IMG/VR virus record: IMGVR_UViG_3300031787_000017
Strand: one strand, 5' to 3'
From: an uncultured virus (IMG/VR IMGVR_UViG_3300031787_000017)
Lineage: Duplodnaviria; Heunggongvirae; Uroviricota; Caudoviricetes
Length of the DNA: 64,000 nucleotides
Part shown: positions 1 to 64,000 of the stretch, in pieces
Numbering within the stretch: the first letter of the stretch is position 1
Layout: the number at the start of each line of letters is the position of its first letter
Program-made: the position numbers and the translations under genes
Notes under the pieces: generated by a model
Databases searched by the model: none
What the model was told of the DNA's origin: nothing
What the model saw: the letters and a program-made list of their open reading frames with translations, nothing else

Positions 1-3000
1 TACCGTTCAAAGAAACAATTGTATAATCTTCACCACTTGGTTCTTGTGTCAGTGTAAATTGTGTACAGGCACCAGTTCCAGTGAATGAGTCCACTTTCAT
101 CGTAGATGCATATTGACCTGTACCTCCACCACCTCCACCGCCAGTGTTAGCAGCTGCAAAGGCTGCATTAGCATAACTGGATGCTGAATTAGCGGCACTT
201 CTTGCCCACGAATCTGTACCAGAACCACCAGTATTTGCTGCAGCAAAAGCCGCATTAGCATAACTGGATGCTGAGTTGGCTGTTGAGAAAGCAGCATTAG
301 CGTAGACTTCACCAGAATCAGCCGCAAATCTTAAATAATTTGTGCCATCATTTGTGAATTCCCATTTATCATCAGGTTCTACCCAACGAATTTGCACAGG
401 ATTTTCATCACCACGAAGAAGTCTAATACCAGCATTTTGTGTTGGTACTCCTGTTGTTCCGTGACCAATATCAATTATATGGTCTGTAGTTCTAAATGTA
501 GATACAGTAAAGGTAACTGTGCATCCTGTCACACTAATATTACCATTTACCGTTAAATCACCTGTTATAGTGCCACCACTTTCAACATTTAGTGAATTAT
601 TTGCTCTTGCGTATGCTGAGTTAGCATAAGACGAAGCACTATTCGATGCACCAAATGCTGAATTAGCATAGTCACCAGATGTTACAGCTCTCTGATCAGC
701 AGTCACAGCATTTGTATTTGCAGTATTAGCAACACCAAATGCTGAATTTGCGTATGATCCTGATGATGAAGCTTTTTGATCAGCAGTATTAGCAGTACCA
801 TATGCCGCATTAGCATATACGCCTGAAGTTACAGCACGTTGATCAGCAGTTGCGGCAGCAGTGTTTGCAGTGTTAGCGACACCAAATGATGAGTTAGCAT
901 ACACACCTGATGTTACAGCTTTCTGGTCTGCTGTCGCAGCGTTAGTATTCGCTGTATTTGCCTGACCATATGCTGAGTTAGCATAGTCGCCTGAAGTAAC
1001 TGCACGTTGATCAGCGGTTGCTGCATTGGTAGTGGCAGTATTTGCCTGACCGTATGCTGAGTTAGCATAAGTGCCACTTGTTACAGCTCTTTGATCAGCA
1101 GTAGCAGCATTAGTGTTTGCAGTATTAGCTTGACCAAAAGCAGCATTAGAATATTCGCCTGAGCTTACTGCTTTCTGCTCTGCGGTATTAGCTGCAGCAA
1201 ATCCTGAGTTGGCATAACTTGATGCTGCGTTGGCAGCATTTCTTACCCAAGTGTCAGTGGCGTTGTTAGCAGCTGCAAAAGCTCCGTTAGCATAACTTGC
1301 TGCCGAATTGGCAACACCAAATGCAGCATTAGCGTAAGCACTAGAATCTCCTGAACCTCCACCAGCAAAAGTGTTAATTTCAATATCCGATTCATCTGGA
1401 GGTGCAGTAACAAAAGTAATCACATTACCAGATAGTGAATAATTATTTTTAGACTGAACTAAACCGGAGACACTTACTAAAGTTAAATTCTCGTTCGAAG
1501 GAGTATTTACAAGAGTAAACTGAGTACAAGATCCGTTACCATTAAAGGTATCAATATAAACTGTTAGTGGTACAGCAGATCCAACTAATGTGTTGGCAAA
1601 ATTAAATGCTGCGTTTGCTTGAATATAACTACTGTTCGCAGTATTTCTTGCCCATGAATCTGTAGACGAACCGCCTGTATTAGCAGCTGCAAAGGCTGCG
1701 TTAGCATAATTAGAAGCTGAATTAGCAGCATCTCTTACCCAAGTATCTACAGCATTATTGGCTGCAGCAAATGCCGAATTAGCATAAGAACCAGCTGAAA
1801 CTGCTTTCTGGTCTGCGGTGTTGGCGGCAGCATAACCACTATTAGCATACGAACCAGACGTTACAGCTTTCTGATCAGCAGTGTTAGCAACATCATAAGC
1901 CGAGTTAGCGTAAGCACCAGAAGTTACTGCTCTTTGATCTGCTGTAGCAGCATTTGTATTTGCGGTGTTAGCCTGACCATATGCCGAATTAGCATAAACT
2001 CCTGATGTTACAGCTCTCTGATCAGCAGTATTAGCCTGACCATAAGCAGAATTAGCATATGTGCCTGAAGTTACAGCTTTCTGATCTGCGGTATTGGCAG
2101 CAGAATAACCACTATTAGCATAAGAAGATGCTGAATTGGCTGCGGTTCTTACCCAAGTATCAGTGGCGTTATTTGCAGCGGCATAAGCAGCATTAGCATA
2201 AGACTCTGCTGCCTGTGATGCTAAATTACTATAACTTGATCCATCATTAGTAAACTGCCAATATTTTGAAGTTTCATTCCATCTAAATTGAACTGGAACT
2301 TCATCACCTCTAGTAATTCTCAGTCCAGCATTTTCTGTTGGTGTACCTGTTGTAAAGTTGCTATTTAAATCAATTAAATTGTCAGCTAAATTTAATGTCT
2401 CAGTGTTAATAATTGTTTGTGTACCGCTAACTGTCAAATTACCAGTAACAACAACATCACCAGAAATTGTACCTCCTGAAGATGAGTATTTTGTATTGGC
2501 AACACCAAATGCAGCATTAGCGTAAGCACCAGAAGTTACGGCTTTTTGGTCTGACGTAACTGCATTACTATTAGCAGTATTAGCAAATGCAAAAGCAGAA
2601 TTAGCGTAATTTGAAGATGTGTTAGCAACATCAAATGCAGCATTAGCGTGTGGTCTAGCATAATTATCTACTGAACCAGAAGATACCGAATTAGCTAAAG
2701 CATAAGCAGCATTAGCATAAACACCTGAAGTTACTGCTCTTTGGTCAGCCGTTGCAACATTGGTGTTAGCAGTGTTTGCTTGACCGTATGCCGAGTTAGC
2801 ATAAGAACTAGATGAATTAGCAGCATCTCTTACCCAGGTATCCACAGCGTTATTGGCAGCTGCAAAAGCGGCATTAGCATAAACACTAGCACTAACAATA
2901 TTTGCGTTTAATACAGGTATAGAACTGAGAACAGAATTAACATTAAGGTTAGCAATATTAGCAACATTAAATGCAGAGTTGGCATAAACACTAGCACTAA

Positions 3001-6000
3001 CAATATTCGAGTTTATTGTAGGTAAAGCGTTTATAACAGTCGTAACACTATTATTAGTAATATTTGCATAACCATAGGCAGCGTTAGCATAAACACCACT
3101 TGTTGTCGCTTTTTGATCAGCAGTCGCAGCATTTGTATTAGCAGTGTTTGCTTGATCAAATGCAACATTTGTTCTTGTGTCTAGCCCAGTTAATTGAACT
3201 TGTTGACCAGAAGAAGTAATCGCTAACGATCCATTAACATTACTTAAAACTATACCATCTATATTAACTGAACCCGGACCAACGAATAAACTATGCCAAC
3301 GATAAGTTTCTGAGCCTAGGTAATGTACATTCGTTGTAGATGGTGTTAGATTACCAGTTATACTTGAACTACCAGATAATGGTATAGCATTATTAGCGAT
3401 ACCAAATGCTGAGTTGGCGTAATCACCAGAAGTTACTGCTCTTTGATCGGCAGTAGCAGCATTAGTGGTAGCTGTGTTAGCTTGACCATACGCACTGTTA
3501 GCATAACTTGATGCTGCATTAGCGGTATTAAATGCTCCGTTCGAATGTGGTCTAGCATACCCATCAACCGAACCAGCTGAAACTGTATTAGCTAAAGCAA
3601 ATGCGGCATTAGCATAAACACTTGAACTATTTGCTACACCAAAAGCAGAGTTAGCATATGATCCTGAAAGTCCTGCGCCGCCGCCAGCAAATGTATTAAT
3701 TTCAACTTTTGAATTATTTGGTGGCGCTGTACTAAAGGTAACTACGTTACCCGTTAATGAATAATTATTCTTAGACTGAACTAAACCAGAGATACTGATT
3801 AAAGTTAAATTTTCATCAGCAGGGGTATTTACAAGAGTAAACTGTGTACAAGAATTATCACCAACAAAACTATCAACATAAACAGTTACGGCTGTTCCAT
3901 TTCCTACTAATGTATTTGCAAAATTAAATGCTGTATTTGCATGTATCGAAGCACTATTAGACAAATCTCTAGCAGTTTGATCTACATTACCAGATGATAG
4001 TGTATTAGCTAAAGCATATGCAGCATTAGCATAAACACTAGCGCTTATAGAGTTATTATTAGCGGTATTGGCTGTAAAGAATCCACTATTAGCATAACTG
4101 GATGCTGAATTTGCAGCATCTCTTACCCAACTATCTGTTGAATTGTTGGCTGCTGCAAACGCTGAGTTAGCATAACTTGATGCAGAGTTAGCAACAATAT
4201 ATGCTGCATTAGCATAACTACCCGATGTGACTGCTCTTTGATCGGCTGTTGCAGCATTCGTGTTAGCAGTGTTTGCTTGAGTATAACCACTATTAGCGTA
4301 ACTTGATGCAGAGTTAGCTGCATCTCTTACCCAACTATCGGTTGCGTTATTAGCAGCTGCAAAAGCAGCATTAGCATATACACCTGAGGTAACAGTTCTT
4401 TGGTCTGCCGTATTGGCTGCACTATAAGCCGAATTGGCGTATGATCCAGATGAAACAGCTTTTTGATCCGCAGTGTTGGCTGCAGCGAATCCTGAATTAG
4501 CATAACTACCAGATGTGACTGCTTTTTGATCAGCTGTAGCGGCATCGGTAGTAGCTGTATTTGCTTGTACATATGCAGCATTAGAATATGTGCCTGAACT
4601 TGTTGCTTTCTGATCCGCAGTATTTGCTTGACCGTATGCTGAGTTGGCGTAACTTGATGCAGCATTAGCTGCATTTCTTACCCACGTATCCGTAGCATTA
4701 TTAGCAGCCGCGAAAGCACCGTTAGCATAACTTGATGCTGAGTTGGCAGTATCAAATGCAGCATTAGCGTGTGGTCTGGCATACCCATCTACCGAACCAG
4801 CGGAAACAGTATTTGCTAAGGCATATGCTGCATTAGCATAAACACCTGCTGATACTGCTTTTTGGTCTGAGGTATTAGCTGCAGCAAAAGATGAATTAGT
4901 GTGATCTATTGGATCATAGCCTCTAATTCTAATTGTATTGGTTATAACATTAGCAGTTAAATTAGCAATTCTAAATGATGAATTGGCAACATCGATTGTA
5001 TTATTTGGTGAAAGTCCTTCGAAACTAGGATCCAAATAATTATCAAATAAGTAGTATAGTCCATCCGTCGCATCACGGAATAAGCCTGTATGTCTCTTGT
5101 TTACACCGGCATCTGGACTATAGTGACCAAAGAAACCAATATCTAAGTTATCAGAGGTTTCATTATTAGCAGCTAACTGAATTAATGAATCATCTATTTT
5201 TATACTTGATACAGAAATAGAAGTGGCATTGCCTAATACTACTAAATTACCTGTAATGTTTAAATCACCCGAAATCGTTCCACCGGTTGCAGATAATTTT
5301 GCATTAGCAGTGCTGTATGCAGAATTAGCATAAACACCAGAGGTTACTGCTCTTTGATCGGCCGTATTTGCAACAGCAAAAGATGCATTAGCATAACTAG
5401 ATGATGAGTTAGCAGCATCTCTTACCCAACTATCAGTTGCGTTATTGGCAGCAGCGAAAGCAGCATTAGCATATACACCTGAAGTTACAGCCTTCTGATC
5501 AGCTGTATTTGCTTGACCATAAGCAGAGTTGGCATAACTAGAAGCTGAATTGGCAGCACCTCTTACCCAAGTGTCTACAGCATTATTAGCAGTTGCAAAA
5601 GCTGCATTAGCATAGGCACCAGAAGTAACAGCTTTTTGGTCTGCCGTATTAGCAACACTAAATGCTGAATTAGCGTAACTACCAGAAGTTACTGCTCTTT
5701 GATCAGCAGTAGCAGCGTTTGTTGTAGCAGTATTTGCTTGACTGTATGCTGAATTAGCGTAACTACCAGAAGTTACTGCTCTTTGATCAGCAGTAGCAGC
5801 GTTTGTTGTGGTAGTATTTGCTTGACTGTATGCTGAGTTAGCGTAACTACCAGAAGTTACAGCACGTTGGTCAGCTGTTGCAGCGTTTGTTGTGGTAGTA
5901 TTTGCTTGACTGTATGCTGAGTTAGCATAAACACCTGATGATACTGCTTTTTGATCTGCGGTATTAGAAGAAACAAAAGCACTATTAGCGTAACTGGATG

Positions 6001-9000
6001 CAGCATTAGCAGTATTAAACGCACCATTTGAATGTGGTCTAGCGTAATTGTCAACTGATCCAGAAGTTGCTGAATTAGCTAAAGCAAAAGCAGCATTAGC
6101 ATATACACCAGCACTATTACTTTCTGGTGCTCCAGTAAAAACTATTACATCGATATTATCATTTAATTTTGGAGCTTCAGAAAATACAACATTTGCTCCA
6201 GATAAACTATATGAAGATTTTAGTTGCGTAACACCTTCTATGTTAATTATTGTATAATCTTCACTTGCTGGAGTTGTTGATAATTGAAATGTTGTACAAG
6301 ATCCTGTACCAACAAAATTTTCACTTAAAAGACTTAGTGTAAAACTACCATTTCCTGCTACAGCTGAAGCTAAATTATATGCCGTATTAGCTCTATTGAA
6401 AGCACCATTAGCATAACTAGATGAACTATTTGCAACACCAAATGCAACATTGGCGTATACACCACTTGTTACAGCTTTCTGATCAGCTGTATTTGCTTGA
6501 CCGTATGCTGAGTTAGCATAAGATCCACTCGTTACAGCTCTTTGATCAGCAGTAGCAGCATTTGTTGTTGCTGTATTGGCTTGACCATAAGCAGTATTGG
6601 CATAAACACCAGAAGTTACAGCTCTTTGATCTGCTGTTGCTGCATTTGTTGTAGCAGTGTTTGCTTGACCATATGCTGAATTAGCATAGTCACCTGAAGT
6701 TACGGCTTTCTGGTCTGCGGTATTGGCACTAGAGAAAGCAGAATTGGCATAACTACCAGATGTCACAGCTCTCTGATCGGCAGTAGCAGCATTTGTTGTG
6801 GCAGTATTTGCTTGACCATATGCTGAATTAGCGTAGGCGCCACTTGTTACAGCTTTTTGATCCGCAGTATTGGCCGCAGCGAATCCTGAATTAGCATAAA
6901 CACCTGCTGATACTGCTTTTTGATCTGCGGTGTTAGCAACATTATAAGCAGAATTGGCATAACTTGAAGCCGAATTAGCTGTAATATAAGCCGCATTAGC
7001 ATGAGGTCTAGCATAAGTATCTACAGCACCAGACGATATGGAATTGGCTAATGCATAGGCTGAATTAGCATAAACACCAGCACTTATAGCATTGGTATTA
7101 GCGGTGTTAGCTGCAGCGAATCCTGAATTAGCATAAGAACCAGAAGTTACTGCTCTTTGGTCTGCGGTATTGGCACTAGAGAAAGCAGAGTTAGCATATG
7201 TTTCTGCTGCCCTTGAGGCCACATTACTGTATGTTGTTCCATCTGTTGTAAATTGCCAATACTTAGAAGTTTCGTTCCATCTAAATTGAGTTGCAATTTC
7301 ATCACCACGAATAACTCTGATACCGGCATTTTCTGTTGGTGTACCAGCAGTAAAATTACTATTTAAATCTATAATATTGTCAAATATTTGAACGACTTCA
7401 GTATTGATATATGTCTGTGTGCCACTAACTGTTAAGTTACCTGTAATTACAACATCGCCACTTACTGTGCCACCAGAAGATGAGTAACGAGTATTAGCTA
7501 AAGCATAAGCAGCATTAGCATAAACACCAGAAGTTACTGCTCTTTGATCCGCCGTATTAGCCTGTCCATAAGCAGCATTAGCATAAACACCAGAAGTTAC
7601 TGCTCTTTGATCGGCAGTATTAGCACCAGTGAAAGCAGAATTGGCATAACTACCAGATGCCACAGCTCTTTGATCAGCCGTATTAGCCGCAACAAAAGCA
7701 CCATTAGCATAACTTGATGCTGAGTTGGCAGTATCATAAGCAGCATTAGCGTGTGGTCTAGCATAATTATCTACTGAACCAGAAGATACCGAATTAGCTA
7801 AAGCATAAGCAGCATTAGCATAAACACCTGAAGTTACTGCTCTTTGATCTGCTGTTGCTGCATTTGTTGTGGCAGTATTTGCTTGACCATATGCTGAATT
7901 AGCATAAGAACCAGATGTTACTGCTCTTTGATCTGCTGTATTAGCTGCACTAAACGAAGTATTAGCATAAACACCAGAAGTTACAGCTCTTTGATCTGAT
8001 GTATTAGCAGCACTAAACCCAGAATTAGCATACGAACCACTTGTTACAGCTCTTTGATCAGCCGTTGTTGCATTTGTTGTAGCGGTGTTAGCTTGAGTAT
8101 AAGCAGAGTTAGCATAAGATCCTGATGCAACAGCTTTTTGATCCGCCGTATTAGCCTGGTCATATGCAGTATTAGCATAAACACCAGAAGTTACAGATTT
8201 TTGATCAGCGGTAGCAGCGTTAGTGGTAGCAGTGTTAGCTTGGCCGTATGCTGAATTGGCATAACTCGAAGCAGCATTAGCAGCATTTCTTACCCAAGTA
8301 TCAGTTGAATTATTAGCAGCTGCAAAAGCAGCATTAGCATATACTCCCGAAGTTACTGCTTTTTGATCAGCCGTATTAGCTGCAACAAAAGCACCGTTAG
8401 CATAACTAGACGCTGAATTGGCAACACCAAATGCAGCATTAGCATGAGGTCTAGCGTAAGTGTCTACAGCACCAGATGATATAGAATTAGCTAAAGCGTA
8501 TGCTGAGTTAGCATAAGAACCAGCAATTATAGCATTAGTATTTGCGGTATTCGCACCAACAAATGCAGAATTCGCATAAGAACTAGCCGAGTCTGATTTT
8601 TGACTAGATGTATTCGCGGTTGCAAATGCCGAGTTAGCATAAGATTCTGTGGATTGTGCCGCTACGTTATCATAAAACGCACCATTATTTGTAAACTGCC
8701 ATGATTTTAGTGTTTCGTTCCATCTAAATTGCACTGGAGTTTCATCACCACGTATAACTCTTAATCCAGCACTTTCAGTAGGATTACCTACAGTAAAATT
8801 ACTATTCAGGTCGATGATGTTATCAGCTAACTGTATAGTTTCTGTATTAACTATAGTTTGCGTTCCACTTATACTTAAATTACCATTAATTACAACATCA
8901 CCAGAAATCGTACCGCCTGATGAGGAATATCTTGTGTTAGCTAAAGTATATGCTGAATTAGCATAACTACCAGATGTTACAGCTTTTTGATCGGCTGTTG

Positions 9001-10390
9001 CAGCATTAGTGGTAGCAGTATTTGCCTGGCCATATGCAGAGTTAGCATAGGATCCACTTGTTACAGCTTTTTGATCGGATGTATTAGCGGTAACAAATGC
9101 TGAATTGGCGTATGATCCAGATGAAACTGCTTTTTGATCAGCTGTGTTAGCAAGACCATAAGCATCATTGGCGTAAGTGCCTGAAGTTACTGCTCTTTGA
9201 TCGGCCGTGTTTGCTGAAATAAAAGCAGAATTGGCATAATCACCACTTGTTACTGCTCGCTGGTCAGCAGTAGCAGCATTGTTAGTTGCTGTATTGGCTT
9301 GACCAAATGCTGAGTTAGCATACGAACCTGAAGTTACAGCTTTTTGATCCGCTGTCGCAGCATTGGTAGTTGCTGTGTTGGCCTGTCCGTAGGCTGAGTT
9401 AGCGTAGGTGCCAGATGAAACCGCTTTTTGATCTGCTGTAGCAGCGTTGTTTGTTGCTGTATTGGCCTGTCCATAGGCTGAGTTAGCATAATCTCCAGCA
9501 CTTACAGCTTTTTGATCTGCTGTAGCAGCGTTGTTTGTTGCTGTATTGGCCTGTCCATAGGCTGAGTTAGCATATGAACCAGAAGTTATTGCTCTCTGAT
9601 CAGCCGTATTAGCAATAGCATATCCAGCATTAGCATAAACTGAAGCTGAATTTGCTGTACCGTAAGCAGCATTGGCGTAAGTGCCAGAAGATGATGAAAA
9701 TTGCGTCGCACTATTAGCAACACTATAAGCAGAATTGGCATAATCACCTGAAGTTACAGCACGTTGATCAGCAGTATTAGCCGTGTTAAATGCAGCATTA
9801 GCATAAGAACCACTTGTTACTGCACGTTGATCTGCTGTAGCTGCATTGGTAGTTGCTGTGTTAGCCTGCCCATAAGCAGCGTTAGCATAAGAACCACTTG
9901 TTACAGCACGTTGATCAGCTGTATTTGCTGCAGCAAATCCAGAATTAGCATAATCACCAGATGTTACTGCTCTTTGATCCGCAGTCGCAGCATTTGTTGT
10001 TGCTGTATTAGCCTGACCATAAGCAGCATTAGCATATGTACCGCTCGTTACTGCTCTTTGATCTGCGGTGTTAGCAACATTAAATCCCGAATTAGCATAA
10101 TCACCTGAAGTTACAGCACGCTGATCTGCGGTATTAGCAACACCAAATCCTGAATTAGCATAATCACCTGAAGTTACGGCACGCTGATCTGCGGTATTCG
10201 CTGTTCCATAAGCACTGTTAGCATATGATCCTGAAGTTACGGCTCTTTGATCAGCAGTATTTGCTTGCCCATAAGCAGCGTTAGCGTAAACTCCAGAAGA
10301 ATTAGCGGTTAGATGTGCTGAGTTAGCATCTAACTGAACTTTTTTTAGTTTACTGTCAGTAGATTGGTTACCAATGTAAGTATATGACAT
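1..10390 (-). CDS. Giant repeat-rich tail fibre/adhesin-like virion protein, >3463 aa, 3' end outside window
   Basis: ATG at 10390 reads MSYTYIGNQSTDSKLKKVQLDANSAHLTANSSGVYANAAYGQANTADQRAVTSGSYANSA. The same frame reads ...GACTQFTLTQEPSGEDYTIVSLNG at the window edge. Its absence from the ORF track fits an ORF with no stop codon in the window. It has 21/28-aa Ala-rich repeats and globular modules shared with 10742..16384. Confidence 0.88.
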   Translation of the reverse strand, partial: MSYTYIGNQSTDSKLKKVQLDANSAHLTANSSGVYANAAYGQANTADQRAVTSGSYANSAYGTANTADQRAVTSGDYANSGFGVANTADQRAVTSGDYANSGFNVANTADQRAVTSGTYANAAYGQANTATTNAATADQRAVTSGDYANSGFAAANTADQRAVTSGSYANAAYGQANTATTNAATADQRAVTSGSYANAAFNTANTADQRAVTSGDYANSAYSVANSATQFSSSSGTYANAAYGTANSASVYANAGYAIANTADQRAITSGSYANSAYGQANTATNNAATADQKAVSAGDYANSAYGQANTATNNAATADQKAVSSGTYANSAYGQANTATTNAATADQKAVTSGSYANSAFGQANTATNNAATADQRAVTSGDYANSAFISANTADQRAVTSGTYANDAYGLANTADQKAVSSGSYANSAFVTANTSDQKAVTSGSYANSAYGQANTATTNAATADQKAVTSGSYANSAYTLANTRYSSSGGTISGDVVINGNLSISGTQTIVNTETIQLADNIIDLNSNFTVGNPTESAGLRVIRGDETPVQFRWNETLKSWQFTNNGAFYDNVAAQSTESYANSAFATANTSSQKSDSASSYANSAFVGANTANTNAIIAGSYANSAYALANSISSGAVDTYARPHANAAFGVANSASSYANGAFVAANTADQKAVTSGVYANAAFAAANNSTDTWVRNAANAASSYANSAYGQANTATTNAATADQKSVTSGVYANTAYDQANTADQKAVASGSYANSAYTQANTATTNATTADQRAVTSGSYANSGFSAANTSDQRAVTSGVYANTSFSAANTADQRAVTSGSYANSAYGQANTATTNAATADQRAVTSGVYANAAYALANSVSSGSVDNYARPHANAAYDTANSASSYANGAFVAANTADQRAVASGSYANSAFTGANTADQRAVTSGVYANAAYGQANTADQRAVTSGVYANAAYALANTRYSSSGGTVSGDVVITGNLTVSGTQTYINTEVVQIFDNIIDLNSNFTAGTPTENAGIRVIRGDEIATQFRWNETSKYWQFTTDGTTYSNVASRAAETYANSAFSSANTADQRAVTSGSYANSGFAAANTANTNAISAGVYANSAYALANSISSGAVDTYARPHANAAYITANSASSYANSAYNVANTADQKAVSAGVYANSGFAAANTADQKAVTSGAYANSAYGQANTATTNAATADQRAVTSGSYANSAFSSANTADQKAVTSGDYANSAYGQANTATTNAATADQRAVTSGVYANTAYGQANTATTNAATADQRAVTSGSYANSAYGQANTADQKAVTSGVYANVAFGVANSSSSYANGAFNRANTAYNLASAVAGNGSFTLSLLSENFVGTGSCTTFQLSTTPASEDYTIINIEGVTQLKSSYSLSGANVVFSEAPKLNDNIDVIVFTGAPESNSAGVYANAAFALANSATSGSVDNYARPHSNGAFNTANAASSYANSAFVSSNTADQKAVSSGVYANSAYSQANTTTTNAATADQRAVTSGSYANSAYSQANTTTTNAATADQRAVTSGSYANSAYSQANTATTNAATADQRAVTSGSYANSAFSVANTADQKAVTSGAYANAAFATANNAVDTWVRGAANSASSYANSAYGQANTADQKAVTSGVYANAAFAAANNATDSWVRDAANSSSSYANASFAVANTADQRAVTSGVYANSAYSTANAKLSATGGTISGDLNITGNLVVLGNATSISVSSIKIDDSLIQLAANNETSDNLDIGFFGHYSPDAGVNKRHTGLFRDATDGLYYLFDNYLDPSFEGLSPNNTIDVANSSFRIANLTANVITNTIRIRGYDPIDHTNSSFAAANTSDQKAVSAGVYANAAYALANTVSAGSVDGYARPHANAAFDTANSASSYANGAFAAANNATDTWVRNAANAASSYANSAYGQANTADQKATSSGTYSNAAYVQANTATTDAATADQKAVTSGSYANSGFAAANTADQKAVSSGSYANSAYSAANTADQRTVTSGVYANAAFAAANNATDSWVRDAANSASSYANSGYTQANTANTNAATADQRAVTSGSYANAAYIVANSASSYANSAFAAANNSTDSWVRDAANSASSYANSGFFTANTANNNSISASVYANAAYALANTLSSGNVDQTARDLSNSASIHANTAFNFANTLVGNGTAVTVYVDSFVGDNSCTQFTLVNTPADENLTLISISGLVQSKNNYSLTGNVVTFSTAPPNNSKVEINTFAGGGAGLSGSYANSAFGVANSSSVYANAAFALANTVSAGSVDGYARPHSNGAFNTANAASSYANSAYGQANTATTNAATADQRAVTSGDYANSAFGIANNAIPLSGSSSITGNLTPSTTNVHYLGSETYRWHSLFVGPGSVNIDGIVLSNVNGSLAITSSGQQVQLTGLDTRTNVAFDQANTANTNAATADQKATTSGVYANAAYGYANITNNSVTTVINALPTINSNIVSASVYANSAFNVANIANLNVNSVLSSIPVLNANIVSASVYANAAFAAANNAVDTWVRDAANSSSSYANSAYGQANTANTNVATADQRAVTSGVYANAAYALANSVSSGSVDNYARPHANAAFDVANTSSNYANSAFAFANTANSNAVTSDQKAVTSGAYANAAFGVANTKYSSSGGTISGDVVVTGNLTVSGTQTIINTETLNLADNLIDLNSNFTTGTPTENAGLRITRGDEVPVQFRWNETSKYWQFTNDGSSYSNLASQAAESYANAAYAAANNATDTWVRTAANSASSYANSGYSAANTADQKAVTSGTYANSAYGQANTADQRAVTSGVYANSAYGQANTANTNAATADQRAVTSGAYANSAYDVANTADQKAVTSGSYANSGYAAANTADQKAVSAGSYANSAFAAANNAVDTWVRDAANSASNYANAAFAAANTGGSSTDSWARNTANSSYIQANAAFNFANTLVGSAVPLTVYIDTFNGNGSCTQFTLVNTPSNENLTLVSVSGLVQSKNNYSLSGNVITFVTAPPDESDIEINTFAGGGSGDSSAYANAAFGVANSAASYANGAFAAANNATDTWVRNAANAASSYANSGFAAANTAEQKAVSSGEYSNAAFGQANTANTNAATADQRAVTSGTYANSAYGQANTATTNAATADQRAVTSGDYANSAYGQANTANTNAATADQKAVTSGVYANSSFGVANTANTAAATADQRAVTSGVYANAAYGTANTADQKASSSGSYANSAFGVANTANTNAVTADQRAVTSGDYANSAFGASNSASSYANSAYARANNSLNVESGGTITGDLTVNGNISVTGCTVTFTVSTFRTTDHIIDIGHGTTGVPTQNAGIRLLRGDENPVQIRWVEPDDKWEFTNDGTNYLRFAADSGEVYANAAFSTANSASSYANAAFAAANTGGSGTDSWARSAANSASSYANAAFAAANTGGGGGGGTGQYASTMKVDSFTGTGACTQFTLTQEPSGEDYTIVSLNG
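5660..5930 (-). repeat. Near-identical 84-bp (28-aa) tandem coding repeats, one example of the many 63/84-bp units in the fibre genes
   Basis: gttactgctctttgatcagcagtagcagcgtttgttgt begins at 5688 and again at 5772 (period 84). The unit encodes YANSAYSQANT(A/T)TTNAATADQRAVTSGS. Confidence 0.9.
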
Positions 10391-10391
10391 G

Positions 10392-10718
10392 TTATGTTAT
10401 TTCTAGTACGCTTAAGACAACATCTAATGAAGTAGATGTATCTGATTGAACTTTAAGATAATCGCTAGCTTCCAAAACAAGTTTTTGATCTCCTCCAATA
10501 GGAACTAATGCACTTCCAGGTTCTATCGTCGCGCTTTTTACTAGAAAATAATCTGTTCCAGATGAATTTACAAAAACGGTAGCTTTTACATCACTTGCAG
10601 TAATGTTCGCAATAGTCATACCTATTACAGTGGCTTGAACACCACTACCAGCTGTATAAACTGTTTCAGCTGTTTGTCCTACAGATTGTTTAAAACTATT
10701 CTTAAATGTATTCGGCAT
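10392..10718 (-). CDS. Small virion protein, putative fibre adaptor/connector
   Basis: 108-aa beta-rich protein (VYTA...TVIGMTIAN...KLVLEASDYLKV...LDVVLSVLEIT) between two fibre genes; RBS GAGGA upstream. Confidence 0.6.
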   Translation of the reverse strand: MPNTFKNSFKQSVGQTAETVYTAGSGVQATVIGMTIANITASDVKATVFVNSSGTDYFLVKSATIEPGSALVPIGGDQKLVLEASDYLKVQSDTSTSLDVVLSVLEIT

Positions 10719-10738
10719 TTATTTTCCTCAATAAATGA

Positions 10739-10746
10739 TATTTATC
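10739..10746 (-). promoter_or_regulatory. T4-type late promoter-like motif (GATAAATA)
   Basis: Matches the TAAATA core of the T4 late consensus TATAAATA. It overlaps the upstream stop codon about 20 nt before the 10718 start. Confidence 0.45.
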
Positions 10747-13700
10747 CTAACGCAATGGCAAAGGCTAAAGCATCTGCTAAAGCAGTATTTGCCGCTACAT
10801 AAGAGGCATTTGCATGAGCATATACACTATTTGCATAATTAACTGGATCATAACCACGAACTAATATAGATTGAGTTACGACATTAGCTTTTAAATTAGC
10901 AATTACAAAACTTGTATTTGATACGTCAATAGTATTATTTGGCGTAACTGTATCAAAACTTGGATCTTCATAATTTTCAAACAGATAATATACACCATCT
11001 GATGCATCACGGAACAAACCGGTATGTCTCTTATTTACACCTGCGTCCTGACTATAATGTCCAAAAAAACCAATATCTAGTGCATCTGAAGTTTCATTAT
11101 TAGAAGCTAACTGAATTAACGAGTCATCTATTCTTAAGGTCGATACGTTAATTGTAGAAGCATTTCCAGATATGACTAAATTACCAGTAATTAAAACGTC
11201 ACCAGAGATTGTACCGCCAACAGAATCAAACTTATTATTTGCTAAACCATACGCACTGTTAGCATAATCACCAGATGTTACTGCACGTTGATCAGCAGTA
11301 GCAGCATTAGTGGTAGCAGTGTTGGCTTGACCATACGCACTGTTAGCATAATCACCTGAAGTTACAGCACGTTGGTCTGCTACACCAGAACTATTAATAG
11401 CACTATTAGCCTGACCATAAGCAGCATTAGCATATGTACCGCTCGTTACTGCTCTTTGATCTGCGGTATTAGCAACACCAAATCCTGAATTAGCATAATC
11501 ACCTGAAGTTACAGCACGCTGATCAGCTGTTGCAGCATTGGTAGTTGCTGTATTGGCTTGGCCATAAGCAGCATTAGCGTAAGCACCAGAAGTTACAGCA
11601 CGTTGATCAGCTGTATTTGCTGCGACAAAGGCACCATTAGCATATGTACCACTCGTTACAGCTCTTTGATCGGATGTGTTAGCCGTACCAAATGCCGAGT
11701 TGGCATAATCACCTGAAGTTACAGCACGTTGATCCGCAGTAGCAGCATTGTTAGTTGCTGTATTGGCTTGACTATATGCTGAGTTAGCATATGAACCTGA
11801 TGTTACAGCTCTTTGATCAGCAGTATTAGCTTGTACATATGCACTGTTAGCGTAATCACCTGAAGTTACTGCACGTTGATCTGCTGTAGCTGCATTGGTG
11901 GTAGCAGTGTTGGCTTGGCCATAAGCCGCATTAGCATAACTACCTGAAGTTACGGCTCTTTGGTCAGCAGTATTTGCAGCAACAAAAGCACCGTTAGAAT
12001 AAGAACTTGCACTATTAGCAGACTCAAAAGCCGCATTAGCATAAACAGCTGAGGTACTTCCCGCAGAAGATGTTGTGTTTGCTAAGACAAAAGCAGCATT
12101 AGCGTAAATTTCTGAAGCATCAGAGGCAATATTACTATAATTTAATCCATCATTTGTAAATGTCCACTTATCATAGGATTCATTCCACAACAATAGAACA
12201 GGATTTAAATCACCACGAAGAGCTCTCAAACCTGCATTTTCAGTAGGGTTACTTCCAATTTGTTCTATATTGACATCAATTATTCCATCTTGTACTATGA
12301 AATGTGGAACACTAAATTCAGCCGTGTTACCTTGAATAGTTACATTACCTGTGATGATAACGTCACCACTTACTGTACCACCAGAAGATGAGAACTTACC
12401 ATTCGCAGTAGAAAATGCCGAGTTAGCATAAGATCCGGCACTTACTGCTTTCTGATCAGCTGTTGCAGCATTTGTTGTGGCGGTATTAGCTTGAGCGTAA
12501 GCAGAATTAGCATATCTACCAGAAGTTGTTGCTCTTTGATCCGATGTGTTAGCTGTACTAAATGCTGAGTTAGCGTAATCACCTGAAGTAACTGCTCTTT
12601 GGTCTGCTGTGGTTGCACTAGTAGTTGCTGTGTTAGCTTGACCATAAGCAGCATTAGCATAAGTGCCTGAAACTACAGATTTAGCATCAGCAGTATTAGC
12701 TTGTACATATGCACTGTTAGCGTAATCACCTGAAGTTACTGCACGTTGATCTGCTGTAGCTGCATTGGTGGTAGCAGTGTTGGCTTGGCCATAAGCCGCA
12801 TTAGCATAACTACCTGAAGTTACGGCTCTTTGGTCAGAAGTATTAGCTTGTACGTATGCTGAGTTAGCATAATTGCCTGAAGTAACTGCTCTTTGATCGG
12901 CAGCGGCAGCATTCGTGGTGGCTGTGTTAGCTTGACCATAAGCAGCATTAGCATAAGTGCCTGAAACTACAGATTTAGCATCAGCAGTATTCGCTGCAAC
13001 AAAGGCACCATTTGCGTATGAACCAGCACTTACAGCTTTCAAATCAGCTGTCGCAGCACTATTATTTGCGGTATTTGCCTGTGAATAAGCAGAGTTCGCA
13101 TAGCTACCTGATGTTACCGCTCTTTGGTCAGCAGTATTAGCGGTACTAAATGAAGCATTGGCATAATCACCAGAAGTAACCGCTCTTTGATCGGCTATTG
13201 CTGCATTAGTGGTAGCAGTGTTAGCTTGACCGTATGCTGAGTTAGCGTAAGATCCGGAACTTACGGCTTTCTGGTCAGCAGTATTCGATGCAGCGTAAGC
13301 TGAATTTGCATAAACACCTGTAGTATTTTGTGCAACAAAGGCCGCATTAGCATAAACTTCTGATGAAGAAGATGCTACATTTACAAAATTTGTACCGTCT
13401 ACAGTATATTGCCAATAATCTACACTTTCATTCCAAATAAAAGATACATTCGAAGATAAACCTCTATCAATTTCTAAACCAGCATTAAATGTGGGAACAT
13501 CCGCTTGGCCAATAGATGCGTTTAACGTAACAATATTATCTTTAATTAAAATTGTTTCCGTGTTAGCGTATACTGTAGTTCCAACGATTGTTAAATTACC
13601 AGAAACAGTAACATCACCAGAAATTGTTCCACCAGAACTAGAGAACTTACTATTTGCTGTTCCGTAAGCAGCGTTAGCATATACACCTGTAGTATTCTGC

Positions 13701-16384
13701 GAATCAAAAGCGGCATTAGCTTTTAAGAAAGCTGAATTGGCGTAATTGGATCCAACATTTTGAGAATCAAAAGCCGCATTTGCTTGTAAATATGCAGCGT
13801 TAGCATATACACCGGTAGTATTTTGACTAGTAAATGCTGCATTAGCATAAGCACCAGAAATTACTGCTCGTTGATCCGAAGTATTAGCAGCAGCAAATGC
13901 AGCATTAGTGTATACTCCAGTGGTGTTCTGACTTATAAATGCTGCGTTAGCATAAGCACCTGTAGTGTTCTGTGAATTAAAAGCTGCATTAGCATGTAAA
14001 TAGGCAGTGTTTGCATAAACTTCTGCCGCTGCAGATCCCACAAAACTATACAAAATTCCATCATTTGTAAAGGTCCATCTTAATAAAGATTCATTCCATC
14101 TAAATTGAACTGGAACTTCATCACCACGAATGACTCTAATACCAGCATTTTGCGTCGGAGTACCTATAGTCTCGGCCGAAATATCGATAATATTATCTTC
14201 AATCGAAAGACTAGGCACACTTACTGTTACAGAAGAACCTTGTATTGTTAGGTTCGCATTAATTGTAACATCACCAGAAATTGTACCACCAGCAGAAGCA
14301 AATTTTGTGTTTGCTAATGCGTGTGCAGAGTTTGCGTGACTATAAGCAGCATTTACATGTGGTCTAGCATAAAAATCTATCGATGATGCAGCAAGAGTAT
14401 TTGCAAAATTAAAAGATGCATTTGCATGAATATACGCTGTATTCGATTGATTAAAAGAAGCATTTGCGGTATCATACGCAGCTTGACCTGTTGCTAAATC
14501 AATAATTGAGTTTGCCTTCGCATAGGAAGCAAGTGCAATAATTACAGCAAGATTTGCTTGTAAATGTGCCGAGTTAGCAAAGGCAAAATTTAAGTTGCCA
14601 TTAGCATAAGAGGCATTAGCATGATTTCTTGCATATATGTCAGTTGCACCTAATGATATTGTATTTGCATAAGCAAATGCAGCATTAGAATGTATAAAGG
14701 CGGAGTTAGCATAAGAACCAACCACATTTGCAACACTGTTTGACGAATCAAATGCTGCATTTGCTCTATCGAAAGCAGATTGGTTAAATGTTGGACTCGT
14801 AGCATTAGCAGCTGCAAATGCAGCATTAGCCTGTAGATATGCTGCGTTAGCATGTTCACTAGGAGTATTGGCTTTTGTAAACGCAGAATTTACCGTGTTA
14901 TATACAACATTCAAAACACTTATAGTGGTGTTTACGGTTGCAAAAGCCGCATTTGTTCTATTAAATGCCGAAGCAACTGAAACAGTAGATTGAGTTCCTA
15001 CCGCAAAAGCAGTATTAGCCAAATCGAAAGCGGCATTGGCATAAGAACTTGCTGCTCCCGATCCTACATTACTATAGTTTGAACCATCATTTGTAAATGT
15101 CCAACTATCTGTGGTTTCATTCCAAATAAAATAAACATTTGGAGATGAACCTCTTTCTACTTCAATACCAGCATCTTGAGTTGGTTCTGCTGCTTGACCC
15201 AAATCAGCATTAAGTGTGATGATATTATCACCGATATTCAACTGATTTGTTGCTATGTAATTTACATTACCAGTTACAGTTAAATTACCTGTAACTGTTA
15301 AGTTACCCGAAACTGTACCGCCACTTAAATTTAACTTAGAATTTGCAGTGTTATATGAAGCGTTTGCGTGAGCATATGCAAGTGTCGTCGATATATTTGT
15401 TGTGGTAGAAACGTAAAAAGCATTTATTGCATCATTCTGTACCGCATCTATATTGTCAGATAAAGCGTCAACTAAAGCAGCAGTATTAGAAGATGTGCTT
15501 AAAGAACTATTAGCAACTGCAAAAGCAGCATTTACTGTAGTTGATATATAACTAGCTAAATTATATGCTTGATTAGCAGTTTCACTAGCATTTATATCTG
15601 TATTAGCTGCAACAAAAGCTGCATTTGCGTGTACGTAAGAATTTAAAGAACTTAATAGTGCAATATTAGCTATTTCAAAACTGGCGTTAGCATATAAAGA
15701 AGCACTTACAACATTGTTTGCAGTATTGAAGGCTGCGTTAGCATGATTAAATGCCGTTTGATTAAAAGATGGTGTTGAAGTGTTTGCCGCATTAAAGGCC
15801 GCCTGCGCCAATACGTTTGCTAAATTAGCTTTCTCAAAAGCCGCATCAGATTGTTGCTGTGTTGCTACTGATATTGATAGATTCGAAGCCTGAGTAATTC
15901 TACCACTTTCATCTACAGTGATTACAGGAATTGTTGTGGAATTACCATAAGTTCCTGCGTTAACGCCAGTAGAATCCAATTCTGTCTGAATAGTAACAGA
16001 ATTACTAAAAGTTGTTACTGCTGTTCCGTTAAGGTTTCCAGTTAAAATTATTTCAACGGGGTTAAAAATAGAATTAGCAGAATTTGCTATACCATCTAAA
16101 TTACCAATAAATCCAGGTGTAACAACCGAGGTTGAAACAAAAACGCGAGATTGTATATCACCAGCTGCATTTCTCTCAACTATAGTATTAGAAGAAGTTG
16201 TATTACTTCTTCTATCCAACATATTAGTATAATATGAACCGCCAATGATTTCATAAGAACCTGCGTCTGTTCCTATGAATAAATTTCCCGAAACAAAAGA
16301 ATAAGCTAATTCGCCGCCTAATAATTGATTTGGTTCTGGAGTAGTATTCGCTGTAGAATACTTTGTTACAATTGCTGTTGACAC
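10742..16384 (-). CDS. Long tail fibre-like protein, 1880 aa, with Ala-rich heptad repeats
   Basis: N-terminal P..L..GELAYS....LFIG motif typical of phage fibre attachment domains (Mtd_N-like); four GGT(I/V)SG(D/N)...AG....RG....WNE..D.W.(F/Y)T.DG modules; ANTADQRAVTSGxYANSA repeats; C-terminal ALAFAIALG. Confidence 0.85.
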   Translation of the reverse strand: MSTAIVTKYSTANTTPEPNQLLGGELAYSFVSGNLFIGTDAGSYEIIGGSYYTNMLDRRSNTTSSNTIVERNAAGDIQSRVFVSTSVVTPGFIGNLDGIANSANSIFNPVEIILTGNLNGTAVTTFSNSVTIQTELDSTGVNAGTYGNSTTIPVITVDESGRITQASNLSISVATQQQSDAAFEKANLANVLAQAAFNAANTSTPSFNQTAFNHANAAFNTANNVVSASLYANASFEIANIALLSSLNSYVHANAAFVAANTDINASETANQAYNLASYISTTVNAAFAVANSSLSTSSNTAALVDALSDNIDAVQNDAINAFYVSTTTNISTTLAYAHANASYNTANSKLNLSGGTVSGNLTVTGNLTVTGNVNYIATNQLNIGDNIITLNADLGQAAEPTQDAGIEVERGSSPNVYFIWNETTDSWTFTNDGSNYSNVGSGAASSYANAAFDLANTAFAVGTQSTVSVASAFNRTNAAFATVNTTISVLNVVYNTVNSAFTKANTPSEHANAAYLQANAAFAAANATSPTFNQSAFDRANAAFDSSNSVANVVGSYANSAFIHSNAAFAYANTISLGATDIYARNHANASYANGNLNFAFANSAHLQANLAVIIALASYAKANSIIDLATGQAAYDTANASFNQSNTAYIHANASFNFANTLAASSIDFYARPHVNAAYSHANSAHALANTKFASAGGTISGDVTINANLTIQGSSVTVSVPSLSIEDNIIDISAETIGTPTQNAGIRVIRGDEVPVQFRWNESLLRWTFTNDGILYSFVGSAAAEVYANTAYLHANAAFNSQNTTGAYANAAFISQNTTGVYTNAAFAAANTSDQRAVISGAYANAAFTSQNTTGVYANAAYLQANAAFDSQNVGSNYANSAFLKANAAFDSQNTTGVYANAAYGTANSKFSSSGGTISGDVTVSGNLTIVGTTVYANTETILIKDNIVTLNASIGQADVPTFNAGLEIDRGLSSNVSFIWNESVDYWQYTVDGTNFVNVASSSSEVYANAAFVAQNTTGVYANSAYAASNTADQKAVSSGSYANSAYGQANTATTNAAIADQRAVTSGDYANASFSTANTADQRAVTSGSYANSAYSQANTANNSAATADLKAVSAGSYANGAFVAANTADAKSVVSGTYANAAYGQANTATTNAAAADQRAVTSGNYANSAYVQANTSDQRAVTSGSYANAAYGQANTATTNAATADQRAVTSGDYANSAYVQANTADAKSVVSGTYANAAYGQANTATTSATTADQRAVTSGDYANSAFSTANTSDQRATTSGRYANSAYAQANTATTNAATADQKAVSAGSYANSAFSTANGKFSSSGGTVSGDVIITGNVTIQGNTAEFSVPHFIVQDGIIDVNIEQIGSNPTENAGLRALRGDLNPVLLLWNESYDKWTFTNDGLNYSNIASDASEIYANAAFVLANTTSSAGSTSAVYANAAFESANSASSYSNGAFVAANTADQRAVTSGSYANAAYGQANTATTNAATADQRAVTSGDYANSAYVQANTADQRAVTSGSYANSAYSQANTATNNAATADQRAVTSGDYANSAFGTANTSDQRAVTSGTYANGAFVAANTADQRAVTSGAYANAAYGQANTATTNAATADQRAVTSGDYANSGFGVANTADQRAVTSGTYANAAYGQANSAINSSGVADQRAVTSGDYANSAYGQANTATTNAATADQRAVTSGDYANSAYGLANNKFDSVGGTISGDVLITGNLVISGNASTINVSTLRIDDSLIQLASNNETSDALDIGFFGHYSQDAGVNKRHTGLFRDASDGVYYLFENYEDPSFDTVTPNNTIDVSNTSFVIANLKANVVTQSILVRGYDPVNYANSVYAHANASYVAANTALADALAFAIALG

Positions 16385-16585
16385 TTAGAAACTTCCACCA
16401 TTAATTACTGGAATTTCTTTCATAACAAATTTATTAGAACCAGCCTCATAAGTCAAAACAAAACCGTCCTGAGATCCTTGAGTTTCTACATTATTTAATT
16501 GAGAGAGACTTAGATTTGCAGTTCTAGCCACGGTAACAGAAGATATGGTTGTTTTTTGCGGCTTTACGTTTACATTTATTGGCAT
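16385..16585 (-). CDS. Small hypothetical virion-associated protein
   Basis: 66-aa ORF tightly packed between structural genes; LSQLNNV...DGFVLTY resembles short fibre-repeat motifs; ends INGGSF. Confidence 0.6.
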   Translation of the reverse strand: MPINVNVKPQKTTISSVTVARTANLSLSQLNNVETQGSQDGFVLTYEAGSNKFVMKEIPVINGGSF

Positions 16586-16587
16586 TT

Positions 16588-16920
16588 TTATCTCGTTACG
16601 TTAGGGAGGACAGTAATTATACCTTCAAATATTCGTGTCACTTCACCTGCACCATCATCTATTTCAACATCATAAACGTATCGTCCTGGGGTTAAATTTG
16701 CGGTATTTGCTGCCGACATTATCATAGTGATTTCTCCTATATTAGGAGTCGTCACCTGAACATTAAAATCGTATTTTGTTGAGGAATAATAAGATTTACG
16801 CATTTGAGACCTAGCGGTATAACCGAATAGGTTTTGACCAGCTCCAGTGCCATCATTCACTGTAATTACAGTATTAAAAGTAGCACCCTGATCTATTGTA
16901 AGTTCTACAAATTCAGCCAC
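16588..16920 (-). CDS. Conserved T4-like virion protein (BppU N-terminal-like beta-sandwich)
   Basis: LTIDQGATF...GYTARSQMRKSY...GRYVYDVEI...TRIFEGIITVLPNVTR pattern; GTG start with AGGAG RBS. Confidence 0.65.
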   Translation of the reverse strand: MAEFVELTIDQGATFNTVITVNDGTGAGQNLFGYTARSQMRKSYYSSTKYDFNVQVTTPNIGEITMIMSAANTANLTPGRYVYDVEIDDGAGEVTRIFEGIITVLPNVTR

Positions 16921-16944
16921 ATTAAACTCCTCTTGTTAACGTGG

Positions 16945-16952
16945 TATTTAGT
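16945..16952 (-). promoter_or_regulatory. T4-type late promoter-like motif (ACTAAATA)
   Basis: TAAATA core in the intergenic gap 25 nt upstream of the 16920 start, at the head of the fibre gene block. Confidence 0.5.
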
Positions 16953-16969
16953 CAAACCAATATCTTTAC

Positions 16970-17284
16970 CTAAACAGAAAAACTACTTCCGCAACCACAA
17001 GTTGTTTGTGCATTAGGATTTTCTATTGTAAAGGTATGGCCCATAATATCTTCTTTGAAATTCAAAGTTGCAGAACTTAAATATTGCATACTAAAAGAAT
17101 CTACAAGAATAGAAAATCCATCAAGAGGAATTTCAAAATCATCTTCAGAAAGTTCTTCTTCAAAGTCGAATCCATATCTAAATCCAGAGCATCCTCCACC
17201 CTCAACGTAGACTCGCAAGTACTTATTTTCTTCATCTAAATATTGTTTAATTTCGTTGATCGCAGACTCGGTTACATTTAACAT
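16970..17284 (-). CDS. erpA: A-type Fe-S cluster carrier (ErpA/IscA/HesB family)
   Basis: LRVYVEGGGCSGFRYGF and NPNAQTTCGCGSSF contain all three conserved Cys; strong GGAGG RBS. Confidence 0.92.
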   Translation of the reverse strand: MLNVTESAINEIKQYLDEENKYLRVYVEGGGCSGFRYGFDFEEELSEDDFEIPLDGFSILVDSFSMQYLSSATLNFKEDIMGHTFTIENPNAQTTCGCGSSFSV

Positions 17285-17318
17285 TAATACCTCCTATTAA
17301 TACCTATATTTATTTTGC

Positions 17319-17876
17319 ATGGAAAAGACTATTTTAATGATACACACGATTCAAGATAAACTCTTGAATCATCGATTGGAAGATTACATTTTAACATTTG
17401 ATGACGGTCTTTACAACCATTTTTATTACTATCCAAAAATTAAAAAACTAAAAACAGAAAAAATATTTTTTATTTCAACAGATATTATTTGTGACGGTAA
17501 ACAATCCAAACTTTTTATTAATTCAGAAGAATGCCACAAAAAAGCTTATATGGGTAATAAAGAAAATTTTATGACATTAGAACAGATAAAATATTTATCC
17601 GAAGAAAAAAATGTTTTCATTGGAGGACATTCACATTTTCATAAAAATTTAAATTTGTTTTCTAACTTAAACGACACAATAAGTCATATTAAAAAAGACA
17701 CTGAACTTATGTTAGAGTGGTTTCATAAAAAACTAAATTTATTTCCAAATAAGTTTTGTTTTCCTTATAATGATGACTTAAATGGATTATATAAATCGAT
17801 ATTGAAAACTTATGGTATTAATCAATTTTATGGAAAAGAAAGACTCGCAATAGAAAATATTAATTTGTCAAGTTGA
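17319..17876 (+). CDS. Polysaccharide deacetylase (CE4/NodB-like)
   Basis: ILTFDDG motif 1, GGHSHFH metal-binding motif and FCFPYN motif. Confidence 0.82.
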   Translation: MEKTILMIHTIQDKLLNHRLEDYILTFDDGLYNHFYYYPKIKKLKTEKIFFISTDIICDGKQSKLFINSEECHKKAYMGNKENFMTLEQIKYLSEEKNVFIGGHSHFHKNLNLFSNLNDTISHIKKDTELMLEWFHKKLNLFPNKFCFPYNDDLNGLYKSILKTYGINQFYGKERLAIENINLSS

Positions 17877-18444
17877 GTTTTGATGACAACATTTTGAAAT
17901 AGATGTCCGATCTAAATTCATTTTGCCAAACTTTCTTTTCATTTTCATCAAAAGAAAAACCATGATTAAGTTTTATGGGCGCAAAATCTAAATCAATAAA
18001 ACTTAATTCTTCTTTATACTCTATTATATTGTGAAGATTTAGAGATACATATCCCCAACCACATTTGACTGAATGATCCACTAACTTTTTTATATATTTT
18101 AAAAATTTTACTTGATTGGTACTTTTGAGATTTTGATCTACGAGTTTTCCTCTATAAGTAGAGTAACCACAACAAATACCATTGTCATAAATGAATTCAT
18201 GAAATGCAGGCACAGTCTCTTGAGTTATTAAACCCGTATGATAAATAGACATTTCTTTCATACCTAACCATTGTAAATTTAGTCCGTCTAAAATATAATA
18301 ACCTAAAGAAGTTCTTGAATAATATGAAATATTATTTATTATTTTGTAATAAAAGTTATTATCATAGTATAAGGTAGCTTTTAAGTTATTACCCACATTT
18401 TCAATTTTTTTTAAATGTGAAAGATTTATATTCTCTAGAATCAT
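17860..18444 (-). CDS. Hypothetical protein, possibly a degenerate protein-kinase-like fold
   Basis: 194-aa ORF; YYKII, YVSLNLHNII and SFIDLDF fall in the order of the kinase Lys strand, catalytic loop and DFG-like motif. Confidence 0.45.
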   Translation of the reverse strand: MILENINLSHLKKIENVGNNLKATLYYDNNFYYKIINNISYYSRTSLGYYILDGLNLQWLGMKEMSIYHTGLITQETVPAFHEFIYDNGICCGYSTYRGKLVDQNLKSTNQVKFLKYIKKLVDHSVKCGWGYVSLNLHNIIEYKEELSFIDLDFAPIKLNHGFSFDENEKKVWQNEFRSDIYFKMLSSKLNLTN

Positions 18445-18474
18445 AACAGATACGTTAAAATTTAAAATAAATTT

Positions 18475-19119
18475 ATGCCACTACTTTTTGAAAATCCAAA
18501 ATCAACTTTTATACACATTCCTAAAAATGCCGGAAATAGTTTCGAATCATGGGTAATTGAAAATAAAATTAAATATAAAAATGAATTCAATCACTACACT
18601 TTACAGCAATCTAAACAAATATGGCAAGATTTAGGTATAGTTTTTAGTTTTGTTAGAAATCCTTTTTCTAGAACCGTAAGCATTTTTCATTATTTAGGTC
18701 AAAATGCGGAAAGAAAAATTAAAGAAAAAAAATCAATCAACTTAATAGATGATTTGAAAACTGTAAAATTATACAAAAAAGGTTTTGATTATTGGTTAAA
18801 TTGTTTATTTGATACGTCTAGTGAATTTAATGAAAAGAATGAGGTTATGAGTTTTAATGGTGAAAGTAGTTGGCCTAGACGAGCACCTCAAGGATTTTGG
18901 TTTAATTGGGAAAAAATAGACTATGTAATTAAGATTGAAAAACTTAATCATGATATGGGAATATTGAAAGACATATTCAAATTAAAAAAATGCACTTTAA
19001 TACCTATTATAAATACTAGTGATCACAACGAATATAAAACTTATTATAATAATCAAAACAAAAAAATTATTCGAAGTATGTTTGAATATGACCTGAACAA
19101 TTTTAATTACGACTTTTAA
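18475..19119 (+). CDS. Sulfotransferase family 2 protein
   Basis: FIHIPKNAGNS (5'-PSB) and FSFVRNPFSRTVSIF (3'-PB) motifs; C-terminal DLNNFNYDF. Confidence 0.88.
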   Translation: MPLLFENPKSTFIHIPKNAGNSFESWVIENKIKYKNEFNHYTLQQSKQIWQDLGIVFSFVRNPFSRTVSIFHYLGQNAERKIKEKKSINLIDDLKTVKLYKKGFDYWLNCLFDTSSEFNEKNEVMSFNGESSWPRRAPQGFWFNWEKIDYVIKIEKLNHDMGILKDIFKLKKCTLIPIINTSDHNEYKTYYNNQNKKIIRSMFEYDLNNFNYDF

Positions 19120-19121
19120 AA

Positions 19122-20651
19122 ATGAATCATTGCTTATTATTTGGTGTAAATAACTATCACCGTTCTGCTGGTGCTCACAGAATAGCTTCTCAATTAAGAA
19201 CAGACGGATGGGATGCCGAAGTTATAGACTTTTCAGTTAGATGGCCTTTAGAAAAACTTCAAGAATTAGCAAAATCTAGAATTAATAAAAATACAAAATT
19301 TTTTGGTTTTTCTTTTATATTCAATAGAATTCCCCAAGAAGAAGTGGTTGTTCAATTTATGAAATGGATTAAAAAAACTTATCCAAGTATAATTTTAATT
19401 GGTGGCGGTCAAGGCCTAATGACAGAAAAGTTTTCTATTTTAGACTATTATCTGGTTGGTTATGGGGAGATAGGACTTAAAGCATTACTTTCTTATCTAT
19501 TTTCGAATGGAGAAAAACCTAACTTTGATGCTGCGTTGATATTAAAAGAGAAAAAAACAAAAACAATCAGTACATTACACAAATATCCTGCACACCCTTT
19601 TCCCGAAGCAATTATAAAATATGAGCCTAGAGATTTTTATACTGAGCATGAATTTGGTCAAATAGAATTTTCTCGCGGTTGTAAATTTAAATGTTCTTTT
19701 TGTAATTTTCCTATTTTGGGAGTTAAAGGAGATTATACGAGAGATCCAGAAAGTGTATATGAACAATTAATGTTTAATTATGATAATTATGGTATAAGAG
19801 ATTACACTATTGCAGATGAAACGTTTAATGACTATACAGAAAAGCTTACTAAATTTGCTGATGTTGTAGACAGGTTACCTTGGAAACCTTTTATGTCATC
19901 TTTCATAAGAGCAGATTTATTAGTATCAAGAAAAAAAGATAGGGAAGAATTATTACGTATGGGAGTGACTGCTCATTACTATGGTATAGAAACGTTCAAT
20001 GAAAAAGCGGGAAAATATATTGGTAAAGGTATGAATCCTGAAAAATTAAAAGAAGGAATGATTGAAGTAAAAAATTTTTTTAAAAGTCATGTAGGAAATC
20101 GTTATAAAGGAACTATTGCTTTAATTGCAGGACTTCCCGGTGAAACTTTAGAAAGCTTAGAACAAACAAAAAAATGGTTAATAAAAAACTGGAGAGATCA
20201 AGTCGTAGCACCAAATGTTTTAGAAATTCACAAACCAATACCGGGTGCAAGAAATTCTAAACTTGATGAAGAATATGAAAAATTAGGTTATCGTGAAATA
20301 GTGTTGGATGAAAAAATAATGCTAGAAAAAATAAAAATGATAATCCACCATGATAACTTCGACATTAAAGTTGGAGATTCAGAAGGTTTTTCTTGGGAAA
20401 ATAATGATATGAGTATATATGATGCTATACGTTGGACAGCAGAAATTGAAAAAGAAGTCTATGAAATTGGAGGAATTGATTTAAAAAAACCAGCTGCTCT
20501 TAAATTAGCTCAAATGTATTGTGACGAAAAAGGAAATGTTTTACCTTTAGACGATAAATTATCATTAACATCGGTTTACCATGAAGATGCATTAGGTTCT
20601 AATTTTCAAATTTTTGTTGATAAATATATAGAAAAAAAATTAAGTATTTAA
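19122..20651 (+). CDS. Cobalamin-binding radical SAM protein (class B methyltransferase-like)
   Basis: N-terminal B12-binding-like domain (GAHRIASQLR..GWDAEVIDF...IGGG); EFSRGCKFKCSFC; ADETF; YGIET; IAGLPGET. Confidence 0.85.
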   Translation: MNHCLLFGVNNYHRSAGAHRIASQLRTDGWDAEVIDFSVRWPLEKLQELAKSRINKNTKFFGFSFIFNRIPQEEVVVQFMKWIKKTYPSIILIGGGQGLMTEKFSILDYYLVGYGEIGLKALLSYLFSNGEKPNFDAALILKEKKTKTISTLHKYPAHPFPEAIIKYEPRDFYTEHEFGQIEFSRGCKFKCSFCNFPILGVKGDYTRDPESVYEQLMFNYDNYGIRDYTIADETFNDYTEKLTKFADVVDRLPWKPFMSSFIRADLLVSRKKDREELLRMGVTAHYYGIETFNEKAGKYIGKGMNPEKLKEGMIEVKNFFKSHVGNRYKGTIALIAGLPGETLESLEQTKKWLIKNWRDQVVAPNVLEIHKPIPGARNSKLDEEYEKLGYREIVLDEKIMLEKIKMIIHHDNFDIKVGDSEGFSWENNDMSIYDAIRWTAEIEKEVYEIGGIDLKKPAALKLAQMYCDEKGNVLPLDDKLSLTSVYHEDALGSNFQIFVDKYIEKKLSI

Positions 20652-21292
20652 TCTCTAGAAAAAATGAGTTGAAAAGCTTCAGCGTATTTTACTCCAACTT
20701 GAACACCTCTAAACTTTGATCGTATTTCCATCGACTCCACGCTGCGAGCATCTGGATACTCATAGATTTCTGTTGAATATAAATTTAAAACTCGTTTTTT
20801 TAAGTCTATAAAATTAGATACATCCACATATGTATTAGGTTCAAATTTAGAAACAATCTGAGAAAAAGACCAATCACTACTTGCTGGCATTTCTGAAAAA
20901 TAAAGTTTTTTTACTGTAGAATTTAGTTTAGGGCGGCATGCCACCATACATGATTGTGAAACTATTCTATGGTCCTTGTGTAAATCACCTATACTGTGTG
21001 TATAAACTATTTCGGGTTTAAAATTATTTACAATATTTTCAACTAAACTTTTAGTTTCTGGTAAAGACAATAAACAGTCGGAAAAGTTATATATTTCTGA
21101 TCTAGCACCCAACAAATCACAAGCTTGTTTAAAAGATTTTTTTCTTTCGTAAGAAACTTGTTCATTTCCAGGTCTACTACCATCACATAGTGATACAACT
21201 AAAGTTTCATTTTTCAAAGATGTTTTAGCTATAGTTCCTGCCGGTCCATAACTTTCATCATCTGGATGGGCAAATAAAAAAAGTGTTCTCAT
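20648..21292 (-). CDS. PIG-L/LmbE family N-acetyl sugar deacetylase
   Basis: AHPDDESYG and YTHSIGDLHKDH motifs; ends with AEAF. Confidence 0.92.
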   Translation of the reverse strand: MRTLFLFAHPDDESYGPAGTIAKTSLKNETLVVSLCDGSRPGNEQVSYERKKSFKQACDLLGARSEIYNFSDCLLSLPETKSLVENIVNNFKPEIVYTHSIGDLHKDHRIVSQSCMVACRPKLNSTVKKLYFSEMPASSDWSFSQIVSKFEPNTYVDVSNFIDLKKRVLNLYSTEIYEYPDARSVESMEIRSKFRGVQVGVKYAEAFQLIFSRD

Positions 21293-22212
21293 AACATATC
21301 TCTAATAATGTCATCTATATTTTTAGATGGTGAATAATTAATATATTTTTTAATTTTTGTTAAATCTGGAATCCTAACTTTTATGTCACCGTGATTTTTA
21401 GAAAAAGCGTTTTCATAAGGTACGTGAATTATCTTACTTTTGGAGTTTGTTATTTCTATTACTCTTTTTGCTAAATCGTCGATTGTCATAGGAATATCAT
21501 TGCCTATATTGAATAATTCTCCTTGGATTGAAGATACTTTAATTAAAGAATTTAATGCATCATCTATATGACAAAAACATCTTATTTGTTGTCCTGTCCC
21601 ATATACTATTAAATCTTCATTCGATTTAGCAGCCTGTACAAATTTTGGAAGGACCATACCGTAATCTGCCAATTGGCCGGGACCTACAACATTAAAAAAT
21701 CGAACTATCGTATATGGAAAATTACTAGCTCGAATCATAAACTCCATCATAAGTTTACTGGTAGCGTAACCCCACCGAAGTTTACTACTAGGACCTATGT
21801 TAGCATTTGATTCTTCTGAAAATGGACCTTCTCCATACACCTCACTTGTACTAGAAAATACAACATGCCTTTTAACTTTTTCAAATAGTGGTAAGAGTTT
21901 ATTATTTAATTCAATATTATTAAAAAGTGTTTCAGATGGATATTTGTCGATATATTCAACACCAACACTACCGGCTAAATGAAATATCCTATGATTTTTC
22001 CTAAAAAGTCTCAGTAAATCATTATCATCCATTTTTATAATATCAGCTTCAATAAATTCAAACAAATTTTTATATTCTGAAAAGTCATCTAAATTTATAC
22101 TAGAGGTTTTTAAATTGTCAATAATAGTAACACGTTCTTGTCTTGTTTTTAATAGTTTATGTGTTAAATTTTGACCAATAAAACCAGCACCACCTAAAAT
22201 AATATTATTCAT
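21289..22212 (-). CDS. NAD-dependent nucleotide-sugar epimerase/dehydratase (extended SDR)
   Basis: GGAGFIG, HLAG, SSTSEVYG, YATSK (YxxxK), RFFNVVGP, RCFCHIDD. Confidence 0.92.
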   Translation of the reverse strand: MNNIILGGAGFIGQNLTHKLLKTRQERVTIIDNLKTSSINLDDFSEYKNLFEFIEADIIKMDDNDLLRLFRKNHRIFHLAGSVGVEYIDKYPSETLFNNIELNNKLLPLFEKVKRHVVFSSTSEVYGEGPFSEESNANIGPSSKLRWGYATSKLMMEFMIRASNFPYTIVRFFNVVGPGQLADYGMVLPKFVQAAKSNEDLIVYGTGQQIRCFCHIDDALNSLIKVSSIQGELFNIGNDIPMTIDDLAKRVIEITNSKSKIIHVPYENAFSKNHGDIKVRIPDLTKIKKYINYSPSKNIDDIIRDML

Positions 22213-22903
22213 AAATTATATCATCAAATAAAATATACAAATATAAATTTGAATTTATGTCATCAATTCCATGCAACCAATTTCTAGAATTAAAATTGAT
22301 AATCATTTGTTGATTTATATTTGGTAAAAAATATTTTTTTTCTTCACCGGGAAAATTTACTCTAAGTTTCTCCCACCAATTAATAAAATCAAAAGAGTCA
22401 TTAAACCCGGACAATAAAGATTTTTTAGGCATGGTATCCATAGTATTCTCTATATACTTGAACCAAAAATATTCCTTTATTTCTTCTCTAATTAAAATAG
22501 GTACAATAAAAGTGCGGGTGTTAATGGGAACTGAGTCATCATGTATTCTATATGGATGAGTATGAGCACTAAGTTTTTTTATATTATTAATAGGTAAAGA
22601 TTTATCATTTCCTTGTATCCAACAAACGAATTGTGAGAGAGTTTTAATTTTATCTTTTTCAACTTCATCTATAAAAATTTTTAAATATGAATAAAGTTTT
22701 GTATTAATTAAAAATTCTCTAACTTCTTTTAGAGTCCCTCCAGCATTAAAATGTATTTTGAAAAGTAAATTGACTTCGTTTTCAAATCCAACTAACGCAT
22801 TTTTCTCTTTCATATTTTGTTTACAGATGTCAAATAGTAATCCAACATCACTATCCACAATTTTTAATTGTGAGGGTTTATAATCAACATTCAAATTATT
22901 CAT
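22205..22903 (-). CDS. Hypothetical protein, possibly a cupin/DSBH metalloenzyme
   Basis: 232-aa ORF in the operon; AHTHP followed distally by WLHGID suggests an HxH...H metal site. Confidence 0.45.
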   Translation of the reverse strand: MNNLNVDYKPSQLKIVDSDVGLLFDICKQNMKEKNALVGFENEVNLLFKIHFNAGGTLKEVREFLINTKLYSYLKIFIDEVEKDKIKTLSQFVCWIQGNDKSLPINNIKKLSAHTHPYRIHDDSVPINTRTFIVPILIREEIKEYFWFKYIENTMDTMPKKSLLSGFNDSFDFINWWEKLRVNFPGEEKKYFLPNINQQMIINFNSRNWLHGIDDINSNLYLYILFDDIIYE

Positions 22904-23493
22904 TTATCTAAACCCCTTTTACCTGAAGTAAAATTTTCGTAAATTTCACCTAAGGTTATTTGTTCGATCTCCAATTCTTTTAATTCTACCATACATTTAA
23001 CAACTTTATCAACGTGAGCTATATAATGAATTTTGTTAAAATCTTTAGGTTTATATGCTTTTTTATTTACACATCGTTTAATAAAACAATCGTCTTGCAT
23101 ACCTATTCCGTAGACACTTGGTATCCTATAGTTTACATAATTTCTACCAGAATATTTCAAATAAACTTCCATACTTTGTTTTGCTATATTATAACATTCT
23201 TGTGCTGTGTTGTCAACACTTAATACTCCCATACTACTGGCATTTACGAATAAAGCTGTTGAATTTATTTTTAATGCTTCTCTAGTAACATCGAATATTA
23301 TATCCATAGTTTTGGTTGGATTATTTACTATAAAATTCGTTGTGCTTGGACAAGCTAAATGGTAAATAATATCGCAATCGATTTGTCGAAAATTTCTACC
23401 TATTTCGTAGACAGTATCACCATTTTCTTCTAAAAGTTTAACTAAATTTTTACCTATAAATCCAGTAGAACCTGTAACAACAACACGTTTCAT
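22900..23493 (-). CDS. Short NAD-dependent epimerase/reductase (SDR)
   Basis: VVTGSTGFIG, IYHLA, NASS, YNIAK (YxxxK), RIPSVYG. Confidence 0.85.
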   Translation of the reverse strand: MKRVVVTGSTGFIGKNLVKLLEENGDTVYEIGRNFRQIDCDIIYHLACPSTTNFIVNNPTKTMDIIFDVTREALKINSTALFVNASSMGVLSVDNTAQECYNIAKQSMEVYLKYSGRNYVNYRIPSVYGIGMQDDCFIKRCVNKKAYKPKDFNKIHYIAHVDKVVKCMVELKELEIEQITLGEIYENFTSGKRGLDK

Positions 23494-23495
23494 AA

Positions 23496-23987
23496 TTATT
23501 CTTCCAACAAATTACTTTTCCAGAGAGCGTCGTCCCAACCTAAACGTATAAATCTGACTCCATTATATTTTAATCCATCTTTCAAATTTTTTATAAAAGT
23601 TGAAGAATCTTTTGGATCATAAAGAGGAATATCTAAAGCTTTCATAAGTTGGTGATCATCGAAAACTAAATGTCCTCTACCACAAATACTATAACAACCA
23701 TTATGACCAGCGTTAACAAATACTATACTTCCATATTTTTCTGCCCAACCTTTGATGTTTAGTTTAATCTGCTCATAAGATTTATAAATCACAAATCCGG
23801 CAACTCCGTAAATAATTACTTTTTTCCCTTGACTTGCTAACCCAGCTGCAATATTAATCATGTTGGGTTCCTGTACTCCACAATTTATTATATTGTAATT
23901 TCCATCTGTCCATTTCCACATGTCACAATGTAAAAAATAAACTTCTCCTTTATATAAATTTAAAAATCTATTTAAATATTTTCTCAA
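23496..23987 (-). CDS. Transketolase-like pyrimidine-binding subunit (no C-terminal domain)
   Basis: NCGVQEPNMINIAAGLASQG and YEQIKLN motifs; TTG start overlapping the upstream TGA stop. Confidence 0.8.
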   Translation of the reverse strand: MRKYLNRFLNLYKGEVYFLHCDMWKWTDGNYNIINCGVQEPNMINIAAGLASQGKKVIIYGVAGFVIYKSYEQIKLNIKGWAEKYGSIVFVNAGHNGCYSICGRGHLVFDDHQLMKALDIPLYDPKDSSTFIKNLKDGLKYNGVRFIRLGWDDALWKSNLLEE

Positions 23988-25276
23988 TTATACCATCCAT
24001 TACGTTCGCGTTCCAACCAGTCAATATAATTCATACCTTTTTGTATTTTAATAATTTCTGTTGGATCCATTTGGTCACTAGGTGTTTTAATTTCACTGTC
24101 AAAACCGGATAGTATATAATCCCAAGCTTCCACAGGAAATATCTCCGTTTCTCTATACCTTTCTACTGGAATATTTTTATAATGATTCCAGTATTCATTT
24201 TCTCGTTTACTGTACTTGTAATGTGCCACAACAAAATTAATTATATCATCATAATTTTTATTAACTTGATTGTTATAATCATTTTCGGTTATTTCACCAT
24301 CCAAATAACGTGTAATCTTTTCGAGAGCACTTGTTACGAGATAAATTCCTGTTGATTCTATAGGTTCTATAAATCCGGAAGCTAAACCAACTCTAACTAC
24401 ATTATTCTTCAAATGTATTTTACATCTACCTGTACTAAACTTTACTCGACGAATATCTTTTTCTGTAACATCGACATTTAATTTTTCTTTTATTGCTTGG
24501 ATAAATTCAGACATAACATCAAATTTATCACTGTGTACATATCCCATGGCCAATTGATCTCCAAGTGGAATATTCCAAACCCATCCGTAATTCATTGCCT
24601 TAAATATTGAGTATGGTTTGCATTGTTCTGCGCGATTTGTGTAAGAGTGGCGGTAAACTAATGCACAATTATTTGGTATGATATGGCTAATATCAAAGTA
24701 ATTATCAGGTATGTAACTAAACTTACTATTTAATCCCGTACAATCTATTAAAAAATCATAAGTATTTTCTATTTCTTCCAAAACTGCTGTTTGCCTTTTA
24801 ATAGTAACATTTTTTAAATTATGTACTTGTGTATCTAAATAATTCAACAATTCAGTACTTCTAAAATGTGTTGATGTATCTGGATAATTTAATACATTTT
24901 CCGACACTTTTTCTGTTTTCATCATACGTCTTGTGGACGTGGCATTATACGGTAAAGGTTCACCTAGACCAAAAGGAAAATCAAACTGTTCACCCGGCCT
25001 ATTAAATCCATCAAATACTATACCTAATTTTAATGTTCCGTTACAATGATGAATTATATCTAAATTAGACATTCCTATTCCTATCTTAGAGAGGAAATGA
25101 CTACTTCTAGGTACCAAAGCTTCACCAACACCAATAGGATTGTTTTCTTCTGGATATATCCAAGTAATCTCTTTGTCTGGATACTGATTACTTAGATAAA
25201 ATGTAGTTAAGTATCCTGTAGTTCCACCACCAATGATTGTAATTCTGTTAATGTCTCTATTTTTTTGTAATGCCAT
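23984..25276 (-). CDS. Flavin-dependent halogenase-like protein (tryptophan halogenase family)
   Basis: IIGGGTTG FAD motif, PIGVGEA, TLKLGI (position of the catalytic Lys), IDCTG, GWVWNIPL (WxWxIP) and GFIEPIESTGI. Confidence 0.88.
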   Translation of the reverse strand: MALQKNRDINRITIIGGGTTGYLTTFYLSNQYPDKEITWIYPEENNPIGVGEALVPRSSHFLSKIGIGMSNLDIIHHCNGTLKLGIVFDGFNRPGEQFDFPFGLGEPLPYNATSTRRMMKTEKVSENVLNYPDTSTHFRSTELLNYLDTQVHNLKNVTIKRQTAVLEEIENTYDFLIDCTGLNSKFSYIPDNYFDISHIIPNNCALVYRHSYTNRAEQCKPYSIFKAMNYGWVWNIPLGDQLAMGYVHSDKFDVMSEFIQAIKEKLNVDVTEKDIRRVKFSTGRCKIHLKNNVVRVGLASGFIEPIESTGIYLVTSALEKITRYLDGEITENDYNNQVNKNYDDIINFVVAHYKYSKRENEYWNHYKNIPVERYRETEIFPVEAWDYILSGFDSEIKTPSDQMDPTEIIKIQKGMNYIDWLERERNGWYN

Positions 25277-25947
25277 TTTTTAATATCCTTTTCCATAGAA
25301 ATTACGCCACTACCCTTAATCGTTTTTAAAAAAATAATATTAGGTTTTTCAGAAGAAATACTATTATAAGAATCTAAAATTTCTTTACGATTATGTCCTT
25401 CCACTTCTTGTATGTGCCAATTATAAAGTTTACACATGTCAATAATAGGATGAACTGATAAAATTTCATCTATTTTACCAGTAACTTGTGAATTATTATA
25501 ATCTACTGTTACAAAAATATTTTTAATATTGTTATGTCCTATAAATTGAATAGCTTCGATTGTGTTTCCCATTTGAAGGGTCGCATCACTAATATTAACC
25601 CAAACTTTTTTATTTTTATTTACCAGTGCTATACCAATTGAAACTCCTAAAGCATTACCCATTGTTTCTTCACTGTAATCAACAAAACTAATTTCGTCAT
25701 GTTTAACACCTATACTAAGGTTTTCTACCTCATCGAGGTATTTTAATTTTTTCCAGATTAAATAATAAGTTTGCGCACCAAAAGGTTTACCTATAACAAT
25801 ACAATCATTTGGAGTTACAATTTCATTTGTAAATAATTCATCAACATAATCTAACATACTTAAAGCACTAGGAATATGAGATAAATTTTCTTTATAAGAA
25901 TATTCTAATAATTCTTTTACAGTTATTTTATTTTTCAAATTGAACAT
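25207..25947 (-). CDS. Transketolase-like N-terminal (ThDP-binding) subunit, divergent
   Basis: SHIPSALS, MGNALGVSIGIAL, SDATLQMG...VDYNNSQ (divergent GDG...N motif), VEGHN, KTIKGSG, WHYK. Confidence 0.8.
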   Translation of the reverse strand: MFNLKNKITVKELLEYSYKENLSHIPSALSMLDYVDELFTNEIVTPNDCIVIGKPFGAQTYYLIWKKLKYLDEVENLSIGVKHDEISFVDYSEETMGNALGVSIGIALVNKNKKVWVNISDATLQMGNTIEAIQFIGHNNIKNIFVTVDYNNSQVTGKIDEILSVHPIIDMCKLYNWHIQEVEGHNRKEILDSYNSISSEKPNIIFLKTIKGSGVISMEKDIKKWHYKKIETLTELQSLVVELQDT

Positions 25948-25964
25948 TAATAATTAATTTATAC

Positions 25965-26822
25965 TTATGAATTATAAAAAATTAAACTTTGTGGAGCAAA
26001 TAAAACTTTATTTCCAATTTTTGGTGATCCCCACATGCCATTAAATTCATTATTTTGATCGTCTACAGGTATAAAATTTAATTTACTTGTTAAAGAACTC
26101 AATACTTTAACCCTCTGTTTATAAACACTTTCAATATGAATTAAATCGATATTGGATAATTGACCCGTATGATACAATAATTTCATATCAAACCCTTTTA
26201 CATCATCAAATTCAATATTATCATACAATTTATAAAGATCACCTTCTTTACTTAACCAAATTTTCTTTTCAACTAATTGATCAAATAATTCTCTATAATC
26301 ATCCAGTGTAGCAAATAGATACTCATCATTATAGATAAAATTTTTGTAATAATCAAATAACGAATCACTCTTTTCAAATATAAAAAAAGCCGTTTCTTCT
26401 AATAAATCAAATTCTTTATTTTGTTGGTGTTTTTTACAATGATTATATACAAAATTTAAAAAATTATCTTTAAGTTCTATATTTCTATCATTCCAAAGTT
26501 TTCTATGAAACATAGTTTTTGAACTAGCATTAAGTTGAAATGCAAATTCGTTTAGTTCAAAAAAACCTTCCATACCTTTATGTACAATCATTTCAACAAA
26601 CTCAACATCAAAATGAGGAATGTTAAAGTGTAAAGGATAATAAAATTTATTTTCATTATATTCTTTTGTTGTAGTATCTACTCTACGTTTAACTCTAAAA
26701 TCTGGATAGCGTTCAAGTAATAACTTTTCTCTAGACAAACGAATGTTTCTCAAATAGTCACTTATTTGAGTATATTCTGAACCATTCAAATATTCTAAAT
26801 TGTTTACATCATAAAGTTTCAT
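25965..26822 (-). CDS. Hypothetical protein
   Basis: 285-aa ORF overlapping the upstream radical SAM gene; no motif recognised. Confidence 0.7.
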   Translation of the reverse strand: MKLYDVNNLEYLNGSEYTQISDYLRNIRLSREKLLLERYPDFRVKRRVDTTTKEYNENKFYYPLHFNIPHFDVEFVEMIVHKGMEGFFELNEFAFQLNASSKTMFHRKLWNDRNIELKDNFLNFVYNHCKKHQQNKEFDLLEETAFFIFEKSDSLFDYYKNFIYNDEYLFATLDDYRELFDQLVEKKIWLSKEGDLYKLYDNIEFDDVKGFDMKLLYHTGQLSNIDLIHIESVYKQRVKVLSSLTSKLNFIPVDDQNNEFNGMWGSPKIGNKVLFAPQSLIFYNS

Positions 26823-27744
26823 TTAATTCAACTTCAAAGCTAATTATGTTAAATTGACATTTTTTTTGTTGGCATTTTATAACTTTACCATTTAATAAAT
26901 TTTTAGAAGGATCAAGAAAAATATTTCCTATTGGTTTTTGTTCATTTTCAAAACAACACATAGTAACATCTCCATTTCTATCTACCTCATAAGCTCGAAC
27001 ATTACAGTTTTTACCAGTAAATAATAATTTAGTTTCTTTATACATTTCATACTTACCTTTATTGTAAGGTAAAATAGAACCATCGATTTTATATATTACA
27101 TCAAATTTATTTAAATATTTTTCAAATTTAGAATTCATATTAACTAATTGATTAATAGTTTCTAGAAGATTACTGTTATCTAGAACCAGAGGTTGCAATT
27201 TCATATTTTTTAAAGAATCAAATACTTCCTCAATATAATCTATATCATTTAAATAATCGTTATCGGTAAAAAAGAATAAAGAAGAATATTTAAAATTATC
27301 ATCAACCCATTTTACATTATTTTTAAATTGAACTTTATTTAAATTTTCAGTATGTAAAGTGCATGTTATTTTTACTTTATCTCCAAACTTTTTTAATAAA
27401 TTTAGTCTTTTTTTAAAAAAAGTTGGTTTATGATCGGCATGAGTTATGATTGAAAATTTATGATCAGGATGTGCATTAGTGTACAAATAATTTATTATTT
27501 CTTCAAAATTTTTATGTAAAAGAGGTTCTCCTCCTATCAATTCGATAATAATTTTTTTATTGTTCATAGACATTATTTTTTCAAGTCCTCTGAGAACACC
27601 ACTAATATCATTATTATAACGAACACCATTGGTGTCCGCAACATTGTAACAGTATGAACAACTCTTATCGCACAAAGTAAATAATTCAAATTCTACTAGA
27701 ACATGATCTCCTATAAATTCATTATGTGTTTTTATATGTTTCAT
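26809..27744 (-). CDS. Radical SAM protein with twitch-like C-terminal Cys domain
   Basis: CDKSCSYC, IGGEPLLH; C-terminal FTGKNC...GDVTMCC...KCQQKKC. Confidence 0.9.
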   Translation of the reverse strand: MKHIKTHNEFIGDHVLVEFELFTLCDKSCSYCYNVADTNGVRYNNDISGVLRGLEKIMSMNNKKIIIELIGGEPLLHKNFEEIINYLYTNAHPDHKFSIITHADHKPTFFKKRLNLLKKFGDKVKITCTLHTENLNKVQFKNNVKWVDDNFKYSSLFFFTDNDYLNDIDYIEEVFDSLKNMKLQPLVLDNSNLLETINQLVNMNSKFEKYLNKFDVIYKIDGSILPYNKGKYEMYKETKLLFTGKNCNVRAYEVDRNGDVTMCCFENEQKPIGNIFLDPSKNLLNGKVIKCQQKKCQFNIISFEVELNETL

Positions 27745-27755
27745 TTTGAAAAGTA

Positions 27756-28571
27756 TTATGACAAAGATTTTGCCTCTATACTTCGTTGAACAAATCTCAT
27801 CAATTCATTGTAATATTGATCATCAGTCATTTCTCGACCAGTAATTTTAAAACTTTGTACTCCAACTTGTTTTAACTTTTTCATGGCATTAGGCATCAGA
27901 TCCATACACTCGTATTTACTGTCTATATCTGGGTTAAATTTTGGCAACCAACATTCTTCTATTTCTCGACTATAAGGTCTGCCTGCGGTATTTTCATCAG
28001 CGATAGCTTTAAAGTGTGCATCATAGTGTTTACATCCATAAACACAAGTATCATTTAACATAACTTCCCATTTAGTTCTATCCAATTCGATAGTTCTAGG
28101 GTCAAATACATGCTCAAATCTAGGAACTATCCAATCATAATTTTTTTCGAGAACTTTAAAAAACTGAATATCTTCATCCTGTAATGGAATATTCAGTTGT
28201 CCCATTCCAGTTATACTATAAATTAATTCATAATCTGGATAATTTGAACGAACATATTTTCTCAGATCATCATTAACTATTATTAGTGCATTACCTTTTC
28301 GATGAAATTTTTCTAATAAATGATTACCAACTTCATCATTCAAATCTATCGTATGATTACTTAATGTTAAAGCTATACTTATACCTTTACTATAATAAAA
28401 ATTCATTAGATTTTCATTATAGTAAACATCTCTGTTAATTCTACCACCATTCCATTTACATTTATTTACTCCATCATATACTAATATTTTTGTATTGTCT
28501 ACAATTCTATTAGAAATAAATTTTATTATAGGAATGGTTTTACTGAAAGCACCAGCTATTAGGTATCTCAT
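27756..28571 (-). CDS. Peptidase U32-like Fe-S protein
   Basis: VYDG...WNGGR, EVMLNDTCVYGC....HF Cys cluster, later ECW, and FKITGRE resembling the U32 KIEGR motif. Confidence 0.7.
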   Translation of the reverse strand: MRYLIAGAFSKTIPIIKFISNRIVDNTKILVYDGVNKCKWNGGRINRDVYYNENLMNFYYSKGISIALTLSNHTIDLNDEVGNHLLEKFHRKGNALIIVNDDLRKYVRSNYPDYELIYSITGMGQLNIPLQDEDIQFFKVLEKNYDWIVPRFEHVFDPRTIELDRTKWEVMLNDTCVYGCKHYDAHFKAIADENTAGRPYSREIEECWLPKFNPDIDSKYECMDLMPNAMKKLKQVGVQSFKITGREMTDDQYYNELMRFVQRSIEAKSLS

Positions 28572-28579
28572 ATTCTATT

Positions 28580-29338
28580 CTACATTAAAAAACATTTAGG
28601 TTTTGGGCAAACGCCATCGGTTTTTATTCTATAACAACAGTTATATAAATCTAAGTTTGGCGCATAGAGAAAATATTTATCTTTATACAAACAAGGTTTC
28701 CCAAAAGTATTAAAGTTTGAATCTAACCACAATTCACTGCGTTGACGACCAAACCTATCGATATCCTCAAAATTAATTATCTTTTTATAAATCGAATTGT
28801 TTTTCAATGATTGATATTGTGAAAGTAAAGTATCACTATAACCATCTCCAAAGTCGGTAACTGGAGTCAAAAATAAATTGTCATGTGAAAAAGATTTTTT
28901 TATAGCAAAATAATAATCTATAGCTTCTTTTCCTGTGTACATAACATCTATGATTTTAATATTGACTTCAGTTTCTTTTAATCCGTCAACTATATCTTTT
29001 ATTGATGTTTCTGTTGGATGAATACTAATATTAACTTTAAAAGGTTCTTTTATTTGTTCGATTATTTTTCGACTGTAATTACTAAAGTTTGTTTGTATAA
29101 CAAAAGGTATACTAAATTCATTAAAAGTTTTTATTATAAATTCTATTTTAGGATGAACAAATGGTTCCCCACCGAACACAAAAATCTCTACATTAGGATA
29201 TTTTTCTCCTAAAGTTTTTATAAAACTTTTTATTTTTTCTTCATCCAATTCTGGTCTTATACTGGGGTCCAAATTCGTACAATATACGCATTTATAATTA
29301 CACTTAAGTGTAATTTCCCATTCAACAATTTTATTCAT
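28580..29338 (-). CDS. Radical SAM protein with twitch-like C-terminal Cys domain
   Basis: WEITLKCNYKCVYC, FGGEPFVHP, QTN; C-terminal GKPC...YNCC...VCPKPKC. Confidence 0.9.
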   Translation of the reverse strand: MNKIVEWEITLKCNYKCVYCTNLDPSIRPELDEEKIKSFIKTLGEKYPNVEIFVFGGEPFVHPKIEFIIKTFNEFSIPFVIQTNFSNYSRKIIEQIKEPFKVNISIHPTETSIKDIVDGLKETEVNIKIIDVMYTGKEAIDYYFAIKKSFSHDNLFLTPVTDFGDGYSDTLLSQYQSLKNNSIYKKIINFEDIDRFGRQRSELWLDSNFNTFGKPCLYKDKYFLYAPNLDLYNCCYRIKTDGVCPKPKCFLM

Positions 29339-30233
29339 TTTTTATTTTTAATTGTTTTAAAAGACCATCACAATTACAAGCTTTATGTGGACAAATCATA
29401 GGAATAGTTTTCGTAATATTTTTAAAAAAATCTCTATTACTTAAAAGATTCACATTATCAGTTTTAGGCATACAAAATTTTACTACGTTGCCTTTAACAT
29501 CAATTTCATAATTATTATTGTAACAACTCCATCCCTTGAAGTTTGTCATCTTATCTCTAAAGATAATATAGTCATTAAAAAAATCGTCATCATATTTGAG
29601 TTCTTTTTCATAAGACTCTAAAAAAGAAAAATATTCCCAAAAATCTTTTCTATAATTAAACAATTTTGTAATACTGTTGCCGTATAAAAAATGTGGATGC
29701 ACTTTTAAATTAGGTATTTTTTCTAAAGTTTCAAACATGTTTTTTATTTTTGGCCAAAGTTTTTTATCATGATGTAACATTACATTAACTTTACACTTAT
29801 AACCTCTATTCAACATGTGATTTATATTATTTAAAAATCTATTTTCGTCAGTACAATCAGCTGGGTGATAACTAAACAAAAATGCCAGTCTATCATAATC
29901 TGGGTGAGTTGTCAAATCTTTTTCAGCATTAGTAACAACATATACCCAATTAAATTTTTCCATTTTACTAATTGAATCTAAAATATAATAGTAATGTGGA
30001 CCTAGAGTTGGTTCACCACCTAATAATCCAAGATTAAAATTTAGACTGCTTCGATTTAGAGCGTCCAAAACTGCATCTATTACTGTTTTGCTCGATAACT
30101 TACCCCATTCTTTACCATATTCATTTCTAGCGTAACAATAAGAACATTTAAGTTGACAGATAGTTAAACTGTCCCAATGAATATTAATGTGATCTGGATC
30201 TTGATCTTTATGATGTTGTATTTTATACTTCAT
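29331..30233 (-). CDS. Radical SAM protein with twitch-like C-terminal Cys domain
   Basis: CQLKCSYC, LGGEPTL, VTN, FSYHP; C-terminal FKGWSC...KFC...ICPHKACNC. Confidence 0.9.
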   Translation of the reverse strand: MKYKIQHHKDQDPDHINIHWDSLTICQLKCSYCYARNEYGKEWGKLSSKTVIDAVLDALNRSSLNFNLGLLGGEPTLGPHYYYILDSISKMEKFNWVYVVTNAEKDLTTHPDYDRLAFLFSYHPADCTDENRFLNNINHMLNRGYKCKVNVMLHHDKKLWPKIKNMFETLEKIPNLKVHPHFLYGNSITKLFNYRKDFWEYFSFLESYEKELKYDDDFFNDYIIFRDKMTNFKGWSCYNNNYEIDVKGNVVKFCMPKTDNVNLLSNRDFFKNITKTIPMICPHKACNCDGLLKQLKIKNE

Positions 30234-30894
30234 ATTTTTTTAAAAAATCTAAAGACGAGGTTATGTTTATATCTTTTTTTGTGTCTGGAAAAGATATATT
30301 ATCATTCCCATCTTTTGTCTGATAAAAAAACACTTTACCAGTAGTTCTAAATGATTTAGAGTTACCTGAAGCGTGATAAACTAATCTGATATCATTATGT
30401 ATATTGTTGTCTTTACCAAATAAAAAATCACCTATAACTTCTTTATTAAATATAAATTGTCCTAATTGTAGATGTTCAAGATTCAATTTATTTAAAAAAT
30501 CAATTTTGTTGTTAATATTTTCGTCTTTAAACATATTTACTATTTCTAATAAATTGTCAGGTTTGTAAGTTGGATAGTAATTTCCTGCTATTATATCAGA
30601 ATCAAATTCTTGATTAAAAAAATCATTTCTCAAATAATCATCATCTTCCAAAAAATAGATATATTTACCTTTTGATTGTAAAAATAAAAATTCGTATATA
30701 CTTGATAAGTTATCAAATTTTTTATAAAAATATTTGACATTAGGATTTAAAATTTCTTCAATATCACAACTATCATTATTTACAATAATTTCTGTTTGGG
30801 GTGTTATTTGAGATAAAACCGATTTTATACATCTATCGAATAAAGTGGGTCTTTTGTGGGTTAATAATAAAATAGAAAGTTCAACATTTAACAT
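30223..30894 (-). CDS. Glycosyltransferase family 2 (GT-A)
   Basis: SILLLTHKRP...CIKSVLSQ...IIVNND and GKYIYFLEDDD (DxD) motifs. Confidence 0.85.
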   Translation of the reverse strand: MLNVELSILLLTHKRPTLFDRCIKSVLSQITPQTEIIVNNDSCDIEEILNPNVKYFYKKFDNLSSIYEFLFLQSKGKYIYFLEDDDYLRNDFFNQEFDSDIIAGNYYPTYKPDNLLEIVNMFKDENINNKIDFLNKLNLEHLQLGQFIFNKEVIGDFLFGKDNNIHNDIRLVYHASGNSKSFRTTGKVFFYQTKDGNDNISFPDTKKDINITSSLDFLKKYEV

Positions 30895-31880
30895 ACAATT
30901 TTTATCTTCTCACCCAAGATAGGATTAAGATTGACCTTTCCTTTTAGTTCATTTTCTACACCATCACAAACATAAAAATATTTACATTTTAAACATTCTT
31001 CAGTTTTAAAACAACTATAAATTCTCAAACGATCTGCTTCAGAAAAACACTGATCCACTTTTTGTTCATGTGTGTAAGAAATTTTAGTATTTAAAGTTTC
31101 ATTATAAACTGCTTTATTCCAATCCTTCATATCATATATGTGATGATAATGATTTTTTATATACTTTTCTTTTGATGGCATGAAGCAGTAAGGAAAATAT
31201 CTAGCGTTTACTTCAACAAAATCTTTTAATTGATCAATATAATCAGATACATGTGAACAAATAATTTCATAATTTATAGGTTGAAAATCTTTATTGTCTC
31301 TCCAATAATTTAAAGCTATAAAATTTACCTGTGAAGGGCTTAAAGACTTTATAAATGAGGTATCTATTTTATCAAAGTTTTCATGATATATTGTTGTGTT
31401 TAACCTAACTTCGATATTTAATTTGTGTGAGTTTTCGACAGCTTTAATTAAATTATTAAAAGCTCCTTTTTTACCTACAATTTTGTCATGAATATTTTCA
31501 TCCGTACAATGCAAACTAAAAAGTATTTCTCTTAATCCTAAATCATAACTTTTTCTTATAAAATCTTCATCACTAAATTTTCCTCCATGACTAAGGCAAC
31601 TGATTCTATCGAATTTATTTCGACAGTAATTTAATATATTAAACCAGTTTGGTTCAACGCTACTTTCACCACCACTTAGATCGATTTCTCTTATGCCATA
31701 ATCAAGTAAATAATCTATTCTTTTGTATATTTTTTCAAGTTCATCTCTTTCAGTCAAACTATTTTTATAGTAACAAAATTCACATTTATAATTACAAAGT
31801 TTACCTGTGTCCAATTTAGCCCTACTATTAATAGGTCTATTATAATCAACAGTAACTTTATTAACACTTAATTTGTTCAT
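30888..31880 (-). CDS. Radical SAM protein with C-terminal CxxCxxxxxC motif
   Basis: CNYKCEFC, LSGGE, HDKIVGKKGAF, FPYC and C-terminal CLKCKYFYVCDG; ATG at 31880 preferred over TTG at 31883. Confidence 0.9.
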   Translation of the reverse strand: MNKLSVNKVTVDYNRPINSRAKLDTGKLCNYKCEFCYYKNSLTERDELEKIYKRIDYLLDYGIREIDLSGGESSVEPNWFNILNYCRNKFDRISCLSHGGKFSDEDFIRKSYDLGLREILFSLHCTDENIHDKIVGKKGAFNNLIKAVENSHKLNIEVRLNTTIYHENFDKIDTSFIKSLSPSQVNFIALNYWRDNKDFQPINYEIICSHVSDYIDQLKDFVEVNARYFPYCFMPSKEKYIKNHYHHIYDMKDWNKAVYNETLNTKISYTHEQKVDQCFSEADRLRIYSCFKTEECLKCKYFYVCDGVENELKGKVNLNPILGEKIKIVC

Positions 31881-32739
31881 CAATGTACTTTATTAAAAGG
31901 TCATCTTTTGTTAGGGACGTGTTTTGAATACCATCTTTTTTCCTAACTTCCAGTGCCTTATCATAATAATCTACATCATAAATAATTTCTTTATCATAAT
32001 ACATACACTCCAAAATAAATCTACTAGAACAATCTTTTTTACCTGGCAGTTTGGTATAAACATATGTAGAAAACTTGTTCCACATATCAGGCACAGGAAC
32101 TTTATATGTATTAAAATTTTGGTATAATTCTGGTTTATTCGTAAAAATTATACTATCTTTAATTGAATATTTATTGATGACTTCAGTTAAATCTTCTTGT
32201 GGTAAGAATCGACTAACATCAGTTAAATAAAACATGGAAGAGTTTTCAATTTTTCCATCTATAGTTTTGAATTTAGAATATAAAATTTTCTTTTTATAAT
32301 CTATAACATTTAGTCCTTCTGGTATATCATCATATATCTCAAAATCTTGAAATAGATGGCTTGAAAATTTTTTATTTGAATAATAACTGAAATCTTTCTC
32401 ATGACATCTTAAAAGAAAAAAGTTGTCACAATAAATTTCAGAATTATTAAACTTGGAATATCCGTCAACTATTAATAAATTTTTCGTTAATAATAGTTTT
32501 GGATAAGGATGATAGACTAAATTTTCAATGGTTAAATCATGGTATTTCGATTTTAAAGCTATATTGAATTCTTCAATAGTCGTACCATCAGACAATAATA
32601 TACAAGGATTTAAATTTGTCCAATTTTTTATAGCCCAATAGTATTCAATCATTTCAAATAAATGGCCACAAATACCAAATTTAAAGTTATATGAAGTGGT
32701 TATTACCAAATCATAACTTCTCAAATTAATTAAAGACAC
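31861..32739 (-). CDS. Hypothetical protein, possibly GT-B glycosyltransferase-like
   Basis: 292-aa ORF; C-terminal YVYT...DCSSRFILECMYYDKEIIY resembles the GT-B donor-binding (D/E)-x7-E segment. Confidence 0.45.
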   Translation of the reverse strand: MSLINLRSYDLVITTSYNFKFGICGHLFEMIEYYWAIKNWTNLNPCILLSDGTTIEEFNIALKSKYHDLTIENLVYHPYPKLLLTKNLLIVDGYSKFNNSEIYCDNFFLLRCHEKDFSYYSNKKFSSHLFQDFEIYDDIPEGLNVIDYKKKILYSKFKTIDGKIENSSMFYLTDVSRFLPQEDLTEVINKYSIKDSIIFTNKPELYQNFNTYKVPVPDMWNKFSTYVYTKLPGKKDCSSRFILECMYYDKEIIYDVDYYDKALEVRKKDGIQNTSLTKDDLLIKYIDEQIKC

Positions 32740-32745
32740 TTAAAA

Positions 32746-33849
32746 TTATTTCAAAATAATTTGATCTATACTAAGTGGATTGTATCCTAGATACTCAAAA
32801 AAGTTTTTTGGAACTTGATTTACAACATCTTGTTTTAAATTGTTGTCTAAAATATTTTTAACATATTCAGATTTTAGTACATCAAAAAATAAATTTAAAT
32901 TTTGATTCAAGTCAAAATTTGAAAAAATTTCTTGAAAATTGTCGATAGAGAAATTTTCTATAGATGAAGATTCGCATTTAAATAATTCAAATTCGTTTAT
33001 AATACTATTATAATTTGATAATTGATTTCTCAAAAAAATTTCTTTGTCGTCAAGTAAAAATTTTTCGTTTTTTAAATAATCTTCATATTTAATATTGATT
33101 ACATTTGGTAAAGATTTTACTAATACCATATTAAAGATAGAAAAAATAAAATTTTTAAACTTATTATTTTTTTTAATATAATCTTCTTCATACCTTATTG
33201 CATCAAAATTATAATCTAAATTATTTATGAAAGAGCAAACACTAGGATTTCTTATAATATTTAAAACTCTAACATTTTCTTCTCCTAGTTCTTCTTTAAC
33301 TTTTTGTATAAAAGATGGTGAAAATATTCCTGTCCATATATTATATGAATTTTTTTCTTTAAAAGAATTTAAGATATTCTGATACTCTAACGCATTGGAT
33401 ATTAAAATTTTTTTAATATCTTCATTAGAATAAATATCTTTATACCTAGAGTTTGATTGTAGATTTGTTATTTCATCTTCCATTAAAACAAAAGATTCAA
33501 GATTGTAAAAAAAACTATCAAGATTGGTAGTTATCCAAGAAACTTCAATATGGTTTTCATTAAAAATTTTATCTGTTAGTTCAATATTAAATTCTTCTAT
33601 CCTTTGTATTAAAGAATAATTTTTTTGTTTTAATTCATCATCTTCAACATTCAGTAAACCATAATTTATTTTTCCTAAAGATTCATTATTACAATATACA
33701 TTTTTTTGTTCAGAATCAAAAATTATAAAATCATCGTTTCTATATTTTACGGTATATTCATCAAATTCCCAAACTTTTTCGGCGTCAAGAATACTTCTAG
33801 ATATGTATTTTAGATTTACAGTTTTAGGACCATTTATTAAGGTTATCAA
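32746..33849 (-). CDS. Hypothetical protein, sulfotransferase-like P-loop fold
   Basis: N-terminal LINGPKT, NIIRNPS and INIKYEDY echo sulfotransferase motifs; TTG start. Confidence 0.5.
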   Translation of the reverse strand: MITLINGPKTVNLKYISRSILDAEKVWEFDEYTVKYRNDDFIIFDSEQKNVYCNNESLGKINYGLLNVEDDELKQKNYSLIQRIEEFNIELTDKIFNENHIEVSWITTNLDSFFYNLESFVLMEDEITNLQSNSRYKDIYSNEDIKKILISNALEYQNILNSFKEKNSYNIWTGIFSPSFIQKVKEELGEENVRVLNIIRNPSVCSFINNLDYNFDAIRYEEDYIKKNNKFKNFIFSIFNMVLVKSLPNVINIKYEDYLKNEKFLLDDKEIFLRNQLSNYNSIINEFELFKCESSSIENFSIDNFQEIFSNFDLNQNLNLFFDVLKSEYVKNILDNNLKQDVVNQVPKNFFEYLGYNPLSIDQIILK

Positions 33850-33851
33850 AA

Positions 33852-34271
33852 TTATCTCCTTAAGTAAGACTCAATAATTTCATTAACACTTTTCTCATCA
33901 TTTAAATCTGGTAAAACTTTTAATTTATCAATTATATTATAAAATTCGTCTTTTTTTTCTTGTAATTGTTTAATTGAATCCATAAGGTTGATATATTTTT
34001 CCAACTTATTAATAAGTTCAACATCGCCTGTTTCTATAATTTTGATATAAACTTCTTCTCTAAGTTCTTCGGTTATGATGTATCCCTTTGAAGCCAGTTC
34101 ATTGTTAATAGTCATAAAACTGACGAAATCCAATAATTTAAACGTCAAAAGTTCATCACCAAAAATTCCTCTAGCTTTTGTTTTACATGCTAGAGCAGCT
34201 TTACCCGCATAAGTATTCGCGTCTATACCTTCAATTTCAACTCGTTTTTCTTCCATAAAATTTATCTCCAC
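33852..34271 (-). CDS. Hypothetical helical protein
   Basis: 139-aa ORF directly downstream of the Cys-repeat gene; the true start may be the ATG a few codons in (MEEK), which follows GGAGA. Confidence 0.7.
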   Translation of the reverse strand: MEINFMEEKRVEIEGIDANTYAGKAALACKTKARGIFGDELLTFKLLDFVSFMTINNELASKGYIITEELREEVYIKIIETGDVELINKLEKYINLMDSIKQLQEKKDEFYNIIDKLKVLPDLNDEKSVNEIIESYLRR

Positions 34272-34280
34272 TATTAATAA

Positions 34281-35207
34281 TTATTTAATCTCAAAAGGAA
34301 GTTCAGAATAATTAACCATATAAAAACCATTTTTGGTCATATAAACAGCATTAGAATATTTTGTTTTTAGAAGTTCTTGGGCCATAACACCGACAAAAGT
34401 CTCATTACTCCAAATATAAGAAAAACTGTAAACATTAATTCCAAAAATATTCTTCAAATATTTAATATTCCTTTTCAATCGTCTGTCACTATAATTACAA
34501 TTGCATGTGCAAGAATAATTGCAGTTACATGTACAATAATTACAGTTACATGTACAATAATTACAGTTACATAAACATACTGCGCCAGCATCTTTTACTT
34601 TTTTAATTAAAGCATTAATGTCTGTCGCACTTATTCTAGTTGATAGTTGTGCGTTATTAGTGGTAGATATACCGGCAAATCCAGTAACAAAACCTGCTAC
34701 CGAAATTGCAGGACCTCGGTCTACTTGTGGATTAGTAGTATTTGGTCCACCCCAGAGTTCAACACCACCAAAAGCTACAAATTGAGTGCCGTTAGGAAAA
34801 ATTCGTTGCGTTAATTGAGAACCCGAACTTACAACACTTTCTCCTCCGGATGACGATGTAGTTATGAGACCAAATGTCCTAGCTCCCGTTCTCTCTATCG
34901 AGGCTTTTAAATTATTTATTTGGGACGATGTTATGGAAGTGCCGGAACTGACAGTTGATCCTGACGGTGCAGAAAGTCCTCGCCTAGTACATTCAGACGC
35001 ATAAGCGGTTCTAATAGCATTTATTGATGCAGCCCCAATTAACGATCCTGCTGTAACATCAGTCAAAGAATAAGTTGTAGCAACTGCAGCGCCATTATAA
35101 ACGTTTGCTTTTACTATGTAGGTTCCACTAGCATCGTTGTCAGGGTTGTAACCCTTTGCATGACCAGAGGAAGCAGGAGGTCTTTTTTTGGAAGATGAAT
35201 ACGGCAT
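34281..35207 (-). CDS. Virion-like protein with a Cys-rich (CxCNCNY)x4 tract and C-terminal peptidase S74 intramolecular chaperone
   Basis: S/T/G/A-rich N-terminal region; CLCNCNY-CTCNCNY-CTCNCNY-S-CTCNCNY directly followed by SDRRLKRNI...GVMAQEL...VNYSEL, the S74 chaperone signature. Confidence 0.85.
   Translation of the reverse strand: MPYSSSKKRPPASSGHAKGYNPDNDASGTYIVKANVYNGAAVATTYSLTDVTAGSLIGAASINAIRTAYASECTRRGLSAPSGSTVSSGTSITSSQINNLKASIERTGARTFGLITTSSSGGESVVSSGSQLTQRIFPNGTQFVAFGGVELWGGPNTTNPQVDRGPAISVAGFVTGFAGISTTNNAQLSTRISATDINALIKKVKDAGAVCLCNCNYCTCNCNYCTCNCNYSCTCNCNYSDRRLKRNIKYLKNIFGINVYSFSYIWSNETFVGVMAQELLKTKYSNAVYMTKNGFYMVNYSELPFEIK
34491..34577 (-). repeat. 21-bp tandem repeat encoding four CxCNCNY heptads (12 Cys in 29 aa)
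   Basis: ataattacagttacatgtaca at 34536-34556, with variants at 34515-34535, 34557-34577 and 34491-34511. Confidence 0.95.
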
Positions 35208-35208
35208 A

Positions 35209-35589
35209 TTAAATCTCTTTTGATAAGAAGTTTAAATTATCTTTAACTTTATTTTCTTCTAAAAATTTTTCATAATCATCAACATCAACAGTAGATGATA
35301 AAAAGTCCATAGTTTCTTTATCGGGTTCTTTATCTGACAAAGAATCTTCTGAAGATTCTTTAATTATATACATCACCATTTCTTCTAAAGAAAAACCTAA
35401 AATGTTAGAAACAAGATTTATTTGATCGGAAATATCTAAAGTTCCTTTAAAGTCCTCTTTAGAAATAGTTTCCAGAACATTTATTGATAGACCTAATCCA
35501 TCCAATAATACTCTACCCGCAACATTATCTTCTTCAGATATCTCACCCATAAGTCTAATTATTTCTTCTATTTTTTCAGTGGTTTTCAT
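35209..35589 (-). CDS. Acidic hypothetical protein
   Basis: 126-aa D/E-rich ORF translationally coupled between a radical SAM gene and the Cys-repeat gene. Confidence 0.7.
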   Translation of the reverse strand: MKTTEKIEEIIRLMGEISEEDNVAGRVLLDGLGLSINVLETISKEDFKGTLDISDQINLVSNILGFSLEEMVMYIIKESSEDSLSDKEPDKETMDFLSSTVDVDDYEKFLEENKVKDNLNFLSKEI

Positions 35590-36449
35590 ACCAATTCCTT
35601 TTCTTTAAAATCTCGAAATTTTGGGGAACTCTCAATATTGAAATGTGTAGTAACATTTCCTTCGTCTGTAAAATACGTTTTAATTTCTTTTCTAATACTA
35701 CATCCGTCACAAATATCACAAAATAGAGAACATACAGGCGACTGAATCTCATTATTTATCCAACTTAACCTGAGATTTTCTTTCATAGAATCTAAAAGTT
35801 TTAAGTCTTTCTCACTCAAAGTATCCCAGGCGACAGAGGTTATAAGTCTCTCCGGCCTAAAAGTTTTGATTAGTTTAGTTATATCTTCGGAAGCTCGCCT
35901 TATATTCAATTTATGAATGGTATATCTTATTCGAAACCTGAAATTATTTTCCAATAACTTCTTAAATATCTTTACCATAAATGGTGTTGATTCCATACCA
36001 TTGTGAAAAACTCTGTCTTTATTACCAACTCCATCAAAACTCACATCTATAGATAATAACTTCTTCTTATAAAAAAAATTATTTTTAGTTACGTCTATGA
36101 AATCTTGGCTTAAATATTTAATACCATTTGTTGTCATATTAAAATGAACATTCTTCTTTTTACTATAGGCATAGTCCATAGCAAAACAAACATTTTCCCA
36201 TTCTAATGTTGGCTCTCCACCAAACAATACTATAAGAGTTTGCTGACTCGGATCCTCACGTTCTAAAATTTTATCAATACTTTTTACAATATCTTCTTTA
36301 CTTAAAATTTGCGGCGGTCTTCCTGGTAAATCTTCATAGCAATACGTGCAAGCTAAGTTGCATTTATTGGTAAAATATAATACATTTACACCAGATCCAG
36401 AAACTATTGGTTTATTAGGATCTTGTATGTAAAATTGTTCTACATTCAT
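35586..36449 (-). CDS. Radical SAM protein (anSME/peptide-maturase-like, short Cys tail)
   Basis: FTNKCNLACTYC, LFGGEPTL, MTTNG, VSFDG; C-terminal CSLFCDICDGC. Confidence 0.9.
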   Translation of the reverse strand: MNVEQFYIQDPNKPIVSGSGVNVLYFTNKCNLACTYCYEDLPGRPPQILSKEDIVKSIDKILEREDPSQQTLIVLFGGEPTLEWENVCFAMDYAYSKKKNVHFNMTTNGIKYLSQDFIDVTKNNFFYKKKLLSIDVSFDGVGNKDRVFHNGMESTPFMVKIFKKLLENNFRFRIRYTIHKLNIRRASEDITKLIKTFRPERLITSVAWDTLSEKDLKLLDSMKENLRLSWINNEIQSPVCSLFCDICDGCSIRKEIKTYFTDEGNVTTHFNIESSPKFRDFKEKELV

Positions 36450-36745
36450 TGTATTATCATTTTATGAGAATTTTTATATCTATTTTCTTTTGGACGTTTT
36501 TTAGCTTCTTCAATTATGTGTCGCATGTTGTCCAAAAATTTGATATAATCTAATTTGTAATCAAATAAATGTCCGGCTTCATTATATCCAACATATTTAC
36601 TATCAACTTTAGCTTTACCTTTTCTAGCTTCTTCAATCTGCACTGATAACTCATCAACAGGAATTACTTTGTTTGATGCATGTTCAACAGGTTGCATCTC
36701 AACCTTTATTGGTATAGATAATAAACTTTTAAAATTTTTTTTCAT
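36446..36745 (-). CDS. Hypothetical protein
   Basis: 99-aa ORF with overlapping start/stop codons on both sides, between radical SAM genes. Confidence 0.65.
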   Translation of the reverse strand: MKKNFKSLLSIPIKVEMQPVEHASNKVIPVDELSVQIEEARKGKAKVDSKYVGYNEAGHLFDYKLDYIKFLDNMRHIIEEAKKRPKENRYKNSHKMIIQ

Positions 36746-37593
36746 TAAATTTCCTTAGGATACATCATAAGTCCACCTTCACAAATTTCTTTCGGACAAA
36801 TAACTTTTTTTGTAATATCTTTTAAAGATAACGGCATAATTTCATTAGTGCAAACATTTTTAACCAAATTATCCAATTCTATTTGAAAAGATTCTGGCAC
36901 ACATTTATAATCTCTAAAAGAATTTTTTTTCTCATATAATAATTTTAAATCTGTTGTTCTTTCTTCCGAACCATCATCATATAAAACATTTATATCTATC
37001 ATATCTTCAGCATTAGAAGCTTCTGTAAAAAAATCTTGATCTAAGTTATTTGTGTAATATGGAGTATCAACTAAAAAATTTAATTTAAATTTAATATTAT
37101 TAGATTTACAGTTATCAATAATATTTAAAATATAGTTTTTATACTCTGGCATCATACTTATATGAACTTCACAATTTAGATTTTTACACTTTTTTAAAAA
37201 ATCCTCTTTGTGATATTCTGGATGAAAAGATGCATAATACTTAACTTTTGAAAAACTTTTTATACTTTTATAAAAAGTTTCCGATCTAGTCAAGTTGGTA
37301 AAAAAATAAATTTTTACCAAATTTTTAATTTCATTTAATCCTTCCAGTATTTCTTCAATATTTGGATGTAATGTTGGTTCACCACCAGTTAAACAAATCT
37401 CAAAAGGTTTAGAAATAGTTTTTAATCTACTTATTATTAACTTGTAACTTTGTGCAATCTGAGTCGTATCATTGTAATCATAACTTAAATTTTCCTTTAC
37501 ATTACAGTATGAACACTTCAAATTACACCAATTCAATATATGCCAGTTAATTCTAAGAATTTTATCTTGACTGGTGCAAGAAATAATTTTCAT
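36745..37593 (-). CDS. Radical SAM protein with twitch-like C-terminal Cys domain
   Basis: WCNLKCSYC, LTGGEPTLHP, FTN, ASFHPE; C-terminal FRDYKC...NVC...ICPKEIC. Confidence 0.9.
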   Translation of the reverse strand: MKIISCTSQDKILRINWHILNWCNLKCSYCNVKENLSYDYNDTTQIAQSYKLIISRLKTISKPFEICLTGGEPTLHPNIEEILEGLNEIKNLVKIYFFTNLTRSETFYKSIKSFSKVKYYASFHPEYHKEDFLKKCKNLNCEVHISMMPEYKNYILNIIDNCKSNNIKFKLNFLVDTPYYTNNLDQDFFTEASNAEDMIDINVLYDDGSEERTTDLKLLYEKKNSFRDYKCVPESFQIELDNLVKNVCTNEIMPLSLKDITKKVICPKEICEGGLMMYPKEI

Positions 37594-37594
37594 A

Positions 37595-38719
37595 TTAATT
37601 CCTACACTCTACGCCTTCATTTTCAACACCAACATTTTCAATATAATGTAATACTAAATCTTGAAAAACTGGAACATCCTTACACTCATCAACAACTCTT
37701 AAACCCTGTTCATAATATATGTGAAATAATTCACAAATACTATCCAATGGTTTATTGTCATTCATAATTTGAGAATAAGTGCATCCAGTATTACATACTT
37801 GTTTTAAATCGCAAGGTTCACATTTATCAAAACTTTTAGGATTAAATATATCTTGATAATATTTAAAATTATATTGTTCGTCCATCTTCATAATTTTTTT
37901 AGATGCAAATCTGGCGCAAGGATAAAATTCACCAGAACTCATCAAAACTCCACCATTGGTTCCTGCAAAACATCCAAATGATCTTTTTCCTTTTACTAAT
38001 CCATATAGTGTGTCCAAAATAGCTAGTCTGAGAAAGCCAACTGAACAAGCTTTACCTGATTTTAGTTTTTCTATCCAAAAATCCGCCAATCTTTCACATT
38101 CATATCTAAACTGTTTGATATCTTCTACAGTCCAAACATCATCTCGAACTATACTAAAATCGGGATGATCTATACCCCAATCTAGTAAGAATTGGAAATT
38201 CTCCGTCATATCTTTGGTATTACCTGGCCATATCATAACTTTACAACCGTTTGTTAAATCTTTTATGATTTCTTTCTTGTACTCATACATTGAAAGAATA
38301 CCATCAAATAAATCTCCAGTTTCTGGATTAGTATTTTCTAAAAGTGGTAATAAAGGTCTAGTTTCATTTGAACTCATACCATCAAAAGACCAAGAAACAC
38401 CGACACCATTTTCTTTTAAATAATGAGCTTTATTTTCATCAATCATCGTAAGATTTGTGATGATATTAATACCTTTACATTTCTTATCCGATTTCAAATA
38501 AGGAACGGCGTGAGTTATAAGATCCCAATTTAATAGTGGTTCACCACCAAAAAAACTTACATGATAATCCCTATCTCCCGATCTTTGCATCAAGTTGGGC
38601 AAATCTTTCATACCTTGATCGAAAACCTCTTTCGTCATCCAAGTTGGCCTATTTGCTACATAACAATAAGGACAACCTAGATTACATTTTTCAGTAACAC
38701 TTACCTCTAATGTAAACAT
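37595..38719 (-). CDS. Radical SAM/SPASM domain protein
   Basis: CNLGCPYC, FFGGEPLLN, SFDG; SPASM Cys set CFAG...YPCARF...CEPC...VCNTGC...IC. Confidence 0.92.
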   Translation of the reverse strand: MFTLEVSVTEKCNLGCPYCYVANRPTWMTKEVFDQGMKDLPNLMQRSGDRDYHVSFFGGEPLLNWDLITHAVPYLKSDKKCKGINIITNLTMIDENKAHYLKENGVGVSWSFDGMSSNETRPLLPLLENTNPETGDLFDGILSMYEYKKEIIKDLTNGCKVMIWPGNTKDMTENFQFLLDWGIDHPDFSIVRDDVWTVEDIKQFRYECERLADFWIEKLKSGKACSVGFLRLAILDTLYGLVKGKRSFGCFAGTNGGVLMSSGEFYPCARFASKKIMKMDEQYNFKYYQDIFNPKSFDKCEPCDLKQVCNTGCTYSQIMNDNKPLDSICELFHIYYEQGLRVVDECKDVPVFQDLVLHYIENVGVENEGVECRN

Positions 38720-38729
38720 TCTTTTATCC

Positions 38730-39836
38730 TTAAACTGTGCATTGTTCAGCCTCGATTTTAATCGTAGGCTTTTTATAACTCTTTAGTGCTGTTCTTAGAG
38801 CATGATGTACTATCTCATTCGTTTTGAATACCTTACATACCTGCCAATTAGCTGTATGATCACTCCATTTTTCTAAATAAGTTTCTTTTTCAGATTTCTC
38901 ATAAGTCGCAGCATTACACTTCATACAAAACTGACTATCGCAACTCATACAGTCTAGTGGTTGATTTTTCAATGCGTCTTTATACATCTGAGATTTTTCT
39001 TCAATCAACTGATCTAAATCTGGAACTTTAAAAATATTACCGAGTTTATGTGAATGAGATTCTTTATACATGCATCCGTGACAAGGACTTAAATCCCCAT
39101 TCAAGTCCACACTCACATAATTTATACCTGCAGCACATAGAGCTCTAGACTGTTGAAACCATCCAAATTTTTCAGGAGGTAATTTGTTATCATAAATGTG
39201 TTTAGCAATTTTTTTCAATCCATCCTTCAAAACTTCTAATCTAGGCATGAATTCTTCTTCATTCAACTGACTGTATAAGTCTGGTGTTGGAAAATAATTA
39301 TTATCCATTTCTATTACATCTAGAAATGCTTCATAAATTAAATGGAAATTATCGGATGTCAAAACAGATTTCAATGAAACATTTAGCCCAGCTTGTTTAG
39401 CTGCAATATAGTTTGCTTTAACTAAGGCTGATGATGGAGTACCAGACTTAGTTACTCTTGCGATATCATTTACTGGTTTTCCATCATATGAAACTTGTAA
39501 CTTTAGTCTACCTGGAATTTCATTATGAATTCTAACCAAATCTTTTAAATATCTTTTTAAATATGTTCCATTTGTATAGAAGAAAAAAGAAAACCCAGGA
39601 TCGTGTTTAAACTTCTCAATAACACCTTTACAAAAATCCCAATTAACAAACGGTTCGCCACCCCAAAAATAAACATCCTTTTTAGGATCAGAAATTTTAG
39701 CCATAAATTCTTCAACATTATCTAATGTCAAAGAAGTATTTTCTTCAAACTCAGTAGATAGACCACACTCAAAACCTTCGGAACAATATGTGCAAGCTAA
39801 ATTGCAAATACTTGTTACGTTTATATCTACTACCAT
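38730..39836 (-). CDS. Radical SAM/SPASM domain protein
   Basis: CNLACTYC, FWGGEPF, YTNG, VSYDG; SPASM Cys set CAAG...SPCHGC...CMSC...FCMKC...VC; AGGAG RBS. Confidence 0.92.
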   Translation of the reverse strand: MVVDINVTSICNLACTYCSEGFECGLSTEFEENTSLTLDNVEEFMAKISDPKKDVYFWGGEPFVNWDFCKGVIEKFKHDPGFSFFFYTNGTYLKRYLKDLVRIHNEIPGRLKLQVSYDGKPVNDIARVTKSGTPSSALVKANYIAAKQAGLNVSLKSVLTSDNFHLIYEAFLDVIEMDNNYFPTPDLYSQLNEEEFMPRLEVLKDGLKKIAKHIYDNKLPPEKFGWFQQSRALCAAGINYVSVDLNGDLSPCHGCMYKESHSHKLGNIFKVPDLDQLIEEKSQMYKDALKNQPLDCMSCDSQFCMKCNAATYEKSEKETYLEKWSDHTANWQVCKVFKTNEIVHHALRTALKSYKKPTIKIEAEQCTV

Positions 39837-39891
39837 TTTTTCTCCTTTTATTTTAAATCAAAGACGCACTAGTATATAGTAGTTGATAAAC

Positions 39892-40629
39892 TCAATCAAC
39901 ATTTCTGTAGTATTCGTTCAGTTCTAAAACTTTTTTAAGTAATTCTACATCATAATTTTTCACCAAACACTCGGTATCTTTTGGTAAGCAAGGACCTCCA
40001 AATCCTCTTTTTCCGTCAGGTCCAGGAACTTTAAAATGATTGGATCCCATCCAAGGATGTTTAGAAAGTATTTCGATAGCTTCCTCATAGTTTACCTCCA
40101 TCTTTTTAGCTACATCATACATTGAATTCATAAAAATAACTTTTGTTGCATAAAAAGAATTCATTGAGTATTTTATAAAAGAAGCAGTATTGATATCCGT
40201 TATGAATGTATTACTCATATCTACAGTAGAATACTTTCTATAAATTTCTAATGCTTGTTCAGATTTATTACCCGATAAAATCGTTAGAGGAGGATTTACA
40301 AAATCTTCCTTTGAAGTGGACCTTGATAAAAATTCTGGATTATATACTACGTCATATTGTTTTAAATATTGTGGTAACACAGTTGATTTGACTATGACAA
40401 CTCCTTTATAATTCATTCGTCGTATTTCATCAAGTACAGAAATCAACAAAGAATAATTAGTGTTATCTGTGGGAGTAGGAACACAAACGAAGATAGCCTC
40501 AGGATTTAATAAACAAAGGCCTTTCACCGTTACGTGATTATATTTCGGATCACAAACAAAAACTTTAGTTTTGGAAAAGCCGTATTCAACGGCTTGTCCA
40601 ACCATTCCATAACCAATAATTCCAATCAT
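39892..40629 (-). CDS. UDP-glucose/GDP-mannose dehydrogenase family protein (short form)
   Basis: GIIGYGMVG, FVCVPTP, VKSTV, YNPEFL, KYSMNSFYATK and GFGGPCLPKD (catalytic Cys). Confidence 0.92.
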   Translation of the reverse strand: MIGIIGYGMVGQAVEYGFSKTKVFVCDPKYNHVTVKGLCLLNPEAIFVCVPTPTDNTNYSLLISVLDEIRRMNYKGVVIVKSTVLPQYLKQYDVVYNPEFLSRSTSKEDFVNPPLTILSGNKSEQALEIYRKYSTVDMSNTFITDINTASFIKYSMNSFYATKVIFMNSMYDVAKKMEVNYEEAIEILSKHPWMGSNHFKVPGPDGKRGFGGPCLPKDTECLVKNYDVELLKKVLELNEYYRNVD

Positions 40630-40632
40630 AAT

Positions 40633-43600
40633 TTACATGATAGCTACTTCTATCTTTCCTTCTTCTTCAGTGTTTTTATCTTCTAAACAAATTAATCTTA
40701 ATGGTAATTTGTTACCATCAGATACTTTAGCTACTCCTGGTACATCAGACATTTCAAGTAAATCACCTTTTTTACATGTGCCTAAAATTCTAACAGGCAA
40801 TCTACCTTTGAGTCCAACAACTATACCACCTTCTAATCCATCATTCATTAAGAAAGCAGGTTTTTCCGAAACAACTCCTATTATAACATGTAATTTATCT
40901 TTTGTCGCGGCTGTAACTTCTTTATTGCCGCCAATCATCATAATCGTTCCATAATCATAAGATTGGTCTGGTAAATAACATTCGGCTAAGTCCGCAGAAT
41001 AGTATGCTGATGTTGCGATGCCTCGGAAGAAATCAGCTACAATATCCTTTTCACAGAATATACCACCTTCAACATATAGAGAAGCACCAGCGGCAGGACT
41101 AGTAGAATTATCTTGACCAGTTGTAGCTTGAGTGCTATTTCTAATTCTAACCCTACCATAAAGATCGGAAGCACCATAATTAGTTAAATTAGCAGAAGTT
41201 GCTTGGCCAGCGACGCCAGTAACAATCGTTCCTCCAGAAGTAACATTAGTTGTACTACCAGCAGTTGTAGCGCTACTAGCAGATGTAGCACTACCAGCAC
41301 TAGTTGCATATCCAGCATCACCGGTAATATTCATGGGATAAGTTCTAGCGCCACCTGTGTCAGTTCTTGAAACTCTATTTGTAGGTAATAAACCGGCAGC
41401 ATCAACTTGAATATATCCAGTTAAATTGGGAGCAGAAATTTCAGACCAACTAAATCCAGTACCCGTCCAATTTAAAAAACGATTTAAATTTGCTGGAGGA
41501 GCAACAATGAAAGCTGTAGTATCTTGTTCTGATTGATATACAATTCTACTTGCAGCACCGCCAGTAATATTATTCGCTCTATCAGAAACAAAACCTAAAG
41601 TTGTAAAATCTGCTGGATCTGAAGTTGCATGTGTATATTGCCATCTGTCAATAGTTTCATTATAACGGAATATAGCATTTGGAGAAACACCCCTATCAAC
41701 TTCAATTGTAGCACTTAAAGACGGACTCTGATTTTGGTTTTGATTACCATTAAATACAAAAGTTCCACCTTGTAGGAGTGCTGTGCCTCCATTAAACTTA
41801 ATGTTGCCACTTTCCAATTTACCAGTAACATTTATATTACCATTTATGGTTTGAATATCACTACCACCCGTTCTATAAACAGCATTATTTGCATTACTGA
41901 ACGCAGCATTGGCATGCCTAAATGCCACATTTAAATGTACGTTTGCTGTATTTGCAAATAAAAATGCCGCATTAGCGTGAATAAATGCTGGAACAACATT
42001 AGCTAAAGCTTGAGATGCAGATTCTTGTGCAACAGCAGCAGCAGCTGCAGCAGTATTGGCAGCTCCAAAAGCTCCATTCGCATAAGAACTAGCACTATTT
42101 GCACTTCCAAATGCTGAGTTAGCATATCCACCAGAAATTACACCACCACTCAATGCAGCAGCATTAGCCGCAGCAAAAGCAGAATTAGCATACACGCCTG
42201 CACTATTTGCACTTCCAAATGCTGAGTTAGCATATCCACCAGAAATTACACCACCCTGCAAGGCAGCAAGATTCGCTGCAGCATAAGCGCCATTAGCATA
42301 ATTTGATGCACTCGTTATATTAATTGTAAACAGAGCCGAGTTAGCATTAGCAGTATTAGACACTACGTTTGCCCAATTAAATGCAGCATTAGCATGAGTG
42401 TAACCCGAGTTGGCATATCTACCAGATGTTTGTGCGACTGAGTGCGCGGTGTTTACCGCTAAAGGCGTAGCTATATTAGATGTACTTAAATTTGAAACTT
42501 CAGAATCTAAGAAACTTGCATCCAAAATTCCATAAAGTTCACTATAGGTATTACCTTTTGAGATTTTCCATTGGTCATCAGTTTCAACCCATCTAATAAT
42601 CGCATCATCACCAACAGGCCTTTCATTTCTAAAAACTGCATCAGCGTTTGTTGGTGTTCTCTTATTTAAAATTATCTCACTTGTCTCATATTCAATGTCA
42701 CCTAAAGCTGTCCAAGTTCCCTCAACAGTTAAATTACTTGAAATGTAAGCTGTATTGAGTGTAGTTTTTCCATCAACGATTAAAGATTCATATTGGCTGC
42801 CCGGAGCATAAATCCTTAATTGCGATCCACTTTGCATCCATAGATTAGAAGAAACATTTACCCAAGCAGCATTAATTGTGGAAACTTCAACATTATTTGT
42901 AATAATATTATTAGCGGTAATTCTATGAGTTGAAGTTAAATTATATGATGTTAATATGTTAATTGAAGATGTATTGATTGAAGCTACATTTATACTTGAA
43001 CTATTTGAAACTAGATTTACTACATTACCATTTAATATGGTAGCGGTATTGATCGAAGATACATTGATTGAAGCTAAATTTGATACTAGAGTTACTACAT
43101 TACCAACTAATGTGGTTGACGCATTTACTGTAGCAACATTAATTGATGATGAATTCGACACTAGAGTTACTACATTACCATTTAATATGGTAGCGGTATT
43201 GATCGAAGATACATTCGAACTAAAATTAACAATATTACCAGAAATATTGGCGACCAAATACCTTGTGGAAACGGAATTAGAGGTATGCGAATTCGAAGAA
43301 AGATAGTAAGAATTGCCTGTTACATTTTCTAAAATACCTATTCTAGCAAAAGCGAGATCATCTAAAACATCTATTCTAGCAAACGAAGCATATAAATTTG
43401 CAGTGCTTACGTTAGTAGAAAAAGTATCTGTGGAGTATATTGTATTAGATTTTATGGATCCATTATTAGCATAAGCTACATTTCCTGTACCACTTAATCT
43501 TAGAGTGCCGGTAGATATTGTTAAATTGTTCGCTACAGTTACACTACCATTTGCAATATAATTATTCGAATATACATTACTTACTACTTGTAAATCGACA

Positions 43601-43944
43601 CCAATATATGAATTATTCGAAACAGAAAGAGCTGATCCAGGACCTCTTACCGAAACTGTGCCGCCAGCAATAATATTACCAGTTGCGGAACTTTGTACTC
43701 CTAAGAAAAGAGTATTTCCTAAAGTTAAACTACTTTGAAATAAAACGTTGTTTGCAACTTGTAGAGGGGTACCATCAGCTGTAATATTTAAAATAGAAGT
43801 ATTCGAAAGTATTAATGTTCCTTGAGTTTTATCGTAGTTATAAAACCCAAGGTCATTCAAATCTGATGCAGATTTGTTTGTTTGAATTCTCCATTCGTCA
43901 ATGGTATTCGTTCTAGCAATGATTGGTATTAATGAGGTAGGCAT
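40633..43944 (-). CDS. Tail fibre/appendage protein with C-terminal peptidase G2-like autocleaving chaperone
   Basis: N-terminal TNTIDEWRIQTN; N/S/T/I/V-rich beta repeats; ANSA repeats; C-terminal ADLAECY...IGVVSEKPAFLMN...GLKGRLPV...KGDLL. Confidence 0.78.
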   Translation of the reverse strand: MPTSLIPIIARTNTIDEWRIQTNKSASDLNDLGFYNYDKTQGTLILSNTSILNITADGTPLQVANNVLFQSSLTLGNTLFLGVQSSATGNIIAGGTVSVRGPGSALSVSNNSYIGVDLQVVSNVYSNNYIANGSVTVANNLTISTGTLRLSGTGNVAYANNGSIKSNTIYSTDTFSTNVSTANLYASFARIDVLDDLAFARIGILENVTGNSYYLSSNSHTSNSVSTRYLVANISGNIVNFSSNVSSINTATILNGNVVTLVSNSSSINVATVNASTTLVGNVVTLVSNLASINVSSINTATILNGNVVNLVSNSSSINVASINTSSINILTSYNLTSTHRITANNIITNNVEVSTINAAWVNVSSNLWMQSGSQLRIYAPGSQYESLIVDGKTTLNTAYISSNLTVEGTWTALGDIEYETSEIILNKRTPTNADAVFRNERPVGDDAIIRWVETDDQWKISKGNTYSELYGILDASFLDSEVSNLSTSNIATPLAVNTAHSVAQTSGRYANSGYTHANAAFNWANVVSNTANANSALFTINITSASNYANGAYAAANLAALQGGVISGGYANSAFGSANSAGVYANSAFAAANAAALSGGVISGGYANSAFGSANSASSYANGAFGAANTAAAAAAVAQESASQALANVVPAFIHANAAFLFANTANVHLNVAFRHANAAFSNANNAVYRTGGSDIQTINGNINVTGKLESGNIKFNGGTALLQGGTFVFNGNQNQNQSPSLSATIEVDRGVSPNAIFRYNETIDRWQYTHATSDPADFTTLGFVSDRANNITGGAASRIVYQSEQDTTAFIVAPPANLNRFLNWTGTGFSWSEISAPNLTGYIQVDAAGLLPTNRVSRTDTGGARTYPMNITGDAGYATSAGSATSASSATTAGSTTNVTSGGTIVTGVAGQATSANLTNYGASDLYGRVRIRNSTQATTGQDNSTSPAAGASLYVEGGIFCEKDIVADFFRGIATSAYYSADLAECYLPDQSYDYGTIMMIGGNKEVTAATKDKLHVIIGVVSEKPAFLMNDGLEGGIVVGLKGRLPVRILGTCKKGDLLEMSDVPGVAKVSDGNKLPLRLICLEDKNTEEEGKIEVAIM

Positions 43945-43953
43945 TTCTGATTA

Positions 43954-44193
43954 TTAATCCTTCTTATGAATCAGCGTCTGTAATAGAGATTTTATTTCAT
44001 TCATATCATTAGACATTTCTTCAATTTTAGTTTTTAAGTTATTTATCTCGTCATCATTTCCGCTTATTTTTTTACCTAATTTTTTTCTAGCTTCATTCTG
44101 TTGCAAAATAGTTTTATTTACGGCCAATAGAGCACCATTTGTTTTATTTTTAACAAATTGGCCGCCTTCGACCTTAAGTAAATTATTTTCCAT
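43954..44193 (-). CDS. Small coiled-coil protein
   Basis: 79-aa ORF with C-terminal heptads EINNLKTKIEEMSNDMNEIKSLLQTL, directly after the DUF4815-like gene. Confidence 0.7.
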   Translation of the reverse strand: MENNLLKVEGGQFVKNKTNGALLAVNKTILQQNEARKKLGKKISGNDDEINNLKTKIEEMSNDMNEIKSLLQTLIHKKD

Positions 44194-44194
44194 A

Positions 44195-47100
44195 TTATCC
44201 TGCCGGTAAAGCTATAATTCTCAAATCTTTAATTCTAGGTATAACTGATGGGTCTTGAGATGTCATTACAATTTTTATTGCGAAAGTTTTAAAAGTATCG
44301 TATGTTACACCAGCATCAGAAATATAAGTAACTTGATCTTCAGTCAATGAAGGTCTATATTCATATTCTCTAAACTCATTTTCATTAATGGATGCAGCTA
44401 CCGTTGGGTTTAAACATTCAAATTTACCATATGGTCTGTCTTTGAAATTTGTTGTATCAGATCCAGACAATATTTTATAGAAAACATGAATTTCGGTTCC
44501 AACTGGTTTATTGGCGGCTAAGAAAACTCTCATGTCGCCGGCATCAAAACCATCTGTTAAAACTATAGGTTTAGTAATATATCTAGCTAAGCAAGGACCG
44601 CCAGAACTGTCAAACTCAGAATTTAAAGTAATTGCAGCGTTTGATGTTACGTTTGGTGTATTTCCAGTATCAGGATAAGAAATAGTAAAATCATCCGTAT
44701 AACCTATACCGGAAGAAACAACATTAGCAGATAAAACATTTCCATTTACTCCATCACAACTCATATAAACAAGAGCGCCTTCACCAGTAGATGAAGTTAT
44801 TATAATCGTATTTGAATTAGAATATCCAGCGCCTTTACTAATAATATTGAAATCTTCATTGTCTATTTCACCATTATCTATAAAATTTTCCCAACAATTC
44901 AACTGTAAGCTTTCCAGAGAAACTAATGGTGTCACAGAATCATCATTTGTTGACATTTCAAGTTTAACGGTAAAATCGTTTTTATCTAAAATCTGTTTTC
45001 TTCTATTACCAATAGCATACTGAGTATCATCTGCCATATTATAAATTGTATATGGAGTTATACTTCTATAAATTGTTTCTTTTGATCCTCCAGCCACTTT
45101 AGAGATAAATGAATATTTCAGAGAAATTGGAGATTCTGACTGTGACGTAATAGACTTTTCCAATAATCTGAATCTATCGATATATTTGACACTATCTTGT
45201 TTTTCACTTTGTAAAGCAAAAGTGGCAGTTGATGTTGAAAATTTACAACGATTAAACTCAAACATCAAATCTTCATTTAAATATGGTACGTATTCCATAG
45301 CATTTTGAGACTTGTAAAGTGTACCAACATAAGGATTAACAGAAACAATTTGATTATTTAAAGTTGTCTGTCCTTTTTCTGCTGTCCATACCACATAATC
45401 CGGAGAATCTGTGAGAATAACTAGAGCATATAAACCAGGTTTTAAGAAAACAGGAGAATCAAAAGTAAATTTAGTTTTACTTGCTTCAACGTCTATACTT
45501 GGAGTGCTTGTTGTAGTAATTTCATTAGGAAACTTTTCTACGACAGATTCGGGATACCAATAATCAAAAGAAGGCGTTCCATTTACGGTAGGTCTAATTT
45601 GAACTCTAACTGGAAGTCCTTCATCATCCACGGCACTAAAAAACAAATTAACACTTTCCATATACAAACCATGTGGATAAGTTTGTTCATCGACATAAAA
45701 TGTTTGTGCTAAAGGATCTACTCTCCAGGTGCTGGTTATTCTACTCGAAACTGCTGTACTTTGAAGTATGGGTGAAGTTACTGTTCCAACAATTTTAGTA
45801 CTTGTTCCAACATTATAAACAGTATCAACTAAAGATGTTTTTGTAGTAGTTATACCAGAAGAAACAAAAGTTTTTTCAGCAAAAGAAATAGCATCTCTAT
45901 CATAACTATTATTAAAGGATTCTGTTAGTCTATATTTTCTCTCTCCACTTCTAAAAGTAGCTACTGGAGGATAGAAAATTCCACCAATTTGACCTTTACT
46001 GTTTGTAAAGTTAGTTCCTATACTATAAGAGAAAATTTTTCCTTGTTGTGTTGATGGTATAGTTTCTGAAACCGTAGCGACTTTAGTTGTAGTATTGTAA
46101 GCTATAATAGTATATTTTGAACCTGTTCCAGAAGCCTCATCACTTTTTCTTACTAAAGTTACATTATTTCCAGCAATATTAACACTTGGTGCATCAGGCG
46201 CTAAAGTAATTGTGCTCGAAGTTATTCCTCTTGTCATACCACATCTGTGATCAACAACGGTAGAAATTACTTTTGTGGTAGAAGAATCTAATCCAATTAT
46301 ATATTTTCCTGCAAGTGATAAAGGAAAAGTTTCATTAACTATACTTACATTTGAACTGCCAGATTCAGACGCAGCACAAACACCCAAATGATAAACACCA
46401 CTATCTGCCGCAAAATTTGCGAGTTGTGTAGCGATTTCACCATTAGTATTAGCAATTAGAACCATTTCTCCAGATTTAAATGGATTAGTTCCACTTATAG
46501 TTAATTTATTAGGAACAATGGTATAGTTATCAACTAGAACATCATCAAAGAAAGAATAGAATCTAGTTTTCGGTCTTAGTGAAGATCCAGCAAAAACTAT
46601 ACCTCTAGGTTTTAGATACGGATTAACAGCAATATCCGTAATATAAGATCCTAAATCAACTTTAGATGATGTTACATCTATCGATTCAGCACTTAATGTT
46701 GTTCCTTTTTTGACAAAAACTTGGTCTGTTGTTGTTTGCAAATTACCAAATGTATTATTTCCTAAATCAACAGTCGCATTAGTTTGCGTTTTGACCGTTT
46801 CAAACCATGAAGAATCCGGAACTTTAGCAAAAGGACTGTCTTTATCACTCAACCATGTTGGATTTTTATCTGATATAAAGTCGAAAGCTTCATTTATAAA
46901 ATTAAATGCATTTTCTAATCCCTGAACCGAATTTAATGTAATCTTTGAAGTTACACTGGTATCATGGTCACTTGTAAATTCTGGAAATAATCTTAAATTT
47001 CCATTAAAGTTACCATAAAGAGCACTAGCAACAGGAATAGTTTTCGTTGCATATGGTTGCGAAGCAAAAACTGATGATGTATAATCCATTATTAAAGACT

Positions 47101-50100
47101 TTTGAGTGTTGGTACCCATAATTTTGTAACTACCGGCTGATCCACTTTGTGACCAGAGAAGTTTTATAGTTCTCATTAAAGAAGCAGGCTTTAACTCACC
47201 ATCTTCAATCTTATTTCTGTTATCAAAACTAACATCAGTATAAGTAGCTTGTACCGAATCTGAAGTAAAATTATCTACTAAAATTCCATACTTTGATCTT
47301 TCTAATCCATTTGCATCTAAAATTTTTGAGTCATTAGCATTTTTTTCCAAAGTATTTAATGAAACATAATACTCTAATCCTTTAATACGATTTTCAAAAG
47401 CGCCAATGTCTCTCATCGTAAATCTACGATTATTTTGAAAATCTGCACGAATTTCTTTTACACTTGAAGTATATGGAGGAATATACAAAGTATAGATTAA
47501 CATATCATTAACACTATGTGGAGGTGTTAATGGTTTAACAGCGGATTCTCCTTCTATTACTACCATCTCTTTCGAAGGTTTTACAACAATCTTATCGATT
47601 CTTGATAGATAATTTTGAAATGAAAGTTCTGCTGTCGTATCGGGATCAGGACAAACTGCGCCTGTGATGTTATCTCCAGCTATTTCTCTTGAAGGTCTAA
47701 AGTCAAAAGACGCTCTATTTGAAATAACTTTACCTCCAGATTTGTCTACAAATTTTGATATGGTATCATATGTAATATTTGAAGCTCCACCCAAATAAGA
47801 ATCTACTGTAAATAGTCCAATATTTTGTGGTGAAGGCGCCTGGCTATGTCTAAAATATTTGTACATGATATAGATTGAACCACCTACAGGAGAACTGAAT
47901 CCTCTTTTTAATTTTATCGATGAATGATCGTAGTGTGTTCTTTTTTGACCATTGTCGAGTTCATATCTGTTCGTAATGTCGTATGTTGGATCGGTCAACA
48001 TAGCAGTTGTGATATTACCGGTTGTAGTTCTAGAATCTATAATTTTAACTATTTCATATACATCAGGAACTTGTAAACTGACAGGAACTCCTGGAGTTTT
48101 TAACATTCTCACTTTACCATCACTACCTGAAGATTCATTATCAAAATACGTAACGCCTAAGTCAGGGAAAACATATCCTCCAGAAATTGGTGTTACTGTT
48201 CCCGTATTAGCTGAAGTTAATCCTGTGGTGGTGTCAATAGTATAAGCAACTTTTTCATGTTTGTCATCTAAAAGTGGATATAATGTTTTTACTCTAACTG
48301 CTCCGTTAGTTCCATCTTCCGCATTATTAACTTTTGTTGTAACTAAGAAATCGGCTCGAACACCAGCAGTGTTAAAATCAATCTCAAGTGTTGAGTCATT
48401 AATAGCCGTTACAGTGAACAAATTATTAGCTAAACTCAAAACTGTATTTGGAGTTATACCCGAAGAACCATTTGAAGCAGAATCGTGTCGAATAAAACAA
48501 ATAATATTATTTAAAATTGTATTGTCCGAAAGTGTTCCTGGAGAACCAGCAAATGGAAAAGTGTCAGTGCCAACAGTTGCTAAAGTAACAATACCGCCAG
48601 CGTTAGAAACTTTATTTGAATAAACCTTTCTTGCTATAAAATCAAAATTAGTAATTGTATTCGCTTTGATCGCGTCAAAAGGAACATCAAAAATTAAACC
48701 TTGTCTGTTAGGTTCCGTTATTAACGCATTACCATTATTATCTTTTGATCTAGAATGTATATTTGCACCAAATACTTTTGCGGACGAATTTCTTAGGATA
48801 ACAGATTCCGCAGATTTAAAATCAGAATCGATTGAGAAGGTATTCGATGAGGGAGTAAAAGGTAAAGCAGAAGAAAGCCAAATTGCTTTGTATGCTCCAT
48901 CTGAACCTTCAATTTTTATTGGAGCTAAATTTAATCCTGCACCATCTTTAACACTAAAATAAAGACCAGAATAACTATTTGCTGGCAATTGAGCAAAAGA
49001 AGATGGTAAAACAACGTATCTTGTATTTGATCCTGAAGAAGCTAAAGTTCCTGTAATTGATGATGAATTGGCATCAAAAACATTCATAGTAAAAATATGG
49101 GTAGTGCCATTATCCGATGCAGCTGAAGCAGTATCATACTTCAACATGTGAGCTCTCAGTGATCCTATCTTTGATGAATTATATTCTGCGGTTGTTGAAA
49201 GGACTACGTTTGCATGATCTGTACAGTGTACATCCAATACGCTAAAATCAGATATGGTTAAAGTACCATGAACATTCGCAACATGAACATAACTTGAATA
49301 ATTTGTGGGTAAATCGTAATCATTAATGTTAGCCGTTTGTCTACCTCTTGCTATCTGCAATTTTGTTGGCGATATAGTTTGAACCTCATAACCTCCAACA
49401 TAAGCTTTTCCTGGATCTAAAACAGCAGTTAAATAATCCGGATCAACATAATTATTATTTGCTGTATCAACATATTCTTCTTCTAAAGATAACACAAAAG
49501 GATCAACAGTATAGTTACCAGATTCATCAAAAGTTCTTCTAGCCAAAGTTTTTTCTATTTCACTATAAACGGGATAATCAATCTCTTTTGTTTTTACACC
49601 ATCAACAATTCGAATAACTTCAAAGAAAGAAGATTCGTCAGCCGAATCCAGTGTTCTTTTACTTAATATAGTATTAATTTTGTATCTGTTAGCGCCTGGT
49701 GCTTGATAGTTAAAAGATCCTTGTGCGGGGTCTAACAGAGTTACATCATCAATTTCATCAATAATTAATTCTTCAAATTCAATACCAATTCTATATGATG
49801 GTTGTTTATTAATTGTTGAAGTATTTAACCCGAGTCTATAGTAAAGTTCTAAAACTAAAAATTGGGGAACAACTTTTACAAATTGGCCTTTAAAATAATA
49901 TACACCTTCTTGAATACTCGCTACATATGATCTTCCGGTTGCATTTGTGTCTGCAAGTTCAGCAAAAATATTTTGTCCATATATTTTTAATTCATCACCT
50001 TCTTCAAAAAAGTCTCCACTCAAATATTTTAATATTAATATAGGATTAGCTGAAGAATTATCAATAGCAATAACTTTAGCTCTAGCTGTTTTTGTAGAAT

Positions 50101-50398
50101 TGTATGATATAATAGTTTTATTTAAAAAATCTTCTAATACGATATCCTGTCCACTATATTGTGGTTTTAGAACTGTATAATACGCTCTATCATCTAAAGA
50201 TATTTTACCACCGACTATTGGACTACCACTTTTAAAAATGTGATTGCCAAACTTTTCGATCTGATTCGACAAAATAGTTTGCAGCTGCGTAAGTTCTCTC
50301 GCCTGTAAAGAATATCCTGGGCGAAACAAAACTCTCATGAAGTTTTTATCTTCATCAAAATCGTCAAAATATGGATCGAAATTAAAAAGCTTAGTCAT
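44195..50398 (-). CDS. Large virion structural protein (DUF4815/VrlC-like)
   Basis: PYFDDFDEDKNFMRVLFRPGYSLQARELTQLQTIL, APGANRYKI, LARRTFDESGNYTV, DPLAQTF and C-terminal PRIKDLRIIAL. Confidence 0.85.
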   Translation of the reverse strand: MTKLFNFDPYFDDFDEDKNFMRVLFRPGYSLQARELTQLQTILSNQIEKFGNHIFKSGSPIVGGKISLDDRAYYTVLKPQYSGQDIVLEDFLNKTIISYNSTKTARAKVIAIDNSSANPILILKYLSGDFFEEGDELKIYGQNIFAELADTNATGRSYVASIQEGVYYFKGQFVKVVPQFLVLELYYRLGLNTSTINKQPSYRIGIEFEELIIDEIDDVTLLDPAQGSFNYQAPGANRYKINTILSKRTLDSADESSFFEVIRIVDGVKTKEIDYPVYSEIEKTLARRTFDESGNYTVDPFVLSLEEEYVDTANNNYVDPDYLTAVLDPGKAYVGGYEVQTISPTKLQIARGRQTANINDYDLPTNYSSYVHVANVHGTLTISDFSVLDVHCTDHANVVLSTTAEYNSSKIGSLRAHMLKYDTASAASDNGTTHIFTMNVFDANSSSITGTLASSGSNTRYVVLPSSFAQLPANSYSGLYFSVKDGAGLNLAPIKIEGSDGAYKAIWLSSALPFTPSSNTFSIDSDFKSAESVILRNSSAKVFGANIHSRSKDNNGNALITEPNRQGLIFDVPFDAIKANTITNFDFIARKVYSNKVSNAGGIVTLATVGTDTFPFAGSPGTLSDNTILNNIICFIRHDSASNGSSGITPNTVLSLANNLFTVTAINDSTLEIDFNTAGVRADFLVTTKVNNAEDGTNGAVRVKTLYPLLDDKHEKVAYTIDTTTGLTSANTGTVTPISGGYVFPDLGVTYFDNESSGSDGKVRMLKTPGVPVSLQVPDVYEIVKIIDSRTTTGNITTAMLTDPTYDITNRYELDNGQKRTHYDHSSIKLKRGFSSPVGGSIYIMYKYFRHSQAPSPQNIGLFTVDSYLGGASNITYDTISKFVDKSGGKVISNRASFDFRPSREIAGDNITGAVCPDPDTTAELSFQNYLSRIDKIVVKPSKEMVVIEGESAVKPLTPPHSVNDMLIYTLYIPPYTSSVKEIRADFQNNRRFTMRDIGAFENRIKGLEYYVSLNTLEKNANDSKILDANGLERSKYGILVDNFTSDSVQATYTDVSFDNRNKIEDGELKPASLMRTIKLLWSQSGSAGSYKIMGTNTQKSLIMDYTSSVFASQPYATKTIPVASALYGNFNGNLRLFPEFTSDHDTSVTSKITLNSVQGLENAFNFINEAFDFISDKNPTWLSDKDSPFAKVPDSSWFETVKTQTNATVDLGNNTFGNLQTTTDQVFVKKGTTLSAESIDVTSSKVDLGSYITDIAVNPYLKPRGIVFAGSSLRPKTRFYSFFDDVLVDNYTIVPNKLTISGTNPFKSGEMVLIANTNGEIATQLANFAADSGVYHLGVCAASESGSSNVSIVNETFPLSLAGKYIIGLDSSTTKVISTVVDHRCGMTRGITSSTITLAPDAPSVNIAGNNVTLVRKSDEASGTGSKYTIIAYNTTTKVATVSETIPSTQQGKIFSYSIGTNFTNSKGQIGGIFYPPVATFRSGERKYRLTESFNNSYDRDAISFAEKTFVSSGITTTKTSLVDTVYNVGTSTKIVGTVTSPILQSTAVSSRITSTWRVDPLAQTFYVDEQTYPHGLYMESVNLFFSAVDDEGLPVRVQIRPTVNGTPSFDYWYPESVVEKFPNEITTTSTPSIDVEASKTKFTFDSPVFLKPGLYALVILTDSPDYVVWTAEKGQTTLNNQIVSVNPYVGTLYKSQNAMEYVPYLNEDLMFEFNRCKFSTSTATFALQSEKQDSVKYIDRFRLLEKSITSQSESPISLKYSFISKVAGGSKETIYRSITPYTIYNMADDTQYAIGNRRKQILDKNDFTVKLEMSTNDDSVTPLVSLESLQLNCWENFIDNGEIDNEDFNIISKGAGYSNSNTIIITSSTGEGALVYMSCDGVNGNVLSANVVSSGIGYTDDFTISYPDTGNTPNVTSNAAITLNSEFDSSGGPCLARYITKPIVLTDGFDAGDMRVFLAANKPVGTEIHVFYKILSGSDTTNFKDRPYGKFECLNPTVAASINENEFREYEYRPSLTEDQVTYISDAGVTYDTFKTFAIKIVMTSQDPSVIPRIKDLRIIALPAG

Positions 50399-50411
50399 TT
50401 ATTCCTCTTTA

Positions 50412-51749
50412 TCAGAAACTTAAAATAAATCTAATTCTATCTGTTTGGTCTGGATCTCTTATAACCGGAACTTTATCCGATACAAATAAAACTTTACCAG
50501 AATATAACTCTAAAGTTGGAGGAGTAGTATTAATACCTACTCTAATTGCTCCACTAGTTAAACCTTTTATCGGTTGATTGGGATTAAAAGTGCCATTGAA
50601 ATTATTAACATAGATTATATTAGTGCCTTCATCAAAAGATATAACTTCGGCACTAAATGTGGAATTTTCTAAATTCTCACCCTGTATAACAATTTCATCA
50701 TTATTGTAATCTCCAACACCTGGAGAAACTGTAATCTTTGTATATAGTGTGTATAAATCGGCAGATGCTAAAGTTTCAGTGTCTCGTACATAAGGGTTAT
50801 ACACCAAAGAAACTTCCCTATATTCATTTTCTGCTGGAAAAACACCATTTACACTACCCTCAAAATCTACATTAAATATAACAGTATTCGCATATAATTC
50901 TTCTACAGGATCATATCCATGTCCATTTTGCGGTGACAAAACAACATTGGCTGAAGCTCCTGTTCCGATTCCTCCAGAAATGTCAGTAAAAATTAAATTG
51001 GCTTTTGTGTAGTCTTGGCCTCTGTTCTGAATAACAATATTCACAACATTTCCATCAACAACATTCGCTTTTAAAACAGCATTTCTTCCATCACCTTCGA
51101 TTGTTATAATATTTTGTGTAGGTCCATCCACATAATTATTTCCCGCATTAGTAATTCTTACAATATCAATACTTCTATTAATTGCGGCTGATCTAACGAA
51201 TCTATTAAACGTAACTGGCATCCACTCATCATTTAAAAACTTTTGTCTTTGATTTGAACTTAAAGTATATAAGTATTTCCACTTGTAACCGTCAGAAGTT
51301 ATAAAGAAAGGTTCTTCCAATGAAGTAGCTGAAAGAAATAGTTCAGGTTCATCGGTAGATGGTGAATTATTATTGTTATCTAAACATTTAAAAACCTGTC
51401 CTTTGGAATTTAAAATATAAAATGGAGTTCCTATTGGACAAACTGTGCATCCGTATCTCGAATATGTGGTGCCACTTGTCCAATCATATCTTGGCACAAC
51501 AAAAGACACATTTTCTAAAGAAACTCTTTTAGCTACTATGGCTCTATCGTTATAAGCAATTAGGTCTCTGGTTGATTGTCCAGGAGTTGGAGGAGTGTCA
51601 GATATACCCCAAGGAGTCTGTTTTCCTATAGTCGCAAAAACATAAGACCTTCTATTCAAAGGAAGGTAAGAATTAGCACCAACATCCAATAAATTTATGA
51701 ATTGTTGAGCAATTAAAGTAGAAAAATTAGTTGTTATAATTGTTGACAT
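50412..51749 (-). CDS. gp8: Baseplate wedge subunit gp8
   Basis: VVPRYDWTSGTTY, VFKCLDN, SDGYKWKYLYT and SGKVLF...RDPDQTDRIRFILSF; synteny after gp7. Confidence 0.85.
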   Translation of the reverse strand: MSTIITTNFSTLIAQQFINLLDVGANSYLPLNRRSYVFATIGKQTPWGISDTPPTPGQSTRDLIAYNDRAIVAKRVSLENVSFVVPRYDWTSGTTYSRYGCTVCPIGTPFYILNSKGQVFKCLDNNNNSPSTDEPELFLSATSLEEPFFITSDGYKWKYLYTLSSNQRQKFLNDEWMPVTFNRFVRSAAINRSIDIVRITNAGNNYVDGPTQNIITIEGDGRNAVLKANVVDGNVVNIVIQNRGQDYTKANLIFTDISGGIGTGASANVVLSPQNGHGYDPVEELYANTVIFNVDFEGSVNGVFPAENEYREVSLVYNPYVRDTETLASADLYTLYTKITVSPGVGDYNNDEIVIQGENLENSTFSAEVISFDEGTNIIYVNNFNGTFNPNQPIKGLTSGAIRVGINTTPPTLELYSGKVLFVSDKVPVIRDPDQTDRIRFILSF

Positions 51750-51757
51750 AGACTTAT

Positions 51758-54550
51758 TTATCTCACTTTTTGAACGATAATTGAAACAAAATTATTTGTT
51801 GAGGTAACATTTGTATCAACTAAAATTGTGTTTGCGTTTGCAAAAGAAACATTTTTGGTTTCATCAAAAACCACATTTATTGTCGAGTCGGTGGAAGAAA
51901 CATTTAAAACACTAGTTGCATAAATGGTATTTGCGTTAATAACAGTTTTTACAACAACAGTATTTCCTGAAGAAAGATATATGGTTTGTCCATCGACTAA
52001 ATCATTTATAAAGTTGGTTCCATTACCAGTAATTACATTTGAACTACTGGTTATATTTGCAGTACCAACAATAGTTTTAAACACATTTTTCAGTACTATA
52101 AAATCACCAATTGAAACCTGAGAAGAAACATTAGGTGTTAAACTTGTAGAAACAATATTATTAGATCCATTACTTACATTAAATGTATTTGAGTGATACT
52201 CTTGTGTTAAATATATTATAGATGCATTTTGATTAAATACGTCTTTGGTGTGGGTATCAATACGTGTTACAAAAGATTTTGTTCCTGTTGGATGTGCAAC
52301 TTCTTGTAAAGTTTTCTTAAATTTATAGTAATCGTTTGTTGTATTAATCACATAAGAGTAATTATGGTATTTTTTATCATCTTGTAACTTCTGATCAGAA
52401 CTTGGTTGCCCATCATTGTTTAAATAAATTCCAGGATAACGTATTAGACCGTTTTCAAAAACAGCTGTTGCTTTTGCTCTACCATCACCATAAGCCGAAT
52501 ATGTGATAACATTTCCAGTGACCAAATCGTCATCAGACTTAATAGGAAGGGCACTATCAAAAGTGCCTTTGTAATTATAAATTCTTAAGAAATTATTTGA
52601 TGTGATATACTTGTCAACAAAAGCTGTCCAAGTCGCTGTTGTATTAGTTGCTCCTTGATATACTTTACTATTAGCGATATAAATTTGACCTTCGGTTACA
52701 TTATTCAATAAAATATCAGCATTTCTTAAAGAAATTAATGGAGCTGAAACATAATCATACCCGTAACTTATAACTCTTATTGTTGAAATAGATCCAATTC
52801 TCGAAGTCGAAACATCTTTTTGAACACCCTCACCTAAAATTTCCGTAACTTTTAATATTGCTCCTGAACCAGAAGTGGTGCTAACATTTACTGTTGGCAA
52901 ATCTTGCATCGTGTAACCTTCACCACCTCTAATATAAGAAGAAGATTCATTAAAAGTTATTGTCTTGATTCCGTTGTTACCAGCGTGTACAGAAGAAACA
53001 TTAGCGTTAGCTCCATAACCTCGACCATTACTACTAAATGTTAAATATTCTCCTACAGCATAACCACTTCCACCATTGACTATTTGAATTCTTCCTAAAG
53101 AACCCACATCATTTAATTTTCTTCTATTAATTTTATATACTGATAAGTTGTCAATATTATTTTGAAAAGGTTCTAAGAAAGTAATAGTATTTGATGAAAC
53201 ATTTGCAATTTTTCTAACATCTTCAAATCTATTTTTCAAAAATAATCTAACAGATTCACCTGGCTCAAACGATAATGTTAAGTCTTGAGACTCGTCCATC
53301 AAAATGTTGGTGTCTTTTACAGCAACAGTTGAATTTATTATTAAAGTATCATCAAGTTCTTCCATATATAAACTGTAAATATCAATTTCAGGTTTACTTC
53401 TATAACCTCCACCAGAAGAATCTACAGTTATAAAAGATATTGGAAAAACATTTAATGTTTGTTTTGTAGTTAATTCATTTAATGTTTTATTATTAGCTAC
53501 ATTATCAGTCGCATTAATAGTTAAAGAAAATAAAGATTCTATTGTTATATTACTTACATTTATTGTTCTATAAGTTGCTTCATCTAATAAAAGTATTCTA
53601 GCTTTAGCTTCAGCACCTAATAGTACATCTTCAAAACCGCCTCTAAAGTCTATTATTGAAGAATTTGTATTAACAGAAGGATTTCTAAAACCAAAACCTC
53701 CATTCGTTACTAAAACATCTTCAACTGAACCCTTCAAAACACTACCAACAGTGGCTACAGCGCCAATAGGATTACCCGATGTGGGATTTAGACCACCGAT
53801 AATTGTAACGGGGTCGCCATCATAGTCCAATTCTGGATCGTAAGCATTATAGTATAAACCTCTATTTTTAGGATCAATCTTAATTTCAGAAAGAGATCCA
53901 ATTAGTTTAGCTGTGACAAAATCTTCTGTGCCATTGGTTCTAACTACAGTGGTAGATACATTTTCACCCGTAGTAAACAATTTATCAATATTCGAAATAT
54001 AAAGTTCGATATATTCAATACCAAGTTGTCTGTCTACAGATTTTATTACCTTTTCAACTATAGCTGTAGCTTTGGAATTATTTCCCGTTATTTTACATCG
54101 TTCTATGTCGAAAATATTCGTATCACCAGTTTCAACTCTTAAAGATAATGGTAAAACCCATTTACCATCGGAAGATTTTATTACCTGTTCTTTAGGAAAA
54201 TAAATCTCTATTTCTTCGTTATATAAAATTCTAAAAAGAAATTTTACAGCTTCTGGAGTTCCTTTTGATCTATAAAAACTACCAACATGTTTTATAAAAG
54301 TCGATTTGTCTAATAATATTTCTTTTGGAAAGTAAGGTAAAACTTCTTTTATTATTTCGTTAAGATAATAGTCATCTACTAAATCTATATCTTTCGAATC
54401 ATATAAAGTTTTAACTTCATACAAAGCATTATTACTGCTTTCCAACCACTCATAGTATTTTTCTAAAAACAATACAAATTTTGGGTTATCGGATCTTATA
54501 AAATCGGGCAACTGGCCCGAAACTAAGTTTGAAACAATTAATTCTGACAT
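51758..54550 (-). CDS. gp7: Baseplate wedge initiator gp7-like
   Basis: QLPDFIR...FLEKYYEWLE, FYRSKGT...FLFRILY, LQD..KYHNYSYVI...HPTGTK; located between gp6 and gp8. Confidence 0.75.
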   Translation of the reverse strand: MSELIVSNLVSGQLPDFIRSDNPKFVLFLEKYYEWLESSNNALYEVKTLYDSKDIDLVDDYYLNEIIKEVLPYFPKEILLDKSTFIKHVGSFYRSKGTPEAVKFLFRILYNEEIEIYFPKEQVIKSSDGKWVLPLSLRVETGDTNIFDIERCKITGNNSKATAIVEKVIKSVDRQLGIEYIELYISNIDKLFTTGENVSTTVVRTNGTEDFVTAKLIGSLSEIKIDPKNRGLYYNAYDPELDYDGDPVTIIGGLNPTSGNPIGAVATVGSVLKGSVEDVLVTNGGFGFRNPSVNTNSSIIDFRGGFEDVLLGAEAKARILLLDEATYRTINVSNITIESLFSLTINATDNVANNKTLNELTTKQTLNVFPISFITVDSSGGGYRSKPEIDIYSLYMEELDDTLIINSTVAVKDTNILMDESQDLTLSFEPGESVRLFLKNRFEDVRKIANVSSNTITFLEPFQNNIDNLSVYKINRRKLNDVGSLGRIQIVNGGSGYAVGEYLTFSSNGRGYGANANVSSVHAGNNGIKTITFNESSSYIRGGEGYTMQDLPTVNVSTTSGSGAILKVTEILGEGVQKDVSTSRIGSISTIRVISYGYDYVSAPLISLRNADILLNNVTEGQIYIANSKVYQGATNTTATWTAFVDKYITSNNFLRIYNYKGTFDSALPIKSDDDLVTGNVITYSAYGDGRAKATAVFENGLIRYPGIYLNNDGQPSSDQKLQDDKKYHNYSYVINTTNDYYKFKKTLQEVAHPTGTKSFVTRIDTHTKDVFNQNASIIYLTQEYHSNTFNVSNGSNNIVSTSLTPNVSSQVSIGDFIVLKNVFKTIVGTANITSSSNVITGNGTNFINDLVDGQTIYLSSGNTVVVKTVINANTIYATSVLNVSSTDSTINVVFDETKNVSFANANTILVDTNVTSTNNFVSIIVQKVR

Positions 54551-54553
54551 TTA

Positions 54554-56626
54554 TTATACCGTCTTTAATTCAACAACAACACTTGTTGGGTCAGTTTGAT
54601 CAAAAGCTAACATTTTATTTTTAATCGACTGTAGAACTGTAGATTTAGGTCTAACATTTACGGTTAACTCATCAAAGTCATTATCTATTGATAAAGGAGA
54701 AAAATCGTTTATTGTAATTTTACCTAAAACATAATCTATTGTTCCAGTAATTCCTTCATTCTTTGAAGCATTTAAAATAACTTTCGTACTTTTGCTGGTA
54801 ACTTCATCAGGTTTAAAATATGCTAAACGAATTTTACCGAATCTATTTTCTAAAACAGCTTCAGCTGTAGCTCCAGTTCCACCACCACCAATAATTCTTA
54901 TAGCTGCGGTAGTGTAACCGATACCGGGATTAGTTACTTTTACGGAGTTTAATTTTCCATTTATTATAATAGCCGTTGCTTTAGCTCCTCTACCATCACC
55001 AACAATTTCAATAGTAGGAGTGGTAGTATAATTTGATCCTGGAGTTATAACTGAAATTGTTTCTACTCCAGTAAACGAAGAAGGAACTTCTTCAATAAAA
55101 CAAGTTCTTTCGACAAGATTTTCGTCTAATATAGTAAATGTTGGAGAAGAATAAAAATTATCTAAAGTTGTACCTCTGGATAGTTCAACTCCAAAATCTA
55201 AAATATAAGTATTTGTTTGATTTAATAATGGTCTAAATCTTTTTGATAAAAATATTTCTAATTCATTTGAAATAACAGAAACATCACTATTATCAATATT
55301 TGTTCTAAGTTTTGATGAACTAAAAATAGAATTAAATTTATTTAAATTTAAATTAGAAAAAGAATTTATAGCTGTGCTAATTTTTGATTGTAATGTTTGA
55401 GAATTTAAATCCGTTTTTGTTGGATCATAATAAACTGTAGAAATTAATTTTACATAGTTATAATCAACGTCAACAAATTCTGGAGTAACAGTTAGAACAC
55501 TTATTGGCTTAACGATTTCATTTATAAAAAAATCTTTTTCTGTGTCAGAAACTTCAAATCCTAATTTTGGTTTAGCAGAAATAAAAACTTTACCATAAAC
55601 AGGAGGAATATTTTCTTCGCCACCCCAAACATTTACGGCATCAAATTGTGGATATTTTTGTTGTATTAATTTTACATAATCATTTTTTGTAACAGCTCTA
55701 TTCTGAGAAATAAACTGTAAAGGAGCAGCAAATTTAATTTGATCTACAGATTCTTTCTCTGATCCTCCTGCTGATGCTGCAACTGGAATCACCGTAAAAG
55801 TGGTGAATGAAGAAACTGGTGACGTAGCTACAAAATTATTTGCTTTGTTTGCAACAGAACCGCTGGTTGAAAGATAGGTTACATTCACAACTCCACCATC
55901 AGGTATTTTTTTACCAATAATATTATCGCCAAAATAAATTTCGTATTGATTATTAAGGCCTTCTTGTAAAAAATAGACGTTCGAATTTGATGTTAGATTT
56001 AACACATCGGTTGCTAAACTATAAACAACTGAGTCTGTATTAGATGATGCTTGCTGTACAGTAACTTTTAATGTTGAAGTGTCTACATTTTCGTTTGGTA
56101 TAGTAAATATTTGTTTTGGATTAGAAGATTCTGAGTAATTAAAAGAATATCTGTTAAGAGTTCCTTCATATATCTTCAAATTATTAAATACAAAATTTGT
56201 TCCTGTTTTTGTTACTGTGGTATCTTCCAACGTAACAAAATTATAAACTTTATTATCGATTAGACTAGAAAGAAATACATATCCCCTAGGTAAAGTTAAA
56301 CTACCTGGTGTAGAGTTTAAACTATTAATAGTAAAATTAATCGTTGCCCTTGCAGCTGTTGCTGATCTAGGAACGTAACCAAACTTTTTAGAATGAGAGA
56401 CAACAGAATTTCTAAGTAAAGCCGTATCCAAAAAAGATTCATTTGCTATCATGTTTAGATAGTAAGCATTATAATGCGTGTTATAAGCCAAAATATCTAA
56501 AAGAACACTTAATCCGGAACCATCAAAATCATAGTCAGTAAATTCATTTTGACTTTTTAAAAAATTTTTTAAATTTGTTTTGATTTCATCAAAATCAAGT
56601 TCTGTTACTCTTAAACGATCTGTCAT
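54554..56626 (-). CDS. gp6: Baseplate wedge subunit gp6
   Basis: LDFDEIKTNLK...DYDFDGSGLSVLLDILAYNTHYNAYY, QNRAVTKNDY and WGGEEN.PPVYGKVFIS. Confidence 0.93.
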   Translation of the reverse strand: MTDRLRVTELDFDEIKTNLKNFLKSQNEFTDYDFDGSGLSVLLDILAYNTHYNAYYLNMIANESFLDTALLRNSVVSHSKKFGYVPRSATAARATINFTINSLNSTPGSLTLPRGYVFLSSLIDNKVYNFVTLEDTTVTKTGTNFVFNNLKIYEGTLNRYSFNYSESSNPKQIFTIPNENVDTSTLKVTVQQASSNTDSVVYSLATDVLNLTSNSNVYFLQEGLNNQYEIYFGDNIIGKKIPDGGVVNVTYLSTSGSVANKANNFVATSPVSSFTTFTVIPVAASAGGSEKESVDQIKFAAPLQFISQNRAVTKNDYVKLIQQKYPQFDAVNVWGGEENIPPVYGKVFISAKPKLGFEVSDTEKDFFINEIVKPISVLTVTPEFVDVDYNYVKLISTVYYDPTKTDLNSQTLQSKISTAINSFSNLNLNKFNSIFSSSKLRTNIDNSDVSVISNELEIFLSKRFRPLLNQTNTYILDFGVELSRGTTLDNFYSSPTFTILDENLVERTCFIEEVPSSFTGVETISVITPGSNYTTTPTIEIVGDGRGAKATAIIINGKLNSVKVTNPGIGYTTAAIRIIGGGGTGATAEAVLENRFGKIRLAYFKPDEVTSKSTKVILNASKNEGITGTIDYVLGKITINDFSPLSIDNDFDELTVNVRPKSTVLQSIKNKMLAFDQTDPTSVVVELKTV

Positions 56627-57031
56627 TTATCTTACTCGATCTAGAAAAAAAGTTATTGTTATGGGTTCAGTTCTATTTACTATAGTAAATTCCATATCTA
56701 CTGTAAAACCATTGTTGTCATAATCAGGTAAAGCTCTAACTCTGTAAACGGAAGCCCTAGGCTCAAAGTTTCTTATGGTTTGAAGAATTTCTCTTTCTAA
56801 CGCAGAAGCCGTAACAAAATCTAAATTTTCAAATAATAATTTCGAGACATTTGACCCTATTTCTGGTTGAAAAGGTCGTTCATAATGGTTGGTTAAAACC
56901 AAATTTTTAATAGAATTAATCACAGACATTTCTGCTGTGTGTTTATTAATATCTTTTTTTATTGGATGAACATTAAAAAGGAGGTCTAAATCCTTATAAG
57001 TTCTTGCAACATTAGTAGTAATTGTGGCCAT
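56627..57031 (-). CDS. gp25: Baseplate wedge subunit gp25
   Basis: YKDLDL...SIKNLVLTNHYERPFQPEIGS...LLFE...IRNFEPR (GPW/gp25 family). Confidence 0.92.
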   Translation of the reverse strand: MATITTNVARTYKDLDLLFNVHPIKKDINKHTAEMSVINSIKNLVLTNHYERPFQPEIGSNVSKLLFENLDFVTASALEREILQTIRNFEPRASVYRVRALPDYDNNGFTVDMEFTIVNRTEPITITFFLDRVR

Positions 57032-57038
57032 CTATTAT

Positions 57039-57851
57039 TTATTCAATTCCTAAAGAGGTTTTGAGTTTCGCAGTTCCTATTTTATTGGCAATTAGACTTT
57101 TCTCAGTACTTCCTGAATTTTGAAGCCCATTTAATATCTGGAAATCTTTTAAAATTTGTTGGGAAGTATAAAAATAGTTCTCATCTTCAGTTCTTCTTGT
57201 ATAAAGTAATGTATTTGCGGTGTTTATAATCACGTTCATTGCATTTACTTCAGATGTGTTTAGTGAAGAAGGTACGGTCTGTAATGAATTTTTTGTATTT
57301 CCTATACTCCAATTATTAGCAGACAACTCGTCCTCAATATATAAACTAGTAAATTGATTCAAGATAGGAGTGGAATTTCTAACATTATCAGTTGTTCCTA
57401 GTATCGTTAGTAACATTCCACCAGATCCAACACAATCTTGATAATTAGGTTTTATAACTCCTGTAGAAGAATCAAAATAACTTTCCGAAACACCCGATAT
57501 TCTATTTGTATGTTGTAAAAATAAATTTAATTGAGTTACCAAATTATTAGAAGAATTGGCTAGATTCTGTACGGCAGCCGTTGAAGATGGATAATTATTG
57601 GCTGGATCCGAAGTGCATAAAGTTATTATTAAATTTAAATTAGAAGATATACTAGAAACATAAGATGCAACAGGATTTTGAAAATAATCTGAACGTGTTA
57701 CTGCACCGTTAGCTAAGTCACTAGCTGCCCAAGAACTTATTTTTATAGGACCAGTATTTAAAAAAGCTTTAGCTCTATCACTTAAATTGATATCATCACC
57801 GAATTTGGTCGAATTGAAAGTAGTTGTTAATCTATTTAAAACATTTGCCAT
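57039..57851 (-). CDS. Hypothetical baseplate-region protein
   Basis: 270-aa N/S/T-rich ORF between the spike gene and gp25; no motif recognised. Confidence 0.7.
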   Translation of the reverse strand: MANVLNRLTTTFNSTKFGDDINLSDRAKAFLNTGPIKISSWAASDLANGAVTRSDYFQNPVASYVSSISSNLNLIITLCTSDPANNYPSSTAAVQNLANSSNNLVTQLNLFLQHTNRISGVSESYFDSSTGVIKPNYQDCVGSGGMLLTILGTTDNVRNSTPILNQFTSLYIEDELSANNWSIGNTKNSLQTVPSSLNTSEVNAMNVIINTANTLLYTRRTEDENYFYTSQQILKDFQILNGLQNSGSTEKSLIANKIGTAKLKTSLGIE

Positions 57852-58660
57852 TATAAAGCTCCTATGCTAGGAATTCCAGTAACTCCTCCAGAATCTCCTG
57901 GATGAAAATGATATGTATACGCATGTCTGAATATCTGTATTGGTCCAACAATATCGTTCAAAACGGGTGCTGTAACCGAAGAAAGTGACGAAATAGGACC
58001 AGCAGAATATATTCCAGGCAAAATAGGACCTGCGTCGGGAAGGCCAACTAAAACTCCAGTAGGAGTTACTAATCCTAAAGCACCAAAAACTTTTTTACTT
58101 GCTATTATATTTTCAGAACAAGCAATAGGTCCTGTAGAAGATATTCCTCCGTTTACTGTTAAATCACCTTCGACATGAACCGAAAAAGGAGCATTTAAAT
58201 TAATTTGTCCAGTTAAACCGCCAGCTGTTATATTTACATCTGCTTCTGAAGTTAAATTTACCTCACCGGTGACAACAGCGTCCATCTGACCTTCAATGTT
58301 TTGATAAACATTACCTTCAATGTTTTGATAAACATCTCCCTTAACATTTAACTTAGAGTCACCTTCTATAGTCACAGAGCAATAACCTTTTATCAAAACA
58401 TGATTGTTCTTAACAACTATTTCATAATTATCACCAATAATTTTATGTATCTCGGTTCCATCAGATTGTATTTCAGTATAATTTCCTATTCTATGTTGTA
58501 ATCTTATTCGTTCAAACGATGGGGTATCATCCATCTCAACAAAATGTCCAGAATCAGAATAAAATCCTTTTACATGAGGATAAACTGAATTATTTGCTTG
58601 AGAATCGGGTTCATACCAAGTACTATCACCTTCTGGTTTTTTAACTTCTGTATCTGCCAT
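57851..58660 (-). CDS. gp5: Baseplate central spike, gp5 C-terminal part (beta-helix with HxH tip)
   Basis: YPHVK...SGHFVEMDDTP..ERIRLQHRIG...EIQSDG, VxGD/IEGN octad repeats, C-terminal YTYHFHPGDSGGVTG. Confidence 0.8.
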   Translation of the reverse strand: MADTEVKKPEGDSTWYEPDSQANNSVYPHVKGFYSDSGHFVEMDDTPSFERIRLQHRIGNYTEIQSDGTEIHKIIGDNYEIVVKNNHVLIKGYCSVTIEGDSKLNVKGDVYQNIEGNVYQNIEGQMDAVVTGEVNLTSEADVNITAGGLTGQINLNAPFSVHVEGDLTVNGGISSTGPIACSENIIASKKVFGALGLVTPTGVLVGLPDAGPILPGIYSAGPISSLSSVTAPVLNDIVGPIQIFRHAYTYHFHPGDSGGVTGIPSIGAL

Positions 58661-58662
58661 CA

Positions 58663-60471
58663 CTATACCTTTTCAAATGTTGCTTCTATCGCTTTAATTT
58701 CTGTATACACTATCGCTGTTGCTTCTACTGTTTCTGTTGCTGTTTGAATTGTACTTTGCGTTTGTTTTACCAAATCAGTTACCTCGGAAAAAGATACACT
58801 TCCACCACTATCACCAGTCAAAGACAATGATTCGGAAAAAGCATCATTTAATGAATTGAAAAAGTGATTCAAACAGTCTTGTAATAAAACTAAAAGTCTT
58901 GCTGGTAAACTTAATATCCAATTTATTAATTGTCTTATTTGTGCCGTAATTTTTGCAATCTCCAAAACTATCTCATTTATAAATTTTAAAAACTTTTGAA
59001 TACTTTTAAGAACAGCTGTTAAAAGTTTAGCCGTTTCTTTAATCCACTGAGCCGTAGCAGAATTTCCATCAATTGGAAAAAGAGCAAGTATTTTATCTCT
59101 TAACCATCTAACAGCTTGAATTATTTCTTGTCTTTTAGTAAGAATCTTTAATCTAGTTTCATAAGAAATATCACAATTCCAAGTTTTATCATTATTTGAT
59201 TTTTCTATAGCTACGCTATCCGAAGGATCTATAATTGTACTCAGTTGGCCAGATTTTGAACCATTAAGATTTGTTGATTGTAAATAAGATTCTTCACTTA
59301 TTCTACCTTTCGAATCTATTGGTATTAATTTTTTTCTGTCCGGTATAGAAGGTCCAGGCTGTAATGCGTAACCAGGCAAGTAGAAAAAATATCCTGTCCA
59401 ATTACCTATCAATTCTTCTTGCGTATTATAAACTTTTCCAGAAGTTTCATCATATCGGCCAACTCTAGCATCCAATGATCTCGCCTGTTCTATAGAAGTT
59501 AAAGAATTTGGAGCATTCGGAGCCTGAGACTTTAACTCTGCAAGTTGTTTATCTATTTCTTGTATTTTAAGACTTTGTTTATCTATATCTGATTGAATGG
59601 ATTTTTTAAGATCATTTACTCTATTTAATTGATTTTTAGAATTTGAAATAAGATTAGCTAAAGTACTTTCTGCATCAAATAAATTACGATTTAATAACCC
59701 TAATCTATCTACTAATTTTGTTCTTTCAGATAGTTGTTCAGCGGTAACTTCATCAGTATATTGTTCTAATGTTAAACCATTCTTTTTTTCATCACTATTA
59801 TCATAAGTTACAATAGCAAAATTTCTTAAAGATTTTATGTTTGTATCCAACTGTTCAATTCTACTGTCGTAAGATTGACCAGATATTGGACCAATTGAAC
59901 CAACATCATTTAAAAAATTATCACGTTCAAGTTTTAAGTTTTCAATAGTAGAAGTATAAGCAACTTCATCTATAGGTGAAACTTGATATTTTTCTTCATC
60001 CGTATTTAAAGCATTTAATTCTTCTAGGTTAGCATTTAACTGACCTTCTAATTGTTTTTTTTCAAATTCTAAATCAGATATTTTATTTTTAATCGTTGAA
60101 TAGTCCACCGGACTTTCATTTAAAAATTTTTGATTTTCACTATCATATTTTAGATAAAGTCTTGGATCTCTATTTCCAGTTATTTTTAAGTAAGGAGAAG
60201 GTGAATGCCACTCTAAAGCATCTTGAGCAGCAAACGATCTCATTGCATTTCCAAAAGAAAATTTATATCTGACTTTTATTGGAGTCCATATTTTTGGAAT
60301 AGAAACAACATTTGGAGATTGTGTTGAAAATGCCCAAGGAAGATTTTCGAAAGGAGTTTTAATTCCAGTTATATCATGTACACCGTAAATGAAAACTTGA
60401 AGTCGACCTATTCCAAGTGGGTCAGCATTATTCACAACTATAGCATCTCGTTCTACAACTTGCATCGTCAT
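58663..60471 (-). CDS. gp5 N-terminal OB-fold protein with long coiled-coil region
   Basis: VVNNADPLGIGRLQVFIYGVH...LPWA matches the gp5/VgrG OB-fold start; the centre is heptad-rich; no lysozyme motif recognised. Confidence 0.65.
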   Translation of the reverse strand: MTMQVVERDAIVVNNADPLGIGRLQVFIYGVHDITGIKTPFENLPWAFSTQSPNVVSIPKIWTPIKVRYKFSFGNAMRSFAAQDALEWHSPSPYLKITGNRDPRLYLKYDSENQKFLNESPVDYSTIKNKISDLEFEKKQLEGQLNANLEELNALNTDEEKYQVSPIDEVAYTSTIENLKLERDNFLNDVGSIGPISGQSYDSRIEQLDTNIKSLRNFAIVTYDNSDEKKNGLTLEQYTDEVTAEQLSERTKLVDRLGLLNRNLFDAESTLANLISNSKNQLNRVNDLKKSIQSDIDKQSLKIQEIDKQLAELKSQAPNAPNSLTSIEQARSLDARVGRYDETSGKVYNTQEELIGNWTGYFFYLPGYALQPGPSIPDRKKLIPIDSKGRISEESYLQSTNLNGSKSGQLSTIIDPSDSVAIEKSNNDKTWNCDISYETRLKILTKRQEIIQAVRWLRDKILALFPIDGNSATAQWIKETAKLLTAVLKSIQKFLKFINEIVLEIAKITAQIRQLINWILSLPARLLVLLQDCLNHFFNSLNDAFSESLSLTGDSGGSVSFSEVTDLVKQTQSTIQTATETVEATAIVYTEIKAIEATFEKV

Positions 60472-60492
60472 ATATTTTACCTTTTAATTTTT

Positions 60493-61845
60493 TTATGCAA
60501 AGGATTCGTGGGCATAATCAACAACTCCAATCATTTTATCACTCATATCGCTTCTATTTGAACTGTTTGTACAAGCTTCAAAAATAGTCTCATGTTTATT
60601 GTCAGGAGTTAATTTGTGTCTAGCTGCAATCACCAAATAGTGTCCATACAAAGTTCTATCCAAATTATTTTCGCCAGGAATTTTTTCTGAAAATTTTGGT
60701 ATATTTAAATATACGTTTACTCCAGACGAAACAGCAAAATTTCCAGGAATAACTAACTTAACTCTTTGAGAAAAGAGATTTGTAAATATTGATTTCCGTT
60801 GAAATAATATTTGTTCGTAATTTATCTTTTTCTCAAATTCACCAGGACTATTTTCTTTAACATCATTTAAAGAACTAGTTACTAAACTGGTTGAACCTTC
60901 AACAATACTAGATTCAGAAAAAGTGTTTAAAATATCACCATCAGTAAGTTTTAAATTTGCTACAGCTGGGCCATTATTTCTGGAATTTTTAGGATGATTT
61001 ATAGAATTATAATCAAAATTTAATTCCATACTTTGTCCTATATTTCTATCATATCCAATAAATTTACCAGAATAAACTCCATTTTTAATGTTTGTTAATA
61101 TATCAAATTGTTGAATTACTTGAAAATATCTAGCCCCTAACATATCCTTGGATTCGTCTGAGCTATTTAAATTTTTAGGATCAAAATTTATATTTACAAC
61201 AGATTCTTTATTTAACAAATTACTCAAACTTGTAAAATTATAACCAAAAATATTTTCATAAAATAAGAAACAAGGCCTGTGTTCCATATCAATAGACAAT
61301 TTTGCTATCCACAATATAGCATCAATTGGATTTAAATATAGAGGAACTATTACGTCTCTAATTCCTAAAGAATCATTAAATTCTCCTCCTTTAATTTTTT
61401 CTTCAGGAGTTTTCATATAATCTCTAAGTATTTTAAGAGTTGTATTAGTATAAGTTGTATTTAAAAAACACTGACCAACTTTTTTAAACTGAGATGTTAT
61501 ATATTCTTCAGAAATGAAATGAAGTATATAAGTTTCTTTATTTTGATTAACGACCGTTCTATCAGATTGTTTATAAATCCTAAACATTCTTTTAATGTCC
61601 AACAAATCATCATCAACTTTACCAATATGAATTTTTAAAAAATCGTTACCATCAAATAAAAAGGAATCCGATAGCCCAGAAGAATCTTCTATTAATATAT
61701 TTCCAGTTAAACAAGGTTGCAGTATAGAATCAAAAATATTTAATTCTTTATAGTGACCAATAAGAGTTCTTTCAGTTTTATCTTTTGCAACTAGACTTAG
61801 TTCTTTTATTCTAAATCCAGTTGAAATTAAGTAATCATAGCTCAT
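60493..61845 (-). CDS. Baseplate hub protein (gp27-like)
   Basis: ELNIFDSI...LTGNILIEDS, FLFYEN..GYNFTSL and IPGN...GHYLVIAARH; lies between gp53 and gp5. Confidence 0.6.
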   Translation of the reverse strand: MSYDYLISTGFRIKELSLVAKDKTERTLIGHYKELNIFDSILQPCLTGNILIEDSSGLSDSFLFDGNDFLKIHIGKVDDDLLDIKRMFRIYKQSDRTVVNQNKETYILHFISEEYITSQFKKVGQCFLNTTYTNTTLKILRDYMKTPEEKIKGGEFNDSLGIRDVIVPLYLNPIDAILWIAKLSIDMEHRPCFLFYENIFGYNFTSLSNLLNKESVVNINFDPKNLNSSDESKDMLGARYFQVIQQFDILTNIKNGVYSGKFIGYDRNIGQSMELNFDYNSINHPKNSRNNGPAVANLKLTDGDILNTFSESSIVEGSTSLVTSSLNDVKENSPGEFEKKINYEQILFQRKSIFTNLFSQRVKLVIPGNFAVSSGVNVYLNIPKFSEKIPGENNLDRTLYGHYLVIAARHKLTPDNKHETIFEACTNSSNRSDMSDKMIGVVDYAHESFA

Positions 61846-61846
61846 A

Positions 61847-62500
61847 TTATTTTGTTAATTCTTTAAACTCTTTTTCCAATAAAGGAACAAATTCTGTTTT
61901 TAATAATTTAATTTTTCTTTTGTTTTCATTATTTTCTAATTCGTATTCATAATAAGTTTTTGATCCTCTTGTTTTTTTAAGTTCTATTTGTGTACTGTCA
62001 CTTAACGTATAGTTATTAGTTGTTACTGGAGATGTATTAGCATAGTCTTGTTGAGTTATAATTAAAGTTTTTTCTGTATATTCTCCCGTACTAATTACGG
62101 TATTTTTTTCTTTTATAAAATACTCTTTTATATTGGATTTTGACCAAGATAAACCGCTTACTGAAGTGTTAGCAGAGTCAGCATAATTATTTGCAGAATA
62201 TTTTGAATTAATATATTTGTTTAAAGTTATGTAATTCATTGGCCAGTCAATTAATGGATTAATTATATTATTAACCATCAATATTATCCAATGTCTTTCC
62301 GAGGAATTATAAAATTTATCAGCTAAAATTTCTGGAGTTTCTCCTTCGGGAACTATGTAATCATAATACACAACAGAATTTTCTTTGAATCCTTCATTAA
62401 ATTTAAACTTAAAAGTTAAATTCGTTATAATATCTAAAGAGGGTTGATCTCTATCAGAAAAATAAACAACTTTAGGAAAGTAATTAAAAAATTTTGCCAT
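61847..62500 (-). CDS. gp53: Baseplate wedge subunit gp53
   Basis: FFNYFP, GETPEILADKFY....HWIILMVNNIINP..DWP and YEYELENNENKRKIKLLK. Confidence 0.9.
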   Translation of the reverse strand: MAKFFNYFPKVVYFSDRDQPSLDIITNLTFKFKFNEGFKENSVVYYDYIVPEGETPEILADKFYNSSERHWIILMVNNIINPLIDWPMNYITLNKYINSKYSANNYADSANTSVSGLSWSKSNIKEYFIKEKNTVISTGEYTEKTLIITQQDYANTSPVTTNNYTLSDSTQIELKKTRGSKTYYEYELENNENKRKIKLLKTEFVPLLEKEFKELTK

Positions 62501-62511
62501 TTAATAGCGCC

Positions 62512-63801
62512 TTATCTTAAATCTTTAGATTCATTATAACGAGTTTCAATAGAACCACTACTGTCAGAAGTAAAGTCTGTTGTAACGACATTATTAAAAT
62601 TGTCTTTAGTCAGAATTTCTGTTTCTTGGAAATTCAGTGATAACTTTATGCCTACTGGCATACCAGTTTTTCCTAATGCTGGAGCTCCACCATTTTCAGG
62701 AACTTCATACGCAGACCAACCGTTTGGAGCATAATCAGTGTCTATAGACGTTAAAACACAAGTTGAAATTCTAGGTATGTTAGGATTAATTCTACCATTG
62801 TAGTAAAATTCAATATCAAACTCTGAAGGAGGCACCATAAAAAAACCTCCTAATGCGCCTATACCTTCTTTGAAAATTTCTGGTGCTTGATGAAATCTTA
62901 ATCTGTTTAATATTCTTTGTACTTCAAGAGCTTCTTTAGAACTTCTAGGATATAACATAAAATCAAATCTAAATTCTCTAAAAGAAGGAGAAGTATATAT
63001 CATTTCGAGTTGGGGATTTAGAACTGTACCTGTTCCTGCTGCAAAAATTCCTGCACCAGCATTTCCAAATTTATTTTTTAATACACTATTCAAAATAAAA
63101 GGTGTTAAATTTTTGACAGCATCTTCAATTTTTTTATCAGAATTTTTTATTTGACTGTAACCAGCAGTTGCTGCTGCCAAATACGCTAATGGTGAAGCAC
63201 CAAATTCCATTGTAGAATATTGTTGATTATTTGTAAAATTTAATGTATCGGGCATATAGAAAGCAATACTGTCTGTAGTTCTTTCTATTGTTCTTAATCC
63301 TCTGTCTGATCCTAATAAACTAAAAACTTCTTTAGTTGCGGTAGCTATTCCTTTTCCAACAGAACTTCCTCCTTCAAGAGCATTTTCTAATGGAGCTCGA
63401 AACTGCTCATCCATATTTTCAATTCTGGCAGCTGCCTTTTCAGTAAACAAAGAGGCCTGTTTTTCCATGTAACCACCAATAACTTTTGCAATATCAGATT
63501 TGCCAACATCTTGTGCTATTTCAGTGAATCCTGAAATTGTTTGAGAGATTGGACTTTTAATTCCAGTATTTTGTTGATTTTGTAAAATAGTTGGTAAATC
63601 TCCAGAAAGTTCTTTTTTGAATCTAGTTTTCACCTGTTGATTGATATGAATGACCATATAGTGGCCTTTATCTAGAGATCCTATGTCTATAGGATATCTT
63701 AACACATTAGACATGTACTTTTTATTAGGCAAAAGATCACTAGATTTGAATCCTTTTTGCTTGTCTGATATCTTGATGTCAGTTAAAGTAAAGAACGCCA
63801 T
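62512..63801 (-). CDS. gp48: Baseplate tail-tube cap gp48-like
   Basis: FYMPDTL, NPQLEMIYTSPSFREFRFDFMLYPRS..EA, CVLTSIDTDYAPNG, LNFQETEILTK. Start moved from 63876 to the ATG at 63801, which has an AGGA RBS and avoids overlap with gp4. Confidence 0.8.
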   Translation of the reverse strand: MAFFTLTDIKISDKQKGFKSSDLLPNKKYMSNVLRYPIDIGSLDKGHYMVIHINQQVKTRFKKELSGDLPTILQNQQNTGIKSPISQTISGFTEIAQDVGKSDIAKVIGGYMEKQASLFTEKAAARIENMDEQFRAPLENALEGGSSVGKGIATATKEVFSLLGSDRGLRTIERTTDSIAFYMPDTLNFTNNQQYSTMEFGASPLAYLAAATAGYSQIKNSDKKIEDAVKNLTPFILNSVLKNKFGNAGAGIFAAGTGTVLNPQLEMIYTSPSFREFRFDFMLYPRSSKEALEVQRILNRLRFHQAPEIFKEGIGALGGFFMVPPSEFDIEFYYNGRINPNIPRISTCVLTSIDTDYAPNGWSAYEVPENGGAPALGKTGMPVGIKLSLNFQETEILTKDNFNNVVTTDFTSDSSGSIETRYNESKDLR

Positions 63802-63829
63802 ACGATTCCTTTTCGAATATATAATATTT

Positions 63830-64000
63830 ATGCCATATTCAGGAAAGTTTACCCCTAAGAATCCAACAAAGTACAACGGAGATGCGACAAATATAATTTA
63901 TCGTTCTTCGTGGGAACTCTATGTCATGAAATATCTTGATGAAAATCCTATGGTAACATGGTGGGCATCAGAAGAACTTTTCATACCGTATCGAAATCCA
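63830..64000 (+). CDS. gp4: Head completion protein gp4, 5' part only
   Basis: Translates as MPYSGKFTPKNPTKYNGDATNIIYRSSWELYVMKYLDENPMVTWWASEELFIPYRNP, matching the T4 gp4 N-terminus; divergent from the baseplate genes as in T4. Confidence 0.9.
   Translation, partial: MPYSGKFTPKNPTKYNGDATNIIYRSSWELYVMKYLDENPMVTWWASEELFIPYRNP

Follow-up and report, generated by a model that had tools for sequence, protein, structure and literature searches.

The window analysed here is a stretch of 64,000 nucleotides from an uncultured virus (IMG/VR IMGVR_UViG_3300031787_000017), in which 30 ORFs at positions 16970-40629 lie between fibre-like genes (Table 1; proteins are named by the first coordinate of their ORFs). 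Radical_SAM (PF04055) scored above the Pfam cut-off in exactly nine ORFs of this 23.6-kb region, the same nine that an earlier note on the DNA had listed, and among 47 ORFs checked the CxxxCxxC motif was found in these nine and in the non-enzyme ORF 34281-35207. Because their pairwise identity does not exceed 32% (alignments of at least 100 residues), the nine radical SAM genes are no recent duplicates. The minus strand carries 27 of the 30 ORFs, overlaps make up 15 of the 29 junctions and none of the 29 gaps exceeds 55 nt, which bears out the co-orientation and overlaps described before; no intergenic terminator-like sites were seen between 43944, where the fibre gene starts, and 20648, and the cluster is embedded in baseplate and fibre genes that form a single long run on the minus strand. 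The assignment of the flanks as fibre genes is based on weak PHROG tail-fibre matches and on their position after the baseplate genes; Pfam gave no match in them. The flank gene order of 2-16920 is repeated in relatives G002 and G004.

Table 1. Features of the tail region and its flanks
Position	Strand	Feature	Basis
2-16920	-	Fibre-like flank genes (3463+, 108, 1880 and 66 aa)	PHROG tail-fibre matches
16588-16920	-	Tail-fibre-assembly-like protein	PHROG L-shaped tail-fibre-assembly match
16970-17284	-	ErpA-type A-type Fe-S cluster carrier	NCBIfam ErpA equivalog
17319-17876	+	Polysaccharide deacetylase, CE4-type	Conserved in relatives
17860-18444	-	Insert: 194-aa protein, no assigned family	
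18475-19119	+	Insert: sulfotransferase	Homologues in 2/41 lineages
19122-20651	+	Insert: radical SAM with B12-binding domain	Homologues in 2/41 lineages
20648-21292	-	PIG-L deacetylase	Pfam, NCBIfam
21289-22212	-	UDP-xylose-synthase/ArnA-like SDR	Pfam, NCBIfam
22205-22903	-	232-aa protein, no assigned family	
22900-23493	-	Short SDR	Pfam, NCBIfam
23496-23987 and 25207-25947	-	Split transketolase-like ThDP enzyme	Transketolase_N in one half
23984-25276	-	Flavin-dependent halogenase, between ThDP halves	Trp_halogenase 6e-63 (Pfam)
25965-26822	-	Accessory 285-aa protein, no assigned family	4/41 lineages
26809-27744	-	Accessory radical SAM/SPASM-like	Pfam; 3/41 lineages
27756-28571	-	U32-like TIM-barrel protein	Three invariant Cys, one nearly invariant Cys
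28580-29338	-	Small radical SAM	Pfam, PHROG; 24/41 lineages
29331-30233	-	Small radical SAM, most conserved of module B	Pfam, PHROG
30223-30894	-	Family-2 glycosyltransferase, 223 aa, soluble	Glycos_transf_2 3.6e-7 (Pfam); 28/41 lineages
30888-31883	-	Radical SAM, HxsC/SkfB-like core	Pfam, NCBIfam
31861-32739	-	GT-B fold glycosyltransferase	Predicted structure, pLDDT 92
32746-33849	-	367-aa candidate sulfotransferase (lead)	ESM Atlas features
33852-34271	-	139-aa helical protein, no family match	Always directly after target gene
34281-35207	-	Cys-repeat fibre-type protein, 308 aa, presumed target	Peptidase_S74 and repeats
34491-34577	-	Cys-repeat core, residues 211-239	Ends one residue before S74 domain
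35209-35589	-	126-aa acidic protein, no family match	Directly upstream of target gene
35586-36449	-	Radical SAM, PapB-like, one C-terminal CxxxCxxCxxC cluster	PapB 2.9e-25, under cut-off
36446-36745	-	99-aa protein, no family match	Kept between radical SAM genes
36745-37593	-	Small radical SAM, phrog_13987 type, C-terminal Cys cluster	Pfam, PHROG
37595-38719	-	Radical SAM/SPASM, PapB/CteB-like	PapB model positions 5-320 of 330, 130.8 bits
38730-39836	-	Radical SAM/SPASM, PapB-like	Radical_SAM 7e-15, SPASM 3.9e-4 (Pfam)
39892-40629	-	Short UDP-glucose/GDP-mannose dehydrogenase-like, 245 aa with just the N-terminal and central domains	UDPG_MGDP_dh 7.6e-17
40633-43944	-	Fibre-like flank gene, 1103 aa	Weak PHROG tail-fibre matches

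The AT-richness noticed previously by eye is real, with a GC content of 0.28 as compared with 0.34-0.40 in the fibre genes, and is confined wholly to codon positions 1 and 2, GC3 being uniform (stretch 0.174/0.188, fibres 0.174/0.171, baseplate genes 0.159). Related phage genomes of 200-214 kb show the entire gene order again, with the enzymes conserved at up to 97% and the fibres at 36-81%; seven of seven and eight of nine radical SAM genes of two complete relatives lie in this region. Because fibre and baseplate genes have the same GC3 and relatives preserve the gene order, the stretch, which the earlier note had termed an island, is not a foreign one. The explanation developed below, and with it this claim at the same probability, takes the stretch as a native, conserved portion of a late tail operon, the phage being T4-like and from freshwater, and as consisting of two modules and a few accessory genes.

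Module A (32746-40629) and module B (16970-32739) are separable and each is conserved. When 76 viral loci were merged into 41 lineages (flanks limited to 10 kb, some contigs cut), 29 of the 41 had the module B genes in synteny, 27 of these with the transketolase half, and even distant lineages have the module beside fibre genes. Within these 10-kb flanks, 10 of the 29 lineages with module B had no Cys-repeat ORF of module A, and 12 of the 31 with the repeat had no module B. The occurrence of the modules apart conflicts with the previous reading of a single biosynthetic gene cluster with one product, and implies that the module A protein need not be a substrate of module B. Further glycosyltransferases are encoded in lineages that have only module B, in one of which an S74-bearing fibre lies directly upstream. 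Metatranscriptome pieces were few and may stem from carried-over DNA.

For module A, the protein of 34281-35207 is the likely target, encoded among the genes of the enzymes themselves. It consists of a variable N-terminal part, four Cys-x-Cys-Asn-Tyr units and an S74 chaperone domain (residues 240-288; Pfam Peptidase_S74, 29.6 bits with the cut-off at 22), and contains 13 Cys. The repeat spacing is strict, with three Cys per seven residues; at the DNA level the 21-nt units 1 and 2 are identical and unit 3 differs at synonymous sites. Among 17 family members, 27 of the 29 invariant columns fall within the repeat region, and identity outside it is just 31-50%; proteins bearing the repeat are 200-530 aa long. 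The S74 domain starts at a Ser with a Lys five residues later, presumably its catalytic pair. Such C-terminal domains (PF13884) are shared with endosialidases and tail fibres, in which they come after a beta-helix or coiled-coil stalk, whereas here the domain follows a cysteine ladder. Also unlike that type, some natural variants end at the repeat/S74 junction and lack S74 (L022/L033), and others have a 12-residue S74 stub and a separate small ORF.

PapB was the best NCBIfam match for all three module A enzymes 37595, 35586 and 38730, with PapB-type scores (130.8, 89.2 and 77.4 bits) far under the cut-off of 340. The best family and structure matches of these enzymes are the ranthipeptide systems PapB/PapA (freyrasin) and CteB/CteA (SCIFF) (NF047865, TIGR03974; 5wgg/5why), in which radical SAM/SPASM enzymes cross-link repeated Cys motifs. 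The closest solved chain to 37595 is 5wgg (E 1.2e-17, with both the radical SAM and the SPASM part aligned); as the alignment begins at chain residue 102, the N-terminal recognition domain is absent, and no substrate-recognition domain was seen in the module A enzymes. The presumed substrates differ as well, being structural-type proteins of 200-530 aa here and peptides of ~45 aa in the PapA/CteA systems. Homologues of 35586 and 38730 lie within 10 kb of the target in 33 of 36 loci found by the target alone, and a PapB-like enzyme is present in 29 of 31 lineages having the Cys-repeat ORF; 38730 is 97% identical in the nearest relatives.

The remaining genes of module A are conserved to varying extents. 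Copies of the 36745 type in other lineages lie inside module B, adjoining a 29331-type gene. The protein 36446 (65-82% identity in relatives) occurs in 14 of 41 lineages and 33852 in 25 of 41 (27 of 36 loci), the latter giving neither a PDB sequence match nor an ESM Atlas lead; in 35209 the C-terminal end is conserved in 11 relatives. For 32746, the Atlas feature matches are sulfotransferase clusters (0.94-0.95, the best 10 all of one clan) and Arg-Asn-Pro is invariant, with Pfam matching none of 10 members. The first gene after the fibre gene, 39892, scored under the cut-off for NCBIfam NDP-sugar dehydrogenases, and its type is found in 17 of 41 lineages, always adjoining module A or the fibre C-terminal domain. 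The last ~135 residues of the fibre 40633-43944 likewise travel with module A and are directly upstream of it in at least 15 distant loci. The S74 fibre-type gene, the possible second sulfotransferase 32746 and the GT-B glycosyltransferase of module B had been overlooked earlier.

In T4 fibre tips, His-x-His repeats bind iron, and the strictly spaced Cys could by analogy hold metal ions or Fe-S clusters along the trimer axis, with the radical SAM enzymes serving otherwise. The cluster does contain an Fe-S carrier gene, which one lineage has within module A; however, such a tip would leave the PapB-like enzymes of nearly all repeat lineages unexplained, and free thiolate-metal sites would be labile in oxic lake water, so that we consider it very unlikely. 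The module A enzymes probably act directly on a protein and not via a diffusible product. The three PapB/CteB-like enzymes, probably assisted by the small partner proteins, would modify the Cys-repeat end of a small trimeric fibre-type protein, most likely turning Cys thiols into thioether cross-links; the S74 domain would then fold the trimer and cut itself off, which would make the stapled repeat the new C-terminus.

No published description of this Cys-repeat cassette was found in the literature. A precedent is CrpC, a SPASM radical SAM enzyme of Methanococcus voltae that installs ranthionine-type thioethers on the Cys-rich CrpA (Dieter et al. 2026, PMC13692751). As far as the accessible text of that paper goes, both systems have a SPASM radical SAM gene next to a gene for a Cys-rich protein and no short peptide, and phages go unmentioned. 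CrpC/CrpA is an archaeal, cellular, one-enzyme system with a different Cys grammar, whereas module A, set in the tail operon of a phage, combines three enzymes with the strict Cys-x-Cys-Asn-Tyr repeat and a presumably self-cleaving S74 domain of fibre type; the CrpC-type family TIGR04463 is not among the matches listed for the proteins of the stretch.

Module B comprises two glycosyltransferases, two SDRs, two deacetylases and four or five radical SAM enzymes, in accordance with the sugar enzymes proposed from the sequence. The A-type Fe-S carrier (134.4 bits against the ErpA equivalog cut-off of 117) and the halogenase were also correctly called; the carrier is 92-93% identical in G002 and G004 and has a 34% homologue inside module A in L005/L066. 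Two other calls held in part: of the ThDP pair, one half matches Transketolase_N (40.5 bits, cut-off 22) but its partner stays under the cut-off (20 against 27), and the U32-like protein 27756 fails by sequence (16.2 bits, cut-off 22.4) but its model (pLDDT 84.6) has the U32 peptidase 5d88 as best fold match (E 4.9e-6, TM 0.58/0.63). The Lys, Glu and WxWxIP sites of the halogenase line up with those of tryptophan halogenases of solved structure, and its alignment to the top match, 8fov, preserves the FAD, Lys and Glu motifs. It also matches the viral tryptophan-halogenase family member VirX1 of a cyanophage (6qgm, E 1.6e-35), but is ~100 residues shorter (430 as compared with 531) and wedged between the ThDP halves, an order found in many relatives, while others have the two halves without the halogenase. 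The three inserted genes (17860, 18475 and 19122) are rare or unmatched among relatives and missing at this place in G002, G003 and G004. The GT-B type 31861 is present in 32 of 41 lineages; its model aligns to PimA 2gej with a VIA-align Z of 16.2 (259 residues, rmsd 3.2), and all 50 listed chains share the fold, nearly all being sugar transferases or synthases.

LPS genes of marine cyanomyophages have been proposed to act on the envelope or metabolism of the infected cell, and the sugar genes here might similarly be auxiliary metabolic genes that reprogramme the host or remodel its surface. In PHROGs, the category 'moron, auxiliary metabolic gene and host takeover' includes the deacetylase and sulfotransferase, and a metabolic benefit was proposed for the radical SAM genes of phage CP220 (Timms et al. 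2010, PMC2853527). However, Pfam and NCBIfam searches and a crude hydropathy test found no flippase, polymerase or lipid-carrier transferase family and no membrane helix in any of the 30 proteins. Furthermore, the family of 29331 (94% identity in near relatives, 34-43% in distant ones) gave only two full-length matches in cellular genomes (one genome for each of 185,579 species), both on phage-like contigs carrying module B, and this virtual absence from cells argues against a borrowed host polysaccharide pathway. With the structural-operon position and high conservation also speaking against an accessory role, this use of the genes is improbable.

We regard as similarly improbable a natural product, either RiPP-like or of aminoglycoside or nucleoside type, released at lysis against competitors or the host. 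SPASM and B12 radical SAM enzymes, a halogenase, PIG-L with GT-B and a split transketolase are typical of secondary-metabolite clusters, and similar genes were called 'antibiotic synthesis genes' in a cyanophage paper (PMC12801897). Nevertheless, the Cys-repeat is found at the end of a protein of 200-530 aa that has a trimer-folding S74 domain, and not on a short leader-core peptide; exporter, immunity gene and protease families were unmatched in Pfam and NCBIfam, and the cluster is fixed between fibre genes.

From gene content, conservation and co-occurrence we infer a chemistry, its substrates and the presence of its product in the virion. The explanation that we favour, with a probability of about 0.5, is virion-protein maturation, in which module A staples the Cys-repeat protein and a module B sugar goes onto a virion protein; the two enzyme sets probably cross-link a small fibre-type protein and build a modified sugar. 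Module B would be a soluble nucleotide-sugar tailoring and transfer pathway of SDRs, PIG-L and CE4-type deacetylases, split transketolase, U32-like protein, radical SAM enzymes and GT-A and GT-B glycosyltransferases, to which this phage adds the halogenase and sulfotransferase(s), and the ErpA-type carrier would supply Fe-S clusters to the many cluster-dependent enzymes. The sugar would most likely be placed on the fibres or on the module A protein; since none of the 30 proteins has a predicted membrane helix, the acceptor is probably cytoplasmic. The idea that virion appendages are decorated is partly supported by the embedding in the structural run and by the likely target encoded there, but not as the work of one cluster. 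Mycobacteriophage glycosyltransferases decorate capsid and tail proteins (Freeman et al. 2023, as cited in PMC12619734), in the accessible account without the radical SAM, ThDP, halogenase or deacetylase steps of module B. If true, our explanation would represent virus-particle chemistry of a kind not yet described.

The usual entries to modified DNA are dCMP/dUMP hydroxymethylases and the TGT/DpdA and C5-methylase types, and the absence of nucleotide-modification genes noted earlier extends to two complete relatives (214 and 202 kb), neither of which has a Thymidylat_synt-family hydroxymethylase, TGT/DpdA or C5 DNA methylase (in the Tet_JBP search the control was silent). Module B, perhaps with some radical SAM enzymes, might still make a sugar or other group and put it on a base of the phage DNA against host nucleases, the Cys-repeat cassette being an unrelated neighbour; the fold matches of its GT-B model include T4 DNA alpha-glucosyltransferase (Z 13.2). 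According to the portions of the sources available, phage glycosyltransferases put diverse glycans on DNA (bioRxiv 10.1101/2023.12.21.572611) and radical SAM steps are known in thymidine hypermodification (PMC8989533). In CP220, some homologues of the present genes adjoin thymidylate synthase, ribonucleotide reductase and thymidine kinase genes: the SDR, PIG-L and polysaccharide deacetylase trio, in the same order as gp158-gp156, lies beside thyX and nrdB, and the homologue of 30888 beside a thymidine-kinase-like gene. Against this, the present cluster is within a late structural operon away from replication genes, and module B stays beside fibre genes across distant lineages, making DNA hypermodification unlikely.

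The link to CP220-type phages, drawn before as an analogy, proved to be one of real homology. The T4-like phages CP220 and CPt10 carry 11-12 radical SAM genes without an assigned role (Timms et al. 2010, PMC2853527). A tblastn search covering about 79.5 of the 177.5 kb of CP220, in three regions, gave homologues of nine proteins (17319, 20648, 21289, 23496, 25207, 28580, 30888, 35586 and 38730), for instance gp163 for 30888 (45% identity over 95% of the length), gp136 for 38730 and gp099 for 35586 (29% each), and gp072 with gp141 for the split transketolase. They are scattered over the CP220 genome, whereas here they are clustered between fibre genes. The accessible text of Timms et al. remarks on the 21-bp repeat but leaves it uninterpreted. 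The repeat of the target described here recurs in CP220 gp140 as six CDCNYCT units, with a homologous radical SAM gene 2 kb away; gp140 differs in having a long extra Cys-rich tail and no S74 domain.

The Cys-repeat protein, whose gene was absent from the list in the earlier note, is 308 residues long with 13 cysteines, and consists of a variable N-terminal part, four Cys-x-Cys-Asn-Tyr units and a C-terminal Peptidase_S74 domain (PF13884; residues 240-288, 29.6 bits against the Pfam cut-off of 22) that starts at the residue directly after the repeat end. Alignment of 17 family members puts 27 of the 29 invariant columns in the repeat region, overall identity being 31-50%. The protein of the nearest relatives (L022 and L033) stops precisely after the last unit and has no S74 domain, an ending that at most indirectly suggests self-cleavage of S74 at the repeat junction. 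In other relatives three or four tandem Cys-repeat paralogues end in an S74 stub of 12 residues, and an independent ORF of 88 aa comes next; further ones bear the complete domain, and in distant phages a six-residue repeat variant occurs with the ending unchanged. In two loci with tandem paralogues (L008 and L020) the middle parts of the copies differ and most, not all, carry the stub; the separate 88-aa ORF there looks like the remainder of the S74 domain. In L022 and L033 an ORF of 153-156 aa with hydrophobic stretches replaces S74, before the gene of the 139-aa small partner protein.

Coordinates of the features discussed (for radical SAM genes, the start position that serves as the gene's name)
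Feature	Sequence	Position	Strand
Module B (sugar tailoring)	window	16970-32739	
Module A (Cys-repeat protein and its enzymes)	window	32746-40629	
Sole copy of TATAAATA	window	19008-19015	+
Radical SAM with B12-binding domain	window	19122	+
Small radical SAM enzymes with C-terminal Cys cluster	window	26809, 28580, 29331, 36745	
Radical SAM with HxsC/SkfB-like core	window	30888	
PapB/SPASM-like enzymes	window	35586, 37595, 38730	
Halogenase	window	23984-25276	-
ORF upstream of halogenase	window	25207-25947	-
292-aa protein	window	31861-32739	
367-aa protein	window	32746-33849	
Cys-repeat protein	window	34281-35207	
Last ~135 residues of 1103-aa protein	window	40636-41040	-
2067-aa protein	window	44195-50398	-
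T4-type baseplate and tail genes (PHROGs)	window	50412-63876	
Points joined by one RNA contig	window	36287, 45553	
Tandem Cys-repeat paralogues	L008	8963-11286	
Tandem Cys-repeat paralogues	L020	8264-11094	
ORF replacing S74	L022	10489-10959	
ORF replacing S74	L033	10510-10971	
Phosphoribosyltransferase gene	CP220	163869-164282	
Phosphoribosyltransferase gene	L071	19947-20402	

For the radical SAM genes, the count of nine CxxxCxxC proteins given in the earlier note was borne out, as Radical_SAM (PF04055) exceeded the Pfam cut-off in exactly those nine ORFs (32.8-61 bits versus 29.5); among the 47 ORFs examined, the CxxxCxxC motif is present in all nine and in the Cys-repeat ORF. They share at most 32% mutual identity over alignments of at least 100 residues and fall into the four kinds of the table. 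By sequence, the three module A enzymes resemble the PapB/CteB family but lie outside it by the family threshold, scoring 130.8, 89.2 and 77.4 bits where the NCBIfam equivalog (NF047865) demands 340. A SPASM domain is recognized in 38730 (Pfam SPASM, 3.9e-4; also TIGR04085), 37595 aligns with positions 5-320 of the 330 in the PapB model and has at least seven C-terminal cysteines, and 35586 has a single C-terminal CxxxCxxCxxC cluster. All three begin at the cluster motif (residues 11-30), and the alignment of 37595 with solved chain 5wgg begins at chain residue 102. On the question of a leader-recognition (RRE) domain, the small partners of 99, 126 and 139 aa gave no family match; the 139-aa protein had no usable ESM Atlas match, and profile searches of PDB sequences with it and with the 367-aa protein returned chance-level rows only.

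The enzymes and the Cys-repeat protein occur together. A pattern search with the Cys-repeat protein alone recovered 36 viral loci, in which homologues of 35586, 38730 and 37595 lie within 10 kb in 33, 33 and 30 cases, respectively, and the 139-aa gene in 27. A profile of the 29331 family recovered 40 viral loci. Merging the 76 loci (L001-L036 and L046-L085) wherever 95% identity extended across 4 kb or more gave 41 lineages, with extension loci, CP220 annotation loci and loci from cellular-genome contigs excluded; the counts carry an ascertainment bias, as the Cys repeat served to pick the first set and the 29331 family the second. Both the Cys-repeat ORF and at least one PapB-like enzyme were found in 31 of the 41 lineages each, and together in 29, so that a PapB-like enzyme is encoded no more than 10 kb away in 29 of the 31 lineages with the repeat. 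The two repeat-only lineages are cut by a contig end or short, and one of the two enzyme-only lineages bears a degenerate repeat missed by the filter. The core set of module B (GT-B gene, 30888, GT2 and 29331; presence meaning at least three of the four) was found in 29 of the 41 lineages, accompanied by a transketolase half in 27, the long SDR in 20 and PIG-L in 18. Because a Cys-repeat ORF is missing from the covered stretch in 10 of these 29 lineages, and module B in 12 of the 31 with the repeat, the two modules are separable sets, named here module A (putative protein maturation) and module B (putative sugar tailoring). Where module B occurs alone, it is accompanied by additional radical SAM genes, glycosyltransferases of the GT8 and DXD types and a DegT aminotransferase, and one such lineage has an S74-bearing fibre directly upstream.

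In cellular genomes, sampled at one genome for each of 185,579 species, full-length matches to the 29331 family number only two, both on phage-like MAG contigs with module B. Two loci filed under an archaeal MAG (L088) and a Bdellovibrionales MAG (L089) hold module B and parts of module A, and probably derive from phages whose contigs were binned with those of cells.

The region had been described as an island clearly more AT-rich than the fibre genes. Its lower G+C is real by measurement, but the difference from the flanks is confined to codon positions 1 and 2: GC3 is 0.174 and 0.188 for the region's two halves, 0.174 and 0.171 in fibres and 0.159 in baseplate genes. With GC3 uniform, the G+C contrast reflects Ala/Gly/Ser/Thr-rich fibres and not a separate origin. 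The gene order is also syntenic in three related genomes (G002, G003 and G004) and many viral contigs, so the description as a separate island did not hold. Neither deviant codon-level composition nor patchy presence, by which a horizontally acquired genomic island would be recognized, is apparent from sequence comparison. Many viral contigs share the order from the dehydrogenase-like to the U32-like gene, and the left arm (transketolase halves, short SDR, long SDR, PIG-L, deacetylase, ErpA, fibre-assembly gene, fibres) recurs in the three related genomes and others; at the corresponding place those three genomes lack the B12 radical SAM gene, one sulfotransferase gene and the 194-aa ORF. Identity to L033 is 67-97% for the enzymes and 77% for the U32-like protein, against 41-69% for the adjacent fibre and 36% for the Cys-repeat protein. 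The pair of 26809 and a 285-aa protein is rare among the 41 lineages, and a 232-aa ORF has no homologue in the 36 Cys-repeat loci.

For module B, the 292-aa protein had neither a sequence-family match nor a PDB match by profile search. Its model (pLDDT 92) aligns to PimA with Z 16.2 over 259 of 292 residues (rmsd 3.2), and all 50 listed chains matching it have the two-Rossmann GT-B fold, nearly all being sugar transferases or synthases; module B therefore has transferases of both the GT-A and the GT-B type. Glucosamine-linked products classically arise through a GT-B transferase acting together with a PIG-L deacetylase, as in the biosynthesis of mycothiol, bacillithiol, GPI and aminoglycosides. 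The fold matches of the 292-aa protein include BshA and LmbT, and BshB1 is the best NCBIfam match of the PIG-L protein. For the 367-aa protein, assignment as a sulfotransferase stays a lead because none of 10 family members matches a Pfam sulfotransferase. The halogenase-like enzyme noticed earlier has a good family match (Pfam, 213.6 bits), and its FAD motif GxGxxG, its WxWxIP motif and its catalytic Lys and Glu all align with the solved tryptophan 5-halogenase 8fov. Its gene lies between the transketolase halves, its start overlapping the upstream ORF by 70 nt; the insertion point is the same in many relatives, others have the halves adjacent, and G004 has two halogenase copies.

The remaining accessory assignments fared unevenly. 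The A-type Fe-S carrier passes the ErpA equivalog cut-off (134.4 versus 117 bits, NCBIfam). Of the supposed ThDP enzyme pair, adjacent in most lineages, the N-terminal transketolase half is well supported (40.5 bits versus a Pfam cut-off of 22) and the second half falls short (20 versus 27). The U32-like protein is a candidate family member: its confident model best matches U32 peptidase 5d88 (TM 0.58/0.63), its sequence score falls below the Pfam cut-off (16.2 versus 22.4 bits), and a profile search gave no PDB match; C38, C176 and C180 are invariant and C207 nearly so.

The region lies among virion genes. T4-type baseplate and tail genes occupy the far end of the window, with a gp6-like wedge protein 37-43% identical to counterparts in Methylophilales, Pelagibacter and cyanobacterial myophages. 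Downstream of them on the same strand are very large Ala/Ser/Thr/Asn-rich proteins with weak tail-fibre PHROG matches, in which Pfam recognizes no family other than DUF4815. A 2067-aa protein between baseplate and fibre genes carries DUF4815 in three stretches and matches phrog_358, a family with no assigned function, very strongly (2e-298). A 1103-aa protein ends in a domain that has no Pfam family and may resemble G2-type domains; the gene directly upstream of module A ends with it in no fewer than 15 distant viral loci, and it may be another self-cleaving chaperone type. Docking of the small Cys-repeat protein on this domain was considered and abandoned because the domain may itself be a chaperone that is cleaved off. 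As the earlier note observed, the region's genes are mostly co-oriented with overlaps: 27 of 30 ORFs are on the minus strand, 15 of 29 junctions overlap, and no gap exceeds 55 nt. By a crude test, none of the 30 proteins has a membrane-helix-like stretch. An IMG/VR contig of 54.7 kb is identical across the region, related complete viral records are 214 and 202 kb with terminal repeats, and megablast against cultured phages gave zero matches.

This setting bears on whether the enzymes' products are placed on a virion protein or on the bases of phage DNA. In the two complete relatives, 7 of 7 and 8 of 9 radical SAM genes sit in the inter-fibre region, and the coding strand of the window has no intergenic terminator-like site from the start of the 1103-aa fibre gene down to 20648; both observations favour the virion reading. 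Neither relative has a thymidylate-synthase-family hydroxymethylase (PF00303), a TGT/DpdA or a C5 methylase (PF00145), and Tet_JBP (PF12851) was absent from both in a search whose control was itself silent. An entry enzyme for T4-type or TET-type DNA glycosylation appears to be lacking in these two relatives. Speaking against the virion reading, the GT-B fold of the 292-aa protein also matches a DNA glucosyltransferase, and some CP220 homologues lie amid nucleotide-metabolism genes.

Promoters give no expression timing, since the counts of late-promoter and sigma-70-like sites are uninformative. The T4 late-promoter consensus TATAAATA has one match in the window versus 15.15 expected (sd 3.49), with at least one copy in all 100 shuffles, and is strongly avoided in the late-gene region; its one occurrence precedes the B12 radical SAM gene by 107 nt. 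The numbers of sigma-70-like sites are those expected by chance (135 versus 131.4 expected, and 96 versus 91.6). Three freshwater metatranscriptome runs from three studies contain 6-7% of sampled words, and their exact short contigs place the phage in fresh water. Such contigs were found on the gene of the Cys-repeat protein, on four of the radical SAM genes and on the 126-aa gene, as well as on the dehydrogenase-like gene and the fibre-like genes, with DNA carry-over possible in all cases; they attest presence only, not level, strand or timing, and uncovered parts carry no meaning. One contig, from run X1, joins two distant points of the window, skipping 9265 bases with 33 other letters between; its shorter side has only 26 letters, and it is probably a chimera or from a relative.

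Gene content, conservation and co-occurrence are matters of direct observation, and from them a mechanism may be proposed. The PapB/CteB-like enzymes would take hydrogen from acceptor residues in or near the Cys repeat and link these to cysteine sulfur, the model for such joining being ranthipeptides and CrpA. S74 would trimerise the Cys-repeat protein and then depart, ErpA may provide Fe-S clusters, and module B would build an amino sugar, perhaps sulfated, for a cytoplasmic acceptor, most likely a virion protein. It is conceivable, at a probability of roughly one in five, that all 23.6 kb work as one assembly line devoted to a single virion protein, which would be hypermodified. Three radical SAM/SPASM enzymes would then staple a cysteine ladder by thioethers at a small trimeric fibre tip, which module B would subsequently glycosylate, de-N-acetylate, sulfate and perhaps halogenate at invariant tyrosines, yielding a fibre-sized, particle-exposed RiPP that shapes adsorption or stability.

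To our knowledge, heavy post-translational chemistry on the virus particle is almost without precedent among phages, and a search of the literature outside subscription journals found no report of radical SAM modification of a phage virion protein. If the proposal is true, widespread large aquatic phages and poultry-associated CP220-type phages harden or decorate their host-facing appendage chemically, with the chemistry of peptide antibiotics and sugar antibiotics, which would have consequences for how hosts are recognised, for the stability of the particle and for phage engineering. Phage-restricted radical SAM, U32-like and ThDP enzymes, with a putative sugar chemistry, can also be drawn from module B. 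Enzymatic cross-linking of a protein by radical SAM enzymes is not known to have been demonstrated before 2026, when it was reported for one archaeal protein (PMC13692751).

For Campylobacter CP220-type phages, the comparison drawn in the earlier note proved apt, as both homologues and a Cys repeat were found in CP220. Among 50,697 phage records, 30888 is matched only by CP220-type phages (44-47% identity), over 95% of the protein in 13 of 15 such records, and they also supply the sole near-full-length matches of 38730 (28-30%). CP220 gp140 has six CDCNYCT units, and its neighbour gp141 is a homologue of the second transketolase half (44%). Matches to the first transketolase half, 35586, 38730 and 30888 are gp072, gp099, gp136 and gp163, respectively, and gp158-gp156 repeat the order SDR, PIG-L, deacetylase. 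The presence of about ten radical SAM genes in these phages has been a puzzle since 2010 and is now directly testable; were the single assembly line real, the same chemistry would explain this long-puzzling load. In the original description, 11-12 radical SAM genes are given and a 21-bp repeat is remarked and left uninterpreted (Timms et al., PMC2853527). A phosphoribosyltransferase gene lies near the CP220 cassette, between gp139 and the radical SAM gene gp136, and another lies beside module B in a distant viral contig (L071).

What the first reader, a model, noticed from the sequence alone, without database searches (positions are those of the whole stretch)
34281..35207. Self-cleaving virion-like protein with a (CxCNCNY)x4 core: candidate substrate of a phage RiPP-like maturation system
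Seen: a 308-aa protein with structural-protein composition sits inside an island of enzyme genes. It carries CLCNCNY-CTCNCNY-CTCNCNY-S-CTCNCNY (12 Cys and 4 Tyr in 29 aa), fused directly to SDRRLK...GVMAQE...VNYSEL. Four radical SAM genes lie within 5 kb upstream on the same strand. Established: peptidase S74 domains (endosialidase-type intramolecular chaperones) trimerise their passenger and cleave themselves off at the conserved Ser. Radical SAM/SPASM enzymes install thioether or C-C crosslinks in Cys-rich or aromatic precursor peptides (sactipeptides, ranthipeptides, triceptides). Inference: after autocleavage the Cys tract becomes the free C-terminus of a trimer with 36 Cys. It may be crosslinked, metallated or otherwise tailored by the neighbouring enzymes, giving a virion-tethered RiPP-like tip that has its own built-in follower protease. 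I do not know of a characterised system like this.
Basis: partly seen in the sequence, partly recalled or inferred. Interest (0 to 1): 0.95.

Follow-up and report, generated by a model that had tools for sequence, protein, structure and literature searches.

The report
Phage cysteine-heptad fibre protein with radical-SAM cassette
A small phage protein ends in four near-invariant Cys-x-Cys-Asn-Cys-Asn-Tyr repeats followed by a self-cleaving folding domain, and its gene almost always lies beside iron-sulfur enzymes of the cysteine-stapling kind, so the phage probably cross-links one of its own fibre-like proteins, which has not been shown by experiment.

Summary
Window 34281-35207 (-) encodes 308 aa with CLCNCNY-CTCNCNY-CTCNCNY-S-CTCNCNY (residues 211-239). 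SDRRLK and a Pfam S74 domain above its cut-off follow directly.

It belongs to a large unnamed phage family: 1309 clusters at E<=1e-10. Heptad positions are almost fixed over 753 units, while the DNA drifts.

In 23 of 24 distinct viral groups a radical-SAM-motif gene lies within 5 kb. 34 of 36 records carry 3-16 radical SAM genes.

Three enzymes form the conserved core (37595, 38730, 35586). They lack an N-terminal recognition domain. 37595 keeps all seven SPASM cysteines. All three are closest to the thioether-forming ranthipeptide maturases CteB and PapB.

Among 50,697 deposited phage records, both genes occur together only in group II Campylobacter phages.

Best reading (about 0.6): the enzymes install Cys-to-Asn/Asp/Gln thioethers (C-x-x-N/D/Q, twice per heptad). 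The S74 domain then cuts at Tyr239|Ser240.

Not shown: any cross-link, trimer formation, virion location or metal binding. S74 is modular in the family (fused, split or absent).

My searches found no paper on this system. The closest precedent is archaeal CrpA/CrpC (2026). This scan noted the same theme earlier on other DNA.

The parts
34281..35207 (-). Gene of the 308-aa cysteine-heptad protein (stop codon 34281-34283)
   Evidence: ORF list. 560 homologues at E<=0.001, and each of the 120 listed carries at least 3 C.C.C.. units.
34977..34994 (-). Residues 72-77 (E-C-T-R-R-G): the end of a conserved helix in the N-terminal domain, and a candidate recognition element
   Evidence: R75 and R76 are invariant and E72 is at least 90% conserved in 87 sequences. 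AF2 gives helix 59-75 with block pLDDT 90-97. The role is inferred.
34581..34628 (-). Helix 194-209 directly before the heptads (...INALIKKVKDAGAV)
   Evidence: AF2 model, blocks 94-96 pLDDT. The consensus I-x-A-S-x-I-N-x-L-I-x5-A-G-A-V is kept in A1.
34491..34577 (-). Heptad array, residues 211-239: four C-x-C-N-C-N-Y units with one Ser inserted before the last
   Evidence: All 12 Cys are invariant in 87 sequences. Position statistics over 753 units.
34284..34490 (-). S74 / intramolecular chaperone auto-processing domain, residues 240-308. The predicted cut lies between Tyr239 and Ser240.
   Evidence: PF13884 above its cut-off. S240, D241, R243, L244 and K245 are invariant. The Ser to Lys+5 spacing matches T5 pb1 Ser1264/Lys1269, which cuts at Thr1263|Ser1264 (PMC4690869, passages). 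Fold matches to ICA-domain proteins in BFVD.
37595..38719 (-). Radical SAM/SPASM enzyme, 374 aa, core cassette member
   Evidence: PF04055. Best NCBIfam hit is PapB at E 6.6e-38, covering 5-320 of 330 positions but below the cut-off. Best PDB hit is CteB 5wgg at 1.2e-17, aligned from CteB residue 102. Invariant Cys at 12, 16, 19, 250, 268, 300, 303, 309, 313 and 329 in 21 orthologues.
38730..39836 (-). Radical SAM/SPASM enzyme, 368 aa, core cassette member. Its orthologue lies directly before the heptad gene in divergent loci.
   Evidence: PF04055. PF13186 SPASM reaches only 21.1 bits against a 21.5 cut-off, but the NCBIfam SPASM domain TIGR04085 scores 31.5 against 27. PapB 1.1e-21. CteB 2.6e-11. 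Synteny.
35586..36449 (-). Radical SAM enzyme, 287 aa, third core cassette member
   Evidence: PF04055. PapB 2.9e-25. CteB 4.7e-9. Orthologues in most loci.
36745..37593 (-). Radical SAM enzyme, 282 aa, variable member. It is absent at this position in many relatives.
   Evidence: PF04055. Best NCBIfam hits are viperin-like and MoaA. Synteny.
36446..36745 (-). 99-aa protein without Cys, conserved between the enzyme genes, function unknown
   Evidence: 12 distinct orthologues. No Pfam, PHROG or NCBIfam hit.
35209..35589 (-). 126-aa acidic protein without Cys directly upstream of the heptad gene, function unknown
   Evidence: 12 distinct orthologues at this position. No family hit.
33852..34271 (-). 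139-aa all-helical protein directly downstream. It is the most widely kept non-enzyme neighbour.
   Evidence: phrog_25260. Orthologues in 18 further distinct loci, including divergent ones. AF2 pLDDT 89, five helices. No informative fold match, best Z 7.2.
26809..33849 (-). Second conserved block. In order: 367-aa protein, 292-aa protein, rSAM 331, GT2 223, rSAM 300, rSAM 252, 271-aa protein, rSAM/SPASM 311.
   Evidence: Pfam. Synteny. Its link to the heptad protein is unknown.

Best explanation
The gene encodes a fibre-type phage protein made of four parts:
- a folded N-terminal domain with an invariant Arg-Arg helix end;
- a helix;
- a C-[T/V/L]-C-[N/D/Q]-C-N-Y heptad array;
- a C-terminal S74 intramolecular chaperone.

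It is the protein substrate of the two or three SPASM radical SAM enzymes encoded beside it.

Proposed steps:
1. The newly made, still unfolded heptad array is threaded into the enzymes. They abstract a hydrogen from the Asn/Asp/Gln three residues after a Cys and join it to that Cys sulfur. This gives non-reducible thioether (ranthionine-type) rings at C1 to N4 and at C3 to N6 in every heptad. The third Cys may be linked by the third enzyme or stay free.
2. The S74 domain brings three chains together.
3. Once the trimer is correctly formed, Ser240 activated by Lys245 cuts the Tyr239|Ser240 bond. The stapled array is left as the free C-terminal tip.

Shown here: the sequence features, the S74 membership, the enzyme class and the conserved gene neighbourhood.

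Inferred: that the enzymes act on this protein, the thioether chemistry and its sites, the order of events, trimer formation, and that the product is part of the particle.
For: 1. Neighbourhood. PF04055 occurs in 34 of 36 viral records that encode a heptad protein, at 3-16 copies each, and in 6 of 6 records at least 90% complete. An rSAM-motif ORF lies within 5 kb, on the same strand, in 33 of 36 loci. That is 23 of 24 groups after merging at 90% identity. In 7 loci the enzyme gene ends 0-169 nt before the heptad gene.
2. The one group without an enzyme neighbour (L013/L014) consists of fragments that end 0.9-1.6 kb after the gene. Its relative L039 has the three orthologous enzymes 3.2-8.6 kb downstream.
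3. The adjacency holds across different gene orders: the L003 type, L011, L015/L022, L016/L017, L024, L025, L026 and the Campylobacter phages.
4. Reverse test. 76 loci were found with the 37595 enzyme family. 50 hold a heptad ORF and 11 hold another Cys-dense ORF. Among the 43 loci on contigs not seen before, the figures are 20 and 8 (my hand tally).
5. Deposited phages. The heptad protein was found in 15 records and the 37595-like enzyme in 16. Fifteen of these 16 are the same group II Campylobacter phages. The source paper reports 11-12 radical SAM proteins per genome and a 21-bp in-gene repeat, and does not link the two (PMC2853527, passages).
6. Enzyme class. PapB is the best NCBIfam hit for all three core enzymes. 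SCIFF, QhpD and CcpM follow. CteB is the best PDB hit for all three. 37595 keeps the full seven-Cys SPASM pattern.
7. Substrate grammar. Position 4 is N 79%, D 16%, Q 3%. Position 6 is N 95.5%, D 3%. This gives two C-x-x-[N/D/Q] motifs per heptad. C-X-X-Q/D is the motif that the CrpA paper reads as suggestive of rSAM thioether formation (PMC13692751, section 8).
8. Selection acts on the protein. 110 CTCNCNY units are encoded by 60 different DNA versions.
9. No other neighbour has cysteines to donate. The 99-aa and 126-aa proteins have none (for the 126-aa protein, for the 99-aa protein).
10. Precedent. CrpC, a SPASM rSAM, installs ranthionine links on the Cys-repeat protein CrpA (PMC13692751, abstract and section 12).
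Against: - No cross-link has been observed in any member of the family.
- The enzymes score far below the NCBIfam equivalog cut-offs (130.8 bits against 340 for PapB). The chemistry therefore cannot be read from family membership. Other SPASM chemistries also hit, more weakly: cyclophane formers (YhhB 3.4e-15) and anaerobic sulfatase maturase (9.2e-15).
- No recognition (RRE) domain was found. The enzymes start at the CxxxCxxC motif (C12 in 37595) and align to CteB only from about residue 100. The 139-aa neighbour is a plain helical bundle.
- In Campylobacter phages only one rSAM lies within 5 kb, and in CP21 it is split into two ORFs. The 37595-like enzyme lies elsewhere in the genome.
- L038, a CP220-like 832-aa protein on a MAG contig, has no rSAM-motif ORF in the 14.5 kb held.
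- 15 of the 76 enzyme-anchored loci showed no Cys-dense ORF by the script.
- The loci are relatives, so part of the co-occurrence is shared descent.
- A Cys ladder, an Asn ladder and a Tyr stack would also fit an unmodified beta-helix.
- The array is modelled at pLDDT 45-56 in the monomer.
Confidence: 0.6

Rival explanations
1. Unmodified structural array. The heptads fold, with the help of the S74 chaperone, into a trimeric beta-helix or prism. Its inward-facing Cys ladder is held by disulfides or by bound metal ions. The neighbouring radical SAM enzymes act on something else, for example a sugar nucleotide or a cofactor used by the glycosyltransferases in the same island.
For: - S74 domains normally follow trimeric, intertwined fibre segments, and their cut depends on correct trimer formation (PMC4690869, passages).
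- The strict alternation C-x-C-x-C plus Asn and Tyr fits a beta-solenoid pattern (inference).
- The island also holds GT2, nucleotide-sugar dehydrogenase, epimerase/dehydratase and deacetylase genes.
- Five of the eight radical SAM genes in the window are small and hit viperin-, MoaA- or QueE-like families first.
- There are precedents for Cys or His rows in phage fibre ends. One is the P22 tailspike cysteine annulus (PMC3357383, search listing and start of abstract only). Another is the His-x-His iron sites of the T4 long fibre tip (recalled, not checked).
Against: - The three enzymes that travel most faithfully with the gene are of the peptide-maturase SPASM type, not the small-molecule type.
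- Relatives of these enzymes sit next to other kinds of Cys-dense proteins and peptides.
- Positions 4 and 6 tolerate only N, D or Q, the known thioether acceptor residues. A surface or turn position would be expected to vary more.
Confidence: 0.25
2. The protein is a substrate of the radical SAM enzymes, but the chemistry differs. Options are cyclophane links from the invariant Tyr, epimerisation, Cys oxidation to formylglycine, or methylation.
For: Tyr is 98% conserved at position 7. YhhB, AmcB and FxsB cyclophane formers, anaerobic sulfatase maturase and other SPASM families all appear among the hits. Several further radical SAM genes in the island have no assigned substrate.
Against: Thioether formers are the top hits for all three core enzymes in both libraries. 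The invariant feature of the array is its cysteine content.
Confidence: 0.1
3. The Cys array is an iron-sulfur or metal reservoir or scaffold that supplies the many phage radical SAM enzymes, each of which needs one to three 4Fe-4S clusters. It is not a structural protein.
For: The window has 8 radical SAM genes, and relatives have up to 16 per record. The array has 12 Cys in 29 residues. The CrpABC proteins are reported as upregulated on pyrite (PMC13692751, section 8).
Against: An S74 domain, tandem paralogues with differing N-terminal domains and a position among giant structural genes all point to a fibre. No Fe-S scaffold family matched.
Confidence: 0.05

Closest known systems
CrpA/CrpC of Methanococcus voltae (PMC13692751; abstract and sections 8 and 12 read)
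   Same: A SPASM radical SAM enzyme is encoded next to a full-size protein with a C-terminal Cys-repeat region. The repeat contains a C-X-X-Q/D type motif, and that paper predicts a beta-helix for it. Ranthionine thioethers were shown there by MS.
   Different: The system is archaeal, not viral. It has a 17-residue repeat, not a heptad. CrpC has a predicted RRE, and the phage enzymes have none. There is no S74 domain. I did not see the CrpC family (TIGR04463) among the 25 best NCBIfam hits shown for the phage enzymes.
Ranthipeptide systems: CteB/CteA (SCIFF, PDB 5WGG/5WHY) and PapB/PapA
   Same: These are the best PDB and NCBIfam matches of all three core enzymes. 37595 has the seven-Cys SPASM pattern. 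The partner is rich in Cys.
   Different: Their substrates are short leader-core peptides. This substrate is a 308-aa folded protein. The phage enzymes lack the first ~100 residues of CteB. Scores are far below the equivalog cut-offs.
S74 / intramolecular chaperone auto-processing domains of phage fibres and spikes (K1F endosialidase, T5 pb1)
   Same: The Pfam match is above the cut-off. Ser and Lys+5 are invariant. The domain is C-terminal.
   Different: The passenger here is a short Cys heptad array, not a long beta-helix or receptor-binding domain. The window's domain ends at ...VNYSELPFEIK, without the helical tail seen in the split forms. In the family the domain is often split into a 12-residue tag plus a separate 88-103-aa protein, or is absent.
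QhpD/QhpC (quinohemoprotein amine dehydrogenase maturation)
   Same: A radical SAM/SPASM enzyme forms Cys-to-Asp/Glu thioethers inside a protein subunit (recalled). TIGR03906 is among the top hits of the phage enzymes.
   Different: It is a bacterial redox enzyme subunit with no repeats and no viral context. Scores are far below the cut-off.
P22 tailspike C-terminal cysteine annulus (PMC3357383, search listing and start of abstract only)
   Same: Cysteines in the trimeric C-terminal part of a phage adhesin are linked to auto-chaperone folding.
   Different: It has three Cys per chain, no repeats and no modifying enzymes.

Membership tests
Peptidase S74 / ICA domain (PF13884) | Profile match above the curated cut-off | tested here: met
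   29.6 bits against 22, residues 240-288, profile positions 1-57 of 58.
Peptidase S74 / ICA domain (PF13884) | Catalytic Ser at the domain start with Lys five residues later | tested here: met
   S240 and K245 are invariant in 87 sequences. The spacing matches T5 pb1 Ser1264/Lys1269.
Peptidase S74 / ICA domain (PF13884) | Trimer formation and self-cleavage | not testable with these tools
   Only a monomer model was made. No trimer job was run.
Radical SAM/SPASM peptide or protein maturase (enzymes 37595, 38730) | CxxxCxxC cluster motif plus the seven-Cys SPASM pattern | tested here: met
   For 37595, C12/C16/C19 and C250, C268, C300, C303, C309, C313, C329 are invariant in 21 orthologues. For 38730, the NCBIfam SPASM domain TIGR04085 scores 31.5 bits against 27, while Pfam PF13186 scores 21.1 against 21.5, just under its cut-off.
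PapB / SCIFF ranthipeptide maturase equivalogs (NF047865, TIGR03974) | Score above the curated equivalog cut-off | tested here: not met
   130.8 against 340 for PapB and 87.1 against 425 for SCIFF, both for 37595. The enzymes resemble these families but are not members.
RiPP-type maturation system | RiPP recognition element, fused or as a separate protein | tested here: inconclusive
   There is no N-terminal extension on the enzymes. The 139-aa neighbour is an all-helical bundle. The 99-aa and 126-aa neighbours were not folded.
RiPP-type maturation system | Conserved co-location of the Cys-rich substrate gene and the maturase gene | tested here: met
   23 of 24 distinct groups. 34 of 36 records. 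Reverse test: 61 of 76 loci hold a heptad or other Cys-dense ORF.
Ranthipeptide-like substrate | Cys donor with an Asp/Asn/Glu/Gln-type acceptor at fixed spacing | tested here: met
   C1-x-x-[N/D/Q]4 and C3-x-x-[N/D]6 occur in 98-99% of 753 units. This is a sequence pattern only.
Ranthipeptide-like substrate | Thioether bond actually present | not testable with these tools
   This needs mass spectrometry.
Virion structural protein | Detected in purified particles | not tested
   The IBB_35 virion proteome tables are old .DOC files that could not be read. The legend of Figure 3 in the CP220 paper, in the part I saw, did not include CPT_0180.

The most novel reading that the evidence does not exclude
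Phages make a tethered, RiPP-like product on one of their own proteins. Dedicated SPASM radical SAM enzymes, possibly one per Cys position, turn the heptad array into a fully thioether-laddered rod that cannot be reduced and resists proteases. Removal of the S74 chaperone then exposes this rod as the tip of a small trimeric fibre. The family has diversified this tip. There are different Cys grammars paired with different enzyme clades. There are tandem paralogues that share one trans-acting chaperone. Some forms are born already 'cleaved'. Together these would make it a widespread, enzyme-hardened adhesion or stability device of aquatic and gut T4-like phages.
Probability: 0.3. Interest if true: 0.9.

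Novelty: new variant of a known kind. Interest (0 to 1): 0.8.

Why it matters
Radical SAM genes are rare in phages. Their abundance in Campylobacter group II phages has stood unexplained since 2010, when it was put down to host metabolism (PMC2853527). This finding gives a concrete and testable substrate.

If the reading is right, enzymatic thioether stapling is not confined to small secreted peptides. It would also be used on a fibre-type protein of a virus, in a family with more than a thousand 50%-identity clusters in public data.

It would also extend the first report of protein-level ranthionine links, in archaea in 2026, to viruses. It would show a new passenger for S74 chaperones. It would offer a short, genetically encoded, enzyme-stapled repeat for protein engineering.

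Tried and rejected
- Complex prediction of enzyme 37595 (with SAM and three 4Fe-4S clusters) with residues 186-256 of the heptad protein gave no answer: score 0.01 against a mark of 0.32, and the controls were not run. This counts neither for nor against binding.
- Foldseek of the monomer model against the PDB gave no match at E<=0.001. BFVD returned only ICA-domain proteins.
- A PDB sequence search with the heptad protein gave only chance rows, best E 0.088.
- The 139-aa neighbour gave only generic helical-bundle matches, best Z 7.2. I dropped the idea that it is an RRE.
- Small ORFs between the enzyme genes in divergent loci are not detectably related to the 99-aa protein (hmmsearch E>0.1).
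- The Protein Atlas suggested a sulfotransferase for 32746 (scores 0.94-0.95, 136-158 shared features) and a glycosyltransferase for 31861 (0.90). Pfam did not confirm either, even at E<=5. I keep them as leads only.
- The genome-contig scan matched 409 stretches by pattern but confirmed only 3. The low-complexity filter of the confirmation step may have removed real ones.
- A whole-MAG radical SAM search for L038 and L039 could not be mapped to the L038 contig.
- Cluster look-up of homologues held by NCBI gave no names.
- RNA libraries: two freshwater metatranscriptome runs hold eight 151-301-nt contig pieces identical to the window. They cover parts of the heptad gene and of four neighbouring genes. 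These are contigs from RNA libraries that may contain DNA, so transcription is not shown. I take them only as a hint of a freshwater habitat.
- Paper searches found nothing relevant. The motif terms CTCNCNY, CNCNYC and CNCNY gave no relevant hit. Searches for phage with radical SAM, ranthipeptide, tail fiber, virion, thioether, SPASM or RiPP found no paper on this system. PMC11118758 holds none of the terms ranthipeptide, radical SAM, phage-encoded, viral RiPP or sactipeptide.
Full report
OBSERVATION

The ORF at 34281-35207 on the minus strand encodes 308 aa. Residues 211-239 are CLCNCNY CTCNCNY CTCNCNY S CTCNCNY, which is 12 Cys and 4 Tyr in 29 residues. SDRRLK follows directly.

The degenerate DNA pattern for the heptad occurs 4 times in the window, all in this gene, against 0.03 expected. 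The four units differ at synonymous sites.

Pfam places a Peptidase_S74 domain at residues 240-288, above its cut-off. PHROGs match only the same C-terminal part, plus phrog_26958 over residues 190-240.

Four radical SAM ORFs lie within 4.6 kb upstream on the same strand, and four more lie downstream. All eight pass the PF04055 cut-off.

CONTEXT

The window is part of an uncultured T4-like myovirus. Baseplate genes gp5, gp6, gp25 and others fill 50-64 kb. The gp6 homologue is 37-43% identical to those of Methylophilales, Pelagibacter and Synechococcus myoviruses.

The nearest held record is a 73-kb viral fragment with one copy of the gene. Two freshwater RNA-library runs hold short identical pieces. 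That hints at habitat and nothing more.

The enzyme island sits between giant structural ORFs: 1880 aa and more than 3463 aa on one side, 1103 aa and a 2067-aa DUF4815 protein on the other.

THE FAMILY

A word-indexed search gave 560 homologues at E<=0.001. Each of the 120 listed carries at least three C.C.C.. units. A full profile search of 1.84 billion representatives gave 7760 hits at E<=0.001 (this includes plain S74 proteins), 1309 at E<=1e-10 and 90 at E<=1e-30.

Residue frequencies over 753 units in 155 distinct proteins:

| Heptad position | Residues |
|---|---|
| 2 | T 81%, V 7%, L 7% |
| 4 | N 79%, D 16%, Q 3% |
| 6 | N 95.5%, D 3% |
| 7 | Y 98% |

Most proteins have four units (119 of 155), and the maximum is 28. 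110 CTCNCNY units in 36 proteins use 60 different DNA versions, so selection acts on the peptide.

In an 87-sequence alignment all 12 Cys are invariant. So are Y217, Y224 and Y239; S240, D241, R243, L244 and K245; and R75 and R76 in the N-terminal domain.

The AF2 monomer model is confident for residues about 41-110, for helix 194-209 and for the S74 domain. It is poor for the array, at pLDDT 45-56.

S74 IS MODULAR

In T5 pb1 the cut is Thr1263|Ser1264, with Lys1269 as the base (PMC4690869, passages). The same spacing puts the cut here at Tyr239|Ser240.

In relatives the domain is often split. The heptad protein ends twelve residues after the Ser (SDxxLKxxIxYM), and the next ORF of 88-103 aa carries the rest of the domain. 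This is seen in L009, L016, L017, L021, L035, L036 and L098. In L009 and L021, three or four tandem heptad paralogues share one such ORF.

Breakdown of the best 150 representatives:

| Form | Count |
|---|---|
| Heptads plus full S74 | 31 |
| Heptads plus only the short tag | 54 |
| Heptads with another ending or none | 41 |
| No heptads | 24 |

Some of the 41 end exactly at ...CNCNY. The conserved unit is therefore the N-terminal domain plus the Cys array, not the protease.

LINK TO RADICAL SAM ENZYMES

Thirty-six viral loci encode a relative.
- PF04055 is present in 34 of 36 records, at 3-16 matches each.
- By a CxxxCxxC-motif proxy, 33 of 36 loci have such an ORF within 5 kb on the same strand.
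- After merging at 90% identity this is 23 of 24 groups.
- The exception, L013/L014, is a pair of fragments that end soon after the gene. Its relative L039 has the three orthologous enzymes 3.2-8.6 kb downstream.

Orthology mapping shows a core that is kept through several gene orders: the 37595-like, 38730-like and usually the 35586-like enzymes, plus the 33852-like helical protein. 36745 is variable.

In the reverse direction, 76 loci were found with the 37595 family. Of these, 50 hold a heptad ORF, 11 hold another Cys-dense ORF and 15 hold none by the script. By eye, the 15 break down as follows:
- two carry a six-Cys array variant of the same protein family (L098, L103);
- one carries a truncated heptad gene (L055);
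- five end near the enzyme gene (L058, L099, L102, L106, L109).

Thirty-three of the 76 lie on contigs already in the first set. Among the other 43 the counts are 20, 8 and 15 (my hand tally).

Enzymes at 26-31% identity pair with a different array (CxCNxDC...CGCNY) on the same N-terminal domain, or with short CxxC-rich peptides. This looks like enzyme and substrate changing together. Relatedness of the loci could give the same picture.

Among 50,697 deposited phage records the heptad protein occurs in 15 and the 37595-like enzyme in 16. Fifteen of those 16 records belong to the same group II Campylobacter phages. Their authors counted 11-12 radical SAM proteins and noted a 21-bp in-gene repeat, but proposed a role in host metabolism (PMC2853527, passages).

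WHAT THE ENZYMES ARE

All three core enzymes hit PapB first in NCBIfam, then SCIFF, nif11-type, QhpD and CcpM maturases. All scores are far below the equivalog cut-offs. CteB (5WGG/5WHY) is the best PDB match for all three, aligned from about CteB residue 100 onward. The phage enzymes therefore lack a fused recognition domain; C12 already belongs to the cluster motif. 37595 keeps a full seven-Cys SPASM pattern in 21 orthologues.

MECHANISM

The heptad contains two interleaved C-x-x-[N/D/Q] motifs: C1 to position 4 and C3 to position 6. C-X-X-Q/D is the pattern the CrpA/CrpC paper reads as a thioether signature. That paper shows by MS that a SPASM enzyme installs ranthionine links on a Cys-repeat protein (PMC13692751).

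I therefore propose thioether stapling of the unfolded array, followed by S74-assisted trimer formation and the cut at Tyr239|Ser240. Only the sequence, family and neighbourhood parts of this are shown. The rest is inferred.

RIVALS

- An unmodified beta-helix held by disulfides or metal, with enzymes that serve the sugar genes of the island (0.25).
- A different chemistry on the same substrate (0.10).
- An Fe-S reservoir (0.05).

COMPARISON AND NOVELTY

The system works like CrpA/CrpC and the ranthipeptide systems, but it is not a member of their curated families. It is a member of S74.

My paper searches found no description of the motif or of radical SAM modification of a phage structural protein. 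This scan has noted the same theme before on other DNA.

I rate it a new variant of a known kind, with interest 0.8.

Noticed in passing
L009:8963-11286, L021:8264-11094, L016:9662-10543, L017:9560-10464, L035:9674-10548, L036:9470-10445: Split S74. The heptad proteins end in a 12-residue SDxxLKxxIxY[MLIF] tag, and the next ORF (88-103 aa) carries the rest of the chaperone domain. In L009 and L021, three or four tandem paralogues share one such ORF.
   Followed up: partly
L094:12430-12897, L098:12308-12826, L103:5074-5568, L111:12408-13076, L116:12334-13122: The same N-terminal domain, and in L098 and L111 the same S74 tail, carry a different Cys array (CxCNxDC...CxCHxxCGCNY type). They sit next to more distant relatives (26-31% identity) of enzyme 37595.
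   Followed up: partly
L091-L093 near 17834-19271 (Campylobacter phages CPt10, CP220, CP21): About 7 kb downstream of the 37595-like enzyme lie further Cys-dense ORFs built of C-x-x-C-type repeats. In CP21 they are 172 aa with 47 Cys and 284 aa with 76 Cys. They may be further substrates.
   Followed up: no
L110:4075-4543, L114:9486-9728: Short Cys-rich peptides (69-80 aa, 17-18 Cys) lie directly upstream of a distant 37595 relative. This is a classical leader-core RiPP layout in a viral contig.
   Followed up: no
window 26809-33849 (-): A second conserved block lies downstream. It holds a 367-aa protein (sulfotransferase-like by the Protein Atlas only), a 292-aa protein (glycosyltransferase-like by the Atlas only), an HxsC-like rSAM, a GT2, two small rSAMs, a 271-aa protein and an rSAM/SPASM. 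The substrate is unknown.
   Followed up: partly
window 20648-25947 and 39892-40629 (-): Sugar and cofactor genes surround the cassette. They are a 245-aa nucleotide-sugar dehydrogenase lacking the usual C-terminal domain (kept at 244-247 aa in relatives), an NAD-dependent epimerase/dehydratase, a BshB1/LmbE-like deacetylase, a transketolase-like N-terminal ORF (25207) with a weak C-terminal-like match in a separate ORF (23496, E 5.6e-4), and a Trp-halogenase-family flavoprotein.
   Followed up: no
P0147, P0151: Some family members end exactly at the last heptad Tyr. That is the C-terminus predicted for the S74-cleaved form of the window's protein.
   Followed up: no
L015, L016, L017, L022, L036 heptad proteins, first ~25 residues: Many divergent members start with a Cys/His-rich segment of the type M-x-C-x-G-H-[ST]-N-x-C-x-x-H. 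The window's protein lacks it.
   Followed up: no
L024:1947-2231: A 94-aa ORF among the radical SAM genes looks like an acyl carrier protein (a D-S-M/L motif, judged by eye and from memory). It was not tested with any profile.
   Followed up: no
window 2-16384 and 40633-50398 (-): Giant ORFs flank the island: more than 3463 aa (open at the window end), 1880 aa, 1103 aa and 2067 aa (DUF4815, phrog_358). The C-terminal part of the 1103-aa protein is also found in the ORF that precedes the cassette in divergent loci.
   Followed up: no
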